The notes: a model not told the origin generated them from the sequence alone. A stretch of 64,000 bases of DNA from an uncultured Methanosarcinaceae archaeon (GCA_963733675.1 CAVTET010000003.1:320001-384000), one strand, 5' to 3'; shown: positions 1-64,000, counted from the stretch's first letter. Program-made: numbers and translations.

Positions 1-2
1 TT

Positions 3-573
3 GTGATCGAACTGGAACTCGATAGCCTGGAGCAACTTAGTAATTCTTTTGACCCTGCTCCATTCCATGAAAAAGAGCTGAATCCAGATGCAGAAGATTA
101 TATTTACAACGCTGTGGATGAATTTCCCTTGAAAAAATCTCTTGAAATAATGATACATCTTCCTCCTAACGAAATCAGTACAGAAATCGAAGTTAACCTC
201 ACAAGAGCTATACAGAATCACTTCTCTTACAAGAATCTCCTTACTGAAATCGAACTAAGAAGAATTCTTTATCAAGGAAGAACAAACTTCCTAATAGCTC
301 TTATTTTTCTTTTTTTTGTGTCTACTTACAATTCGACTGTTTTCGAACTTTGAAGAAAGTTTGATGAAATCTCTTTTCTCTGAGGGGCTCCTTATAATTG
401 GGTGGGTTGCCATGTGGGAGCCAATAAACACTTTGTTATACGGTTGGTGGCCTATTGTCCACAAACGCAATATATATCAAAAAATAATTGATATGGATAT
501 ATCTATAAGGACAGTCTCTCAAGCAGCAGAGAACACTTTTTATTACCGTTTTACTCAAAATAAAGAATTATGA
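3..573 (+). pseudogene. Conserved hypothetical membrane protein, split by a frameshift
   Basis: ORFs 3..353 and 316..573 overlap and read as one protein (soluble N-terminus, then two TM segments, WVAMWEP motif); the frame switch falls in the T8 run at 310-317. Confidence 0.6.
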
Positions 574-1283
574 GATCTTTAGAACATAATTAGAACATAA
601 AATTTATGCGGTTGAACTAAGAATCAACAGTGGTAAATATTTAACTTCCAAAAATAAAAAAAGTCTTTCACCATGGGATCTTTGGAGCAAGATCAAGTAT
701 ACAGTTAAGACTCCCAGTTTTGGATGATCTTTTCGATTATATGAAAAAAAGAGGTTTTAAAGATTTCTCAAGTTAATCTTTTCTAATGAGCACAAAAAGA
801 AGAGGACAAAAAGCAATCAGATAATTTTTTTATTGAATCAAGCTGAACGATGTGTTATGTACATCTGATAAAGCAAGTTCTTAGGAAAGTGCAAAAAAAG
901 TGAAAATAAATGGTTGAGAAGTTAAAAAAGCATTTGTGGATCGTCATAAAACATATAACTCGATAGGGGGAATTGGGGAAATTTTATCAAGTATCTGAGC
1001 TTAGTTAGTGGAGTATCAAATAATACTAAAAGAATAGATATGGCCTTGATTAAAAATTAGTGAAGTACTATATTTTGCCGTACTTCATGTGAACTAAATT
1101 TATTGAGGCTTTATATCTAAAATCAGATAAATTCTCTATTTTTGCGGTTTTTCTATTGACTTTTTGCTAAACTAAGTGATTTGTATCTGGAGGGGACGAT
1201 GAAAATTTTTAATACTGTCCAAACATAATATATTTTTTTATTACATTGGTTGAACCATCTTTTCTAATTCCTGTTCCCACCTT

Positions 1284-1580
1284 CTAAGGACTATTTACTA
1301 AATAGTTCATGGTAGAAATAAATAAAGACTATACAAAAGGTATATAATAAAATAAATCTAACAATAAATTAAAGGTTCTTAAATACCTTTACACAGAACT
1401 CTATGAGCTGCAGGTATCTTTGCCATGCTTTTTCAATGCAGCTCATAAGATTAACGTTTGGACATCTACCATCGTTGATGACCACCAGATTTAGAGGATT
1501 TCACAAAGACAGTAGCTGTAATATCTCCAAATAGGTCTTCGAGGGTAGGTATGGAAAAGCCTGTATTCAGGATCATGAAA
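1284..1580 (+). ncRNA. Conserved extended promoter plus structured leader/ncRNA, copy 1
   Basis: TACTAAATAGTT 1296-1307, TATA at 1341; hairpins 1370-1391 and TATGAGCTGCA(1402-1412)/TGCAGCTCATA(1437-1447); homologous to copies at 5.1, 5.5, 17.4 and 55.9 kb. Confidence 0.6.
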
Positions 1581-1625
1581 AAATTTTCAATCAAATCTTT
1601 AAAATATACCTAGTGAGGAAATTTC

Positions 1626-2006
1626 ATGAAAGTACTACTCGTAGATAATGATCCCTTATTTCTGGAGCTGTCAAAGACTTTCCTTGAAGTATTTCACGGA
1701 ATAACATCCGATACTGTGAATTCTGCAAGGGAAGCACTCGCCAAATTGGAGAAAGATTCCTATGATGTGATAGTTTCGGATTATGATATGCCTTTTATTG
1801 ATGGCATCACATTCTTGAGAAGTATACGTAATAAGAAAATTAGCATTCCTTTTATTCTTTTTACTGGATTCGGAAAAGAAGAAATCATGCACTTGGCAAT
1901 AGAAAATGGTGCAAATTCTTTTGTACATAAAACAAGTAACCTAAAAATCCAGTATTCAGAGCTGTCAAAGAAAATATTGCAGATTGTAAGTAGTAGTACA
2001 GGTTAG
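1626..2006 (+). CDS. Single-domain response regulator (CheY-like receiver)
   Basis: VLLVDND, VSDYDMP phosphoacceptor motif, FILFTG, conserved K; GAGG RBS upstream. Confidence 0.9.
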   Translation: MKVLLVDNDPLFLELSKTFLEVFHGITSDTVNSAREALAKLEKDSYDVIVSDYDMPFIDGITFLRSIRNKKISIPFILFTGFGKEEIMHLAIENGANSFVHKTSNLKIQYSELSKKILQIVSSSTG

Positions 2007-2012
2007 CTAATT

Positions 2013-2669
2013 ACACACAAAAATCGATTTTAAAACGATCCACTACCGAAAAATGCAAGAAATGATCTATTGACAAGTTGAAAACTACAAGCTTGCTTTA
2101 GAGTAAGAGGAGATGAAAACCTGAATCCATCAGAATTTGCATCGATTATGTTTACAATAGTACAGAATATAGATGAATACGAAGATTCAGATGCATACCA
2201 CGAAACTTTAGTAGAACTAATGAGCAATGCGATTAAGTCCGTTGCCGAGTGACCATAAAATAGTGACTGATAAAGAAAAGAACAAAATTTTCATGCTACT
2301 GGGCCTTCGACTCCCTTTTGATTTATGATTTTTGAAGCAGTAAGATGTAATTATTATACACGATTCTGAGTTTTTCTAGGTCAGATCATAAGCTGAGGGG
2401 ATAATAAAGTAAATAAAATCTTTAAATTGGTGTACCAAACAAATGCTAACTTTGAAAAGACTAACCTTCAAGAACCTAACCTTGAAAGAGTTAATCTTAC
2501 AAAGGCTAACATTAAAAGGGTTCTTGTAGATAGATACAAAACAAGTCGTAAAGAATGTCTTGAGAATATAATCGAAAAGAGGGGGAGACACATTTGATTT
2601 GACACATTTGATTTTAAACAAACATGTTTTTTCAGTCCAATTTGCTCTTCTGTTTACAAATCTAAATGT
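2013..2669 (+). repeat. ~650-bp direct repeat, copy A
   Basis: Colinear high similarity to 4236-4861 (e.g. CTACCGAAAAATGCAAGAAATGAT, CCACGAAACTTTAGTAGAA); contains decayed gene remnants including pentapeptide-repeat codons near 2445-2510. Confidence 0.9.
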
Positions 2670-3229
2670 TGTTTCATTTCCATGATCACAATGTAGGATG
2701 CCCATTGCTTTAGGTGTGGATACCATTCCTTATAGTCGTGATATGCAATATAACTAATCCTTTACATATCTATTTTTGCCACAACTAGAATGTAAAGTCA
2801 TCATCATTTGCGATCGATTATTGTTATTGTACACAATGGTGTTGCTGATGTTGTCAACAAGTCTCCAACCTCACTCCCCAAATTTTGATAATATTATAAA
2901 CGTTTAATTGCCTAAATACAAATTTAAACCACCGAGGATTCTGATGAACCTTTCATTTTCACGAGTAATCTAGATATCATATCTAAGCATATGACAAAAT
3001 TTAGGGACTGATAAAAATCCTCTATAGTGTCATATAGTACGTATTTTTATACTTCAAGTACATAATGTCTACATTAATTCCACTGGAAGTTAATCACAAT
3101 CAATCAAAAACCTAGTAATAATAAATAATCTTTCATTTTATCATTTTCGACATGTTTCATTTATACATTCATATATTGTTGCAGAATATAAATTGCATAG
3201 AGATGAATAAAGATATTCAAGTAATTTAT

Positions 3230-3784
3230 ATGATCCCAAGAAAAGCTTTTGTGACAAAAGGTACCGGAGTTCATAAGGCCAGATTAGCATCTTTTGAGCT
3301 TGCATTGAGAGCTGCAGGAATAGAGAAATACAACCTTGTATGTGTTTCAAGCATTCTACCTCCCAATTGCAAAATTATATCTAAAGAAGAAGGACTTTTA
3401 AAGCTAAAACCTGGTGGCATTGTTCATTGTGTACTTGGAAGGAACGATGCCAACGAACCACATCGTTTGATGGCTTCAGCTATAGGAACTGCTGTTCCAG
3501 TGAATGAAGAAAATTACGGCTATATTTCTGAGCATCATTCTTTTGGAGAAGAAGAAATTATTGCGGGAGAATACGCTGAAGATCTGGCAGCAACAATGCT
3601 TGCAACGACGCTCGGCATAGAATTTAATGCTGAAATGGCCTGGCATGAGAGAGAACAGGTATACAAAGCTAGCGGGTATATCTTTGACTCATTTCATATT
3701 TGCCAGACTGCAAAAGGTGACAAAGATGGTAAATGGACAACGGTTGTAGCAGCAATGGTCTTTGTTACTACAGACTATAGATAA
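3230..3784 (+). CDS. pdaD: Pyruvoyl-dependent arginine decarboxylase
   Basis: SFELALRAAGIEKYNLVCVSSILPP with the SS self-cleavage site, GYISEHH; likely start MIPRKAF at 3230 (ORF open from 3152). Confidence 0.92.
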   Translation: MIPRKAFVTKGTGVHKARLASFELALRAAGIEKYNLVCVSSILPPNCKIISKEEGLLKLKPGGIVHCVLGRNDANEPHRLMASAIGTAVPVNEENYGYISEHHSFGEEEIIAGEYAEDLAATMLATTLGIEFNAEMAWHEREQVYKASGYIFDSFHICQTAKGDKDGKWTTVVAAMVFVTTDYR

Positions 3785-4235
3785 ACTCCAATCTTTGGCT
3801 GTTTGTTTATAATATCTACATAAGCAATTTGTTGAAATCTGAAGTTTATCGAAATTCTCCACATACATTTCCCATGTTCAAATAAAATGTGGAGAAATTC
3901 TTATGCCCATTGTTTTCAATAATCTAATTCACAACTCTTTCTCGGTCAAATGTGATAAGTGCTGATTCTTTGAGCAGGGCCACCTACTTTAGAGACTTGT
4001 TGAAACTTTTGTTTCGATTGAAACTTTTGTTCAGAAACAAATTTTCATATAATAAATATTAAATAAAGAATCTGAATAATTACATTATCTGTATTAGGGA
4101 TTTAGATTGAATCCTTATTGATGTGTTTTGGACCCGAAATATCTCTCTTCAAAAACACAGATTTTACATCAGGATTGGCTTAAAATGAATGTGAGAACGC
4201 ATTAATAATCATTAAAAGTAAGATAGTTGATTAGA

Positions 4236-4861
4236 ACACATAAAAATTGATTTTAGAACTATTGCTACCGAAAAATGCAAGAAATGATTTATTGACAAGT
4301 TGAAAACTGCAAGCTTGCTTTAGAGTTAACAGGAGATGAAAAACCTGAATCCATCAGAATTTGCGTCGATTATGCTTACAATAGTACAGAATATAGATGA
4401 ATACAAAGATCCAGATGAATACCACGAAACTTTAGTAGAAATAATGAGCAATGTGATTAAGTCCGTTGCCGAGTAATCATAAACTAGTGACTAATAAAGA
4501 AAATGACAAAATATTCATGCTCAGAGGTCTTCGATTCCCTTTTGGTTTATGACGTTTTGAAGCAGTAATATGTAATTGTTATACACGGTTCTGAGTTTCT
4601 CCGGATCAGATAATAAGCTGAGGGGATAATAAAGTAAATAAAATTTTCAAATTGATGCAACAAACAAATGCTAACCTTCAAGAACCCAATTTTGAAAGAG
4701 TTAATCTTAAAAAGCAGCATTAAAGGGTTTTCCTAGATAGGTATAAAGAAAGTCGTAAAGAATTTCTGAGAATATAACCAAAAAGGACTGCAGACCGATT
4801 TGATTTTAAACAAACAAGTTTTTTCAACCTAATTTGCTTTTCTGTTTTCAAATATAAATGT
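4236..4861 (+). repeat. ~630-bp direct repeat, copy B
   Basis: Homologous to 2013-2669 along its length. Confidence 0.9.
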
Positions 4862-4934
4862 AATTAAATCTAGTTATATTTCATTGACTATCAAAACCTT
4901 TAAACGGATTCTCTATCAAATTGCATGCAACGAC

Positions 4935-5025
4935 CCCCTTAGTCACAAAATCAACTTTTTTGACATTTTAGACCAACCTTATCCTCTAAGCTAATAAAAT
5001 AAAAGAGCTCACATTTTGGAATTTA
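4935..5025 (+). repeat. Degenerate partial copy of the structured RNA family
   Basis: AAAATCAACTTTTTTGACATTTTAGA...GCTAATAAAAT matches the 3' part of the copies at 5.28-5.34 kb and 5.64-5.69 kb. Confidence 0.5.
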
Positions 5026-5111
5026 CGCAATAATCGATCAATATCATCTCTTTGTGTTTATATAACTCTACAAAAATCTGCTGCGGATACTGGTGCAAGG
5101 ATATTGGATGG

Positions 5112-5345
5112 TCCAAAGATCAGGACTTGATAATTTTCTTACTATTTAGTTAAAGTTAGTGCTATTTAGAGTATATGCAAAAAGTATATAACAAATCAAA
5201 CGGGGTTATAATTAATAGGTTTCCCCACTTCTAGTAGAGACTTTCCATTGGGCTGTAGGTAATTTCCCCCGCAGCTCATAATATCAACTTTTCTGACATT
5301 TTAGATAGCTTGCTCACGTACGCTAATTAAATGAAGTAGATTTGA
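5112..5345 (+). ncRNA. Extended promoter plus structured RNA, copy 2 (no downstream ORF)
   Basis: AGATCAGG ending 5124, TACTATTTAGTT 5140, TATATAA 5185; stem TGGGCTGT(5249-5256)/GCAGCTCA(5271-5278). Confidence 0.55.
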
Positions 5346-5497
5346 CCCATTCTGGGGAGATTTCAGGCATTTTCTTGAGTAGAGGAGGGGTATTTTCTTC
5401 ATTGGGTAGATTATAACCATGTGTAGGGACTGAGAATTAATCAGTTCATAATGAGCTTGATCGGCTTCATCATGAAACTAATGTTATTTAATATATA

Positions 5498-5695
5498 TAC
5501 TAATTAGTTCAAGTTATTATTATTTAGTATATATGCAAAAACTATATAATAAATCAAATATATTTATAATTCATAGGTATTGCTCATACCTTACAATAGA
5601 CTTTCCGACAAGCTGCAGGCATCTCTTCACCTGCAGCTAACAAGATCAACTTTTTGGCATCTAGGATCAGCCAGATCATTTAAATTAATAAAAAA
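5498..5695 (+). ncRNA. Extended promoter plus structured RNA, copy 3
   Basis: TACTAATTAGTT 5498, TATATAA 5543; AGGTAT/ATACCT hairpin; perfect stem AGCTGCAGG(5611-5619)/CCTGCAGCT(5630-5638) with loop CATCTCTTCA. Confidence 0.6.
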
Positions 5696-5708
5696 AACTA
5701 AGTAATTT

Positions 5709-5918
5709 ATGGCTTTCGACGATGCGGTGGTTGTTATTTACATGCTCGATGACAAAATAAAGGCAAAACAAGCAGTACATATTATGGGTACTGGTATAGT
5801 TGGCGGTGCATTTTGGGATATTTTGATAGGAATATTTGCTTTGTTTCTCTTAATCGCGGAATGGACTGAAGATAAGGCATTCGAGAGATTAAACAAGTTC
5901 AAAGGATTGATTAAATAA
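5709..5918 (+). pseudogene. DUF1269-like membrane protein, internally deleted remnant
   Basis: DDAVVV...KQAV...G.GIVGGAFW..LIG motif typical of the family, but only 69 aa. Confidence 0.6.
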
Positions 5919-6136
5919 AAGCCAACCCATCGAAATCTGCTCAATCAATCTTAGTGAAGATTACTATTAAGAATATTTTCGTGGGTTGAATAATTGGCTT
6001 ATCCTGAAATATAATTTTCAATCCGTGAGTGTCTTTAAATTTGCGAGTTTACAGAAAAAATAGCTTGCTGTCAATCTGCTTAATTAAGTTAAATCACAAT
6101 CATAAATAGAAAAATTCCAAAAGGTCATTGCCATGG

Positions 6137-6240
6137 TTCACAAGATTAGGATTACATGCATCTAGTAATGTTTAGTTATATTTATTAATATATTGACTAT
6201 TTGCAAAAGGCATATATTGAATCATATCCAACTAAATATT
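6137..6240 (+). promoter_or_regulatory. Extended promoter, copy 4 (degenerate)
   Basis: TTCACAAGATTAGG ending 6150, TAATGTTTAGTT 6166, CAAAAGG-CATATAT at 6211; same 16 and 45 bp spacing as other copies. Confidence 0.55.
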
Positions 6241-6556
6241 ATGATATATAAATGCACTATAACATAAATCCTGGAATAAAATATTTTAGTGTAACTATAC
6301 ATTGCTATATACCTGAAAATGAAAGCTTATCAAGAAGCTGAATTAATAGATACCCCAAGCAGAAGGATCTTAGATCTTTATTTACTCAATCTTAAGATAA
6401 TAGATCTTAAGTAAGACCTTTATATTACATAGGTCCTATTCATGGAGCTTTTCAGCTACTTCTAATATTTTCTTATGTCCAAGCCTTTGCTCGTATTCTG
6501 GATCATGACTAAATTTTCAAGCGAAGCTTCAAAATATAATCTAGGGAGGGAATTTC

Positions 6557-6730
6557 ATGAAAGTGGTACTCGTATATGATGATCTCTTATTTCATAAGCT
6601 GTCAAATAATTTCCTAGAAGTATTTCACGAAATAACATCCAATATTGTGAATTTTGCAAAGGAAGCACTCATTAAATTGTAGAAAGATTCCTATGCTATC
6701 ATAGTTTCGGATTATGATTATACCTTTTTA
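6557..6730 (+). pseudogene. Truncated paralog of the response regulator at 1626
   Basis: Nucleotide similarity to 1626-1800 plus shared upstream ~70 bp; in-frame TAG near 6680 and truncation after ~58 codons. Confidence 0.85.
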
Positions 6731-6931
6731 GTACGATATACTCTGTGATCAAGGCTGAAATCTTGTTTAATCTGATAGTAATACTTTATATTTTTGTGAT
6801 ACCTTTACTTGTGCACCATTGTTTGAGCAATTTGAGAATATATTTTAGAATGTTAAACTATAGAGATAGTGCATAAGAACTTATAAATTCATTTAGCTCC
6901 GTAGAGGGTCAAACTATGGAGAGAATCAATC

Positions 6932-8206
6932 ATGGAAGGTTCATGGTATTACTACAAATATCGCCGGTTCATAAAATGGTTGGGTTTATACTTGGCACTT
7001 GCTGGGCCAGGCATAATTGTGATGGTAGCGGATAATGATGCAGGGGGTATCACAACCTATGCTGCAACAGGAGCCAAATTTGGCTTTAACTTAATCTGGC
7101 TCTTGGTACTACTTGGCCCAGTAGCATATGTTGTTCAGGAAATGACTGTGCGATTAGGCGCGGTCACCAAGCGAGGACATGCAGAAGCTATATTCGATGC
7201 TTTTGGCTCTTTTTGGGGCTGGTTCTCGCTAATAGACTTGGGCATCTTGGATTTTCTTACGATGGTAACTGAGTTTATAGGAATGACAGCTGCTCTACAG
7301 ATATTTGGCGTGCCGCCTATATTAACGATAATTGGTGTCTCCATCTTGATGATCTCAATATTCATTCACGGAAGATACTGGACATGGTAAAAGATAGTAC
7401 TCCTTTTCTGTGTGCTCAATCTGATCTATATTCCTGCGATTCTGCTTATTCACCCCAATTTTAGCGATGTTACCAAAGGTTTGATTCCAAGTATTCCCAT
7501 AAACGGGTTCACAGGTGATTTTTTCTTCTTTTTCATGGCGAATATAGGAACTACCATAGCCCCCTGGATGATATTCTTCCAACAGAGCTCTGTAGTAGAT
7601 AAGGGTATGACTGAGAAAGATATTTCCTTTGGAAAATTCGATACTGCAGTTGGTGCATTCTTTACAGTATTAGTTGCAATAGCGTGTGTAATTATCACAG
7701 GCACGTTGCTCTTCAAGCCCGGTGGAATAGATATCGAAAGTGCTGCTCAAGCTGCAATTGCGATTATGGGCAGCTCCCCAATCGTTGGTTCTGCTCTTGC
7801 CATCGGACTCTTCGATGCCGGACTTCTTGGTGCTATGTGCATATCATTGGCAAGTTCATGGGCTATGGGTGAGGTTTTTGGATGGGCTCATTCTATCAAC
7901 AACAAGGTTTCAGAGGTACCTATGTTCTATGCCTTTTATTTCCTGAGCTTGATCTTCGCGGGCATAGTTGTAATAACCCCAGGAGCTCCATTGGTGTTGA
8001 TAACTCTTTTCGTGCAGGTGGTAGCTGTTACTCTTCTTCCTGCAGCTCTGGTTTTTCTGCTACTTCTGCTAAACAATGAAGAGATGATGGGGAAATATAA
8101 GAATACCCTTACACAAAATATTATGGGTTTTTTAATTGTATTTACTATAATTATTGTCTCTACTCTTTACGCCTTAAGCGTGATCTTCCCGGAGATGTTT
8201 AAATGA
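6932..8206 (+). pseudogene. Nramp-family divalent metal transporter (Mg-type), single in-frame nonsense codon
   Basis: GPGIIVMVADNDAGGITTY and ANIGTTIAPWMIFFQQS motifs; 6932..7390 and 7412..8206 are in the same frame, separated only by TAA at 7388-7390. Confidence 0.85.
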
Positions 8207-8254
8207 GCGTAGATAACATGGAAAACTATCAGGAGACGAAAAATATGGTAGACT

Positions 8255-8458
8255 ATGTTGATTGACAGATGTGAGAAGGGAAAGATCAGCCATGTGCTAA
8301 GAGGATGGAGAAAAGCAGTAAACGATATAAACAAAAAATACAGCAAGCCACGATTGAAGATGACACCTTTGGTCAGGTTTTCACTCTTTGCTCTCAGACT
8401 TTATCTAATAATGTTGGTTGTTATATTAAGTTATAAATTCTACACAATGGTGAGGTAA
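8255..8458 (+). CDS. Small single-TM membrane protein of the Nramp-MgtE operon
   Basis: Lies between the Nramp and MgtE-N genes; C-terminal hydrophobic helix (LFALRLYLIMLVVILSYKF). Start may be slightly upstream. Confidence 0.6.
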   Translation: MLIDRCEKGKISHVLRGWRKAVNDINKKYSKPRLKMTPLVRFSLFALRLYLIMLVVILSYKFYTMVR

Positions 8459-8473
8459 GCTGGAGGCAGATAT

Positions 8474-9748
8474 ATGAAAGACGAATCAAATAACAACAAA
8501 ACTGAAAGCATCCTTTTTTTGAGTGAGGTGATGAATGCTAAAGTCCTCCTTAAAGGCAAAAAAATAGGAAAGCTCTTGGACCTGATCATACTTGAAAAAC
8601 ATAAGGCTGCAGAGGTCACATACGTAGTAATAAGTCGACCTTTTGGTTATCCTTCATTAGTAGTACCATGGAATAATGTCAGTTCATTCAATGAAAAGTC
8701 TGTAACTATAGATATCGATGATGTAGAAAAGTTTGCATACAAAATTCCCGAGGGATTTATTCTTCTGAAGGATTACATTCTAGATAAGAAGATTTTAGAT
8801 TTAGAGGATACTGAGGTTGAGGTTGTCTACGATATCAAGATGGTTATGAGTAAAAACAAACTTTATATTACTGATGTAGACCCCTCCAAAAATGCGCGTT
8901 ATCGTAGGCTAGGTCTTGATAAATTTACTCATTTGATTCTCAAGGATAGTGATAAAAGTGAGGACGAGCTTATTCCATGGTCATACGTCCAAGCTCTACC
9001 CTCCAATATTGGAAGCTTTAAGGGAGATGTAAAGTTAAATATACTGAAAGAGAAGCTAAACGATCTTCCACCTGTGGATATTGTGGAAATTTTGGAGGAT
9101 TTGGATCACGATCAGAGGCTGACTGTTATCAATCAGCTCGAAGAAGAGCATGCATCTGATACCTTGGAGGAAATTAGTCCGAATATGCAAAGGGAGATTA
9201 TCTCCTCTCTGACTAAGGAAAAAGTTGCATACTTGATTGATATGATGACTCCGGGCCAGGCGGCTGATGTACTGTCGGCTTTGACTTTGGAGGATCAAGA
9301 AGCTATAATGGAACTGATGGATGAAGAAAATCTCAATAAAATAAAATCTATCCTTGAGACGCGACAGGATACGATAATCAACCTCATAACTGAGAGATAT
9401 CTAAAAGCTCAGCCTGATGAAACAGTAGAGATTGTGGAGAATGCGTACCCCAAAAGAGCAAAAGGTAAAGATGAAATAATGTACATCCACGTAACCGATA
9501 AGGATAATACGCTATTGGGTGTGATTGATGTGAAGGAGCTTCTTCAGGCAGATAGTCAGGCACTTTTAAAGGACATCATGAATAAAAATGTCATAACCTT
9601 GGATAAAGAGAGTAGTATTGGAGAAGCCACGAAGATGTTCTCTAGATACGGCTTCAGATCGCTTCCCGTAACGGATAATGACTATAAAATAGTTGGAGTT
9701 GTCAGTCAACGAGATGTCGTGAAGCTAACACTTCACTTTTCGGAATGA
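8474..9748 (+). CDS. PRC-barrel / MgtE N-terminal / CBS-pair protein
   Basis: N-terminal PRC-like KIGKLLDL, MgtE_N helical region (LPPVDIVEILEDL), tandem CBS domains (LPVTD..KIVGVVS); GGAGG RBS. Confidence 0.88.
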   Translation: MKDESNNNKTESILFLSEVMNAKVLLKGKKIGKLLDLIILEKHKAAEVTYVVISRPFGYPSLVVPWNNVSSFNEKSVTIDIDDVEKFAYKIPEGFILLKDYILDKKILDLEDTEVEVVYDIKMVMSKNKLYITDVDPSKNARYRRLGLDKFTHLILKDSDKSEDELIPWSYVQALPSNIGSFKGDVKLNILKEKLNDLPPVDIVEILEDLDHDQRLTVINQLEEEHASDTLEEISPNMQREIISSLTKEKVAYLIDMMTPGQAADVLSALTLEDQEAIMELMDEENLNKIKSILETRQDTIINLITERYLKAQPDETVEIVENAYPKRAKGKDEIMYIHVTDKDNTLLGVIDVKELLQADSQALLKDIMNKNVITLDKESSIGEATKMFSRYGFRSLPVTDNDYKIVGVVSQRDVVKLTLHFSE

Positions 9749-10066
9749 AAGACGATTTTCTTGATACCAACTACCCAGAGTAATCGCTGAAGATTTATAG
9801 TAAGAGATCTAAAAGGATTTGAGGGAACAAAAGAAAGTTTAGAAATTTAGTTCTGATTTTTTTCTCCCAATTTTCTGCAGATCTTTCATCAAAAGTAGTA
9901 TTTTTCACGATTTTTCTCATTGAACATTATAGAGTACCTACTTTTCCCTATACCATAGACCCAGGTTTTCTATTCTATATGGTGTCAAGATCTATTTTGT
10001 GACTGAGCTCTCTTAGGAAAGCTTCAGTTATTCAGAACATCGACAGTTATATAATAAAAAATTCAC

Positions 10067-10924
10067 TCAAATTTTTAGTTTTTGACGGTAATGTCTGCGG
10101 ATTAAAACTGCTATGGTGTTCAAAATAAGTACGATAATCAATAAAACCAGAGCTGTTCCATATTGAATAGACCTGGTTTTAGTAATATTCGTTCCTGCAG
10201 TGGCCAGCACAAAGAGATGGTAGGGAAGGGCCATGAACTGGGAATAGATTGATTCAGGCAGCTTTGGCAAGAAGTATGCAGCTCCTGTTAAAAGGATAGG
10301 AGCTGTTTCACCTGCAATCCTTCCTATGCTCAGGATAGAACCGGTAACCATTCCTGGGATGGCTGATGGTAGTACCACATGCCTGATGGTCTGCCATTTG
10401 CTAATTCCAAGTGCAAGGGAGGATTCTCGGTACTCACTAGGAACTGCAAGAAGTGCTTCCTCGCTTGAACGAATAATCACGGGGAGAACTAGGAGAGAAA
10501 GGGTAAGAGATGCCGAAAGTATAGAAGGGCCAAAACCAAAGTATTTAACAAACAGTGCCAACCCGAAAAGCCCAAAAACCACAGATGGAGTTCCGGCTAA
10601 ATTACTGATTGCCATTTCTATAGGCCAGGTTATTAAATTGTTTTCTGCATATTCTTTAAGGTAGATAGCAGCCATAATTCCCATTGGAAGGGCTATAGAC
10701 ATTGATCCTATGATAAGTAGTAATGTGCCCACAATTGCTGGATAGATCCCACCTTGAGTCATCATATTGCTGGGCATTTCAGTAAGGAACTCAATGCTAA
10801 TTGCATTATATCCATTGTAAATAATATAGCCAAGGATAATTAGAACAAACCCGACTACTGTCAATGCTGCAAGGCTGAGTAGTGCAAAAGCAATTTTTTC
10901 ACTCGTTTTTGCATTAAATCTCAC
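10067..10924 (-). CDS. pstA: Phosphate ABC transporter permease PstA
   Basis: LAGTPSVVFGLFG, EAA-loop, GRIAGETAP. Confidence 0.95.
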   Translation of the reverse strand: MRFNAKTSEKIAFALLSLAALTVVGFVLIILGYIIYNGYNAISIEFLTEMPSNMMTQGGIYPAIVGTLLLIIGSMSIALPMGIMAAIYLKEYAENNLITWPIEMAISNLAGTPSVVFGLFGLALFVKYFGFGPSILSASLTLSLLVLPVIIRSSEEALLAVPSEYRESSLALGISKWQTIRHVVLPSAIPGMVTGSILSIGRIAGETAPILLTGAAYFLPKLPESIYSQFMALPYHLFVLATAGTNITKTRSIQYGTALVLLIIVLILNTIAVLIRRHYRQKLKI

Positions 10925-10926
10925 GC

Positions 10927-11817
10927 TTATTCCACCTTAAAACTATATCTTGTTTTGATATAATCCGCAATTAGGTTAATCAGGAGAGTCATGATGAAAA
11001 GCACTGATCCTACTGCAAAGAGTGCATGAAACTGGGTACTTCCTTGGGAAACTTCTCCCATTTCAAGTGCAATGGTAGCAGTCATTGTCCTCACAGAATG
11101 CAGAAAGCCCCCTGGAAAAGAAGGGATTATTGCAGCGTTTCCGGTTACCATCATAAGCGTCATAGTCTCCCCTATAGCTCTACCCAAGCCCAGCATTACT
11201 GCCGCTGAAATTCCAGAAAACGATGCAGGGATTATGACCTTATACATAGTTTGCCATCTTGTAGCTCCAAGAGCAAGTGACCCTTCCTTAATAATGCTGG
11301 GTATCGAACTGATAGCATCCTCTGAGATAGTTATAATTGTGGGAAGTGCAACAAGCCCAACCATAATAGAACCTGTAAGGGCGGTTTGTCCCGTAGGCAA
11401 GTTGAATGTATTTTGTATATAGGGGACCAGCACAACGAGTCCGAAGAATCCAAATACAACAGAAGGAATCCCTGCGAGAATCTCGATAAAGGGTTTCAGG
11501 AAATCTGCAACCTTTGGATGTGCGACCTCGGAAATGTATACTGCACAAGCGATTCCCAAAGGCACTGAAAAAATAATTGAGCCAGCAGTTACGAGAAGGG
11601 AACCAAGAAACAAAGGTAATAACCCAAACTGTTGGTGTATGGATGTCGGGTACCAAAACTTTCCTGTGAGAAAGTTCCAAATTGAAATATTTTTAAATAG
11701 AAGTAAACTGTCACTGAATATAAAATAGCACATCAGTAAAAGGACGATGACTGTAAGGGCACTGACCAAAAAGAACATTGATTCAATTACTTTTTCCTTA
11801 TGATTCCTGTTAGACAT
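10927..11817 (-). CDS. pstC: Phosphate ABC transporter permease PstC
   Basis: EILAGIPSVVFGFFG, LGRAIGETM, HALFAVG. Confidence 0.95.
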   Translation of the reverse strand: MSNRNHKEKVIESMFFLVSALTVIVLLLMCYFIFSDSLLLFKNISIWNFLTGKFWYPTSIHQQFGLLPLFLGSLLVTAGSIIFSVPLGIACAVYISEVAHPKVADFLKPFIEILAGIPSVVFGFFGLVVLVPYIQNTFNLPTGQTALTGSIMVGLVALPTIITISEDAISSIPSIIKEGSLALGATRWQTMYKVIIPASFSGISAAVMLGLGRAIGETMTLMMVTGNAAIIPSFPGGFLHSVRTMTATIALEMGEVSQGSTQFHALFAVGSVLFIMTLLINLIADYIKTRYSFKVE

Positions 11818-11929
11818 ATTTTCCTCTTGAAATAACCTCTACTTATTTACTTCTTTAGTGGATGTATCCTACTCTACTCGTCAAATATATAACTAAACTT
11901 CCATGGCATCTAGTGATTAAAAACTCTGT

Positions 11930-12580
11930 TTAGTTTAATTTGACGCGCTCAGAAGTAGCAAGATAAACTACACTTTCACAAATATTACAGCAGTGATCAG
12001 CAATCCTTTCAATGTAGCGAATCATGAAAAGTAAATATGTGGCTTTGGAAATAATATTTTTATCTTTTGCCATCATTTCTATCAACTCAACCTGAACTGT
12101 GTAAAAAAGCTTATCTACTTCATCATCTCGAGCTGCTATCTCTCTTGCGAGTTCTTGGTCACGTGTCTCGAAAGCCTTGAGGGAATTCTCAAGCATGTAT
12201 GCTGCAATATCTGCCATTTTTTTAGAATCTACAAGAGGTTTTATATGACCACCTTCGATTTTTCTGGGAATTTTTGCAATATTTATTGATAGCCCCATAA
12301 TCCTTCTGAGATCTGCTGAGATCTTGAGAGCGGATATTACAAGCCGAAGATCACTGGCTATCGGCTGCTGAAGCGCGAGTAAATCAAGGATAGAAACTTC
12401 AATTTCGTCTTCAAATTCATTCACTTTTGCTTCAAAGTCAAGTACTTTTTCAGCCATTTTGATATCTAGATCTATAACTGCCACCATCGAATCGCTGAAC
12501 ATCAATTCAACTGTCTTTCCGAATGAAAGCACCGCCTCCTTGAGCATTTCCAAATGTTTTAGGTATCTTTCTCTCGCCAT
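11930..12580 (-). CDS. phoU: Phosphate transport regulator PhoU
   Basis: QQPIASDLR, RDDEVD, ERIADH motifs. Confidence 0.95.
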   Translation of the reverse strand: MARERYLKHLEMLKEAVLSFGKTVELMFSDSMVAVIDLDIKMAEKVLDFEAKVNEFEDEIEVSILDLLALQQPIASDLRLVISALKISADLRRIMGLSINIAKIPRKIEGGHIKPLVDSKKMADIAAYMLENSLKAFETRDQELAREIAARDDEVDKLFYTVQVELIEMMAKDKNIISKATYLLFMIRYIERIADHCCNICESVVYLATSERVKLN

Positions 12581-12587
12581 TTTTTAA

Positions 12588-13385
12588 TCACCCAAACCTA
12601 CCGGTGATGTAATCCTCAGTAAGTTTTTCTCGAGGATTATGAAAAATCTTTCTGGTTTGGTCGAATTCAACCAATTCCCCCATTAAGAAAAAGCCCGTAT
12701 AGTCTGATACTCTGGCTGCTTGTTGCATATTATGAGTTACAATTACTATGGTATAATCTTTTTTAAGGTCCATGATAAGCTCTTCAATCTTTGAAGTGGA
12801 AATTGGATCAAGAGCGCTGCATGGTTCATCTAAAAGAATAATTGTGGGCCTTACTGCTAGAGTCCTGGCTATGCAGAGTCTCTGCTGCTGCCCTCCACTT
12901 AGGGAAAAAGCAGGAGACTTGAGCCTTGATGATGTTTCCTCCCAGAGTGCAGCTGACTGAAGTGAACTCTCGACAAGACTATTTATATCTTTTTTAGTTA
13001 CACCATGGATACGCGGACCATATGCGATATTATCATAAATAGACATTGGAAAGGGGTTTGGTTTTTGGAAAACCATTCCTACCTTTTTCCGGAGGTCAAC
13101 AACATCCACGCCTTTTCCGTAGATATTTTTGCTTTCAATCAGAATTTTTCCTTCAACTTTGCAGTTTTTGATAAGATCATTCATTCTGTTTAAGCAACGT
13201 AGGAAAGTGGACTTTCCGCAACCTGAAGGACCTATAAGAGCTGTTACACTGTTTTTAGTTATCTGCATGGAGATATTCTTAAGAGCCTGTTTTTCTCCAT
13301 ACCATAAATTGAGGTTTTCTATTATTATATGGGATTGAGATATGTTTTGGGGTTGAGTTGATACATTTAATAACGTTTCAGTCAT
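12588..13385 (-). CDS. pstB: Phosphate ABC transporter ATPase PstB
   Basis: [44 protein letters not shown]. Confidence 0.97.
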
Positions 13386-13542
13386 CTAGAACCTCAGTTT
13401 CATCTATATTGTATAAAAATATGAACAAGTTTAGATATGAGTAGTGTAATTTTTCTAAATAAGGGAATGGTTCAATGAATTTGGATGAAATTTCATCGTT
13501 TTTTAAAAATTGGAGAAGAACCAGAAAAAACTAAAAAACTCT

Positions 13543-13803
13543 TTATTTATTATTTTTTAACATCTCAGTTAGCTCGCTTTTTATAAGATTCTGCAGATAC
13601 ACATGGTTATAGCACCTTTTTGTGCATCTTTCGTCCTTTAAGCACATGTTGACAAGTTTTTGATGTGTATTTTCGTCTATACATGCGATATCGAGAAGTA
13701 CAAAAACTGCGGTAATCGCTAGTTCGATTTCTTTTATTAAATCAATATCTTGTTTCACTTCTCCTGCGAATTCGTTAAGTTCAGGGTTTATGCTAAAATC
13801 CAA
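13543..13803 (-). CDS. Small hypothetical protein (86 aa)
   Basis: TTG start with GAGGAG immediately upstream; preceded by a copy of the extended promoter. Confidence 0.5.
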   Translation of the reverse strand: MDFSINPELNEFAGEVKQDIDLIKEIELAITAVFVLLDIACIDENTHQKLVNMCLKDERCTKRCYNHVYLQNLIKSELTEMLKNNK

Positions 13804-13904
13804 CTCCTCTATATTCTTAACTCCCCTTTATTTTCCGTTTGATTTCGACGCGTTTCAATCCAATATCTGAAATACAAGTTTTTATGAACTTGTCTTCATT
13901 CCAT

Positions 13905-14010
13905 TATTCTAAATTATACTTCCCTCTGATTTAGTATATATTTTCTGTATATATTCTAAATAGTACTAACTTAAACTAAATAAACTAAAATTACGTGGTT
14001 CTGACCCCAC
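13905..14010 (-). promoter_or_regulatory. Extended promoter, minus-strand copy
   Basis: Reverse complement reads GGGGTCAGAA...GTTTATTTAGTTTAAGTTAGTACTATTTAGAATATATACAGAAAATATATACTAAATC, closely matching 5140-5200; box start 13985 to TATA start 13940 = 45 bp. Confidence 0.7.
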
Positions 14011-14287
14011 AAACTATGACAGTGACAATAAATAACTGAAGCATTGTGGTTATCAAACGACATTGAATGTCACAAATAGTCGTGTGGAATATATAAGGAA
14101 AATTATAAAACAATAAAGTTATTCATTCTAAACTATAGCACGTTGAAAATACTGACTTTGACAAAATGCTTAAATATTATTATGACGATTATGTATATAG
14201 AAACTAAACAAAAGCTATATGATTTTTCAAAAGTATTTATATTATGAAAAAAATATGAATCAGATTGAGCATGGGGCAATAACCAGA

Positions 14288-15688
14288 ATGCTACTCACCT
14301 ATAAAATAAAGCATAATCGGGATTTTTCGGAGGAACTCCAAAAAGCTCGACAGGTTGTTGAATTTTGTATCAAACATAGGATTCAAAATCGAAATCTTGA
14401 TTCACTTCCCACTCCAGAATCTGTTTCTTATGATTATAATTTTCCTGTTTCTCCTTTCCATTCAAAGCAATTGGGAAATTATGAGAAAAATCTGAAGAAG
14501 AGGCAGAGAAATAGGACGAAAGTAAATTCTCTGTCTGTATCTAATTTATTTCCAATGTCTGATTTTCTTTATCCCGGAGATGTTAAGCACATAGGCTTGA
14601 AGTCAACGATTTCCAGCCCGATTCTTAGGAAATATTCCCGAAACCAGGACCTCAAATCCGTTAAGAATGTGAAATTAATCATCCCTTCGAAAGCTGTTAG
14701 TGTATTAAAGAAGGAGAAAACTCTCATAATCCCTTGCCTGAAACTTCTACTTAACTATCATTTTTCCAATAATTTTAACAAAATCTCCCAGATTGAAATA
14801 GATAACATCTATGCTTATGTGGCAGTTGTCTTTCCAAACGAAGAACCCAAAAGTTCCGAGCACCACATAGGAGTTGATCTCAATACCAGAGGACATATTG
14901 CTGTTGTAGCAGATCCAGAGTCGGGTAAAGTTTGGAAATTAGGGAAAATGCGCTACCATATACATAAAAAATACGAGAATATAAAAAAGAGACTCTATGA
15001 TATGGGCAAATACAAACAACTAAAAGCTGTAAGAAATAGGGAAAAAAATATTGTAAATAATCTAAATCATAAAATTAGCAGAAAGATTGTGAATGTTGCC
15101 CTGTATAATGGGTGTGGAATCAAACTCGAAAATTTAAATGGACTCCGGAAACTCAATGTCAAAATTGGAGATGCAGAAGATGGTGAGAAAAATAAACACG
15201 AAAACAAAAAAAGGGAACATAAAAGAGATAACAGCAGAAACAAAGAAATAAACGAAAAGTCTCTCAAAAACAAAAGTAAACTCCTAAAACACTTGTGTCT
15301 AGATGAATACTCCCTGAACAGCTGGTCTTTTCATCAGCTTCGTCAATTTATTGAATACAAAGCCAGGCTGCTCGGAGTAGAGGTAGCTTATATTGATCCC
15401 CATGCAACTAGTAAGAAGTGTAGTCGCTGTGGACATACAGGCAACCGACACAGTAAACAATTTGAATGTCCACACTGTGGTCATGTTGATCATGCCGATG
15501 TCAATGCCGCCTTTAACATAGCGTTGACGCCAAAAAGCAATGGTCAATTCTCTGCAGAAAGAGATGCAGAGAAAGGGAATACTGACCCCCCTCTAAGAAT
15601 CCTGGGCCGTACAATTTTCAGTAAACGGATTGCCAGAAAAGAAACTTCTCCACAGTTTGCGTGGGAAGTATGTCAGTTTTTAGCCTAA
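14288..15688 (+). CDS. tnpB: TnpB RNA-guided endonuclease (IS200/IS605 family, no tnpA), with insertions
   Basis: RuvC-I IGVDLN, RuvC-II KLENL, CxxC...CxxC zinc finger (TSKKCSRCG, CPHCG), RuvC-III HADVNAAFNI; likely start MLLTYKIKH at 14288 (ORF open from 14219). Confidence 0.92.
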   Translation: MLLTYKIKHNRDFSEELQKARQVVEFCIKHRIQNRNLDSLPTPESVSYDYNFPVSPFHSKQLGNYEKNLKKRQRNRTKVNSLSVSNLFPMSDFLYPGDVKHIGLKSTISSPILRKYSRNQDLKSVKNVKLIIPSKAVSVLKKEKTLIIPCLKLLLNYHFSNNFNKISQIEIDNIYAYVAVVFPNEEPKSSEHHIGVDLNTRGHIAVVADPESGKVWKLGKMRYHIHKKYENIKKRLYDMGKYKQLKAVRNREKNIVNNLNHKISRKIVNVALYNGCGIKLENLNGLRKLNVKIGDAEDGEKNKHENKKREHKRDNSRNKEINEKSLKNKSKLLKHLCLDEYSLNSWSFHQLRQFIEYKARLLGVEVAYIDPHATSKKCSRCGHTGNRHSKQFECPHCGHVDHADVNAAFNIALTPKSNGQFSAERDAEKGNTDPPLRILGRTIFSKRIARKETSPQFAWEVCQFLA

Positions 15689-15771
15689 GAAGCATTTTTA
15701 GACTTTTGAACTCTAAGGAGAGCATTCTTCTTCCCCGGAGGGCATCAATCCGGTATGGTAGGGTAGTTCAC
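15640..15771 (+). mobile_element. Two successive IS200/IS605 right-end-like motifs (putative reRNA 3' ends)
   Basis: Hairpin CTTCTCCAC-AGTTTGC-GTGGGAAG followed by TATGTCAG (ends 15676); second hairpin CCGGA...TCCGG followed by GGGTAGTTCAC (ends 15771). Confidence 0.55.
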
Positions 15772-16089
15772 TATATGTGTCTGAAGATATCTGTTCTAAC
15801 ATTGACCATTGAGAACCCGTAACTTTCTGATCGTACAGAGAGATCCTGCTCATGAAGTGCAGCTGGAAACTATCAAACTAAATTCAACTCTTTTTTGCGA
15901 AATGTTTGTTTCGAATTGATGCGGTTAGTATTAATATAAATATACTGTTATATATAGTACTATTTAGCCTTACTATAGCTATTATGATAACACCTATATA
16001 TCTAAACGATTAACTAATTAGTAATTAATAATTGCTATATGTAAATCCAAAATCATATATGTCACAAAGAAATTATAAGAAAGATTTCT

Positions 16090-16743
16090 ATGCTTCAAAA
16101 TGGAAAAATTAAAGGCTTAATCTTTGATTGCTACAAAACCCTTATTGATATCAGGACCGATGAGCGAAGCTGGGAAACAAATAAAAGGGTAAGCGATTGG
16201 TTACTCTATAATGGGGTGCGTATTAGCCCTGATAGATTAAGGGAAGAATACAAGTGGAAAGTCATAGGTAGGCTGGGCAATTCGGATCAAAAGCACCCAG
16301 ATATTCGTATCGAAGAAATTTTTGCTGAGATTTGTGCTGATTATGCTTTTAGAAAAATAGATCCATATTGGCTTGGGATTGAAACCGCGAAAGCTTTCAG
16401 AACTGCGTCCTTAAGAAAACTGAATGTCTACCCCCAAAGTCTGCGTTTACTTGAAAAATACCGAAGTGTACCTAAGTGCATTGTTTCTAACGCTCAGAGA
16501 GTTTTTACGGAACAAGAACTTCGCTTTTTTAGCTTATACGACCGCTTTAATTTCACAATTATGTCTTCTGATTATTATATCAAGAAACCCGACCCCAAGC
16601 TCTTCAAGATGGCTCTTGATCGACTTGGACTTGAGCCCTGGGAAGTGCTTTCTATTGGTGATACGCCGGAAAATGATATTTATCCACCTCAAAGTCTTGG
16701 GATGAATGCAATGCTTATAAGTGATGCCTGGAAGTATGGATAA
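16090..16743 (+). CDS. HAD-superfamily hydrolase
   Basis: Motif I IFDCYKTL, motif II VSNA, KKPDP, motif IV IGDTPEND. Confidence 0.9.
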   Translation: MLQNGKIKGLIFDCYKTLIDIRTDERSWETNKRVSDWLLYNGVRISPDRLREEYKWKVIGRLGNSDQKHPDIRIEEIFAEICADYAFRKIDPYWLGIETAKAFRTASLRKLNVYPQSLRLLEKYRSVPKCIVSNAQRVFTEQELRFFSLYDRFNFTIMSSDYYIKKPDPKLFKMALDRLGLEPWEVLSIGDTPENDIYPPQSLGMNAMLISDAWKYG

Positions 16744-17269
16744 ATCCCACAAAAATGATTAATGTTTCAATAAATCATACATCAGTAAATCATTTAATTT
16801 AAAGGATTATGAGATATCTTTGATTTTTTCCTTCGTAAGAATCCTGTTTAAATTTTTTCAGATAATTTTGTTGCCAATGGACGTTTAATTTCCCCCACCC
16901 TGGTCAGTTTAGATGTATTCACATTGTGATATAAATTTTATTTAATATTTAATGAATCCACTTGAGACTATTGGTAGATATTTCTCATTTCTACATCCGA
17001 TTTCTTTTTTTAACCGTAATTTTCCTCCTCAATGTTAATTGTTGTATAATGATGGAATATTCGAGATATTATCGGTTGATGGCCGTATAAAATAATTAAT
17101 GGAATAATCGCAATTATATGAAAAAAGGAAGTGGCGTGCACATTGATTAATCCAAAAAACAAATTCAATAATTATATCTTTAGCAAATCAAACTGTTGGA
17201 AGGGACGTTCTATTCTGTAGTCATAAAAAAAGTGAAAAATTGTATTATCTAAACTTTCCAAAAAAAGAA

Positions 17270-17360
17270 AAATACGATGGATGGGCTTAGGGACTTATTT
17301 TCAACAGAGAGCGATATGAACCATTAAGCCACTTAGCCTTTAGTGAGTGGTGTAGTTCAC
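17270..17360 (+). mobile_element. Orphan IS200/IS605 right-end remnant
   Basis: AAGCCACTTAGCCTTTAGTGAGTGGTGTAGTTCAC: subterminal hairpin plus GTAGTTCAC terminus, the same terminus as 15763-15771; no transposase attached. Confidence 0.6.
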
Positions 17361-17640
17361 CTAAGGACAAGGTACTAATCAATTAGGTTATAACTATATA
17401 GAATATGTGCAAAAACTATATAAAGTATTGAATCTCTTTATAATTTAGAGGTGCTCAAGCACCTTTAAACAAACCTTCTATCGGCTGCAGGTATCTCTTC
17501 ACTTGCAGTCCACAAGATTAACTTTAGGACATTACTGTCGTTGATTATCACAAGATCTAGAAGATTTCACATAGACAGTAGTATCTAATTAAATATGCAT
17601 TTGAGGTTCAGGTAGGAAAAGTCCTGTATTCAGAAACATG
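17361..17640 (+). ncRNA. Extended promoter plus structured leader RNA, copy 5
   Basis: TACTAATCAATT 17373, TATA 17417; hairpins AGAGGTGC-TCAA-GCACCTTT, GGCTGCAGG(17483-91)/CTTGCAGTC(17502-10), TACTGTC(17533-39)/GACAGTA(17574-80); colinear with 1284-1580. Confidence 0.65.
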
Positions 17641-17715
17641 ATTATATGGCTTCTTTTAATTCCCACTTGACACAAGACAAACAAAAATTTTGGGGTAAAG
17701 AAAAGAGGTTATGGA

Positions 17716-18432
17716 ATGAATGAGATTGAAGAAGCTAACTTTAACGAAGGTAACTTTGAAAGAGCTAATCTTAAAAGAGCTAACTTTAAAGAGTATAAAC
17801 TTGAAAGATCTAATCTTATCGGAACTGACTTTATAAAAGCTAACCTTAAAGAATTCTACTTTGAAGGAGCTAACCTTAGGGAAGCTAATCTTGAAGGAGC
17901 TAATCTTGAGGGGGCCAAACTTAGAGAAACTAATCTTAAATGGTGTAACCTTAGAGGAGCTAACCTTCATAAAGCTGATCTTAGAGAAGCAAATCTCAAA
18001 GAAACTAATCTTGAAAGAGCTAACCTCATAAGGGCCAACCTTATAAAGGCTAACCTGCAAGTAGCTGATCTTGGGGAAGCTAACCTTCAAGGGGCTAATC
18101 TTAGAGAAGTTAACCTTGAAGGAGCTGACCTTAATTGGGCTATACTCAGAGGGGCTAACCTTGCAGGGGCTAACCTTGCAGGGGCTAATTTTACAGGGGC
18201 TAACCTTGAATGGGCTAACCTTATAAAGGCTAACCTTCAAAGGGCTAACCTTACATGGGCTAACCTTGAAGGAACTAACCTTGAAGGAGCTAATTTTGAA
18301 GGAGCTAACCTTAGTGGGGCTCATTATTTATCATTTGGGCAGCTTTCTAAAGTGAAAACACTTCGTAATACAAAATTAAATGGAGATATCTTCAAATCAC
18401 TAAAAGAGCAACATCCCACCCTTTTTGAATAA
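17716..18432 (+). CDS. Pentapeptide-repeat protein
   Basis: About 39 A(N/D)Lxx pentapeptides, C-terminal QLSKVKTL cap; AGAGG RBS. Confidence 0.95.
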   Translation: MNEIEEANFNEGNFERANLKRANFKEYKLERSNLIGTDFIKANLKEFYFEGANLREANLEGANLEGAKLRETNLKWCNLRGANLHKADLREANLKETNLERANLIRANLIKANLQVADLGEANLQGANLREVNLEGADLNWAILRGANLAGANLAGANFTGANLEWANLIKANLQRANLTWANLEGTNLEGANFEGANLSGAHYLSFGQLSKVKTLRNTKLNGDIFKSLKEQHPTLFE

Positions 18433-19496
18433 CCAATGTTACAGGTCTTCAAGGATCTTAATAGGTTATAAAACCCAAAACGAATATTTGAAAAAGTATT
18501 ATCGGAGCGAAAGCACATTATGGAGGATCTCTACTTACCTCTGCTTTTTTTCTTCGCAATAATCCTGTTTTAAATCTTTCGTGCTAATTTCTCTATTTAG
18601 TTCTAGTGCCTCTAATTACTAGGGTCTGCAGCATGAATGCTTAAAATGCATTATCTTGGCATGGAACTCTAGAATGTAGCTTTTTTTCTAGCTATAATCG
18701 CTATAAATTTGAATTTTACCGAAAATTATGCACACTGTCCTAAAATATATTCGAGGACTAGTTTTAAGCAATAGTTTAAATTCAGGATCCTGAGGTCACA
18801 TGACTGAGTTAAGTGGTTTATAAGATGATTAGTTTCCTCTTTTGGATTACATTAAACTAGTAATAGTTTCTTGGGTTTCCAAACATCAACAATTTGCAAA
18901 GTGTAAAAAATACTAACTGTTTGCTCACATTTTCCAAACTTTTGATTAATAAAAACTATATGCTCAAATCTACCATAGAGCCTAACGGAAGGTCGATAGT
19001 TACAATTACAAAATTACAGTAAGTACACTACTTTTAGGGTAGGCCCGATACTAATACTATTTATGATCAAACTTATCAGTAATAAGATAAATTTAATTTT
19101 TAAAACTAGATAAAAATAACATATATATTCTAGTTTTTGAATATAAGCTGAAAGGAAGAGATTCTAAGGACTTAAAGCTCCAATCTTTAGAAATTGAAAT
19201 CAAACAAACATCCCAAATTTACCTATTTTCACTTTAAAACCCATTACCGAGTCAATCAGAGTTTACAGAACTTTTGGTACACTACATAAAAAAGAGATAA
19301 AAATTAAATAGCTACTTAATAGTTATATGTAATTTATTCAATCTGTTTGCATAAAGTTCCTTTATTGTACCGAGCTTAATCTGCATTTTAGATAGTTGAA
19401 GGTTTAATGCTATTGATTTACTAGTTAAACTGTATAAGTTATATAATTCATATATTATTCATCTTTCAATTTTAGTTAGTTAGCCAGCCTTTCGAT

Positions 19497-19529
19497 GCTA
19501 TCCAGGCACGATGTCTGTGCCTGGATAGC
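19497..19529. terminator. 13-bp perfect inverted repeat downstream of the sulfatase remnant
   Basis: GCTATCCAGGCAC-gatgtct-GTGCCTGGATAGC, about 30 bp past the minus-strand stop at 19561. Confidence 0.55.
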
Positions 19530-19560
19530 CATTCAAAACCGTCAATATGAAATTTCGATC

Positions 19561-19910
19561 TCATTGTAGGGTCATGATAATACGCATCTCAGCTTCCTCG
19601 TCTCCTATCTGATGGTTGCCCACCTCCACAGTCACACTATGGATCTTGCCGGTGAACTCAAAGGGAGGCTGATAGTCAGGCGTGGCTGGTGATCTATAAA
19701 CTGATCCGCAGGTTAACCCGCCGGATAACCAAAATGAAAGCGGATTAGTCACAGGTACATCAGCTTGAGCTACTAACTTTCCGTCTATGAAGAGTTTAAC
19801 CATTCCAGATAAGCCTTTTCCACTAGCAATATCTGGCTTATCGGTTACTTCAAACTCGAAGCCGAGTTGATGTCCCCCTTCAGGAATAATTTCACTGGAG
19901 TCTACATGAA
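19561..19910 (-). pseudogene. Arylsulfatase C-terminal remnant
   Basis: GFEFEVTDKPDIASGKG...VKLFIDGKLVAQ...GLTCG...YQPPFEFTGKIHSVTV resembles the C-terminal domain of long arylsulfatases; catalytic N-terminus absent. Confidence 0.7.
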
Positions 19911-20620
19911 GATGACCAATATGTTCGGTTTCTTTCCCGTCATTTTTTCACCTTCCCTTGATAGATTGATATCCCATAACAGCACCTTGATGAGTATTAT
20001 TAAACAAACACAATTAATTACTTTTTTTGATCTGTTTATTTTCAGCCATAAAACAATTACCTTCAAGATTATCTTAAATGAATGATGATAATAATCGTTT
20101 CTGACTAAAACTTATTTCGACATAAAATTTTTTAAAGTCTAACAAAATCAAATATTAATCATATTTTTATTATTCCTGGAGATCAACACTCATTCTCTAG
20201 ATTTCACTAAAGATTTAAGTGATGTATAGGAACCTTCATTGAGATTTTCTTGTAGATAAGGCTAAATAGGGGTCAAGTCCACTCGATCTTGTAGGAAGGT
20301 TTCATAGTTCAAGAGTGGTCTTTTTGTTGAGATATTTCCTTATAATTTTTCAATTATAACCTATTTTTTGGATATTTCACTCCTGATCAACCTTGTGAAT
20401 GCAAATCTCATATCAACAGATCTTTCTCCATTTTCAGTATTATTCCTAATCTTCTAACTTTTCTCAAGGATTGAGAATTAGGGATCTTTAAACTGACGAA
20501 CTGGGATAATTTGTAACCCATTGACGTAGACTCCTAAATTAGGTCATATACTTCTAAATGGCGCGTGTATAACCCATGAAAATCAGTAGTTTATTGAGAA
20601 TCCAACGTGACATACATTTA

Positions 20621-22711
20621 TTAATAAAATTTCAAGATTGTGATGACAAGCAGAATCCCCACGATAACAGGCCAGTACAGGGCTTTCATGTACATGTTGT
20701 CTTTTGTATCAATGAAGGGAATACTCCTATGTGACGCAAAAGCTATTGAATTCAAGGAAATAACCAAAATTGCAATGTACATTACAAAGTAAAAATACTC
20801 AAGATATATGATCCCACCGATGGGAATTCTAGTTCTGAGAGAAGAGTGGGCAATTATAAGAGTAAAAAGAATAGATGTACAGTAGCCCAGGACTCCATGT
20901 GAACTGAATCCAAAATGAGTTTTGCTTTCACCCTTGGTAATCATTGTAAGTATTGCAAAAAGAAGAATGAGTACTACTGCTATGAGTAGAAGATTGGAAT
21001 TAAATGTGGCTTCAAGGTTCCTTTTGACATCTACGTTGAAGTGAAATTCGGGTGCATTGGAATTTGCAAAATTCCCTAACCCAATGTTGGTATTATTAGA
21101 ATTAACTCTATAACTGAAAAAGGTCTTTTGTGGCTCCCAGCCATCAAGTACGAAAGAACGTCCCAAACCTGGAAGGCTTTCTGGAATCAAGCTATTATAG
21201 GAATCAAAGTCCGGAACCAAGACGTTTCCTGCAGAATTGTTACTCAATACTCTGATCCATACATCTTCCCTGTCAAAAGGATATTTTGAATAATCTAACT
21301 GTTGGTGCAGAGTAGTCTTAAAACGCCAGCCAATAACACCGCTTTCCTTATTCACATAAGCTTTTTCAATTATGGTTTCTTTTGAATCCGGAAAAACAAA
21401 GTCAGTAACATCCTTCCAAGTCCCTAGGCCTGAAATATTTTGCCAAATATATCCGGTTATTAAGACGTCATTAGCGTTCAAGAACTCCATTGACTGAAGA
21501 AAAAATCCGGTAGGAATCCTGTGAGTTGTAGAGCTCGTATTGACGTGTTGCAACACCGTTTCAACATCTTCCCTGTCAAAGACAACAAGGTCCCTATTCC
21601 TGCTATCAAGAGAGGAATTATTCATAGTAAGGTGCCACATAAAGCCTATTCCCAGGACACAAAGTAATGAAAAAATAACCGCTAGCATCCAGAGCCCTTT
21701 ATGGTCATGCCTGTAAATGGCTACAAAAAGCAGACACAGAGAGAATAAAAAAACAAAAGTCGCGAACACTACAAGAATAATGGAGTGAGTTTGCTCTGCT
21801 TTTCTGTTCAGCAGGGTTTCTTGCTGTGGGATGACAAACCCCAGGATCCAGTCTGTAGACGGGATATTTTGTTGAAATACCCAGTAGGATTTCCCTGTAA
21901 AGGAATTTGTCGCTAAGTAATCTTGTTTTTTTATGTTCTCATTTATGAAGTAGAGAGTGGGATCTTTTTTTGCAAGGTCGTGAATATTTTTGGTAAGATA
22001 CTCTTGGATAGGATAAGAAATAATCACCCCTTTTCCAGAGATCATGAAACCATAACCCGTATTTCCTATATTGAGGCTATTTATATACGCTCTTATTCCT
22101 TCAAGAGATTGCCTTACACTTACTACTCCTGCAGCTTTGTCCCCATTCCCGGATTCGGCAAGATAAAAAGGAGCTGAATAATCTATCTGATAATTGTGGT
22201 CTGCAATCCCAAAATAAGGTGAAATCCATACTTTTGATCCTTTTTTCAGGACATCATTGTACCATGCGGTTTGTTCACTATCCTTCGTGTAGTCATTTGT
22301 GAGCGGAGCATACAAGACTTCTGAACCGTTTCTCTTGAAATGAGGTGCATAAAGCTTCCCTGCATTTGTATCAGGAGAATATGCAACGGCAATGCTAAAA
22401 ATATGGTAATTGTTTTTCATTTCAGCCAAAAGTCGCTCTCGTAGTATGGAATCATTTTTCAATTTTCCAGAACTCAGATCCTTTGCAACCCCATCAGCAA
22501 AGGAGCTAGTAGAATTAAGTTCCATATCAATGTTTTTTATGGCATCTTCGGCTTTTTGGAGCGCATCTTCCTTTGCATCTTCCAAAATGATTTCGTTTGT
22601 CTTGCTACTTTTGTACTCATATCCGAGATGTATCAATAGCAAAAAACTAAGTAGGCAAAATAGTGATGCAATACAAACTGTTTGTTTTCTACGTTTATTC
22701 AAGTCGGTCAT
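20621..22711 (-). CDS. dCache-domain pentameric ligand-gated ion channel (Pro-loop receptor)
   Basis: N-terminal TM, dCache (WY...WISPYF...DYSAPF...GVVSV...GYGFMIS..G.IISYP), two TMs, then a beta-sandwich with the YPFD Pro-loop, KRN pre-M1 and four C-terminal TM helices. Confidence 0.8.
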   Translation of the reverse strand: MTDLNKRRKQTVCIASLFCLLSFLLLIHLGYEYKSSKTNEIILEDAKEDALQKAEDAIKNIDMELNSTSSFADGVAKDLSSGKLKNDSILRERLLAEMKNNYHIFSIAVAYSPDTNAGKLYAPHFKRNGSEVLYAPLTNDYTKDSEQTAWYNDVLKKGSKVWISPYFGIADHNYQIDYSAPFYLAESGNGDKAAGVVSVRQSLEGIRAYINSLNIGNTGYGFMISGKGVIISYPIQEYLTKNIHDLAKKDPTLYFINENIKKQDYLATNSFTGKSYWVFQQNIPSTDWILGFVIPQQETLLNRKAEQTHSIILVVFATFVFLFSLCLLFVAIYRHDHKGLWMLAVIFSLLCVLGIGFMWHLTMNNSSLDSRNRDLVVFDREDVETVLQHVNTSSTTHRIPTGFFLQSMEFLNANDVLITGYIWQNISGLGTWKDVTDFVFPDSKETIIEKAYVNKESGVIGWRFKTTLHQQLDYSKYPFDREDVWIRVLSNNSAGNVLVPDFDSYNSLIPESLPGLGRSFVLDGWEPQKTFFSYRVNSNNTNIGLGNFANSNAPEFHFNVDVKRNLEATFNSNLLLIAVVLILLFAILTMITKGESKTHFGFSSHGVLGYCTSILFTLIIAHSSLRTRIPIGGIIYLEYFYFVMYIAILVISLNSIAFASHRSIPFIDTKDNMYMKALYWPVIVGILLVITILKFY

Positions 22712-23502
22712 TTTCAGCTCTTAAGCAATCAGTACAGTTCTCAGCCAGTAGCACTTATTATCGTTGTATTCCCTTTATTTGGATTATCTATTGTTTTATT
22801 CCGTATAAATCATTTTCATTTTTATAAAATACTTTCTGTATTAATATCATGTAGATTATCAGTACTCAAGCAAATGAGGAAGCCTCTTTTGGCAGTGCGT
22901 AAACTTTTCTGTAAAATTGCAAATCTCAAGAAATTAGCGGATAGAGGATCCATGTTTAAAGAATCTAATCATATGTAGTATGCAAAAATTTGAATTTGAA
23001 TTGATATCAAATTCGTAACGCTACCCCCTTAATATATATGTTCAGAGCTAGTTTGCTGTATATAAATAATTTTTAGATTTTAGCGGCAATGATGCCCTTT
23101 CAGGAAAGCCATATCTTCCAGAAATAAATATATTTCAATCTTCAATCTTTGTATAAATTTCTTAGTGAAAGAGTGAATATTTTAAAAAATAGAAGATATA
23201 GTGAGATTTCCGAGAACCTCAAACTATTATTCTTCTGAAAGGAAAATTGGAGCGGTAATAATAATTTTTATGTCATCATCTGAAATAGTACTTCATTTCT
23301 TTCACCAAAAAGGTTGAATCCCAAAGTGTGTATATACATTGACTAACTCATCACAGGTTAAAGATAATTCTTCTTTATCAAAGCCTTCTGTTTTTCTGGA
23401 CAGATTTATCAACTCTAGGATACGATTGTTCATTCTAGACTAAAGAGCTTCTCAAAGGATGGCAAATAATTTATCCCTTAAAAAGAAATTTCCGGAATAT
23501 TT

Positions 23503-24050
23503 TCAGGTTCTCATTTTTATTCCTCCGATAACTGCTCCAAGTCCACCGAAAAAAAGGAAAAATCCAAATACCCATGGCAGAACCAGGACCCCTACTAGGG
23601 AGTTAGTTAGTAAAAGTAAGCCCAAGATTATAGTAAGCACACCAAGAATTCCCATACCCAACCCTCCTCCTTTAAGTGCCAAAGTAAATCTCACCGCACC
23701 GTTGACAAGAACTAAAACTCCTATCAAGAGAATGAGAAGGTTAAGAACTATGGAAGGACTGATGATAGGATACATAAGTATAACAACTCCTGCAATAATG
23801 CTCAAGATACCTGAAATCAGGTTCCACATCCATTTTTTTCGTAAAAATCAGCACCTCTATAACAGAAACAATTCCTTGTGCTAGCCAGAAAATGGCTAAG
23901 ATTTGTATTAGCAGAATGGTAGTTTCTATAGGCTCGTATATGAGAAATATGCCTATAATAATAGCAATAATCCCTTCCAAAAGAACCGATCACCAAGGTG
24001 GCTGCACTACTTCTAACTTTATTTTCGACTCAGTATAAATTTGTTGTTCC
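23503..24050 (-). pseudogene. HdeD/DUF308 family membrane protein, disrupted
   Basis: 23741..23980 and 23503..23829 are frameshifted halves (EGIIAIIIGIFL..P; ISGILSIIAGVVIL.YP); further stop near 23990. Confidence 0.75.
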
Positions 24051-24297
24051 AAATTAATCCTCTCCCGAACTCCTTTGATTAGTTATGCAGACATTGCTCC
24101 TACCGAGATATGAGGTATAGGCACAGATATACAAAATAAAAAAAATCCCTGAAAATTTTATAATATAATAAATAAATCAATATTTATGCAAATATATAAA
24201 TAATTAGTTCGTGTGAATATATATTCTACTTTTACGATTTATGTTACACAAATTTTATTTTAGGGAAAGTACTATGTAAAATACAGTAGGTAAATAA

Positions 24298-24853
24298 ATG
24301 ATAATTAAACCTAAATTGTATAAAATAGCCTTCGTTTCAATAGCTATGGTTTTAATGTTGATAAGTATCACAGGTGCATTCCCATTCTGTGGATGTGGGG
24401 ATCACTCCTACAATGATAAGTCGTTTAGTAATGATAATTCGTGTAATAAGGCAAGTAATTCGAATGATAAGTGTTCAGTTTTTATATGCCAAACTTGTAA
24501 TTGTCCAACTTGTACTTGCCCAACTTTTCCAGCTCCAGCTCTGAGCATAAACAAGGCAGGAAATGTATATCAAAATATCTCAATCATATACAGATACAAT
24601 CTAACTAACACAGGAAATGTGCCCCTCACAGGAATTGTGATTTATGACAACAAAACTAGCCCAACTGGAATGCCTGTAACCACAATTACTACTCTTGACC
24701 CAGATGCCAGCGTTATAGTAAATACTACATACACCGCATCAGCTGCAGATATTTTTCTGGTTCTGTGACCAATTCAGTGTATGCAACAGCATTAGGCAAT
24801 CTCACTCATATAATCTCAAACACAGTTATTGCGACACTAAAGTTAGGACCATG
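24298..24853 (+). pseudogene. Secreted Cys-rich protein with DUF11-like Ig domain, C-terminal frameshift
   Basis: Signal peptide, CQTCNCPTCTCP, then PALSINK...YRYNLTNTGNVPL; the expected GSVTNSVYATA continuation is in another frame after ~24755. Confidence 0.6.
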
Positions 24854-25542
24854 ATTGAAAAGTGATCAAGTGATTTTTATAATCAGTGATTTTTTTATAC
24901 TTCTTTTTCTTTTCTATTTTTGTTACTATCTATTTTTTGTATTCTTTGAGAATGTCATTATCAAAGTCTCTAGATAAAATTTTAATAAAAAAATTCAGTA
25001 GTTTTTTTCTGACTTCAGCTTCACTGGTAATTTTCATGAAATATTCATCTACTTAAGCTGATTTATAGATGCGATTAGATATACCTTCAGTCTGAAAAAA
25101 CTTGGATACGAGAATTCCCGTGAAACTATTCAAGGGAGTCATATAATGAAAAAATTATAGAGTTTATAGCTATAAAAATCCATTGTGACGTGCAGGACAG
25201 GCTTTTTTATCAAAAAACGCTTTATTTTATAAATAAATTATAATAACCATTTAATATGATTATTTTTTTAATATAATTATTCTTAATATATATATATACC
25301 TCTTTAATCCGAAATCACAATGGATATACACTATTTAGCAGTATCTTTTTGATATACTAAAAATGGAGTTTATCGAAACTAATGATAAGATTGAACAATA
25401 GTTTGGAGTATAGACAATTGGAAAACAAACAGGAGGGAGAATATAAATCCCAAGGAAATATATAAGATAAGGGATTTTTTGTCGAATTTCGATACTCAAT
25501 TATCATGGGGATGGTAAAAGGACATTAGAAAATTTAGAAGGC

Positions 25543-25854
25543 TTGTTATTGAATGCATTCTCTTATCTTTTCAATTTAGCAGGCTCGTTACTTATCATAT
25601 ATGGTGGCCTTCGGGCAATTGTAGAGATAGTTTTGTGTGAAGTTTTGAAGAAACCATATAGTTACCAGCAAATGAGAAAAGGGCTTACGGGCAAAATTGT
25701 CTTTGGGCTTGAGTTTTTCATTGCAGCCGATGTACTGGAGACCACAAGGCATCCCATGCAGGAAAAACTGATCATTCTTGGCACCGTCGTGTTGATAAGA
25801 ACAGTTCTTGGTTATTTCCTCAGCAAGGAAGTTTCAGAATACCAGCTGGATTAA
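25543..25854 (+). CDS. DUF1622 family membrane protein
   Basis: GLEFFIAADVLET and LGTVVLIRTVLGYFL motifs; the 5' end may be damaged. Confidence 0.8.
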   Translation: MLLNAFSYLFNLAGSLLIIYGGLRAIVEIVLCEVLKKPYSYQQMRKGLTGKIVFGLEFFIAADVLETTRHPMQEKLIILGTVVLIRTVLGYFLSKEVSEYQLD

Positions 25855-26885
25855 AATAGGGCTAAAAAGCCTGATAACATGCTTAGCACTCTGGATCTCT
25901 TGATAGTTTATATTTCTCTGCTATCTTCTGTGATCGCATCAATTATTTTAACATTAATTTTTTTTGCTAACTCTGCCCCCTTTGATACTAATTAACGAAT
26001 ATTAAACACAACTTTGAGTATCACGTGTATAGATATTTTCTAACTGGAATGTTAATTATATTAGTATGAAAAATAACATTTTAAACATTTCATAACTTAA
26101 TCATTTTCGATTTTTTTGCCAAAATTTTTTGAGTACCATTGTAAAGTCAAAATAACCGTTATCTCCACCCCCAAAGTTTCAGGAATGAAGGAGAGTTTCG
26201 AGTTGAAAGTAAATGAATTTTAAGCCAGCATTAAATAAATATTCCAGCTAATTAATATATATAGACTAATTTGGGAATTTAAATCCACGGAAAAGCCAAC
26301 AAACATGGCCTGGAGCAGGCAGTAGGAGAGGAAAATAAGTTACTGGCACGGTGCTGACCTAAGTTGGCTCCATCAAGAGGGTCGATGACTGGTTCTACCC
26401 CCCGACGACTCCGAGACGAGTTGACCTGTATCCTCACACGTGAGCGGAAAAGAAAATACACACCATGTTTTAGGCAGTAAATTCGGTGACTCATAGATAA
26501 ACCGAGAAGTTTTGGAATTGAACCCCTTGTCATTTTCTCCTGGCTACGAAATTGATCTGCCAGAAATGAAGTCACTCCAGAAGCTCACTTACTGCATATG
26601 GCGAATGTTTAAGCGCCAGAAAGCAATTTGTTTTCCTTTTACTTAGTCAGCATTTTGTTAAGAAAAAAGGCCCATTGCAGCCTGGAAAAATTAATGGTCA
26701 GGGACATTTCACGGTAAGCTATTGTGAACTCCCTTCCAGAGCCTTCCAGGCAAATCATGAAAAACGATTGATTCGAGAAAGAGAAAGAAATTGATTCAAA
26801 TAAACGATTAAAAGGGTATGACAAAGATCCCTAATTTCTTTGGGCTATTTCTGCCCCTTAAAGATATCAACTAAAGGAGTCTTAT

Positions 26886-27371
26886 ATGCGTTCGATTGTA
26901 CCAAATGATGAAGAATCGAGTGCCCTGGCATCAAATCCTGACGAGGGCATCATTGTTATGCTGAATCCGCTGAAGTTCAAGGGTGAAGAAGGAGCAGAGG
27001 CATATGATCGCTATGCTACAAGCGGCTCGAGGATTCTTGAAGCAGGTGCCACACGCACAATCTATGCTAATAAGGCGGTTGAATTGCTTGTGGGCGATAA
27101 AACATGGGATGTCATTGTGCTTGTTGAGTATCCTTCGAGCAAAGTCTTTCTGGAGATAGTGAACAGTCCAGAATATCGCAAAGCACATGTGGATCGTGAA
27201 CAAGGCATGGAGCTACTGTGTTGTATGCAACGTCACCAATGGGAGCTGGGGCACGATTCTCTGAGTAAAAGTCGTATCTTGTTCCTGTATATGCTACAAC
27301 AAGTATGGTGTTATTATCCATCACTTGCGGTACATTCACAACAAAGACGTCTCGTCAGCATACAGCTTTGA
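26886..27371 (+). CDS. DUF1330-like protein, probable C-terminal frameshift
   Basis: IVMLNPLKFK, WDVIVLVEYPS, SPEY...H..R; AGGAG RBS; the tail after ~residue 108 looks out of frame. Confidence 0.7.
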   Translation: MRSIVPNDEESSALASNPDEGIIVMLNPLKFKGEEGAEAYDRYATSGSRILEAGATRTIYANKAVELLVGDKTWDVIVLVEYPSSKVFLEIVNSPEYRKAHVDREQGMELLCCMQRHQWELGHDSLSKSRILFLYMLQQVWCYYPSLAVHSQQRRLVSIQL

Positions 27372-28033
27372 CTGGAATAAACTTTCGTTCGTTTGCACAG
27401 GGGACTGAAGACCTGATGAGCTGACTGCCAAGCTGGCGAAGGTTGAGAATATGCTTGTCACCGAGATGTTAAAGGACACGATTAATCTCTTAACTCTAAG
27501 TTAGAGCTACGTATAATCATCGACACTACTACCATCGAGCAGGGGCATACAGTCTCCATTATGCAGCAGGCTACCTTTTCAAGCAGTTATAGCCACTCAT
27601 TGCAATGATAACTCACATGCAATACGACTAACAAATGCCTACCGGAATCATTGTAGGTGTCAGAACTTATTGAGACGTATTATTCAGTTCAGCGCGGAGG
27701 ATGGCTTCGTGGTCAAGGTTACGAAGGGTGCAATCCGGACGCTCAAAGCTATACTTTCAGAATCTGCAGACCTACTTAGACTCATCTCCATGATAACGTT
27801 GAACTTGACCTTCAGGCTTCACTGTAAGTTTAACGGTAAACTCGATAGCTTGATCGTGGATGTCACTGGCGAGCTGATAGAGGGCCAGGAAGTTCAGACT
27901 GGAGTATATAAGGCATGACAATAATATAAATAGCAAGGCAGTTTTTTTATCCCAATGTTGCCTGCTTGTCAGGCCATTATTGCAAAGATCGAAAGAATAG
28001 TATTGAACATCAATCCTAGTAAAGGAAGTAAAA

Positions 28034-29359
28034 ATGGCACAAGACTATCCACCTACACGCATTCACATACTTGCAAAGCCAGTAGGATCAATTTGCAACC
28101 TTAAATGTTCCTACTGCTTTTTTCTTGACAAGGAACTGCTTTATCCCAGCAGCACGTTTCGTATGTCAGAAGAAGTGCTTGAGAACTATATCCAACAGCT
28201 TATCGCAGCTCACCGTACCCAGCAGGTAACAGTTGCCTGGCAGGGAGGTGAACCCACGCTTATGGGTATTGAATTTTATCGACGTGCCATCGAACTGCAG
28301 GAAAAGTACAAAAAGCCTGGAATGACTTTCGAAAACACTATGCAAACCAACGGTACACTCCTTGATGACAAATGGTGCCTATTTTTCAAGGAAAATTATT
28401 TTCTCGTTGGGATCAGCATCGATGGCCCGCATGAACTGCATGACTCCTATCGGGTAGACAAAAAGGGGGAGGGGACCTTCGACAAAGTTATGAGAGGGCT
28501 TCGCCTGTTGCAAAAACACAGTGTTGAATACAACGTCCTGACCACAGTTAATCGGATTAATGCTGATTACCCACTCGAAGTCTATCGCTTTATGCGGGAT
28601 GAAGTAAGTACAGACTGGATTCAGTTTATTCCAGTTGTAGAGCGAATTAATGAGGAGGGAAATACCCTTTACCAAAAAGGAGATAGAGTTTCAGATCGTT
28701 CAGTGCTGCCTGAACAGTTTGGCAATTTCCTGAACATCATTTTCGACGAGTGGATAAGAAATGATGTGGGGAAAATATTCGTGCAAACTTTTGAAGCTTC
28801 TGCACGCAGGTGGCTTAGAATGCCTTCAGGAATGTGTGTTTTTGAAGAAACGTGTGGCATAGGGCTTGCTTTGGAACACAACGGGGATCTTTACTCTTGT
28901 GATCATTTTGTTGAGCCCAACTATATGTTAGGCAATATCATGGAAAAAGAAATTATCGAGCTCGCAGGTTCGAAAAGGCAGTACAAGTTTGGACAGGATA
29001 AGCGTGATTTCCTCCCGAAGGTATGCCGTGAATGCGACGTGCTATTCGCTTGCAGAGGAGAATGTCCAAAGAACCGCTTCTTGACCACTTCTACAGGAGA
29101 ACAAGGTATGAATTATCTCTGTGATGGTTTTAAAGCTTTTTTTCATCACATTGATTTTCCGATGCAGATCCTTGCAGAGTTGATACTTCATGGTCTCCCT
29201 GCTTCGGAGGTTATGTGGATTCTGGTCATGGAAGAAGCTTTCGTTAATGCAAAACGCAATGATCCTTGCCCCTGTGGGAGTGGCAAAAAGTTCAAGAGCT
29301 GTCATAGTAAGCGGAAAGGTATGGGTCAGAAGAAAAGAAATCATATCACTGTGCAATAA
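28034..29359 (+). CDS. Anaerobic sulfatase-maturating radical SAM enzyme (SPASM) with SEC-C motif
   Basis: CNLKCSYC, WQGGEPTL, YSCDHFV, C..C.....C.GECPKNR SPASM cysteines, RNDPCPCGSGKKFKSCH. Confidence 0.93.
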   Translation: MAQDYPPTRIHILAKPVGSICNLKCSYCFFLDKELLYPSSTFRMSEEVLENYIQQLIAAHRTQQVTVAWQGGEPTLMGIEFYRRAIELQEKYKKPGMTFENTMQTNGTLLDDKWCLFFKENYFLVGISIDGPHELHDSYRVDKKGEGTFDKVMRGLRLLQKHSVEYNVLTTVNRINADYPLEVYRFMRDEVSTDWIQFIPVVERINEEGNTLYQKGDRVSDRSVLPEQFGNFLNIIFDEWIRNDVGKIFVQTFEASARRWLRMPSGMCVFEETCGIGLALEHNGDLYSCDHFVEPNYMLGNIMEKEIIELAGSKRQYKFGQDKRDFLPKVCRECDVLFACRGECPKNRFLTTSTGEQGMNYLCDGFKAFFHHIDFPMQILAELILHGLPASEVMWILVMEEAFVNAKRNDPCPCGSGKKFKSCHSKRKGMGQKKRNHITVQ

Positions 29360-29399
29360 CTGATTGATACTTAGAGGAGTTGCAATTACATTAATAGTA

Positions 29400-30080
29400 A
29401 TTCTGTCCGTGGTAAGAGTTTAGTATAAAGTACTTTTGCTGTAATCCTGACGCTGGGGATGCTGGAGCTCGCTCCTATCTTCACACCCGTTTTTCCTCCA
29501 TTTTTGCTGCCTTGATCTTTATCCCGCATATCCGCTGGCTCAAAAGAAAGGGTATTCCTGTTGGATTGAGTGTTTTTCTAGTGATTCTTTTATTTGCTTG
29601 CATTGTTGCGATTCTTAGTATTGTTGTTGTAAAAGGTACAATTCAACTTAGGAACAAGATCCCTATCTACCGAACTAATTAGTAGGGTTCACAGATACTC
29701 TTACACATTAGTTTCCTCCACAAGAAGAGATACTCCCTTGAATTCAATTTTACGCAGTATTACCTCAATCATGATCTTTCTTATGAGAAATAGTAGTGGA
29801 CTTGTGAATACTGGTACAACAGCTATAATTATCATATTTACGACAGCGTTTTTGTTAATAGATGTCTTCAATGATCATGAAAAAAAATTCGACACTTGAA
29901 AAACAATCCGAACTCCAAATGAGGATGAGTAAATTGGGCAAAAATCTGGTAGGTTTTTTGGCTATAAGAGCAGAAACAAACCTTATCACAGCCGTTGGAA
30001 TTACCTTCGTTCTCCTTATAGGAGGCATTGACGTTGCGATTCTCTGGGGCGTCCTTATATATCTCCTACATTGGAATTGA
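29400..30080 (+). pseudogene. AI-2E family transporter remnant
   Basis: Fragments such as P.IRWLKRKGIP and AETNLITAVG...GIDVAILWGVL with several stops and frameshifts. Confidence 0.65.
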
Positions 30081-30151
30081 TTGATCCACCAGATATAGTG
30101 GGAAATGAAAAATAGCTTAGAGCGGTAGGAATAAATTGCACTTTTTTCAGC

Positions 30152-30604
30152 TTATGATGTAATGATTTTTGGTGGTAATATTACCGTTTTAAGCCAAAAG
30201 TTTTCTATGGATCCAATTGCTTTCGTGAATTCGTCAAAGTCAATAGGTTTAACGATATAGGCATTGGCACTAAGTTCATAAGCTTTGGATATGTCCTTTT
30301 CAGCGCTGGAAGTAGTTAAAATGATTACAGGTATGGTTTTAAGGTTACTATTATCTTTTATTTCTTTAAGAACTTCATGTCCATCTTTTTTTGGTAAATT
30401 CCAATCCAAAATAATTATATCTGGACGCTGAGAACCTAAAAACGGATTTTCACCCAATAAAAAACGGATTGCTTCTTCTCCATCTTCTGTAACATGAAAA
30501 CTAATTCTAATTTTTGCATCTTCGAAGAATTCTGTTATTAATCCAACGTCTCCTTTGTTGTCTTCAACTAAAAGAATTTCAAAAGGCTTATCTGACATTT
30601 TCAT
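30152..30604 (-). CDS. Single-domain response regulator (Rcp1-like)
   Basis: ILLVEDN, PDIIILDWNLP, ILTTS, ANAYIVKP. Confidence 0.93.
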   Translation of the reverse strand: MKMSDKPFEILLVEDNKGDVGLITEFFEDAKIRISFHVTEDGEEAIRFLLGENPFLGSQRPDIIILDWNLPKKDGHEVLKEIKDNSNLKTIPVIILTTSSAEKDISKAYELSANAYIVKPIDFDEFTKAIGSIENFWLKTVILPPKIITS

Positions 30605-31048
30605 TTACCAAAGCTCCATAATAAAACTGGGAAAAGTTTATTGAGAGATCGGCTTGAAAGGGCTAGCATCAATAGTCATCTGTTTTGAAATTTGATGATC
30701 AAGATTTTAGGACGTTGCTATTAATTGTGAAGTATCTTATTTGGATCCCTTTCAGTTTTACCTATAGCGAAAGACGCATATTTAATATTTCACGACCCAA
30801 AATTGTTGGCGATTATTTAACAAAGAATTTTTATTTGATATACTTAAATATATCTAAATATTATCTTTAAATAATTATCATGGAATCTTAAATAACTAAT
30901 TGGATCCAAAATCACCAAAGGTCAAACTTGAATAAAAAACTTGCTACAAAATCGGGCTGATGCAGTTCTGAATTCAGTGATATATATAAATTCAAAATGA
31001 TTAAATGGTGAGTTTCAACTGTGTACATCTGCAAAATGTTTATTTCAG

Positions 31049-31095
31049 TCGAATACCCCGCAGCTTGCTGCGGGGTGCGCCAGCGCAACTTTGAT
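31049..31095. repeat. GC-rich palindrome resembling an IS200-type end / REP-like element
   Basis: ACCCCGCAGC-TT-GCTGCGGGGT (31055-31076) followed by GCGCCAGCGC, in a very AT-rich intergenic region downstream of feoB. Confidence 0.55.
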
Positions 31096-31170
31096 TGAAA
31101 TCCTCTATAGTAGATGAAATGTACATTATGTTGGCTAAATAATCACCAATCTCAACCAAGATTTTACTGC

Positions 31171-33150
31171 TTACATGAATAGGCTTAGTATCCTGAATGC
31201 GATACCACCTATCATGATCGCTGTGCCGATTTCCGCTATCGTTACAGCAGTTGCTTTTTTCCACCCGAACTCCGATGCCAAGGCCAATATATTGGCTAGG
31301 CATGGGACGTAAATCATGCTGATCAGCGCCAAGACTATTAATTGTACCGGAGTCATGATCGAGCCAAAGTTTGTGGTATGAAAAATTACAGCCAACGTCA
31401 ATAGGGTCATTTCTTTCCTAACGATTCCGAATATCAACAATATACCAGATACTGCTGGTAATCCAAGCCACCAGACCGTTAGCGGCATTAGCGCATTATT
31501 AATTGGAGTTAGTACTCCCAATGCATATAATGCTTGCACTGCTGCGCTGCCGATTATGTAAGCTGGGAATACGATCATGATCAATGATTTGGTGCGTGCC
31601 CACGTCTGTTTGAGTATAACGTTGAAAGAGGGTACGTGATAATCTGCCATCTCTATGATAAGACCAACGGATTCTCCAGGCATTACCTTGAACGCTATGC
31701 GACCTACCACGATAATGAGTAGTATATCAAATACATATAGAGCCAGACCCCACCAAATACTTACGAATGTAGCTACCAATCCTAGGATAACGACAGTCCT
31801 TGCCGTACAGGGTATTAGTGTGACCAAGTATGCCAAGAGTGTTTTTTGCTTCGGAGTTTCCATTATCCTACAAGAGTAAACTGCTGGCACATTGCACCCA
31901 TACCCTAGGATGAGTGGAATGACTGCCTTGCCATGCAACCCGAGTTTGTGCATACCGCGATCTAGCATGAATGATATCCTAGTCAAGTATCCAGAATCCT
32001 CAATAAATGCAAGTATTAGGTAAAATGGTAACACATACGGGATTATGAGAGTTACTCCGGCTACAAATCCGGTGAAAGCTCCATTCCATATGATACTTTC
32101 TATGGGACCTGTAACGACTGGTTCATACTGCTCTATCGCAGTTAAAAAATTTTGTATAATATCCGAAATACGGGCACCTATGATAAACGTCCAGACCAAC
32201 AGTCCCCCAATGACCATGATAGCAGTTACATATCCCAATACTGGGTGCAGGGCGATATTATCCAAAGCTTCTGTCAACGTTCTTTTTTTCACACCTGGCA
32301 TGACATCCCTGAAGACCTCATGAGCAATCATGTCAGCTACATGATATCGCTCACCGGTGATCACTATTCCAGATGGCTCACCGTGTATCTCCTCAATCTC
32401 TTCAGCCAGTGAATCAGCTAATATGGGAACATTCTGGTCAGCCTTCTCGAAAAGGCTGCTAATCTCAGCGTCTTTCTCGATCAGTTTGATAGCCGTCCAC
32501 CGTGAAGGATATCCAGTTTTTACATTCCCCAGGGCTACTATAAGCTTCTCTAAGCGCTGCTCTATTTCTTGACCATATTTTATTTTGTTCGGAAGTTTTT
32601 TATTTTCGATTGCATCTATTATTTTTTCTGTCAGGTTGTCGATTCCGATTCCCTTGATTGCTACAGTGGTGACTACAGACACTCCCAGGATTTCCTCAAG
32701 TTTTTTAGCATCGATGGATAATCCTTTCTTTTCCATGAGATCCACTTGGTTGAGTGCTATGACCATCGGCACTTCTAATTCTATCAGTTGTAGTGTGAAA
32801 AACAAATTTCTTTCCAGTGCCGATGCGTCTATGACATTTACGACTATGTCCGGCTTTTCAAGAGCGATGAAATCTCTAGATACGATTTCTTCCATTGAGT
32901 ATGTGGAGAACGAGTATATCCCTGGAAGGTCAATTATCTTGATCCTCATACCTTTATAATGCAATAATCCCTCGGCACGCTCTACCGTCTTCCCCGGCCA
33001 GTTGCCGATTATCTGATCCACGCCAGTTAATTGATTAAATATGGCACTCTTACCCACGTTAGAGTTCCCTGCAAGAGCAACCACCCTTTTGAAATCTTTC
33101 CTCTTTTTAGTTGCGGAGTCGCACTGCCCACAATTTTTACATTCTGCCAT
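31171..33150 (-). CDS. feoB: Ferrous iron transporter FeoB
   Basis: G1 GNSNVGKS, G2 NWPGKTVE, G3 DLPG, gate motifs EDSGYL.R and GYGCNVP; N-terminal CxxCxxC. Confidence 0.95.
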   Translation of the reverse strand: MAECKNCGQCDSATKKRKDFKRVVALAGNSNVGKSAIFNQLTGVDQIIGNWPGKTVERAEGLLHYKGMRIKIIDLPGIYSFSTYSMEEIVSRDFIALEKPDIVVNVIDASALERNLFFTLQLIELEVPMVIALNQVDLMEKKGLSIDAKKLEEILGVSVVTTVAIKGIGIDNLTEKIIDAIENKKLPNKIKYGQEIEQRLEKLIVALGNVKTGYPSRWTAIKLIEKDAEISSLFEKADQNVPILADSLAEEIEEIHGEPSGIVITGERYHVADMIAHEVFRDVMPGVKKRTLTEALDNIALHPVLGYVTAIMVIGGLLVWTFIIGARISDIIQNFLTAIEQYEPVVTGPIESIIWNGAFTGFVAGVTLIIPYVLPFYLILAFIEDSGYLTRISFMLDRGMHKLGLHGKAVIPLILGYGCNVPAVYSCRIMETPKQKTLLAYLVTLIPCTARTVVILGLVATFVSIWWGLALYVFDILLIIVVGRIAFKVMPGESVGLIIEMADYHVPSFNVILKQTWARTKSLIMIVFPAYIIGSAAVQALYALGVLTPINNALMPLTVWWLGLPAVSGILLIFGIVRKEMTLLTLAVIFHTTNFGSIMTPVQLIVLALISMIYVPCLANILALASEFGWKKATAVTIAEIGTAIMIGGIAFRILSLFM

Positions 33151-33162
33151 TAATACTCCGTT

Positions 33163-33867
33163 TTATCTTGACACGTTTACAAAAATATTATCTGCTATTT
33201 CCCTTGCTATCGCTAGATTCGTCCTTCTGATGCATATTTCTATGGGGCCATTCATTGGTGCTTTTCGCAGTAGTTCGACTTTTGTATTCAACGTTAATCC
33301 AAGGTCAGATAACCGCTGTACGATTTTCTTATCTCCCCTGAGGAATTTGATGAAGCCCTTTTCACAAGGTTCAAGGTCAGTTATCGGAACAATGCTCCCA
33401 TCATTTGTTCTACGCTTCCGTGAACTAGTAGCTCCGTTGCAATCATCACACGTACCTAAAAACATGGTACAGGAACTAATATGGCTTCCATGTGGGCACC
33501 TAGCAGGAGCGTTAAGAATTTTACATAAAGCGTTTTCCGTCTCGTCAGAGATATTGTGCTCCATCTTACACGCTTCAGCATGAGCCTTTTTTTTATCTAT
33601 ATGGAGAGTATCAGTGAGAAATACTTCCAGAAGCCTATGTTTACGTTTAATTTTAATAGCTATTATCAACCCTTCCTTTGTTAGAGTAGCTCCTTTATAA
33701 GGCGCATAGACGACAAGACCCTTTTCCGCCATATGTTGAATCGCTTCTGTAACGCTTGCTGGCGATTTTTTAAGGCATTTTGCGATCTCAGTAGTCCTTG
33801 CGGCTCTGTTTTTGCCCGCTATATCATAAATAGTTTTAAGATATTCTTCCACTTGTTCTGATGGCAT
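33163..33867 (-). CDS. DtxR/MntR-family metal-dependent repressor fused to FeoA
   Basis: EEYLKTIY, HRLLEVFL, EACKMEH, CPHG, C-terminal FeoA (RLSDLGL...APMNGPI); likely start MPSEQ at 33867. Confidence 0.92.
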   Translation of the reverse strand: MPSEQVEEYLKTIYDIAGKNRAARTTEIAKCLKKSPASVTEAIQHMAEKGLVVYAPYKGATLTKEGLIIAIKIKRKHRLLEVFLTDTLHIDKKKAHAEACKMEHNISDETENALCKILNAPARCPHGSHISSCTMFLGTCDDCNGATSSRKRRTNDGSIVPITDLEPCEKGFIKFLRGDKKIVQRLSDLGLTLNTKVELLRKAPMNGPIEICIRRTNLAIAREIADNIFVNVSR

Positions 33868-33907
33868 CGAATCACTACCACGGTTAAAAACAATCCCCAT
33901 ATATATA

Positions 33908-33927
33908 AATTTTGGCTAACCTAAATT
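33908..33927. promoter_or_regulatory. Putative DtxR/MntR operator
   Basis: Imperfect palindrome AATTTTGGCTAACCTAAATT (reverse strand contains TTTAGGTTAGCC) abutting the minus-strand TATA at 33902-33909. Confidence 0.7.
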
Positions 33928-34585
33928 ATCAGACATGAACTTTTTAGCTAATCAAGTTTCACGTTTTCATATTTGTCAGAAAGAGTCGAAGGGCATCGAA
34001 AGTAATTTATAATATAAACCATAATAAGAAAAGATCTGAGTTCTTCCAAAATTTTCAAAACTCTGAAATCCGGTATGAAAACATGGAACCAGAGGGAAGA
34101 GAGTCACTGAAATACTGCTACAGTGCGATCATGAGAACAATATTGTCCTGAAGAAAATTAATTTCAATAAAAATCGAAAATATTTTTCAAGTGGATATAG
34201 ATTCTGTCAACAAAATGGGATTTAATGGAAATCATATCGTAAGAACACTTCGATGTTGAGTATTTAAACTTCCTGCAGATGCAACAAAAAACAGCGAAGA
34301 ATCTTATATTTTCAATTTTGATAATACCATCTTTGAAGAAGGTGGTAACACTGGAAGTGAAAATTAGAACCTGTAGAGTGAGACAACTAAACTAGTGAAC
34401 AGTATTGTAGATAAGCCACTCCACAACTTAACTCAATTTAACCTGGCTTTATCACATTTCCTGTTCATAGTATTGATTATCATAATAACTTAATTTATCT
34501 TTCCATACTGGAAAATATTAAAATAATGGAAAATTTTGTGCTGTTGATATATTGTATAATAAACTTATGAGAATTTATAAACTTA

Positions 34586-34629
34586 TGTGGATTTAGATGA
34601 TTATTTGTTGTGGATTTAGATGATTATTT
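34586..34629 (+). repeat. 21-bp direct repeat
   Basis: TGTGGATTTAGATGATTATTT at 34586-34606 and 34609-34629. Confidence 0.85.
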
Positions 34630-34768
34630 TACTTTAACAAGTAATTTTAATATTATTTATAAACATATAATGAAATTTAGGAGTTATAGAAAATTTTCTT
34701 ATATTTCTACTGCACAAATTAGATGCCACAGTTAAAGAAGACTAATAATTGACGGTAAAAGATAACTA

Positions 34769-36610
34769 ATGATTAATACTAGCGCAAGCAAATTTTTGGA
34801 TAGACTAATCAATAATTATGCGTTTCATATTATATGTGTATTTTTTGTAATACTGGTAATTGTAAAAATTCTATTATCATCTCGTTTTTGTGGTCCATTT
34901 ATTTTTCCAGATGAAACTTTATACAATAGCATTGCCCAAAGTATTGTACACGGTAAGTTATATGGAAAGTTAGGTTCGTTTTCTCCAGGATATCCATTTT
35001 TATTGTCATTAGCATATAATATTTCCAATGACCAAAATATTATTTATCACATAATGTTAGTGATAAGCGCTTTCATATCTAGCACCATCATTTTTCCTTC
35101 ATTTTTTATTATGGAAAAATACTGTTCAAAGGCAGTATCAGTTCTGGGTTCAGTTACCGTGTCAACATTACCATCTTTAAATTTTTATAGCTTTACACTA
35201 ATGACTGAGACATTATTTATACCCTTATTTTTATTTTCCATATGGTTTATCCTTAAAAGTTATGAAACTAGCAATAAAAAATGGGAATTATTAGCTTCAT
35301 TGTCAACTGTATATTTATATATCACTAGATCGACTGGATTGGCAATGCTAATAGCATTTGTATTGACATTTATATATTATATTATTTCAAATTTAAATAA
35401 AGATCGAGTGCTCGTTTTAATTAAAAAAAAGTTCATTTTAATGGCTAGTATCATTATATTTTTATTATGTTGGCTTACTTATTCAACATATTTCGTGGAC
35501 ATAAATCAACCCTTTAGTGATAAATTAACGAAAACTTATGATTTTGGATCAGCTCATAATATCAAAGGGGTGGTAGAGCACGGGACAGACATTTTTGCAA
35601 GTATTAAAAATATGTTGATATTTACTAAGTTCTTTGCAAATTTAATAAGTTACCTGTTAGTTGGCTCCTCTTTTCTGTTATTCATCATTATTTATTATTT
35701 TATCTTGTTACTCATCAATAAAAAACCATTGAAAAATCATACATTATCAATGCCAATTTTCTATGCTTTCATCAGTTCCCTATTATTGATAATCGCTACT
35801 ATCAGCTTTCTGTTTAAGGATAAAAATACAAACTTGATACTTGGAAGATACATTGAGCCAATCATACCAATAATAATGATCCTAGGAATTATATGTATAA
35901 GTAATTTTGATCAAAAAATAATGAACAAAAGGAATATTATTTATTTTATCATTAGTTCCATTCCACTTATACTTATTATACCATATAGTTTCGCCTGGGA
36001 TAATATTATTATCAATGTATTCAATGACCTACAAAATAATCCGACACTATATGTATATAATATATTTTATGGGTATACTACGTTTAATGCATTCGCAAGA
36101 TTCTATGAACCGAGTTCTACAATTATAACGCGAGCAATCTCATCATCTTTACATCCATCATTGGTTATGTACATCTATTTTTCGGTGACTGTAGCATTAA
36201 TAACACTATCAATGAAAAAAAAGCATTATATCAGTTTACTATTGATCTTTATTATCACTTCATCCCTGATTTTTTCTACCACATTATACCGCGTTTCAGT
36301 AGCAAAATCAAATGATGAAATGGATAATAGTATAGCAAAATTTTTAACAAATAGCACCAATAACAGGACTACCTATCTCATCGACCAAGCTACTGCTCCT
36401 GCAAATGTAAACATCGAAAAGTACGTGTACGGATTTTGGAATAAAGGAAATATTCGTTATGTCAATGCTGGAAAGACTTCTCTAAAATCTATGGAATTAA
36501 ATAAAACAACATATCTGATATCGACAAAATCTTTGCCATATAATGAAATAGCTAAAGATGGTAATTTCACTCTTTATCTAATAAAGAATGCCTCTCCATT
36601 AATTAGTTGA
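34769..36610 (+). CDS. GT-C fold (PMT/ArnT-like) membrane glycosyltransferase
   Basis: FPDETLY acidic dipeptide after TM1, PGYP, MTETLF, GRY; more than 10 TM segments. Confidence 0.75.
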   Translation: MINTSASKFLDRLINNYAFHIICVFFVILVIVKILLSSRFCGPFIFPDETLYNSIAQSIVHGKLYGKLGSFSPGYPFLLSLAYNISNDQNIIYHIMLVISAFISSTIIFPSFFIMEKYCSKAVSVLGSVTVSTLPSLNFYSFTLMTETLFIPLFLFSIWFILKSYETSNKKWELLASLSTVYLYITRSTGLAMLIAFVLTFIYYIISNLNKDRVLVLIKKKFILMASIIIFLLCWLTYSTYFVDINQPFSDKLTKTYDFGSAHNIKGVVEHGTDIFASIKNMLIFTKFFANLISYLLVGSSFLLFIIIYYFILLLINKKPLKNHTLSMPIFYAFISSLLLIIATISFLFKDKNTNLILGRYIEPIIPIIMILGIICISNFDQKIMNKRNIIYFIISSIPLILIIPYSFAWDNIIINVFNDLQNNPTLYVYNIFYGYTTFNAFARFYEPSSTIITRAISSSLHPSLVMYIYFSVTVALITLSMKKKHYISLLLIFIITSSLIFSTTLYRVSVAKSNDEMDNSIAKFLTNSTNNRTTYLIDQATAPANVNIEKYVYGFWNKGNIRYVNAGKTSLKSMELNKTTYLISTKSLPYNEIAKDGNFTLYLIKNASPLIS

Positions 36611-37625
36611 TATCTTAAGAGTTATATAAATTAAAAGCTCTTTTAAAAAATAGTCAAGTAAAGTCCAACGGGTCTACAAATGTCGAATTTATTGATATAA
36701 GTAATTTCAGAGATTATTTTACCCATTTTGGAGATGGATCTACATATGGAGTACATCTTTCTCTAAACCTTTATATTAAGCGGTGAAATAACGGTGTACT
36801 CCGAATTGTTTTAAATTATCACTTTTTTTTCAACACCGCTTCTTCATTTTATTCTCATTTCTATTGTAGTATTCCCGTGGCTCAGTAAATATGGGTCAAA
36901 AGGCAATTTATTGAATTGAGTCTATCCTAGATTCAAGCCATCTGTTGTGAATAAGGTACTATAAATTTATGAGTACCTTTGGAGTCAGTTGTTGACTGTG
37001 AATATTCAATTGTCCCATTCTGATCTATAAAGATTGTCGTGCTTATTTTTAGGATCTTATTCTGGGAGGCGGTTCTTGTTACTTTTACAATTTTAACATA
37101 TTTACAAATATTAACATAGCTTACATATACTTAGAAAATATTTTTCTCAAAGAATAAATTGTAAAATTGTTTATAGATAATTTTCTAATTTTTGTCTACC
37201 TATGTTTCATAAACCACAGTATACAGTTTCAAGTAATTTTCATCAAAGATGTGTACCTTTGGCTGCTTTTTTCAGTAAATCTAAAAATTAAATCAAGATT
37301 AATAAATTATTACAGTGATCAATTAGGATTAACAAATTTTTTAATCTAACATATTCAGATTTAAGATAATTAATGATTTCATGCTATTGATTTTTTAGTT
37401 TAACAATCTAAGTTCAATTAAATTTATATTAGTAACAAAGGAGTATATTTTCAGCGATACATATCCATATTAAACCATATTTAACTATAAATAATCCAAT
37501 ATGCATATTATTATACTATACTTCCATATTCAACTACCAGTTTTAAATTAAAAATCCCTTCTTTCTAGAATTGTGCCTATCATTCAGCAAAACTATCAAA
37601 ATAATACTTAAAAGATGGAAATATT

Positions 37626-39606
37626 ATGGAAATGAGATATAAAAATACTCTTATGTTAATTAGTATGATTTTATTGTCAACGACTGCACTTGCAGCAACT
37701 CAGACTGTAAAATCTGCCGCACAGCCATATCACATTGACCCCCACCATAATTTGTGGATCAAAGTTAACATGAATGGCAGCGCACAACATTTTAAGGTGT
37801 ACAATAAGCCGGGATACTCACCCAACGGGGAAGCAGTTATGTGGGCATACGATAACTTTAGCTCAGGCAGCTTAAATACATCAAAATGGACAGTTTACAA
37901 AGAAGGAAGCAATAATGCAACAATAGACGTACAAAATGGACATCTAGTGTTGTCAGGCTCGGGTAATACATCTTCTGCAAATGTTGTGCTGAATAAACAA
38001 TTCACTAACGGCATTGAACTGGCGATCAATGAAACATTGGCAGGGGGTACCCATAACTTAGGCACATTCTCTGATGTTTCTTTTGGTTCTGGTGCACCAG
38101 TAGGTGGGATTAGGGGAACAGATTGGTGGCATACACATTTCAAAGCTGGTGGTGGCTCATTCCAAAGTCAAGGAATAGACAAAGCAATGATTTGGGTAAA
38201 CTCAAACAGTTCGGATATTAATGTGCCAATCCCTGGGATCAGACTAAATGATTACGTCCAAGAGAATATTTCACATACAGTGGCATACAGTTATGATTCT
38301 TCTGGTAATGCAAACATGTACATGCTAAATGTAACTCAAAATCGTCTACCCTTATCTATACCTGATCCATATGGGTATAACCAGTTCAATCATCCATCCA
38401 TCTATTTCAATAAGACTGGCATATTTGGTCACAAATGGTGGATGTTTATTACACCATATGCATACTCCGAGAGGTGAGCTTGAAAATGCATGTTTGTACT
38501 ATTCTGATGATGGACTAGTTTGGCATGTACCGCCAGGAGTGAAAAATCCTATTGGAACACCAATAGAATCTGAGTATGAATCAAATGCTTATGGTCTTGA
38601 TCCGTATGGTTCTGATCCATACGGTTCTGATTCATGTGGTTCTGATCTATATGGTTCTGATTCGCATATAATATACAATCCTAATATCGGGAAATTCATG
38701 TGCTACTATGTAATAGTAGATGTCGTTGGTGATGAAACCGTAGAAGATCCGAAGGTTAAGACTTATGATAGTATTACTGTTTCACCAGAAATAAATGTCA
38801 ATGGTCATGGTGTATCACCAGCTGTATTGTATGATGAAGCTACGAGAACATATTACATGTGGATTGTTGATATCGATCCTACCCCGCATGTAATATACAG
38901 ATACACGTCCACTGATGGGATTCATTTTAGTAATAAGCAAGCAGTGGGTCTATCAAGTTAATATCACCCCTGGCATATTAATGTAATGAATTATCCAGGA
39001 AAATCGACAATTTATGCATTACTTACAATGTATAGTAACAACGGATTCACCGGTGATCTACATATTGCAACTGCAAATAACTACACCGATAATTTTACAG
39101 TTCAAAATACATCACTTCTAAAACTCAAGGAATCATCATGTCCAACACATAAGGATACTCTGTTATATCGTAGTGCAGGTGTATTTAGTGATGACGGAAA
39201 CATCTTGAAACTCTGGATACCTGCGCAAGATAATAATGGAGTTTGGACTGTTTTTTACACGCAAGCAACTAAGGAAAAAGGTGTCTGGAAAGTTGGGACA
39301 TTCATAACTCCGCATGCACCGCTTATGACAACCAAAAACACACAATATCTCTACACACCAAAACAATGGATGATATCACAAGGCGATTCACCAAAAAGCC
39401 ATGGAGTCAAAAGAGAAATCAATGAAGTTTGGGGGTATAAAATAGGTCACACACCAAAAATAAATGTAAAAAATATGGGGACGTACACTCAAATTGATGT
39501 TAAGCCAACCGATTTACAAAACGTGTCTGATTACCAGGTAATGATCCCTTCTAGTATGTTTAACATATCATCCCAGAGAGAATCTCTGGATGTTGAGCAT
39601 GCATAA
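37626..39606 (+). pseudogene. Secreted protein with glycoside-hydrolase-like beta-propeller, disrupted
   Basis: Signal peptide; HPSI...WWMFITPY...ENACLYYSDDG..W...SPAV...STDG..F; frameshift near 38470 and in-frame TAA at 38959-38961. Confidence 0.6.
38590..38664 (+). repeat. Five 15-nt tandem repeats (YGSDP-like)
   Basis: TATGGTCTTGATCCG TATGGTTCTGATCCA TACGGTTCTGATTCA TGTGGTTCTGATCTA TATGGTTCTGATTCG. Confidence 0.9.
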
Positions 39607-40135
39607 GTACACAAAATAAACAGCGTTGTATAAAGGGCAGCTTGTAAATCTCAATTTTAGTAATTTAATTAGGGCTTACAAGGCTGTCTTCTGCAAGACT
39701 ATGTTAACAGGGGTTAAAAATCACATTTTCTGAAGTTCAAAAATTCCAATATTCAAAAATTATGCGGATAAAACAATGACTTTAACATAAAAATATAGAC
39801 TACAAGATATATTCATTGGTACGCTGTTTATCAATTGCCTTTGAAGTGTGCATAAGCTTAAAATGGTTAGGATATTATAAAATATCTTATTATAACATAT
39901 TAGAATGTAATGAAGATAATCAGATATAATGCTGCTGTTAAAGTGTCTGGTTTACCATCATTTTCATCCATTTTGCTTCCGTTCCGTGACTGATCAGATT
40001 CTGTTTTACAGAACTTTCAGGACACTGTTTATCCAGGTAAAGTACCAAACATCCGATAAAATCTGATTAACTTCGTACTTTTTTCTTTACCACAACAGAA
40101 AAGGATAAAGAGCTGGTCACACTTTACAAAACCTA

Positions 40136-40483
40136 TCAACTTTTTTGAATTTTTTCGTCAATTTGCAGCTTATTCTCCATTTGAGTACCGAAATCGCCTT
40201 CAGAACTATTTTTTGCTCTGTAATACCCAAGGAAGTAACCAATAATTATTGCACCAGTAGCTGCCTTAAGGCCAAAAAGCAGACTTTCGATTTCATCACT
40301 TGGGGGAACCCAGATAGGTTTCGCAATAGGTTTGTAAGCCCCACCTGTAATTTGATCAATAACGACTGCAGGTTTGTCGTCAGCTCCACCATATTCGGCA
40401 TGTGTAGTAGAAGACATATAAAAGAACTGGGCTGCAAAAATCAGAATTATAGCAATCACGATAAATTCAAGTTTCCTGCTCAT
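40136..40483 (-). CDS. cbiN: Cobalt ECF transporter component CbiN
   Basis: [30 protein letters not shown]; overlaps the cbiM stop. Confidence 0.9.
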
Positions 40484-41187
40484 GCAGCACGCCCCCTGAT
40501 TTTGCGAACTAAAGATTCGGTCAATACGTTCATTTCAACAAGGATATCACTCTTGACTTCAATCACGTACTTGAAGAGTAGGGCACTAACAGCGCCTTCG
40601 ATGATTGCCAGGGGTATCTGAGTAATTGCGAAGACTTCCAGAAATTTGCTGAATGAACTGAAGAAACCCACATAATTTAAGATTCCTCCTGCAGGAAATG
40701 CCAAAGCAAGTTCCGTAGAAGTTGTAATATAAGTAGCCCAGTCTCCGAAAGCTGCAGCCAGAAAGACAATTAAATAAAAGTTGATTTTGGCTTTCATTCC
40801 GGCCTTATAAATTAGGTATGACACCACAGGACCCACGATGCCCATTGAGAATACATTTGCTCCGAGGGTCGTAAGCCCACCATGAGCTAGGAAGAGAGCT
40901 TGGAAAATCAGCACAATCGTCCCAAGAACTGCAGTAATCGCAGGTCCAAAAATGATTGCACCTACACCTGTTCCTGTAGGGTGGGAACAACTTCCTGTAA
41001 CGGAAGGCATTTTCAAGGAGGAAAGTACGAAGATAAATGCACCTGCGACAGCAAGGATAGGTAACATCTCGCGTTTTTTGTTCACTAATTTATTCATTTT
41101 GTAAACACCAAATGCGACCACTGGTATTGATACTGCAAACCATACTAGACACCAAAACACCGGTAAAAAGCCTTCCATTATATGCAT
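40480..41187 (-). CDS. cbiM: Cobalt ECF transporter substrate component CbiM
   Basis: N-terminal [28 protein letters not shown]. Confidence 0.95.
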
Positions 41188-42440
41188 AAGATCACCATGA
41201 AATATCAAGTCAAGTAACTATGCTTAAGACTCAGGCACTTGAAGTACAAAATCAAGCTTAATAGACTAAGTAATTTAAACTTGAATTTTAACCAGCATAA
41301 GGTTTGATGCAGTTGATTTTTCAGTTAAACAGTGTGAGTCTTAATATTATCTTAAGTAAAGGTTAGTTAATTTAAACCAAATTTAGTTGTTCTAACCCTT
41401 AATAAAGATTGTTATTTTAAAAAAACCAAGTGCATAAAAACTTATAAAAGTAATTTAGTGTAACAATTGCACTCAATGCAAAATAAATTATAGATTAGAA
41501 CAAGTTAAACCTAAATCAATGGATTGTTCTTTTGGAACGTTATTTATATTGCTTCAAATAATCCCCTTAAGAAACCTGAGATGTTCCCACATCTCCAGAC
41601 GTCGGTGATCTTGGAGATGAGATGAGTCTAGATGTGCTGGTGTTTATGCGGCTGGTTTTGTTCCTGGATCTTTTGATGCTGTTTCTGGAAATAGAGTTGC
41701 TCCTGCAAGATTTGGACTTGGATCTGGAGCTTTTGCGGGCTCTGCAGGTTCTGAAGCATTCACTGTGTATGGCATTCCACCGTATGAAGGACAAACCCAA
41801 GTTAGATTTCCTGCATGAGTGAAGATTGGATATATCATGAATAGAGTAGGTCTGATATTCTGCCAATTTGAAAAATAGTAGATTGGCAGGACGGAGTGGT
41901 AAAATCCTTCTATAAAACTTGATATTTTGTTTAAAAAACCTGAAACACCAGCTACCTGCACTTATATATACGGAATTTCACTACCACAGGTTCAATGAAT
42001 TACTTCAGATTCTCGTATTTTTGATATTTTTTGGATAGACATATGAATGTATAACAACTTCATATTTAATATTTTTCTTTATTTTCTTCATATTTTATGT
42101 TATTAAGCTTAAAACTAATATTACTTGTTTTATTTTAAGTCAATCATTATTTCAATTTACTTTAGTTTCTGAATTATTATTCATCACATATTATAAATCA
42201 TCAATAAATATATCCTGATAAGGAGATGTATAATTATACTATTCTCCAAATAATAAAATATAATTATTTCATAATGTGTTTCCATTTATTTTCTTAAAAT
42301 AGACTATCAAAAATCGCAACGATTTTTACCAACGATTTGAGATTGGGAATAAATGGGAAAAATAACAGCTTTCTAAAAATAATACAAAGTGAAAACAATT
42401 TCGAGTGTATACAAAGATGGGGAAACAAAAATTTGATAGA

Positions 42441-42697
42441 ATGAAAACAATACTTGGCATTCTCATATTAGTCTTTGCAATAGTGCCGTTGCTAACAGTG
42501 TCAGCGAGTGCACAGAACTCTTAATACTAGTTCTGTTGGACCTATGGTTGGACCTATAGGACCGTTTGGATTATTACCCACCAGCTCCCTATGGAGATAG
42601 TGGGGATAGCGAGGTAGTCTGCGGACCTTATGGATGCTATTGGAATGAAGCCACAGGATACATCCCGAAGGCTATAATGGCCAATAATGGTTGGTAA
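42441..42697 (+). pseudogene. Small secreted Gly/Tyr/Pro-rich protein, disrupted
   Basis: MKTILGILILVFAIVPLLTVSASA signal peptide then stop; a downstream frame encodes YYPPAPYGDSGDSEVVCGPYGCYWNEATGYIPKAIMANNGW*. Confidence 0.45.
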
Positions 42698-43701
42698 AAA
42701 TAAACCGTTATTTCGTCAATGATCTCAATCGTTGACTAATTAAGCGTGGAAAGGAAAAGACATTTAGTATCTGCTTGTAACCACAAAAATATATTGGACT
42801 GAAAAAAAAGCTGATTTACTAAAAATTAAATGCATCTACTTTTTGCTATACTTTTCAGTTTGTGGGTTGGGTACTAATGAATAAAATATTAAGGGAAAGT
42901 TCACGCTTCGAACCTATAATATTAAACCCATACATCAATGAAAAAATAAGAAAAAGACATTTGTCCGTAAAGATATTGGCTTTTCATTAACTTAAAAAAA
43001 GGACAAAATAATAACTACGGAAGAAGATAAAAAATAGGGCAATATTGATAACCTTAAAGAATATCGTTATTGCCCTGAAAAATTGAGTGACCAACAATTT
43101 TAAATTATACCTAGAGTTAATATTTATAAACATGAAATTAACAACAATAAAAGATTGTGTATGTAGTTAGTGAGATGATCAACTCGATACTTTAAAGCTG
43201 ATTTTTCCTTAACTGTTTAACTTGTTCTGCTAATAGACTAAGTAATCCCTGTTTTTCATTGGGAAGAAAAATTTACAGAATTTTTGGTACACTCCTAGTT
43301 CTATATAAATATTACTTCCTCATTTTTTTATTTGCAATGGTTGTTTGGTTAATTAGTTCCAAGTGTTCCAGGTGTTCCAAAAGCTCCATGAGTACGAGAT
43401 CAACAAGGTTTTCTTACTATTGATGGCATTTAGGAAATCCATAGATTTAATCACTAAAACTGTGTATTCATGAGAATTTGATGAATTGTCTGGTCAAATA
43501 GTGAATCTGGTTTTTCAAAAATAGTGAGGGATAAAAGAACGAGTATATAAGAATAAAATGGCTATAACTAAAATTAAAAATGTATGTAGAAGCCTACATT
43601 GGTATCTGTCCAAGAGTTTTGCTTCCAATACTTCTTTGCATATTATTCTCCTCTTTCAATGTACATGGTAAAGGTGCTCGTGACTACCTAGTCCAGAGTG
43701 G

Positions 43702-45405
43702 CTATGGTGACAAACTTCTGCGATTAGCTTTACCAACAGCCATGTTATTATGACTCACGCTATTAGAAGTTCTAGTTGACCTATTAAAGCTGTTAAAAGT
43801 TGTTGTTGGTTTATTAAAGCTTTCAAAAGTTGTTGTTTGTTTATTATAGTTTTTAAATATTGCTGTTGGTCTATTATAGTTCTTAAATATTGTAGTTGGT
43901 TTATTATAGCTCTTAAATGCTGTAGTTGGTTTATTATAGCTCTTAAATATTTTTGTTTGTTTATTATAGCCATTAAATGTTTTTGTTTGTTTATTATATT
44001 TCTTAAATGTTGCAGTTTGTTTATTTAAGCTTTTAAATGTTTTTGTTGACTTATTATATTTCTTAACTGTTGTAGTTTGTTTATTTAAGTTCTTGAATGT
44101 TGTAGTTGGCTTATTATATTTCTTAAATGTTTTTGTTTGTTTATTATATTTCTTAACTGTTGTAGTTTGTTTATTTAAGTTCTTGAATGTTGTAGTTGGC
44201 TTATTATATTTCTTAAATGTTTTTGTTTGTTTATTATATTTCTTAAATGTTGCAGTTTGTTTATTTAAGCTCTTAAATGTTTTTGTTGGCTTAGTATATT
44301 TCTTAAATGTTGTAGTTTGTTTATTTAAGCTCTTAAATGTAATTGTTTGTTTATTTACGTTATTAGGACTGGGATTTGGATGTAATGGACGTCCATTCTC
44401 CATGCTCTTACCACGAAATTCGCCATTACCATAATGCCCGGGTCCTTTATCTCCAGGACCTTTAAAGCCATTACCACTTAAAGGACGGCGATATTGTCTA
44501 TGATCCCAGGATCCCCAGCTAGGCTCGTGTCTACCGTACCACCAGCTTTTATCACCATACCAGCATCTACCGTCAAACCAAGCCCCGTCTTGTAAGAAAC
44601 TACCTCCCATCCAGAGTACACCACCAAAGAATCCTTCTGGATAGTCGATTCCTTCTACTACAACGGGTGTTGCATCTATAATCCACACAGGTGCGATTCT
44701 ATTGATCCACCAGCTTTTATCACCAATCCAATAAGCACCGTCAATCCAAACATTATCTACTAAGAAACAACCCCCACTCCAGAGTATACCATCATACAAT
44801 CCTTCTGGATAATCGGCTCCTGCTACTACAATGTTATTAACTACTACATTATTATTTACTTCATTACCTGCTACGGCGCCTCCTCCATTAACTACAACGT
44901 TATTATCTTTTACCTGGATAGAACTCGGATTAGGTACCTGTCCGAATGCTGTTACATGGATGCGATTTGGATTAGGCACCTGTCCAAACGGACCGGACGT
45001 GTACCATAGGTTACCGTCGCTTCCACGCACATAAACTGTATTGGCATCTACGGCCTGAAAATCCACCACATTGCCATCCACCTGGATGCGATTCGGATTA
45101 GGCACCTGTCCGAACGGACCTGGCGTGTACCACAGGTTACCATCGCTCTCAAGCACATAAACTGTATTGGCATCCACAGCCTGAAAATCCACCACATTGC
45201 CATCCACCGGGATGCTATTCGGATTAGGTACCTGGCCGGACGGATCGAGCGTGTACCATAGGTTACCGTCGCTTCCAAGCACGAAGGCGTTGTTGGCGTC
45301 CATGGCCTGAACTCGCGCTTTTTTTTCTGCACTTACTATTGTAGCTGCCAACGAGACAACACAATACACTATTAACAAAATTGCAATTATCCTTCGAATT
45401 TTCAT
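43702..45405 (-). CDS. Secreted multi-repeat protein (beta-propeller-like blades, Trp/Gly repeats, cationic decapeptide tail)
   Basis: Signal peptide; 3x 42-aa repeats (126 nt); NNVVVN segment; 2x GxDYPEG...GDKSWW; 20x NKxTxTFKxY; GGAG RBS. Confidence 0.85.
   Translation of the reverse strand: MKIRRIIAILLIVYCVVSLAATIVSAEKKARVQAMDANNAFVLGSDGNLWYTLDPSGQVPNPNSIPVDGNVVDFQAVDANTVYVLESDGNLWYTPGPFGQVPNPNRIQVDGNVVDFQAVDANTVYVRGSDGNLWYTSGPFGQVPNPNRIHVTAFGQVPNPSSIQVKDNNVVVNGGGAVAGNEVNNNVVVNNIVVAGADYPEGLYDGILWSGGCFLVDNVWIDGAYWIGDKSWWINRIAPVWIIDATPVVVEGIDYPEGFFGGVLWMGGSFLQDGAWFDGRCWYGDKSWWYGRHEPSWGSWDHRQYRRPLSGNGFKGPGDKGPGHYGNGEFRGKSMENGRPLHPNPSPNNVNKQTITFKSLNKQTTTFKKYTKPTKTFKSLNKQTATFKKYNKQTKTFKKYNKPTTTFKNLNKQTTTVKKYNKQTKTFKKYNKPTTTFKNLNKQTTTVKKYNKSTKTFKSLNKQTATFKKYNKQTKTFNGYNKQTKIFKSYNKPTTAFKSYNKPTTIFKNYNRPTAIFKNYNKQTTTFESFNKPTTTFNSFNRSTRTSNSVSHNNMAVGKANRRSLSP
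43756..44355 (-). repeat. 20 tandem 30-nt coding repeats
   Basis: In-frame units encoding NKQTTTFKKY variants, with a duplicated 90-nt higher-order block. Confidence 0.95.
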
Positions 45406-46144
45406 TTGTATTTTACTCCATTTTTATTCAGATAAATATATTTTAATTAGATTGGGACTTGCACAGTTGAGCTAGAAAAGTATATTATTGACTAAATTGT
45501 AATTTTTTTAACCCTGATAATAATTTGTTCTGTCAGTGGTATGCTGGACGTAGTGGATGTACTTGGTCTTGTAGTTCAGCTGCGGCGCTTACTGCAGTAG
45601 CTGTCATTGAAATTGTTATAGAAAATGCTACCAAAATATCTAGTGCATTTTTCTTCTTTCCAATGCTTTTTTTGTATTCAATAAACTCCAGATTTTTTTC
45701 TCAATTTGATACACGTTTAACCTGTTTTTTAGATATTCTTTTCTTTTGATAAGTTCATTCACTCAACTTTTTAGACAAGTATCGAAGATAATTTAGATAA
45801 GTTTCAATATTCGTTTTAAAAACATTTTCTTAAAATTCTAACTCAATTAATTAAAATAAAGATACTTATGACCATACTTACTCAAAAATAAAAATAATAA
45901 ATATAAGTATGTTCATAATCTTTATATTTTTAACATAATATAAATATACTAGAATCAAAATTTCGTAATATAAATATCCTAAATTCTTCAATCTAAAGAG
46001 ATACACTAATCTTAAAGTACAGTTAGATTGATTCAGCAAAAACTATGCATTCATGATAACGTGATCTTTTCATATTTGTATGGTGATAACAAAATTTAAT
46101 CCAGTTTTTCAAAAAGGGCAGGGGAAAATATTAACATCTGCTGT

Positions 46145-46250
46145 AATTCATGAGATCAGGGCTAAAAAATTTATGTACTAAATAGTTATATCTAATAAAA
46201 TATAGTATATGTTCAAAAACTATATAAATAATAGCATATATTTAGAATCA
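46145..46250 (+). promoter_or_regulatory. Extended promoter, copy 6 (lacks the structured RNA)
   Basis: TTCATGAGATCAGG ending 46160, TACTAAATAGTT 46176, CAAAAAC-TATATAAA at 46221. Confidence 0.7.
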
Positions 46251-46325
46251 TGTGAATAATGTTTGTGTAATCTCTAGTTAACACAGGGAAAACAAAATTT
46301 TGTGGAAAATGAAAGGAGTTCTAAT

Positions 46326-46537
46326 ATGCAGGAAATTATGAAAGTTAACATAAATGAGGCTACTTTACAAAAGTTGACTTTAACCGGAGAAACTTCAAAA
46401 GAGTTAATCTTATAGGAGTTGACTTTATAAAAGCCAACTTAAAAAAATCCTGCTTTGAAGGAGTTAATCTTGAAGGAGCTGAATTTAGAGAAGCTCACTA
46501 TTTAACATTTGAACAGCTTTCTAAAGTGAAGGCGTGA
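46326..46537 (+). pseudogene. Pentapeptide-repeat protein remnant, paralog of 17716..18432
   Basis: Matches the start and end of the 17.7-kb gene (...GCTCACTATTTAACATTTGAACAGCTTTCTAAAGTGAA) with most repeats deleted and a frameshift. Confidence 0.8.
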
Positions 46538-47070
46538 TCCCTTCCCTTCATCACGAAAATTTAGTTCTGTATCAACTAACTAGAATGAAATTACCACACT
46601 AGAGAGACATCTTCTCAGCAGTGTACTGCAAGTTCTATAATATCTGATAGACTCTATGTCCTTTTCCTATCATCACAAAAATGGGATTTATCGTTTTACT
46701 GACGCTGAAGTTTTCATACAAAAAATATGCACCTGGGAAAACGATAAAGACCTAACTCTTTTCGTGGATTTGTAAGCTGTAGTGATTTATTTGATGACTT
46801 TAAGTAATTTTAGGAATTTTATTTAAATCACTCTATTTAATTTTATATTATTTAGTACTTTTAATGAATAAATCGAATTAATTTCAAAAAAAATAAATAT
46901 TATCTATCATATTATTATTTTTAATGAAAATTCCACATGAAAAGATAGTTTTTTACTTGATTCATTGCGACTTGGTATTATAATTCATGTACTTATGTTT
47001 CTTATTATTTTGTCTGTTTTTAAAAATCATTTTTAAATGAATCTTTTTTGAACCATCTTTTTTTTATAGT

Positions 47071-47961
47071 GTGTTTTATGGTTTTTGTATAAATTATGGC
47101 ATGTTCAAAAAAGTAGCTGTTATAATTAAATATACAACTGAAGATAAAGTAAGTAACTTTGCGATATTCATTGACTATTATTTTTACAGTCTTAGGGATA
47201 TTATTTTTTCTTCTTTGATATATTTTATATTATATTATTTTGTGTTTAATGACCCTTTTATTATTATCTTTTTTTCCGTGATAACTATATGGCTATTCAC
47301 GATAATGCGAATTTTGGAAATCAAATATTTTGCTAATATTAAGTATAAAATGAAAATGTTGAATGTCATTTTTTTGAAATGCCTATATGAAAATACAGAT
47401 TACAGACAATATCGATTTTACTTGGCTAAATTTAAGTCTTACTTAAAAAAGTTTTTAGATAGCATAGACAGGCTTTTAGAAGTAGGTGTTAAAATCGAAG
47501 ATTTTGAACGTGAAAAATCACTTTCAATAAAAAAAGTAATTACAGATTACTTGATTATTTATATCAAATACGGAAAACAAGATGAGCTCAATTCTTTAAG
47601 AAGTAATCTCAGTTGTATCTCCACTTTAATTGAAGGTGAAAATCAAAGAAAAACTTTAGATCTTATTAAACCTATTTCTAAAATATATTCAGATATAGGA
47701 TCCTTCTTAGAAAAAAGAAAGTATAAAGTTGATCTGCACAAATTTTCGTGGTTTCATAGATATAGGTCCGGAATTCTATTAATGTCTATTACTTTATTCG
47801 CATTCTTATTGGTCAAATTCCATGATCAATTTAACTCATATTTAGATGAGTATCATCTTTCAAATGTGGATTCAATTCAGAAATCTGTAGCCTTAATTAC
47901 AGCTGTTTTCACTTTGGGTACTATAATAATCCAGACTTACAAAGAACTGATTAAAAGATAA
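47071..47961 (+). CDS. Hypothetical membrane protein, very AT-rich
   Basis: 296-aa ORF with hydrophobic segments; no recognisable motif; start uncertain. Confidence 0.5.
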   Translation: MFYGFCINYGMFKKVAVIIKYTTEDKVSNFAIFIDYYFYSLRDIIFSSLIYFILYYFVFNDPFIIIFFSVITIWLFTIMRILEIKYFANIKYKMKMLNVIFLKCLYENTDYRQYRFYLAKFKSYLKKFLDSIDRLLEVGVKIEDFEREKSLSIKKVITDYLIIYIKYGKQDELNSLRSNLSCISTLIEGENQRKTLDLIKPISKIYSDIGSFLEKRKYKVDLHKFSWFHRYRSGILLMSITLFAFLLVKFHDQFNSYLDEYHLSNVDSIQKSVALITAVFTLGTIIIQTYKELIKR

Positions 47962-48633
47962 CATTTGGATAAAAATAAATACTATTTTAAAAAGATTACG
48001 TACCAAAAGTTCGTAAAATCTAAATAACTTTTTACCTTCTTCCATCATCGCAAAAACAGGATTCATCTTTTTTATAAATACATAGGTTTTATAACAAAAA
48101 CTGTGCATCATTATAGACGGTAAATTTTCTTTTTTGCGTTAAAAAGTGTCGATAGTCAATCGGAATTCACAAAACCTTTGGTAGATTACTAATCTTTTAA
48201 TTAATAACAATAACATATTGTCTGTGTAGTTATTGAAATTATAAACTCGATGTTTTAAAACTTCTTTTCCCTTACGTGTTTAGCTCTTTTTCTAATATAT
48301 TGAGCAATTCCTATTTTTCATTGGGAAGAAAAACAGGATAAACCCATTTAGGATTTGTACGCGATCAGAATTTGGTATGAGATTTAACTTAGTTATTTTT
48401 TAGAAGGAAATCCATACTAAATTTAGGAATTTCTTTGAAAACAATAAAAACATAATTAATATCAAATTGTTGTTCAAAATTAAAATTTCTTATGTAGAAG
48501 TAACTTTCGTTCCGAAACTATTTTTTGTGCAATTAATTAATAATAATTGTGGGGTTTTTGTATATTTTAACTGAAATTAGTCTATTAAGAAAAAGGGTCA
48601 AATAACTTTATCAAAGAGATGAGGCACAAAATT

Positions 48634-49395
48634 ATGAAGTTTCACACGCAGATATTTACAATCTTAATTTTGGCTATTTTAGTGGCCACTGTCGCGAGCA
48701 CAAGTGCTCAACATTACAATGGAGCAAAGCAATGGAGCAAAGGATAAACAAATAACATCGTTGAAGTTTCCGAATATTATGAACAATCCCGTAACACCAT
48801 GGAATCATGAGCCCATCTATCCTGTAATTGATCCCACAGCTTATATCCATCCACAGGCTTCGGTCATTGGAGATGGGATAATCGGTGCTAATGTGATGGT
48901 TTCTCCCATGGCATCTGTCCGGGGTGACGAGAGAATGCCGATTTTCATAGGTAAGGATAGCAATGTCCAGGATGGAGTTGTGATTCACGGCCTCGAGACA
49001 ACTGATGAACAAGGTAAGCCGGTCAAAAAGCACCTTGTTGATGTCAATGATAAAAAACACTCGTTTATGTGGGAGAAAATGTTACTCTTGCCCACCAGTC
49101 CATGGTGCATGGTCCGGCTTATGTAGGTAATGATACATTTATTGGCTTTCAAACTCTTGTTTTCAAGGCAAAAGTAGGAAACAAATGTGTGCTTGAGCCA
49201 AAATCAGTAGCTATTGGCGTAACCATTTTTGACAATAAGTACATTCCAGCAGGTATGATTGTCACTTCCCAGACAGACGCTGATAAGCTGCCAATAATTA
49301 CCGAAGACTTTGCATACAAGCATACAAATGAAGCTGTAGTATACGTAAATACAAACTTGGCTAAAGGATACAATAGAGCAGCTGCACCTGCTTAA
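48634..49395 (+). pseudogene. cam: Gamma-class carbonic anhydrase (Cam), two frameshifts
   Basis: MKFHTQIFTILIL signal, NPVTPWN, DPTAYI.PQASVIG, SNVQDGVVIH, LAHQSMVHGP, HTNEAVVYVN; frameshifts at a 13-bp duplication (48717-48742) and near 49060. Confidence 0.92.
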
Positions 49396-50318
49396 CCACT
49401 ATGGAAAATCAAAATTCATTATGAATAGAAGGTCAATAAGTGATGAAATATTAAAAAGCTGAAAATATTATATGTATGAACGGATAAATATAAATGAAAC
49501 AAAGTAATTATTTAGCTTATATACTGAACTTATTGATACTCATTCATCAACTTATACCCCTGCTCCAATGTCGAAGCAAAAATGATCCAAACAACGTTGC
49601 GAAATAATATTTGCTTAGGACTATTAAAAATATTTTTATAGACCAATTAGGACTTACGCGGGTGAACTCAGAAATTAACAGCTTAAAGCATAAACTACAT
49701 AAATCAAGAATTCAACTTCAAAGGATGCAATCATTTTGATTGTATCTTAAAAGCGTAAATCACAATTTAAGGGATTTCGATAAAACTCTGATTGATCGTC
49801 TTCTCAAAAATTCGCATAGCTTTACATATCAGGAAATAATTGAATTACAAGCGACTTCAGATATTGTGGGTTTGAATCGTGTGTATGATTGGGCCTTTAA
49901 AATAAAGTGGAAAGGCATGAAAAGAGCTGATCTTTTTAATAACACAAAAATTTATGATAATATTAAAACAGTTATTTTCAACATGGAATGGATATTCGAA
50001 TTCTTTTGACCTGAATTATCTGTTAAAAAACAATATCATTCGAATATACCAAACTAAATAATCGAACTCTGCCTCAAGAGATAAGTTTGCCACTCGAACT
50101 TAAGTTATGAGAGAAAATCGGATCTATGAAATAAAGCTTTTAATTGGGACTGAGCAGTTAAAATGAAAGATTAATAACATTAAACCTTTAATTATTTTAA
50201 AAGCAAAAGGATTATAACAAATCATACGGGGATAAATTTTGTCAGCCAAAAAGTTATAATTGGATAAGGGAATGATGTGTAGAATTCATTGAAACTAAAT
50301 TAAATTTTTGGAGGGTCA

Positions 50319-50507
50319 GTGATTAAACTTACAACAAATGAAATCCATGAAATTGAGACTCTTATAGAACAATTTTCAGAAGAATCAGAATGCACAACAT
50401 GTATTGAAAGAGTAATTAGAAAGTTGGAATTCAACGGGAAAAGCTATAAGATGAAGGTAATTATCGAAGCTGAAGAAGATTATTTTGAGGATATTTTTAC
50501 TGATTGA
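50319..50507 (+). CDS. Small acidic hypothetical protein with CxxC
   Basis: GTG start with GGAGG upstream; 62 aa. Confidence 0.5.
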   Translation: MIKLTTNEIHEIETLIEQFSEESECTTCIERVIRKLEFNGKSYKMKVIIEAEEDYFEDIFTD

Positions 50508-50744
50508 TTAATTAAAAAGTAGTCAAAAAAGCACCAGTCTAAAACATCAAATATTTATTTTTCTGGAATTATTGGGAACTTGAATGCAAGAACGCTGGCG
50601 CAGTTTCATTAAAACAGGTCGGTAAGTCAGAAAAATAGGCGGGCATGAACACCCACCTATATAGTTGATTCATGTATCTGTTGTGATTTAAATACCATGA
50701 TGCTATAAATTTAGTTTGTGTTTATCTATCTAATAGTACTTATA

Positions 50745-50900
50745 GAGTGCGGAAGGTCACGAATACCCCCGACTTTAGGTAGGCTATGACGTTAACCTTC
50801 ACCTCATTTTGTTTTCTTTAAACACCTAAATCATCGCTTCATTATAAAATGGGTTGGTTCTTGGAACCTTGGTCTGAGGTAGTACCCTCTCATACCTATG
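50745..50900 (+). mobile_element. IS200/IS605 left-end-like remnant
   Basis: Long imperfect hairpin GAGTGCGGAAGGTCACG...GACTTTAG...AACCTTCACCTC (50745-50805) preceded by TTATA; no transposase ORF. Confidence 0.55.
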
Positions 50901-50989
50901 ATTTGGATGTGATAAGCATTGGAAATTAAACACCTTTATCTATGTATCGAACAAAATAAATTTCAATTGAGTCATCCCTATTTGGATGC

Positions 50990-51352
50990 TTGTACCTAAA
51001 TTATGCTTTAGTCATGAAGGGCTTAGAGGGTAGCATTAATTCAGATGGAACCAAAAGAGAAAACATTTTTTGGTCCTTAGTTCAGTGGACTTTTTTGGGA
51101 CCATCTCTCATAACTTCGATAATCGCTTTTTATTTCTTAATAGAACAACCGTCAGTTCACAATGGTGGGCTAGAACTTTGTGTACTTTTGGGAGTAAGTT
51201 TTTTGTCCTTATTTGTAAGTCGGTCAGAATTCGACTCGTTTGAGAAAAGCTGTCGAGATATAGATTCGGAATGTAAAGATGAGTTAGAATGTGAATGCAC
51301 GAAAAAATATAACTCGATACAAAAAACTTTTAAAAGAGATACATTGTGCTGA
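50990..51352 (+). CDS. Hypothetical two-TM protein
   Basis: Two hydrophobic segments and an acidic Cys-containing tail. Confidence 0.45.
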   Translation: MYLNYALVMKGLEGSINSDGTKRENIFWSLVQWTFLGPSLITSIIAFYFLIEQPSVHNGGLELCVLLGVSFLSLFVSRSEFDSFEKSCRDIDSECKDELECECTKKYNSIQKTFKRDTLC

Positions 51353-51733
51353 CTTCCAAGAAGCAAATAGTTTTTAGTTCGTAGCATGTTTTATTTTTGA
51401 GAATTAACTCTTTCAATTTGGATAGCCATTTTGATTTCTTTAATACATCAGTTGTTAGTTTATAAGAACTGGATTATTAGTCAACTTTGCATACTCTTTG
51501 TATTTAATTTGATTTTATTTTGTTTAAATAGGTTAGGATTTCGCTCGCTTTGCCCGATAAAAATAAAACTCAATAAAAAGCTTTAAAATAATCGGATTTT
51601 TGGCTCATTTAGATGAAAATAGTCATTCGAAAGTATTTAGATCATTATATCGAAAACAGCTCTAACCCTGGTTTTAGAGCTAGGGAGATCTTCCAGTCTG
51701 TAAGATCTTTGAAGTCATGAATTAAGCATAGTT

Positions 51734-51960
51734 TTGTATGAAAACTTCAGCGTCAGTAAAACGATATATCCTATTTTTTGTAGTGACAGAAAAAGGACAT
51801 GGAGTCAATCAGATTTTGCAGAATTTTCGGGAGCTGATCGTGTTATTGATTGCCTGGATAATAGCTATGAAGCAATGCTAGGAAAATGGTTTGGCAACTG
51901 TACAAAGTTAAGTATTGGTGAATGGCAAAAAATAGCCTATAAGGCCTCTGAGTGCTTTGC
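51734..51960 (+). pseudogene. ABC transporter ATPase fragment
   Basis: GADRVID.L..SYEAMLGKWF....LSIGEWQKIA resembles a degenerate LSGGxWQ signature region. Confidence 0.6.
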
Positions 51961-52187
51961 ATTAAGGATGCTTACCTTATAGTAAGTAGGTACAAAATAT
52001 CCTCTAGTGTAGACAACAGCAGTTTCAACAACAACAATAATCTAACGGAAAGCTTCTTCAAAACTCGGGGAGATTTTTGCTTCAAAGTGCTTTTCGATGT
52101 ATTTCCCAGAATTTTAAAAAAATCTTTACTATTTTCATATATTTTTCCATCAATACTTTCTCTGTCACTATCACCACCTTTAAACAC

Positions 52188-52634
52188 TCAAGTTTTACTG
52201 TATTTTCCCATAAGTTCCCCTTCTGCTATGATATGGCCTATCATCTCGCTTTCAAGCTCTTTTCTGCTTTTCCCTGCTTTTAGGCCGAGCTGCTTGTCTA
52301 GAGCATATACTCTGAAAAAATACCTATGGGTTCCTGAAGGAGGGCATGGCCCCCCATACCCTATTTTCCTGAAATCATTTATTCCCTCAACCCCGGGTAT
52401 GCTGTCTTCGTCTATTTTTGCAATAGGTACTATATTCCATACAATCCAGTGAGTAAATATCTTCATGGGAGCATCCGGGTCATCCATTATAAGAACTAAA
52501 CTTTCAGCTTTTTCAGGAATACCTCTGAATTCCAGAGGGGGATTTATATTCTCCGCGCTACAAGTGTACTTTCTCGGGATAGTATCATTAGATTCAAATG
52601 CGCTGCTAATAACTTTTATGTTTTGGATGTTCAT
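52188..52634 (-). CDS. YbhB/YbcL (PEBP) family protein
   Basis: SSAF, INPPL, LIMDDPDAP, FTHWIVWN, GYGGPCPPSGTHRYFF. Confidence 0.95.
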   Translation of the reverse strand: MNIQNIKVISSAFESNDTIPRKYTCSAENINPPLEFRGIPEKAESLVLIMDDPDAPMKIFTHWIVWNIVPIAKIDEDSIPGVEGINDFRKIGYGGPCPPSGTHRYFFRVYALDKQLGLKAGKSRKELESEMIGHIIAEGELMGKYSKT

Positions 52635-53215
52635 AATTTCATCCCCTTTGGCATTATCAAGAAATCCTCCGCTTTTAAGTAACTTATTCTATCCTAAGCT
52701 CATACAGAAATCAAGAGCATTTTCGCAATTAAGAGCATCCAAACTAGATTAATTTTTCTTGTCATGGATGATTCAACCTTCTGATGACCGTAAAACTGCT
52801 CAGAACTATGGAGGATTTCGATAAACCCTAATTTGTTACTGTTTGTTTATAATGCCTACATAAGCATTCATAAAAATATGAGGTTTATCTAAATTCTCTA
52901 TTATATTAAAACTAAAGAGATATAACTTTAAGGCTTAATAGCAAAGCACCTGCTAAAATTCAACTTTAAAATACCTCAAGTTTAAATTCAAAAACTGATA
53001 CTAGCAGTTTAATCCTGATACTTGATTCCAGGCTCAAAATCCAGACTCAAACTCCGCTTCATTAGGGACTAAAGTTGTAGAGACGGCAGATTTCAGGTAT
53101 GACCTCCAAATAATCTGGTTTAGTCGACTTTGTAGAAAATGCATCCATGAAAGATTTTTTGAAGCCGTTCTCTGAAAGCAACAGCCTAAAATCATGAGGC
53201 TTTGAAAGTCTGAAA

Positions 53216-53422
53216 TCAGTCTTCTACTTCAAGGGCTTGAATTACATCATGGACCTCTAGTTCTCCTTTGGCTACACGCTGAACTAGTGGATAAATAAAT
53301 GAACAATCATCTATTGCTGCCCAGCGTTCTTCTCCTACTACTCTGACAACTTCATCGAGTATATCGCCACATGTTTTACAATATCTTCCTTTGCTTTCTA
53401 ATCCACAAGATTCGCATTTCAT
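53216..53422 (-). CDS. Small zinc-ribbon protein (68 aa)
   Basis: MKCESCG...YCKTC, WAAIDDCSFIYP; start taken at the Met before the first CxxC. Confidence 0.7.
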   Translation of the reverse strand: MKCESCGLESKGRYCKTCGDILDEVVRVVGEERWAAIDDCSFIYPLVQRVAKGELEVHDVIQALEVED

Positions 53423-54257
53423 TGAAAATACCCATAAAACTATGGAGCTGTCGAAAATAAATAAATTATGGTGAAATGTAAGTATATTTACACAGTCACT
53501 AGAAAATCGGGTGTAGAGTAAAAAGAGGAACGAAAAAAATAGTTCCTGATACTTCAAACTTATAGAGCGTTATGAAAGGAAGGTCAAAAAAGAGAAAGAG
53601 GGTAAAATAATAATCGTTTAAATGTTCAACTTGTTCTAGCAAGCTTCTCTTTCTAGTGTAAGCAAAATAAGGAAACTAATCACCTAATAAACCATCTACC
53701 TTAGTTATTCTACACATTATGAGTTAATAACGATAGGTGCATAAACATTACACTCGTAGATATAGTAAGGAATGGGCCACTCATAGGCCCAAAGTAGGTT
53801 TCTCATTCAATGGACATAGGAGAAAAGTATGCTAGCACCATAAAATCTATCCTAAAGTCGCTAAAGTGATCTATATGGTCTTTGGGGCTAAGAGGTTTTG
53901 GTGACCGTGGTGACTATGTCGTAGATCTTAGTAGAATCTTGATCTTGATAGAGCCCATGACATAGACTACGACTGTTTCAGTGGACTGTTTAGCCATAGC
54001 AGTTTGTTTGGTTACGGTGGTTTGGATGAGCTATGTTTATTTGAAATTAATTAAAAAACAGTAAATAGCGAATTTATTTGAGATTTATTTGATGATCCTC
54101 GCTAATTTCGGGGATTTTATTTGAATTATTTGATTCATTCCGATATTTTTTGCCATTTTCATTTAACAAGTTGATTAATTTTAGGATTTGTTTGTAAATT
54201 TATGCCTACGCAGGAAACGTCAAAAACGTTTATATGTCCGTATAACTCAGCTTTCCA

Positions 54258-55035
54258 TTAATTAGCCTGGAATTGCTTTATATCCACAGTCTGATCTGGC
54301 TTTACAGTACGGTAAAGATGATGGTCAGATGGAATCACTTCAACCATAGTATCGATCATTTCTTGTGGATCGCTCTGATAGGAGAAAGCATCTCTGTAGT
54401 CAGGGAGTTTTATTAAACTTTTTTCAGGATCGTACCACTGATACATATTTTCTGCTCCAGTATCATTAAAACCAGTTCTGAAGTCGCCTGGGTTAATAGT
54501 CACGACTTTCACGCCATAGGGCTCAAGCTCTTCTTTCATTGTCCAAGCAATGGTTTCGATAGCAAGCTTAGTTGCACAATAAGTTCCTACAAATGGGGCC
54601 TTCAAAATTTCAGCCATCGATGAAATCCAAATAACCTTGCCATGATTTTGTTTTACCATTTTACGCACAATTAACCCTGTGTCAGCTCTAGATGACTGAA
54701 CACATTCGTCTCAAAGGATTCATGTACCTTTCCACAGGTATCTCGACCATTGCACCACTTTTCATAATTCCGGCATTATTAACTAGAATATCAATATCAT
54801 AGGTCAGAGCATGCTGTCGATCGATATAATCTCGAATATCGAGTTTAATTACTTTAAGTTCGATAGCTTGTTCTTTAGCTTCACATCTTAACTCCCAGAC
54901 TTGGGGCCAGATTTGCACAGCAGCAATAACTTTATGACCTGCTTTGGCCAAAACAAATGCTACCCCTTTACCAAAACCATGCCCAGTACCAGTAATAAGT
55001 ATTGTCTTGCTCATAATTTTGTCCTTATTTTTCAT
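54258..55035 (-). pseudogene. Short-chain dehydrogenase/reductase, frameshifted
   Basis: TGTGHGFG, DILVNNAG in 54688..55035; YCATK catalytic motif and NPG in 54258..54668. Confidence 0.88.
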
Positions 55036-55859
55036 TTATCATCTCTCTTACTCGTTTCCCCTTAAGTTTAGTTAGCATCTCGTTAGGTAACCTTCCGATG
55101 GCTACCGGGAAATTACTAGATTTTTAAATTGGTTAATTTCCTTTGAACACTCACACAGTGACTGATATTTTTAGATACCAAATGTTAACTTTTATTGAAG
55201 AAAGAATTCTTCCTGCAAATTCAGTGTTTCAGTATAAAATGCAAAGCTAACTATATTTTAGTCCAGATTTGAGATCGTATCATCTAAGAGCTAGTTAGTA
55301 TCGTCAACCTAGATCTTCAAAGTTAGGTACTCCCGAATCCCTGCAAGAGCTTTTTCATTCTACTAGATGATTGTTTCAACATTTATTTCACCACGTTATG
55401 GTTAAAAATTAAAATAGAATGGAATTTGTTTTTGGTGACTAGTCAAGCTATCAAAAATTAGTTGATAGATATCTATTCTATTACACCAACAAATTTCGAT
55501 GAACTACAAAACTTATTTAGCTTGTTAGTTATTTTAAATTAATTATAAAAAAATAGTTTATAACCAAAAAGTCTTTGCCAATTGAATATTTCAACATTGA
55601 ACAACAATTAGATATAAATTATGTATTACGATAATTAAGGAATAATGCCCACTTTTCTATCATTCATTTTTCCACAAAACATTTTAAAATCTAACATAAG
55701 GCGATTCGACTCTTGACATCAAAAAGTAGTCGATTCTGGGGCGATTTAAGTCATATTTTTGAGTCATATAGGGAAATCCTAAGGAATAATCAAAGAACCT
55801 CTTTTAGGTGCTGAGATTACGTCATTTATTGATTGACTGAAGAAGGCGCTTGTCTGTCA

Positions 55860-56140
55860 TAATTCATGAGATCAGGACCGTATAATTTCCGTACTAATTA
55901 TTTTAAATTATTAATATTTGAAATATGTACAAAAAAATATATAATTGATTAAATATAGGTATAATTTGAAGATTTTCCAGTGCCTTCAAGCAGATCTTCT
56001 ATTAGGCTGCTGGCATTTCCTAACCTGCAGCTTACAATGTCAACTTTTTGACATATACTGTCGTTAATGACCATGGGGTCTCTGGAATCTCACAACGGAC
56101 AGCAGCTGCAGGATATCCAGATAGATCTTCGAAGGGTAGC
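55860..56140 (+). ncRNA. Extended promoter plus structured RNA, copy 7 (standalone, no ORF)
   Basis: TTCATGAGATCAGG ending 55876, TACTAATTATTT 55892, TATA 55938; stems TTGAAG/CTTCAA, TAGGCTGC(56003-10)/GCAGCTTA(56027-34), ATGTCAA(56037-43)/TTGACAT(56048-54), CTGTCGTT(56058-65)/AACGGACAG(56094-102). Confidence 0.65.
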
Positions 56141-56992
56141 GTGCCTAATTTTCTGTAAAATCACAATTCTCAAAAAGTTAATAGGAAGGGAATCCCAAAT
56201 TAGAAGAATTAAATAAACACAGTCAACAAAAATTTAGCTATATATTTACAGCAAATTCGCGACACAATCGAAAGTTTTGTAAATTAGAAACTTTTTACTA
56301 TGTTATGAATTTTTGATTGATCGCAGTCAATTGCTAGTAGAATTAATGGTAACTTTTGCGAGTTCAGGAGATATTAAAAAGTCTCTTTGTTCTCAGGCTG
56401 ATTTATTGTTGGATAATTAGTCCTACGTTTTTTTATGAGATTTGTATAATTAAAGCGCTAACTCTACTACAAGTCCTATAGTGAACATAATGGTCAGGAC
56501 AACATGCTTCGCAAAACTATTAAAGAGAGATACAAACGCAAATGTAATTAAACTAATTGCAATTCATAGAAATCCTTTTGCTTTGTAATAGTAGAATGTA
56601 ATTTCACATTATGATTTACTAGTTCATCACCATCTCTATATCCGATCGAGCCGACTTTTTTTACTAGCCTTTGGTGGTGAGATATTGCTAGCACATTAAT
56701 AATTGAAATTAAAAGAGCTAAGAATAGAAAAAGAAAACATAAACTGATATGGTAGTTACCAAGCTCTTCTCGAAAGGTAGCGGATTTGCCACATTAAAAA
56801 TTAATAAGTGTAAAAGAGAACCCAGCTGATGTGAATATTAAACTTATCAGTGAATGAAAATTCTCCAAAACTCGGTTATGTTCATCGAATATATCTTTTT
56901 CGATTTTTTCTTGTTATTTTGGATATCCATTTCTACCATACAGTTAACTCCATGATCAATTTTAGAATAAATGATATCCTTAATTAATCAGG

Positions 56993-57151
56993 ATTTACGC
57001 AGTTGAACTCAGAATCAGTAGCATAAAACTTCTACTGGTTAGATTAACACTTTAGGTACAAAATCAAGTATAATAGACCTTGCAGTTGAGAATAATTTTT
57101 TAGACAACTGAAGATTTAATGTTATTTATTTCCCAGTTCAACTGCATAAAT
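56993..57151. mobile_element. MITE (~160 bp) with 17-bp terminal inverted repeats
   Basis: ATTTACGCAGTTGAACT (56993-57009) and AGTTCAACTGCATAAAT (57135-57151), 16/17 match; related ends near 602, 19423, 31011, 41323, 45455 and 49649. Confidence 0.7.
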
Positions 57152-57912
57152 AATGTATAAGTCATATATTCTACTTTTTATATTAGATCTCTTTTCAATT
57201 CTATCAGGTTTTATGTCTAGAGGGTTTTAGGGTCCGTTGAAGTGCCATCACATGTTCTTGAAGTCCTTATCCCCGTCTAGGAATTACAGATTCATTTTCC
57301 GAGTCCGCAAAATGAAGGGGAATATATGAAACCCCTGTTGCCATTACAATATCTACATCTATCAATGCTTTGTAAATTGCTGTGTTGAGCCCATCCTCTG
57401 AAATTCTGGTATCACATAGTTTTCTATCCAGCATCTGACTTTGAACTGCACTCCAAATTATGTAAACCCGCATAAGAGAGCCTTTATAGGTTTATCATGC
57501 ATGATCCAGTCTTCGTGCGCCAGATACTCATGAATCCGATTTCGAACATGCTCAACGTCATGGCCAAGTATACGATGACAAAGGTCTCAACACGAAACAT
57601 CCTGTCAGATAGAAATCACTCCTGATAAGTTCATTGCTGATTACAGAATTATATATTGCTACCTTACGGTTATCTCTTATAAGAATCCAGTTGACCTCCA
57701 GGTGATATCTTTCACATCTCCCCAGATATCTAGCCTAGCTTTTCTATCCTTATATGGTCTTCAATTCGGAAGTGGCGATCAATTGAAGTTGCCTGATCAA
57801 ATTTCCTTCCCTTTTCCTGTCAAAGCTGAGAGAAACATTATGTTCGGACACAAAATTCTCTTTTTCCAGGGATCAAGGATAATTATTTACTCTCATTTCC
57901 CCTATTTTTGCC

Positions 57913-59010
57913 ATGATTTTTGATCCTATCACAATCTGCAACATGGAAATCCAGAATCGATTTGTAAGATCCGCAACACATGAATTCATGGCTGAAAAGG
58001 ATGGAAAACCCACTTCAAGGTTAGGGGATCTTTACGAGGTACTTGCAAAAAATGAAGTCAAGTTAATTATAACTGGCTATTCTTATGTTCTTCCTGGAGG
58101 CCAGAGTGATATTTTCCAACAGGGAATCTATGAAGACCGTTTTATTGAAACCTACCTGAAGATAACTGAAAAAGTGCACAGATACAAAAGTAAGATAGTA
58201 CTCCAGATAGTTCATGCAGGTAGGCAAGCAACTACTTCTGAAGAATACATGGTTCCAATAGCTCCTTCCAAAATAAAAGATGTATACTCAGCAGTTGTGC
58301 CGAGGGAAATGACCGAGCAGGAAATTCTGGAAGTAATCGAGGCCTTCACGATAGCAGCTGCCCGGACAAAAAAAGCAGGTTTTGACGGTGTACAGCTCCA
58401 CTGTGCCCATGGTTTTCTTCTAAGTGATTTTATCTCCCCATATACAAACAGAAGGACTGATCGGTGGGGTGGCTCAGTGGAAAACAGAGCAAGAATAGTT
58501 ACTGAGATTGTCAGGCGCATCAAAGAGCAGGCTGGATCTGATTTCCCTATCCTGGTCAAATTGAATGCAACGGATGCTTTTCGGCCTAACTCCCAGAGGA
58601 CAGATATGAGAGTTGAAATTTCACAAGCTATTGAGACTGCAAAAGTTTTGGAGAAAGCTGGAGTTTGTGCAATCGAGGTTAGCGGAGGGCTAAGTAAGAC
58701 AAGTGGGGTAGCCATAAGATTAGCTATTAACTCTCCTACCAAAGAAGCATATTTTAGAGAATATTCTAAAGCAATAAAAAAGGCCGTAAATATACCTGTA
58801 ATCCTTGTAGGTGGCATTAGATCCCTTTCTGTAATGGAATATCTTCTCGAAAACGGATTTGCTGATATGGTTTCCATGAGCAGGACATTTATCTGCGAGC
58901 CTGATCTTGTTTTACAACTCAAATCCGGGAAAACTACAAAAGCAAGGTGTGTATCCTGTAATCTCTGCTTTGATATCGAGGGGATCAAGTGCAACTTCGA
59001 GTTTAATTGA
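57913..59010 (+). CDS. NADH:flavin oxidoreductase (Old Yellow Enzyme family)
   Basis: NRFVRSAT, QIVHAGRQ, AGFDGVQLHCAHGFLLS.FISP..NRRTD.WGGS.ENR, C-terminal CVSCNLC. Confidence 0.93.
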   Translation: MIFDPITICNMEIQNRFVRSATHEFMAEKDGKPTSRLGDLYEVLAKNEVKLIITGYSYVLPGGQSDIFQQGIYEDRFIETYLKITEKVHRYKSKIVLQIVHAGRQATTSEEYMVPIAPSKIKDVYSAVVPREMTEQEILEVIEAFTIAAARTKKAGFDGVQLHCAHGFLLSDFISPYTNRRTDRWGGSVENRARIVTEIVRRIKEQAGSDFPILVKLNATDAFRPNSQRTDMRVEISQAIETAKVLEKAGVCAIEVSGGLSKTSGVAIRLAINSPTKEAYFREYSKAIKKAVNIPVILVGGIRSLSVMEYLLENGFADMVSMSRTFICEPDLVLQLKSGKTTKARCVSCNLCFDIEGIKCNFEFN

Positions 59011-59223
59011 AGTTCAGATACCATAAACTATCTATCAATCTCCCTTTTCAACTCTCGATAAACTTTGTTTTCGTATTTTTCGATTGTTTTTTCAACAAAT
59101 TTTAACGTATATTTTATAAGAGAGAAGCAAAAGAAATAAACATGTAAAGCTAGTAAAAGGGATTTTGTGTTATACTTTTCTTCAAGGTCCACTAACTTGA
59201 AATCATGTATGAGGATCAGAATA

Positions 59224-59802
59224 ATGTCTAAAGAAAACCACGTTGGCAATAAGATATGCCAGCTTAGAGAAGTCAAGGAAATGAGTGTTGAAGAACTGGC
59301 TGAAGCCAGTCAAAGCAGCGTGGAATTAGTTCAACAGTTAGAAAACGGAGATCTGGTGCCATCCTTAACGTCTCTTCTGAAGATTGCCCGAGCTCTAGGC
59401 ACCCGCTTAGGTACTTTTTTGGATGATATGCCACAGAGCGGACCTGTTATTGTTAGGGCAGGATTACTTAAAAATGTGGTACGTTTTTCGGGTAAGGCTG
59501 AAATCCCAACGAAAAGTTCTCTTGAGTTTTATTCACCTGCCTCAGATAAAGCAGACCGCCATATGGAGCCTTTTATCATCGATATACATCCCTCTCCTAA
59601 GGTAAACCACAAACTCTCTTCCCATGAAGGAGAGAAATTCATCTATGTCCTTTCAGGGGAAATTGAGATTTTCTACGGGAAAGATGTTCAAAGGCTAAAC
59701 TCAGGAGACAGCATTTACTATGACTCAATTGTCCCGCATGATGTACATGCAGCAGGAGAAGAGGATGCAAGAATTATGGCTGTGGTTTATGCTCCTGCAT
59801 AA
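59224..59802 (+). CDS. XRE-family HTH regulator with cupin domain
   Basis: [45 protein letters not shown]. Confidence 0.9.
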
Positions 59803-59908
59803 AGTCTCAGTCTGGATTGAATAGATTAAAAACTTAAAATATAATATCTGGAATCTATAGAGTTGATAAATATCAAAATACAAGTATTTCAAAGCACAGG
59901 AATCCAAA

Positions 59909-60352
59909 ATGTTCAGTACAAATGTTAGTCCGCGATTTGGGGACATGGACGGGCTTGGGCATATAAATAATACTGTCCTCCCAATATGGTTTGAAACAGG
60001 AAGAAACCCCTTATTCCGGATATTTTCACCGGATCTTGATCTTAGTCCTGATGTATGGCATCTGATCCTCGTCAGGACCGAATTTGATTTTCTTCGTCAG
60101 ATGTATTATAGGTCTGACGTGGAAATTAGGACTTTTATTGTGAAGATAGGAAACAGCTCCTTTACAGTTGGGCACGAAGCCTGGCAAGAAGGGGAACTCA
60201 AGGCCAGGGGTCAAGCAGTACTAGTCTATTATGACTTCAAGATCAAGAAATCAATGCCTCTTCCAAACAAGATTCGTGACATTTTGAAAACGCACATATC
60301 TCCTGCCATAGATACTGATGAAATGAATGTTGATTCCTCTTGTTCTATTTGA
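59909..60352 (+). CDS. Acyl-CoA thioesterase (4HBT/hotdog family)
   Basis: PRFGDMDGLGHINN, WFETGR, KIGNSSF. Confidence 0.9.
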   Translation: MFSTNVSPRFGDMDGLGHINNTVLPIWFETGRNPLFRIFSPDLDLSPDVWHLILVRTEFDFLRQMYYRSDVEIRTFIVKIGNSSFTVGHEAWQEGELKARGQAVLVYYDFKIKKSMPLPNKIRDILKTHISPAIDTDEMNVDSSCSI

Positions 60353-60580
60353 ACGTTCTTGATATAAAGCCCGCAAAATGAGCTTCACAGCATTGAAAAT
60401 ATTTTTACTCCCTAGTAACATTTTGAGCATATCTTTGGATCATTGATAAAATCTTGAAAATTAGTATGTCTCCAATTCTTGGAAAAATGTGAAGAGAGTC
60501 TTAAGTTTACGATTTTCAACAACTAATGGACAAAAACAAAAGTTTCTAAAGGTAGAAAATGCAAGTAAGAGGCTGAAACC

Positions 60581-62346
60581 ATGCTATTATTGAAAATTCC
60601 CTCGGGGAGTTCTACGAGAAACAAGTGACTTTAGATCCTGACCACGAGTTTGTCGTTTATCCGGACCGAAACCTGCGTTTTACTTACGGGCAGTTCGACG
60701 AAAGAGCTAATAACCTTGCTAAAGGGCTTCTTGCCATTGGGATAAAGAAAGGAGATCATGTAGGAATCTGGGCAAAGAACGTTCCGGACTGGCTTGCCTT
60801 TATGTTTGCTACTGCAAAGATCGGTGCAGTACTTGTTACTGTAAATACCGCTTATAAGAGCCATGAAGTCGAATACATACTCAAACAATCTAATGTGAAG
60901 ACACTGGCTCTTATCGATAGTTTCCAAGATGTTGATTATCTCAGAATTATCTATGATTTGCTCCCTGAGCTCAAAAATTCAGACAGGGGGCGCTTGAAAA
61001 GCAAAAATTTCCCATGCCTGAAGAGTTTGATTTACATAGGTCAGGAAAAACATAGGGGCATGTTCAATAGCAGAGAGCTTATGCTTCTTGGCAGTCATTA
61101 TCCCAATGATGAACTTCGGAAAATACTAACATGTTTGAACGGTGATAACGTTATCAATATGCAATATACTTCAGAAACTACTGGTTTCCCAAAAGGGGTT
61201 ATGCTGACCAGCAAAAATATCCTTAACACTGGCCTTTTCATAGGCGACCGTCAGAAGTTCACCCAAAAAGATCGAGTTTGTCTACCTGTGCCCCTTTTTC
61301 ACTGCTTTGGAATTGTACTTGGAGTCATGGCAGTCTTAACCCACAGAGCAACGCTTGTGATGCTTGAAGTTTTCCGAACTCTAGTTGCTAGATGCAGTCC
61401 AGAAAGAAAGATGTACAGCTCTCTACGGCGTACCTACGATGTTTATGCTGAGTACAACCACCCAATGTTTAATATGTGACCTTTCTTCCCTCAGAACCGG
61501 GATCATGGCTGGCTCGATATGTCCTGTGGAAGTTATGAAAAAAGTCATGACACAGGTATGAACTGTTATCAGATTACTAGTGTCTACGAGCTTACAGAAG
61601 CTTCCCCTGGTATGACCCAGACTGTTGTTGACGATCCTGTTGAGCTTAGAGCTGAAACCGTAGGTAAGTCTTTCCCTGAAATAGAGGTAAGAGTTATTGA
61701 CCCGAGTACCAATAAACAAGTGCCTACAGATACGGTTGGGGAAATTTGTTGCCGTGGGTACAATGTAATGAAAGGGTACTACAAGATGCCTGAAGAAACT
61801 AAAAAAGTTATCGATGAAGATGGCTGGCTTCATAGTGGAGACCTCGGAACCTGCGATGAAAAAGGTTACTATAGGATCACTGGCCGAATGAAAGATGTGA
61901 TTATTAGAGGAGGTGAAAACATTTATCCCCGAGAGATTGAGGAGTTCTTGCATGGAATTCCAGGAATTAAAGATTCACAGGTGGTAGGCATCCCTGACAA
62001 GAAATATGGAGAAATCGTGGGAGCCTTTGTAATTCTCAAAAAAGGTATAGAACTAACAGAAGATGACATCAGAGATTATACTTCTAGCCGAATCTCTCGC
62101 TATAAAGTCTCAAAACACGTTTTCTTTGTAGATAATTATCCCCTTACAGCAAGTGGTAAAATCCAAAAATATAAGGTTAGGGAATTAGCGGTAGAGCTCC
62201 TCAAAAAAACTGAAGAATTTGTAGTTAATTCATTCTATCAATATAATATCGATATCCTTTTTCCATTAAATTCTCAACGGATTCATTTTCTTGCCCAGCT
62301 CCAAAAAAAGAATAAATTTCTTCAAATAGCTGGTCCAAGCAAATGA
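60581..62346 (+). pseudogene. AMP-dependent acyl-CoA synthetase, several frameshifts
   Basis: [11 protein letters not shown] (degenerate P-loop), [35 protein letters not shown]; frame breaks near 60590, 61375, 61440 and 61520-61555. Confidence 0.88.
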
Positions 62347-62731
62347 AAGTACTTTTCATCTTATCTTCTATGACAATTTATTTAATAATTAACTGGAGCA
62401 AATAGGTTGCCTGATACTTGGTTCTCAAAAATTTGTCTAAAATTGATCCTGAATTGCCAACGAGAGCTTAAATGTGACATTGATAAACAACGATTTGCAT
62501 TTCCATTATAGTTACAGTTGAAATCCTCTAATTAAAGCTACCATTTCCATTCTAGCAATTAGCTGCACTTACTGTAGCTGTAACGGTTGCTATAAAAAAG
62601 ACTACAAATAATAGACTCAGTGTTTTTTTTTGTTCTGTAAATATTTGTTTTTCCATTTGAAGACCAAATATAAATTTGCATACAGTTGAATATTAGCAGA
62701 AATGGGTAGACTGTTAAAGAATACAATCTTA

Positions 62732-63586
62732 GGTTCCGTTGCAAAAAATCCTTTCTAATGATACAATAGAATAAAAAGAAAACCAAAGATAGTAACATGC
62801 TATCTAATTCCTTTAAATGGAAGCATTATGAAGGGGAAATTATCTTATTGAATGTAAGATGGTACTTAAAATATGCATTAAGTTATAGAAATTTAAAGGA
62901 AATGATGGCATAAAGGGGAGTAAAAGTCGACCATACAACAATCATGAGATGGGTACATCAATATTCCCCTGAAATAGAAAAGAAGATAAGAAGACATTTA
63001 AGACCAACAAATGATTCGTGGAGAGTTGATGAAACCTATATCAAAGTAAAAGGTAAATGGAAATATTTTTACCGAGCAGTTGACTCAAATGGAGATACAA
63101 TTGATTTCATGTTAAGTTCAAAACGAGATAGAAAGGCAGCGAAGAGATTCTTTAAGAAAGCTTTAAGTTCTAATCATAATCAAATTCCAAGATTAATAAC
63201 CGTTGATAAGAATCCAGCTTATCCACCTGCTATAGATAAACTAAAAATTGATAAAATACTACCTAAAAACGTAGGCATTCGACAAATCAAGTATTTGAAT
63301 AACATTATAGAACAAGATCACAGATCTATAAAGAGAATCGTTAATCCAATGTTAGGATTTCAGTCTTTTCGATCTGCTAATAAGACTTTAAAAGGAATTG
63401 AAGCTATAAATATGATCAAAAAAGGACAGGTAATCGATCTAAATTACTCTGTTCTTAATGAAGTCAAATACATTAATCAATTATTTGATATAGTTTTATA
63501 ATGTTAGTACATTTTCCTTGAATGTTTTGATTTTTATTAATCACTTATAGATTTACATATTTTGTTGAAGTTTTTGCAACGGAACC
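62732..63586 (+). mobile_element. IS6-family insertion sequence
   Basis: 16-bp TIRs GGTTCCGTTGCAAAAA (62732-62747) and TTTTTGCAACGGAACC (63571-63586); no flanking direct repeat. Confidence 0.93.
62797..63501 (+). pseudogene. IS6 DDE transposase with in-frame nonsense codon
   Basis: SWRVDETYIKVKG, YRAVD, TVDK, YLNNIIEQDHR; ATG at 62797 interrupted by TAA at 62911-62913. Confidence 0.9.
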
Positions 63587-64000
63587 CCTCCCAGACATCA
63601 TGAAAAGCACACAAGGTCAAGGGCACATGGCTTACTTCAAGCTGTCTTTTCGTATCCCTTAAATCTTACTGCGGTTTATTCAACTAATTGCTGGGCTGGC
63701 GTTGATTCCTGATTATAATTCTCGTTTATGGTGAACCTATTAGTTAACTCAATCCCTTGTCCCTTTTAAGTAAAGTTCTCCATCTAACTGGTCGACAAGA
63801 GAAGTTACTGCTCCATCAGAGGTATCAAGATTTTCAACACAAAGATCTTAGTTATCACCCCATTAATCAATGTTAAAAATTAAGTAAAGAAATTAAATGT
63901 TGTTTTTCCAAAATGTCACTACTATATTTTACTAGTCCTAAAACTGGAACTTTTGAATATAATCCACAATCAGGAACGGTACTGAATGTAGGTATGCAAC

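Follow-up and report, generated by a model that had tools for sequence, protein, structure and literature searches.

The window, a 64-kb stretch of a 3.9-Mb archaeal genome, contained six copies of a repeated module of ~150-240 nt, comprising a promoter and a folded RNA head. All six were found on the + strand by a covariance model run over the whole window with filters off (E-values 6e-20 to 5e-9, Table 1), and the sole further match had an E-value of 0.26. The original prediction had named five copies and a "fragment" at 4940. All of these were recovered, the fragment proving to be a full-length degenerate copy (64 bits). Copies 1 and 5 had been described as leading response-regulator and pentapeptide genes, and Pfam confirmed both; copy 2, as had also been stated, has no ORF behind it, and copy 7 has short ORFs only. 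The second repeat, M2, gave 43 nhmmer matches in the whole genome. A Pfam search with the 69-aa MAFDD ORF behind copy 3 returned no family; read by eye from its residues, this ORF is predicted to be hydrophobic and membrane-like after residue 27.

Table 1. Module copies, associated repeats and downstream genes in the 64-kb window.
Feature	Position	Strand	Evidence
Copy 1 promoter box ACTATACAAAAGGTATATAA, BRE-like A-run and TATA-like box	1328..1347	+	Aligns with box of all copies; column identity 0.7-0.9, n = 49
Copy 1 RNA head, P1 AAAGGT/ACCTTT, long-loop P2	1366..1489	+	Model R1, 59.4 bits, E 4.7e-9; RNAfold fold
Copy 1 head, AAGATTAAC box with T-run shortened to TTT	within 1366..1489	+	
Copy 1 long-leader body, up to response-regulator start codon	1490..1625	+	Aligns with 11-member long-leader subfamily
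Response-regulator receiver gene behind copy 1	1626..2006	+	Pfam PF00072, E 1.6e-22
Degenerate full-length copy, decayed promoter box and P2; first unit of three-unit tandem array	4840..4992	+	R1 at 4878-4992, 64.3 bits; nhmmer C3:324851-324985
Copy 2, box 5172-5191, head 5210-5324, no ORF behind	5172..5324	+	R1 78.9 bits; ORF scan
M2, second repeat (~125 nt), between copies 2 and 3	5333..5457	+	nhmmer C3:325333-325457, E 1.4e-23
Copy 3, best-scoring copy, box 5530-5549, head match 5568-5686	5530..5686	+	R1 116.6 bits, E 6e-20; fold
Copy 3 P1 AGGTAT/ATACCT	5575-5580/5586-5591	+	
Copy 3 P2	5611-5619/5630-5638	+	
Copy 3 ACAAGATCAAC; T5; GATC hairpin	5640-5650; 5651-5655; 5665-5668/5675-5678	+	
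69-aa small ORF MAFDD..., 23 nt past copy 3 head	5709..5918	+	ORF scan; six paralogous ORFs behind six heads
Copy 5, box 17404-17423, head 17442-17558	17404..17558	+	R1 84.1 bits
Copy 5 head, P1 AGAGGTGC/GCACCTTT; T-run shortened to TTT	17442-17558	+	
Copy 5 long-leader body, with CTGTC...GACAG	17559..17715	+	11-member subfamily alignment
Pentapeptide-repeat protein gene behind copy 5	17716..18432	+	Pfam PF00805, E 5e-91
Promoter-box-only fragment	46200..46248	+	BLAST C3:366200-366248 vs query 17-65, 82% identity; without R1 match
M2 repeat, ~90 nt upstream of copy 7	55730..55834	+	nhmmer C3:375730-375834, E 5.5e-9
Copy 7, box 55924-55944, head 55963-56081	55924..56081	+	R1 94 bits
Copy 7 stems, P1 TTGAAG/CTTCAA; ATGTCAA/TTGACAT around CTTT	55963-56081	+	
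Copy 7 long-leader-type body, gene-less	56082..56210	+	Subfamily alignment to ~56150; nearby ORFs short only

Family size and distribution

The covariance model found 57 copies in the genome (E ≤ 1e-3), and nhmmer searches gave 60, then 64 matches, a copy number far above chance. This genomic scale, and the arrangement of some copies in tandem arrays, had not been part of the original prediction. The family had not been recognised as a named one, and Rfam 15 indeed matched nothing in the whole window at gathering thresholds, nor any of six representative loci at E ≤ 1.

Among the genomes searched, the family was confined to Methanosarcina. Its distribution was patchy, with many copies in few genomes and 0-4 in others; at least 24 module matches were obtained in G150, and zero copies in five complete Methanosarcina genomes tested with the model. 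Copy 5 and its pentapeptide gene were retained as a unit in G150 (85% identical over all 1201 nt) and in G144 (69%), with identities of 88% in the P1-P2 segment, 85% in the CDS and 78% in the upstream DNA. Five other genomes each have a single copy, again with this box, P1 and P2; it stands at the head of a ~235-nt leader that is highly conserved and precedes a 46-aa Cys-rich zinc-ribbon ORF. This single-copy leader was also new relative to the original prediction.

Architecture of the promoter and RNA head

In every copy, a BRE/TATA-like box precedes two larger hairpins, P1 on the 5' side, which is variable, and the GC-rich P2 (GCUGCAGG); a conserved ACAAGAUCAAC-U5-7 box comes next, and then a small GAUC hairpin. 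Conserved TTAGT/ACTAA half-sites form an upstream box 5' of the BRE/TATA-like box. Over 49 copies, column identity was 0.7-0.9 in the promoter box, ~0.8 in the P2 arms and 0.8-0.9 in ACAAGATCAACTTTTT, as compared with 0.4-0.6 in the P1 loop, linker and P2 loop, the last of which ranged from 4 to ~30 nt among copies. The promoter box was the most conserved part even where copies were only ~70% identical overall. An archaeal-type promoter ahead of the element had been correctly anticipated, but the repeat had been taken to start at the RNA, whereas conservation extends through the promoter box and into at least 60 nt of upstream sequence. Instead of the free-standing four-hairpin RNA of 120-200 nt that was proposed, the conserved unit is an upstream box, a promoter and a ~118-nt head, fused to many bodies. 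By-eye reading of the consensus found no ATG, and stops in all three frames.

The P1 pairings quoted earlier for copies 1, 3, 5 and 7 could all be read in the sequence (Table 1), and the P2 stem with its GCTGCAG core was present, with 11 bp in copy 1 (RNAfold) and 9 bp in copy 3. Two copies lack the P3 region owing to a deletion between AAGATCA repeats. Both copy 5 and copy 7 contain the proposed P4 (CTGTC/GACAG), but it is limited to the 11-member long-leader subfamily and was not picked by RNAalifold. A T5-T7 tract lies ~95 nt past the predicted start in 30 of the 38 'other' copies. Among the 11 long-leader members preceding genes, the T-run was T3 or shorter in six and T5 was kept in five; the contrast with the 'other' copies is weak, and the members compared are non-independent.

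Covariation of the stems

The stems were tested on 121 sequences, drawn from the genome itself, from five named MAGs and from ten loci in further genomes of the genus. In the model-fitted alignment, which is biased toward the model, 79.7% of cells were paired, compared to 34-48% with the partner column slid, and the observed covariation score was reached by 0 of 500 shuffles. An unfitted MAFFT alignment of 46 copies gave 76.2% paired versus 35-39% slid. Changes on both sides were seen at 6 of 6 pairs in P1 and 8 of 10 in P2, and pairing-restoring double substitutions at 23 of 27 pairs; such cell counts overstate the independent events, since paralogs related by a tree are being compared. Pair types were GC 73 and AU 25 at 10-48, AU 36 and UA 24 at 12-46, GC 81 and AU 16 at 81-128, and CG 73, UG 30 and UA 9 at 85-124.

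The ratio of G-U to A-C in the model-fitted alignment was 98:35 for P1, 145:46 for P2 and 53:30 for the GAUC hairpin. The MAFFT alignment gave 34:21, 56:27 and 22:15, respectively, and on this unfitted alignment the G-U excess was down to about 2:1. The proposed P3, taken as a 7-bp helix, found little support: 65.7% of its cells were paired, the two outer pairs were mostly mismatched, and A-C exceeded G-U (92:26). On this comparative evidence, P1 and P2 are covarying stems on one strand, and with pairing above the slid controls, the suggestion of a dispersed family under selection for RNA-like stems is borne out.

Downstream bodies and transcription

The head, common to the copies, is fused to over 25 unrelated sequences downstream. 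These bodies comprise small ORFs, the long leader that precedes pentapeptide or response-regulator genes, and other repeats; in some copies nothing follows. Genes directly behind heads were co-directional in 6/6 cases for the MAFDD ORFs, 3/3 for pentapeptide genes and 1/1 for the response regulator. Roughly half of the copies had no plausible ORF within 800 nt, and leader function is therefore not general. For a subset of copies, the arrangement of a cis-regulatory 5' leader was found, with a promoter running into a co-directional gene and kept across species. The ligand core tied to one gene class that marks a riboswitch was not seen, as the copies lead genes of mixed kinds or none; the conserved parts of the element are simple hairpins.

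Copy 1 with its response regulator recurs as locus L115, in the fen_51 MAG. The RNA data consisted of metatranscriptome contigs of 90-95%-identical relatives only. Contigs from RNA libraries of such relatives span the copy 1 leader and gene (1396-2265), and one such contig also crosses the copy 1 promoter (1271-1462); since contigs cannot show start, end or strand and may contain DNA, they give a faint indication that the module is transcribed.

Tandem arrays and a terminase-like gene

Some copies form arrays of 2-4 same-direction units, which lie ~390-480 nt from the start of a 140-aa gene, five at exactly 394 nt. The array and gene occurred together at nine listed places, or eight once an assembly duplicate is excluded; only ~10 of the 57 cores are near this gene. 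Solo copies also occur. The protein matched PHROG 4102, 'terminase small subunit' (E 6e-22, residues 3-118), and had no Pfam match. A homolog, ORF8 of virus PhiF3, is encoded directly 5' of putative large terminase and portal genes. By similarity and viral position, the linked gene would thus encode a putative small terminase subunit. The link to this co-amplified gene had not been noticed in the original prediction.

The terminase-like gene was counted 38 times in this genome (G000), 45 in G150, 50 in G165 and 12 in G166, and 0-3 times in the other 37 genomes. Many copies contain internal stops, and the shared DNA unit is only ~0.9 kb. The large terminase Pfam families PF03354 and PF03237 were not found in the genome, which is 92% complete. 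The other linked gene encodes an RHH/coiled-coil protein. Primase-helicase and UvrD-like genes were near two arrays only; no integrase, capsid or replication gene set was consistently linked, and no TnpB, IscB or IS110 recombinase gene was adjacent.

Alternative explanations

Given the link to a small-terminase-like gene, the module probably originated in a mobile element or selfish cassette; together with the tandem arrays, this link is also compatible with a DNA-level role. The module would then be a binding, pac-like packaging or recombination site for the terminase-like protein of a selfish or virus-satellite-like cassette, with palindromes acting as DNA and the promoter likeness secondary. 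The spacing of arrays from the gene, the PHROG match and viral gene order, the expansion of gene and module in the same genomes, and the internal stops, which are frequent in selfish DNA, all fit such a site. We nevertheless regard it as unlikely: G-U exceeds A-C in the stems, and the compensatory changes preserve pairing rather than sequence, whereas conserved sequence would be expected of a DNA site bound by a protein. The variable P2 loop is ill-suited to a fixed-spacer recombinase site, few of the cores are near the gene, the large terminase families were not detected, and the ancestral single copy of five genomes heads a conserved leader and ORF with no terminase-like gene adjacent.

A MITE or other non-autonomous transposon with an outward-facing promoter is very unlikely, even though the module is short, non-coding, patchy and high in copy number, its head abuts many unrelated sequences, and a glmM-like locus in G150 is without the element, homology starting only ~265 nt before the gene. 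Terminal inverted repeats, the check proposed in the original prediction, showed no excess over shuffled flanks (exact repeats only, ≥8 nt, flanks -140..-20 vs +120..+260: 19/49 copies vs 25/49 shuffled). The right end varies rather little, lying near +175, but the left boundary is blurred: subsets of copies have another 60 to 1000 nt of upstream sequence in common, M2 and TPR gene remnants among it. Copies are head-to-tail in arrays, and a transposase with corresponding ends was not observed. The copies are embedded in a mosaic of other repeats, which prevented the recovery of a clean empty site with target-site duplications. It is also quite improbable that the family consists of segmental duplicates of a single ancestral leader in decay, mostly functionless, with stems merely inherited. 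Several copies are visibly degraded (e.g. window 4878-4992, and the two without the P3 region), neighbouring genes are often pseudogenes, and a duplicate of ~1 kb (C1:485.4-486.4 kb vs C12:33.3-34.3 kb) has 72% identity. Against decay stand the strongly uneven divergence along the unit, with the promoter box still the best-preserved part of diverged copies, the pairing-restoring double substitutions, and the orthologs kept across species.

Comparison with known systems

The Correia/CREE elements of Neisseria, ERIC/IRU and 'putatively mobile promoters' are short, non-coding, multi-copy intergenic repeats with a promoter and RNA hairpins. Like them, the module supplies neighbouring genes that are unrelated to one another with a promoter and hairpins. 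Correia elements are bounded by terminal inverted repeats and target-site duplications, whereas the module has no inverted-repeat signal, an archaeal BRE/TATA promoter, tandem arrays and a terminase-like gene link. The omega-RNA of TnpB/IscB and the bridge RNA of IS110 are structured RNAs at mobile-element ends; they share with the module a conserved multi-hairpin scaffold of a proliferating element running into variable sequence, but here the only linked genes encode the 140-aa terminase-like and RHH/coiled-coil proteins. Phage satellites of the PICI/SaPI type carry their own small terminase, and to our knowledge nothing of this type is established for archaea. This genome likewise has a small-terminase homolog without a host large terminase, in many partly decayed copies, but the short shared unit and the lack of a consistent integrase, capsid or replication set differ from such satellites. 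In type I toxin-antitoxin systems (hok/sok, AapA/IsoA), small hydrophobic ORFs present in multiple copies follow long, highly structured 5' leaders, an arrangement that the MAFDD subset resembles, but a MAFDD ORF is behind 6 of the 49 heads only.

In M. mazei, sRNA162 (PMC3510493) and spRNAs (bioRxiv 10.1101/2025.10.28.685009) are described as short RNAs, each transcribed from an archaeal promoter of its own; some are leader and sRNA at once and some encode small proteins. These are of the same genus, and the MAFDD and zinc-ribbon ORFs would likewise encode small proteins. No family with a head copied >50 times and fused to many bodies is apparent in the accessible parts of this literature.

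Proposed function and origin

We consider a co-regulated promoter with a structured leader or sRNA head, the U-tract being a possible attenuator, to be the most probable explanation, and hold it with moderate confidence. Transcription would start ~20-25 nt past the TATA box. The RNA would begin with P1 at its 5' terminus, the stem kept and the sequence free, followed by the variable linker and P2, a predicted strong hairpin of 9-10 bp (GCUGCAGG/CCUGCAGC), and then by single-stranded ACAAGAUCAAC, U5-7 and the GAUC hairpin. One transcription factor acting on the shared upstream box could switch on all copies, and the 5' hairpins may serve as RNA stabilisers or as a protein-binding handle. The U-tract may stop much of the transcription, releasing an sRNA of ~95 nt that might act in trans, or may bind an Sm-like protein; read-through would express the body.

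We regard the amplified module as a new, hitherto undescribed RNA family that spread with a virus-like gene. On the best reading of its distribution, the module was ancestrally present once, as the 5' leader of a gene for a small zinc-ribbon protein, and a peat Methanosarcina clade amplified it to >50 copies per genome.

Copies of the unit in the window and in the genome

When the five sites of the original prediction were read and aligned they were clearly homologous, and the homology extended upstream of the proposed RNA into a 20-nt box (TATATGCAAAAACTATATAA) and sequence further 5'. The element, which had been taken to begin at the RNA after a TATA box, thus includes the box and upstream DNA as well. 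R1, a covariance model of the ~118-nt folded unit after the promoter box (the head), was run on the window with all filters off and found six copies, all on one strand, and no other credible match in the window. The sequence at 4940, previously regarded as a fragment, turned out to be a complete, decayed copy. Three of the six copies (4878, 5210 and 5568) are arrayed head-to-tail and recur every ~330-360 nt. Between copy 1 and this array lies a gene for pyruvoyl-dependent arginine decarboxylase (PF01862, E 5e-59), which is an ordinary housekeeping gene.

The window corresponds to C3:320001-384000 of the source assembly (3.92 Mb, 15 contigs, ~35.5% G+C, 92% complete). With the window copies as seed, nhmmer gave 60 matches across this assembly, rising to 64 when iterated once; 49 of them were distinct near full-length copies. 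R1 gave 57 matches genome-wide at E<=1e-3.

Coordinates of the heads and associated features (C-numbers are contigs of G000, the genome of the window; L131 is an individual locus)
Feature	Location	Strand	Remark
Head copy	window 1366-1489	+	R1
Head copy	window 4878-4992	+	R1; decayed but complete
Head copy	window 5210-5324	+	R1
Head copy	window 5568-5686	+	R1
Head copy	window 17442-17558	+	R1
Head copy	window 55963-56081	+	R1
Arginine decarboxylase gene	window 3152-3784	+	
M2 repeat	window 5333-5457		
M2 repeat	window 55730-55834		
Metatranscriptome contig	window 1396-2265		copy 1 leader and gene
Short repeat family	window 53655-53900		
Short repeat family	window 55350-55637		
Short repeat family	window 56282-56387		
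140-aa gene	C7:47011-47433		
140-aa gene	C13:5697-6128		
140-aa gene	C13:20750-21199		
Partner gene	C7:47543-48022	-	
Partner gene	C7:88112-88591	-	
Partner gene	C13:21287-21688	-	
Partner gene	C7:60513-60986	+	
16S 3' end	C1:807695-807749		compared with head consensus
TPR-repeat gene remnants	C1:485400-486270		L131 700-1570
Duplicated element	C13:1-6.1 kb		inverted duplicate
Duplicated element	C13:45.4-50.2 kb		inverted duplicate

Anatomy of the unit

Conservation along the unit was uneven in a wide alignment of the 49 copies. From 5' to 3', the unit consists of a series of upstream half-sites that resemble TTAGT/ACTAA (TACTAATTAGTTTAAGTTAGTACTATTTAG, with 0.5-0.8 column identity), the box GCAAAAA-CTATATAA (0.7-0.9), a spacer of ~25 nt, hairpin P1 with its arms kept and its sequence drifting, a variable linker, hairpin P2 (GGGCTGCAGG...CCTGCAGCTC; arms ~0.8, loop 0.4-0.6), ACAAGATCAACTTTTT (0.8-0.9) and GACATCTAAGATCAGCCTGATCACCTAAGCTAAT (~0.6-0.8). 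The last of these is the final common segment, after which homology among all copies stops. Because archaeal transcription starts ~25 nt downstream of the TATA box, both the form and the placement of the box are those of a BRE/TATA promoter pointing at P1; the start site is a predicted one.

The consensus, read by eye from the same alignment, lacks an ATG and is interrupted by stops in each of the three frames, and the conserved left arm (which reads ATGAATTATAA on the opposite strand) is not the start of any conserved divergent ORF. The head consensus (...CUGAUCACCUAAGCUAAUAAA; 3' part CTGATCACCT-AAGCTAATAAA, ~+140..+175) resembles the 3' end and trailer of the genome's own 16S rRNA (CTGGATCACCTCCTAAGCAATAAA). 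ATCACCT occurred in 7/49 copies; an anti-Shine-Dalgarno mechanism was dropped since exact GATCACC occurred in only 10/49. The resemblance could be accidental or reflect weak anti-Shine-Dalgarno mimicry.

RNA folding and covariation

Folded singly, almost every copy formed P2 and many formed P1, and RNAalifold on a plain MAFFT alignment of 49 copies returned only 6 pairs, all in P2. Four helices (P1, P2, P3 and a GAUC hairpin) were proposed by hand and then tested on unfitted MAFFT and model-fitted alignments. The unfitted alignment (46 copies) had 76.2% of cells paired, versus 35-39% in a control with the 3' partner shifted by 1-3 columns, and two-sided changes at 20/27 pairs. The fitted alignment took its 121 sequences from the window's own genome, from five named MAGs and from ten loci in further genomes of the genus; with a bias towards the R1 model, it had 79.7% of cells paired, versus 34-48% when slid, and double changes at 23/27 pairs. 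Its observed covariation score was reached by none of 500 shuffles. The aligned sequences are paralogs, and paired cells are therefore not independent events.

Double changes in the fitted alignment fell at 6/6 pairs of P1 (79.1% of cells paired), 8/10 pairs of P2 (90.4%) and 4/4 pairs of the GAUC hairpin (77.4%). The prediction of a structured, promoter-driven multi-copy RNA, serving as a leader or alone, held for P1 and P2 and faltered at P3, where double changes fell at 5/7 pairs, 65.7% of cells were paired and the outer two pairs were open in 106/121 and 81/121 sequences. P3 amounts to an AU stem of 4-5 bp around CUUU at most.

G-U pairs exceeded A-C mismatches in P1, P2 and the GAUC hairpin, at 98:35, 145:46 and 53:30 in the fitted alignment and 34:21, 56:27 and 22:15 in the unfitted one. 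This asymmetry points to the folding strand being the one that the promoter would transcribe. A mutual-information scan of all column pairs, dominated by subfamily signal, gave no convincing additional helix. In a few copies only, the 5' strand of P1 could pair instead with a distal ACCU box, and this option was dropped.

Sequences downstream of the head and expression

The 400 nt downstream of the head were clustered for the 49 copies. Behind six heads lies a paralogous MAFDD... ORF of 52-69 aa, whose residues suggest a hydrophobic, membrane-like segment. Four copies and copy 7 continue into a long leader of ~300 nt, at least three lead a small MNTDT... ORF, and several run into M2, a second repeat of ~125 nt. 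Two more non-coding body types had three members each, and 21 copies were singletons.

The subfamily with an extended leader, which includes copies 1, 5 and 7, has 11 members in at least four genomes, and 9/11 precede pentapeptide-repeat or response-regulator genes. Copy 5 and its gene are orthologous in the related genomes G150 (85% identity) and G144 (69%). A run of T5-T7 was present in 30 of the 38 other copies, versus T3 or shorter in 6/11 long-leader members. Oligo-T is an archaeal terminator, and this contrast, though weak, fits a terminator that tends to be lost by gene-leading copies.

RNA data came from metatranscriptome contigs with word shares of 0.05-0.13; the four that were examined stem from 90-95%-identical relatives. 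One spans the copy 1 leader and gene and another crosses the copy 1 promoter. Such contigs are compatible with transcription and show neither start, end nor strand, and parts that they leave uncovered are not evidence.

Comparison with known families

Rfam 15 gave zero hits in the window at gathering thresholds and zero at E<=1 in six representative loci, in agreement with the suggestion that the family is new to Rfam. No such repeat or leader in Methanosarcina was found in the part of the literature searched, and on this limited search and Rfam the head is not described. Neither phage nor plasmid records contained a match to the core DNA. Inspected by eye, the unit lacks the defining boxes of H/ACA, C/D-box, integron attC and BHB motifs, and these were dropped. 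To our knowledge, Archaea have few known structured RNA families, of which hardly any has been described as multi-copy.

Taxonomic distribution and a single-copy form

In 185,579 species genomes, an exact-pattern scan picked out 69 stretches. About 43 of these were in five peat, bog or fen MAGs of Methanosarcina sp. or Methanosarcinaceae; the remainder, single stretches in unrelated bacteria and archaea, were read as chance matches. Within the stretches, nhmmer confirmed 67 copies. When R1 was run on 151 genomes of the family, matches were confined to the window's own genus (12/34 other genomes), with zero in the other 15 genera. G150 had at least 24 and G144 had 4, and the remaining carriers had 1-2 weak matches. 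Five complete genomes, run separately, gave no R1 match.

In five other genomes of the genus (L119-L123), the single R1 match is one orthologous locus, with the upstream half-sites, box, P1 and P2 as in the amplified copies and no ACAAGATCAAC/T-run after P2. There follow ~170 nt of very conserved leader, GGAGG and, ~236 nt after the head, a 46-aa ORF with a Cys-x2-Cys ... Cys-x2-Cys pattern, whose start codon is ACG, not ATG, in three of the five. The leader (~235 nt) is conserved as highly as the ORF itself. From this locus it follows that the module predates its amplification and started out as a 5' leader. The window's own genome (92% complete) has no homolog of this zinc-ribbon ORF, nor of its leader beyond P2.

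A linked small-terminase-like gene

Arrays of 2-4 heads lie divergent from a gene of 140 aa (M-RPSKLTPDIQK...). The distance from array to gene start was 390-481 nt in nine listed places (eight without an assembly duplicate) and exactly 394 nt in five, and the entire 394-nt spacer is conserved. The protein has no Pfam family; it matches PHROG 4102, "terminase small subunit" (E 6e-22), and a 30%-identical homolog in Methanobacterium virus PhiF3 directly precedes putative large terminase and portal genes. Phage and plasmid collections each yielded one distant match. The gene was found in 38 places in the window's own genome (three in the table and ~35 further, none in the window), 45 in G150, and 50 and 12 in two further genomes (G165 and G166), with 0-3 places in each of the remaining 37 genomes of the sample. 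Stop codons are present in many of the copies, and more than 660 close relatives occur in metagenomes. No large-terminase Pfam family was found in the window's own genome. The family may be an archaeal satellite-like or selfish cassette.

At ~18 loci a convergent partner gene lies 30-160 nt from the terminase-like gene. Its 133-159-aa product combines an RHH-like N-terminus with a coiled coil and ends in a conserved ...KKPWWRFW. DNA common to the terminase-like loci covers only ~-400 to +500 around the gene start. M2 (AAGATCGATTGTGGGACGATTTAAGGCATTTTTTGAG...ACTGAGATGAAATCAGT) had 43 matches genome-wide. It precedes a head by ~85 nt, follows one immediately or stands ~100 nt upstream of the terminase-like gene, which it may serve as promoter or leader when read on the opposite strand. 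A primase-helicase or UvrD-like helicase gene lies near two arrays. The inverted duplicates at both ends of C13 recur in C2 with identical nhmmer matches. Either the assembly is redundant here, or the inverted repeat is genuine and belongs to an extrachromosomal or integrated element with a primase-helicase gene.

Mobility and alternative readings

The module has multiplied along with the terminase-like gene, and one head is joined to more than 25 bodies; both facts show that it spread by some copying process. Exact terminal inverted repeats, which would mark a MITE, were sought in the flanks of the copies and no inverted-repeat signal was found. The left border varies between copies, and at a glmM-like locus, where the element is present here and absent in G150, homology breaks ~440 nt from the head. 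The surroundings of copy 7 are a patchwork of several other repeat families. On these grounds a classic MITE was rejected, and we consider it very improbable that the unit is a MITE. In the search for empty sites, the flanks of two copies proved to be mosaics of other repeats and gave no clean comparison. Three short repeat families in the window have many copies in G150. Upstream of one head are remnants of a decayed TPR-repeat gene, and tandem units of ~100 nt matching them occur in G150.

Functionless decay of the copies seems quite improbable, and that the unit is a DNA-level site is unlikely. We lean towards a working model in which the copies would be transcribed under common regulation and the head would stabilise the RNA or bind a protein. 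At the U-tract either a short sRNA would be produced or transcription would read into the body. The fuller picture is of a promoter-plus-RNA-head cassette, an ancestral leader that was later massively amplified in the peat clade with the small-terminase-like gene.

It is conceivable, if doubtful, that the head RNA, the small-terminase-like gene and the RHH/coiled-coil "...PWWRFW" partner make up an undescribed selfish or virus-satellite-like cassette spread through peat Methanosarcina, with the tandem promoter-head units as its expression or regulatory arm. The shared promoter would then be fired by a helper virus or stress, producing, for example, a set of sRNAs and small membrane proteins that are induced together, and the ACAAGAUCAAC-U-tract could be a handle for an Sm-like or cassette-encoded protein.

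Significance

One promoter-plus-head unit is present in more than 50 copies, with its pairing under selection, and is joined to many small genes and non-coding bodies. The covariance model lets annotators mask or label ~1% of the intergenic space in these genomes. The small-terminase-like gene, unaccompanied by a large terminase, gives a hint of phage-satellite equivalents in Archaea, which would be new. If the heads are transcribed, they would constitute a natural experiment in the spread of a promoter-leader cassette, and would provide an environmentally important clade of peat, bog and fen methanogens with a ready-made regulon that comprises sRNAs, leaders and small proteins.
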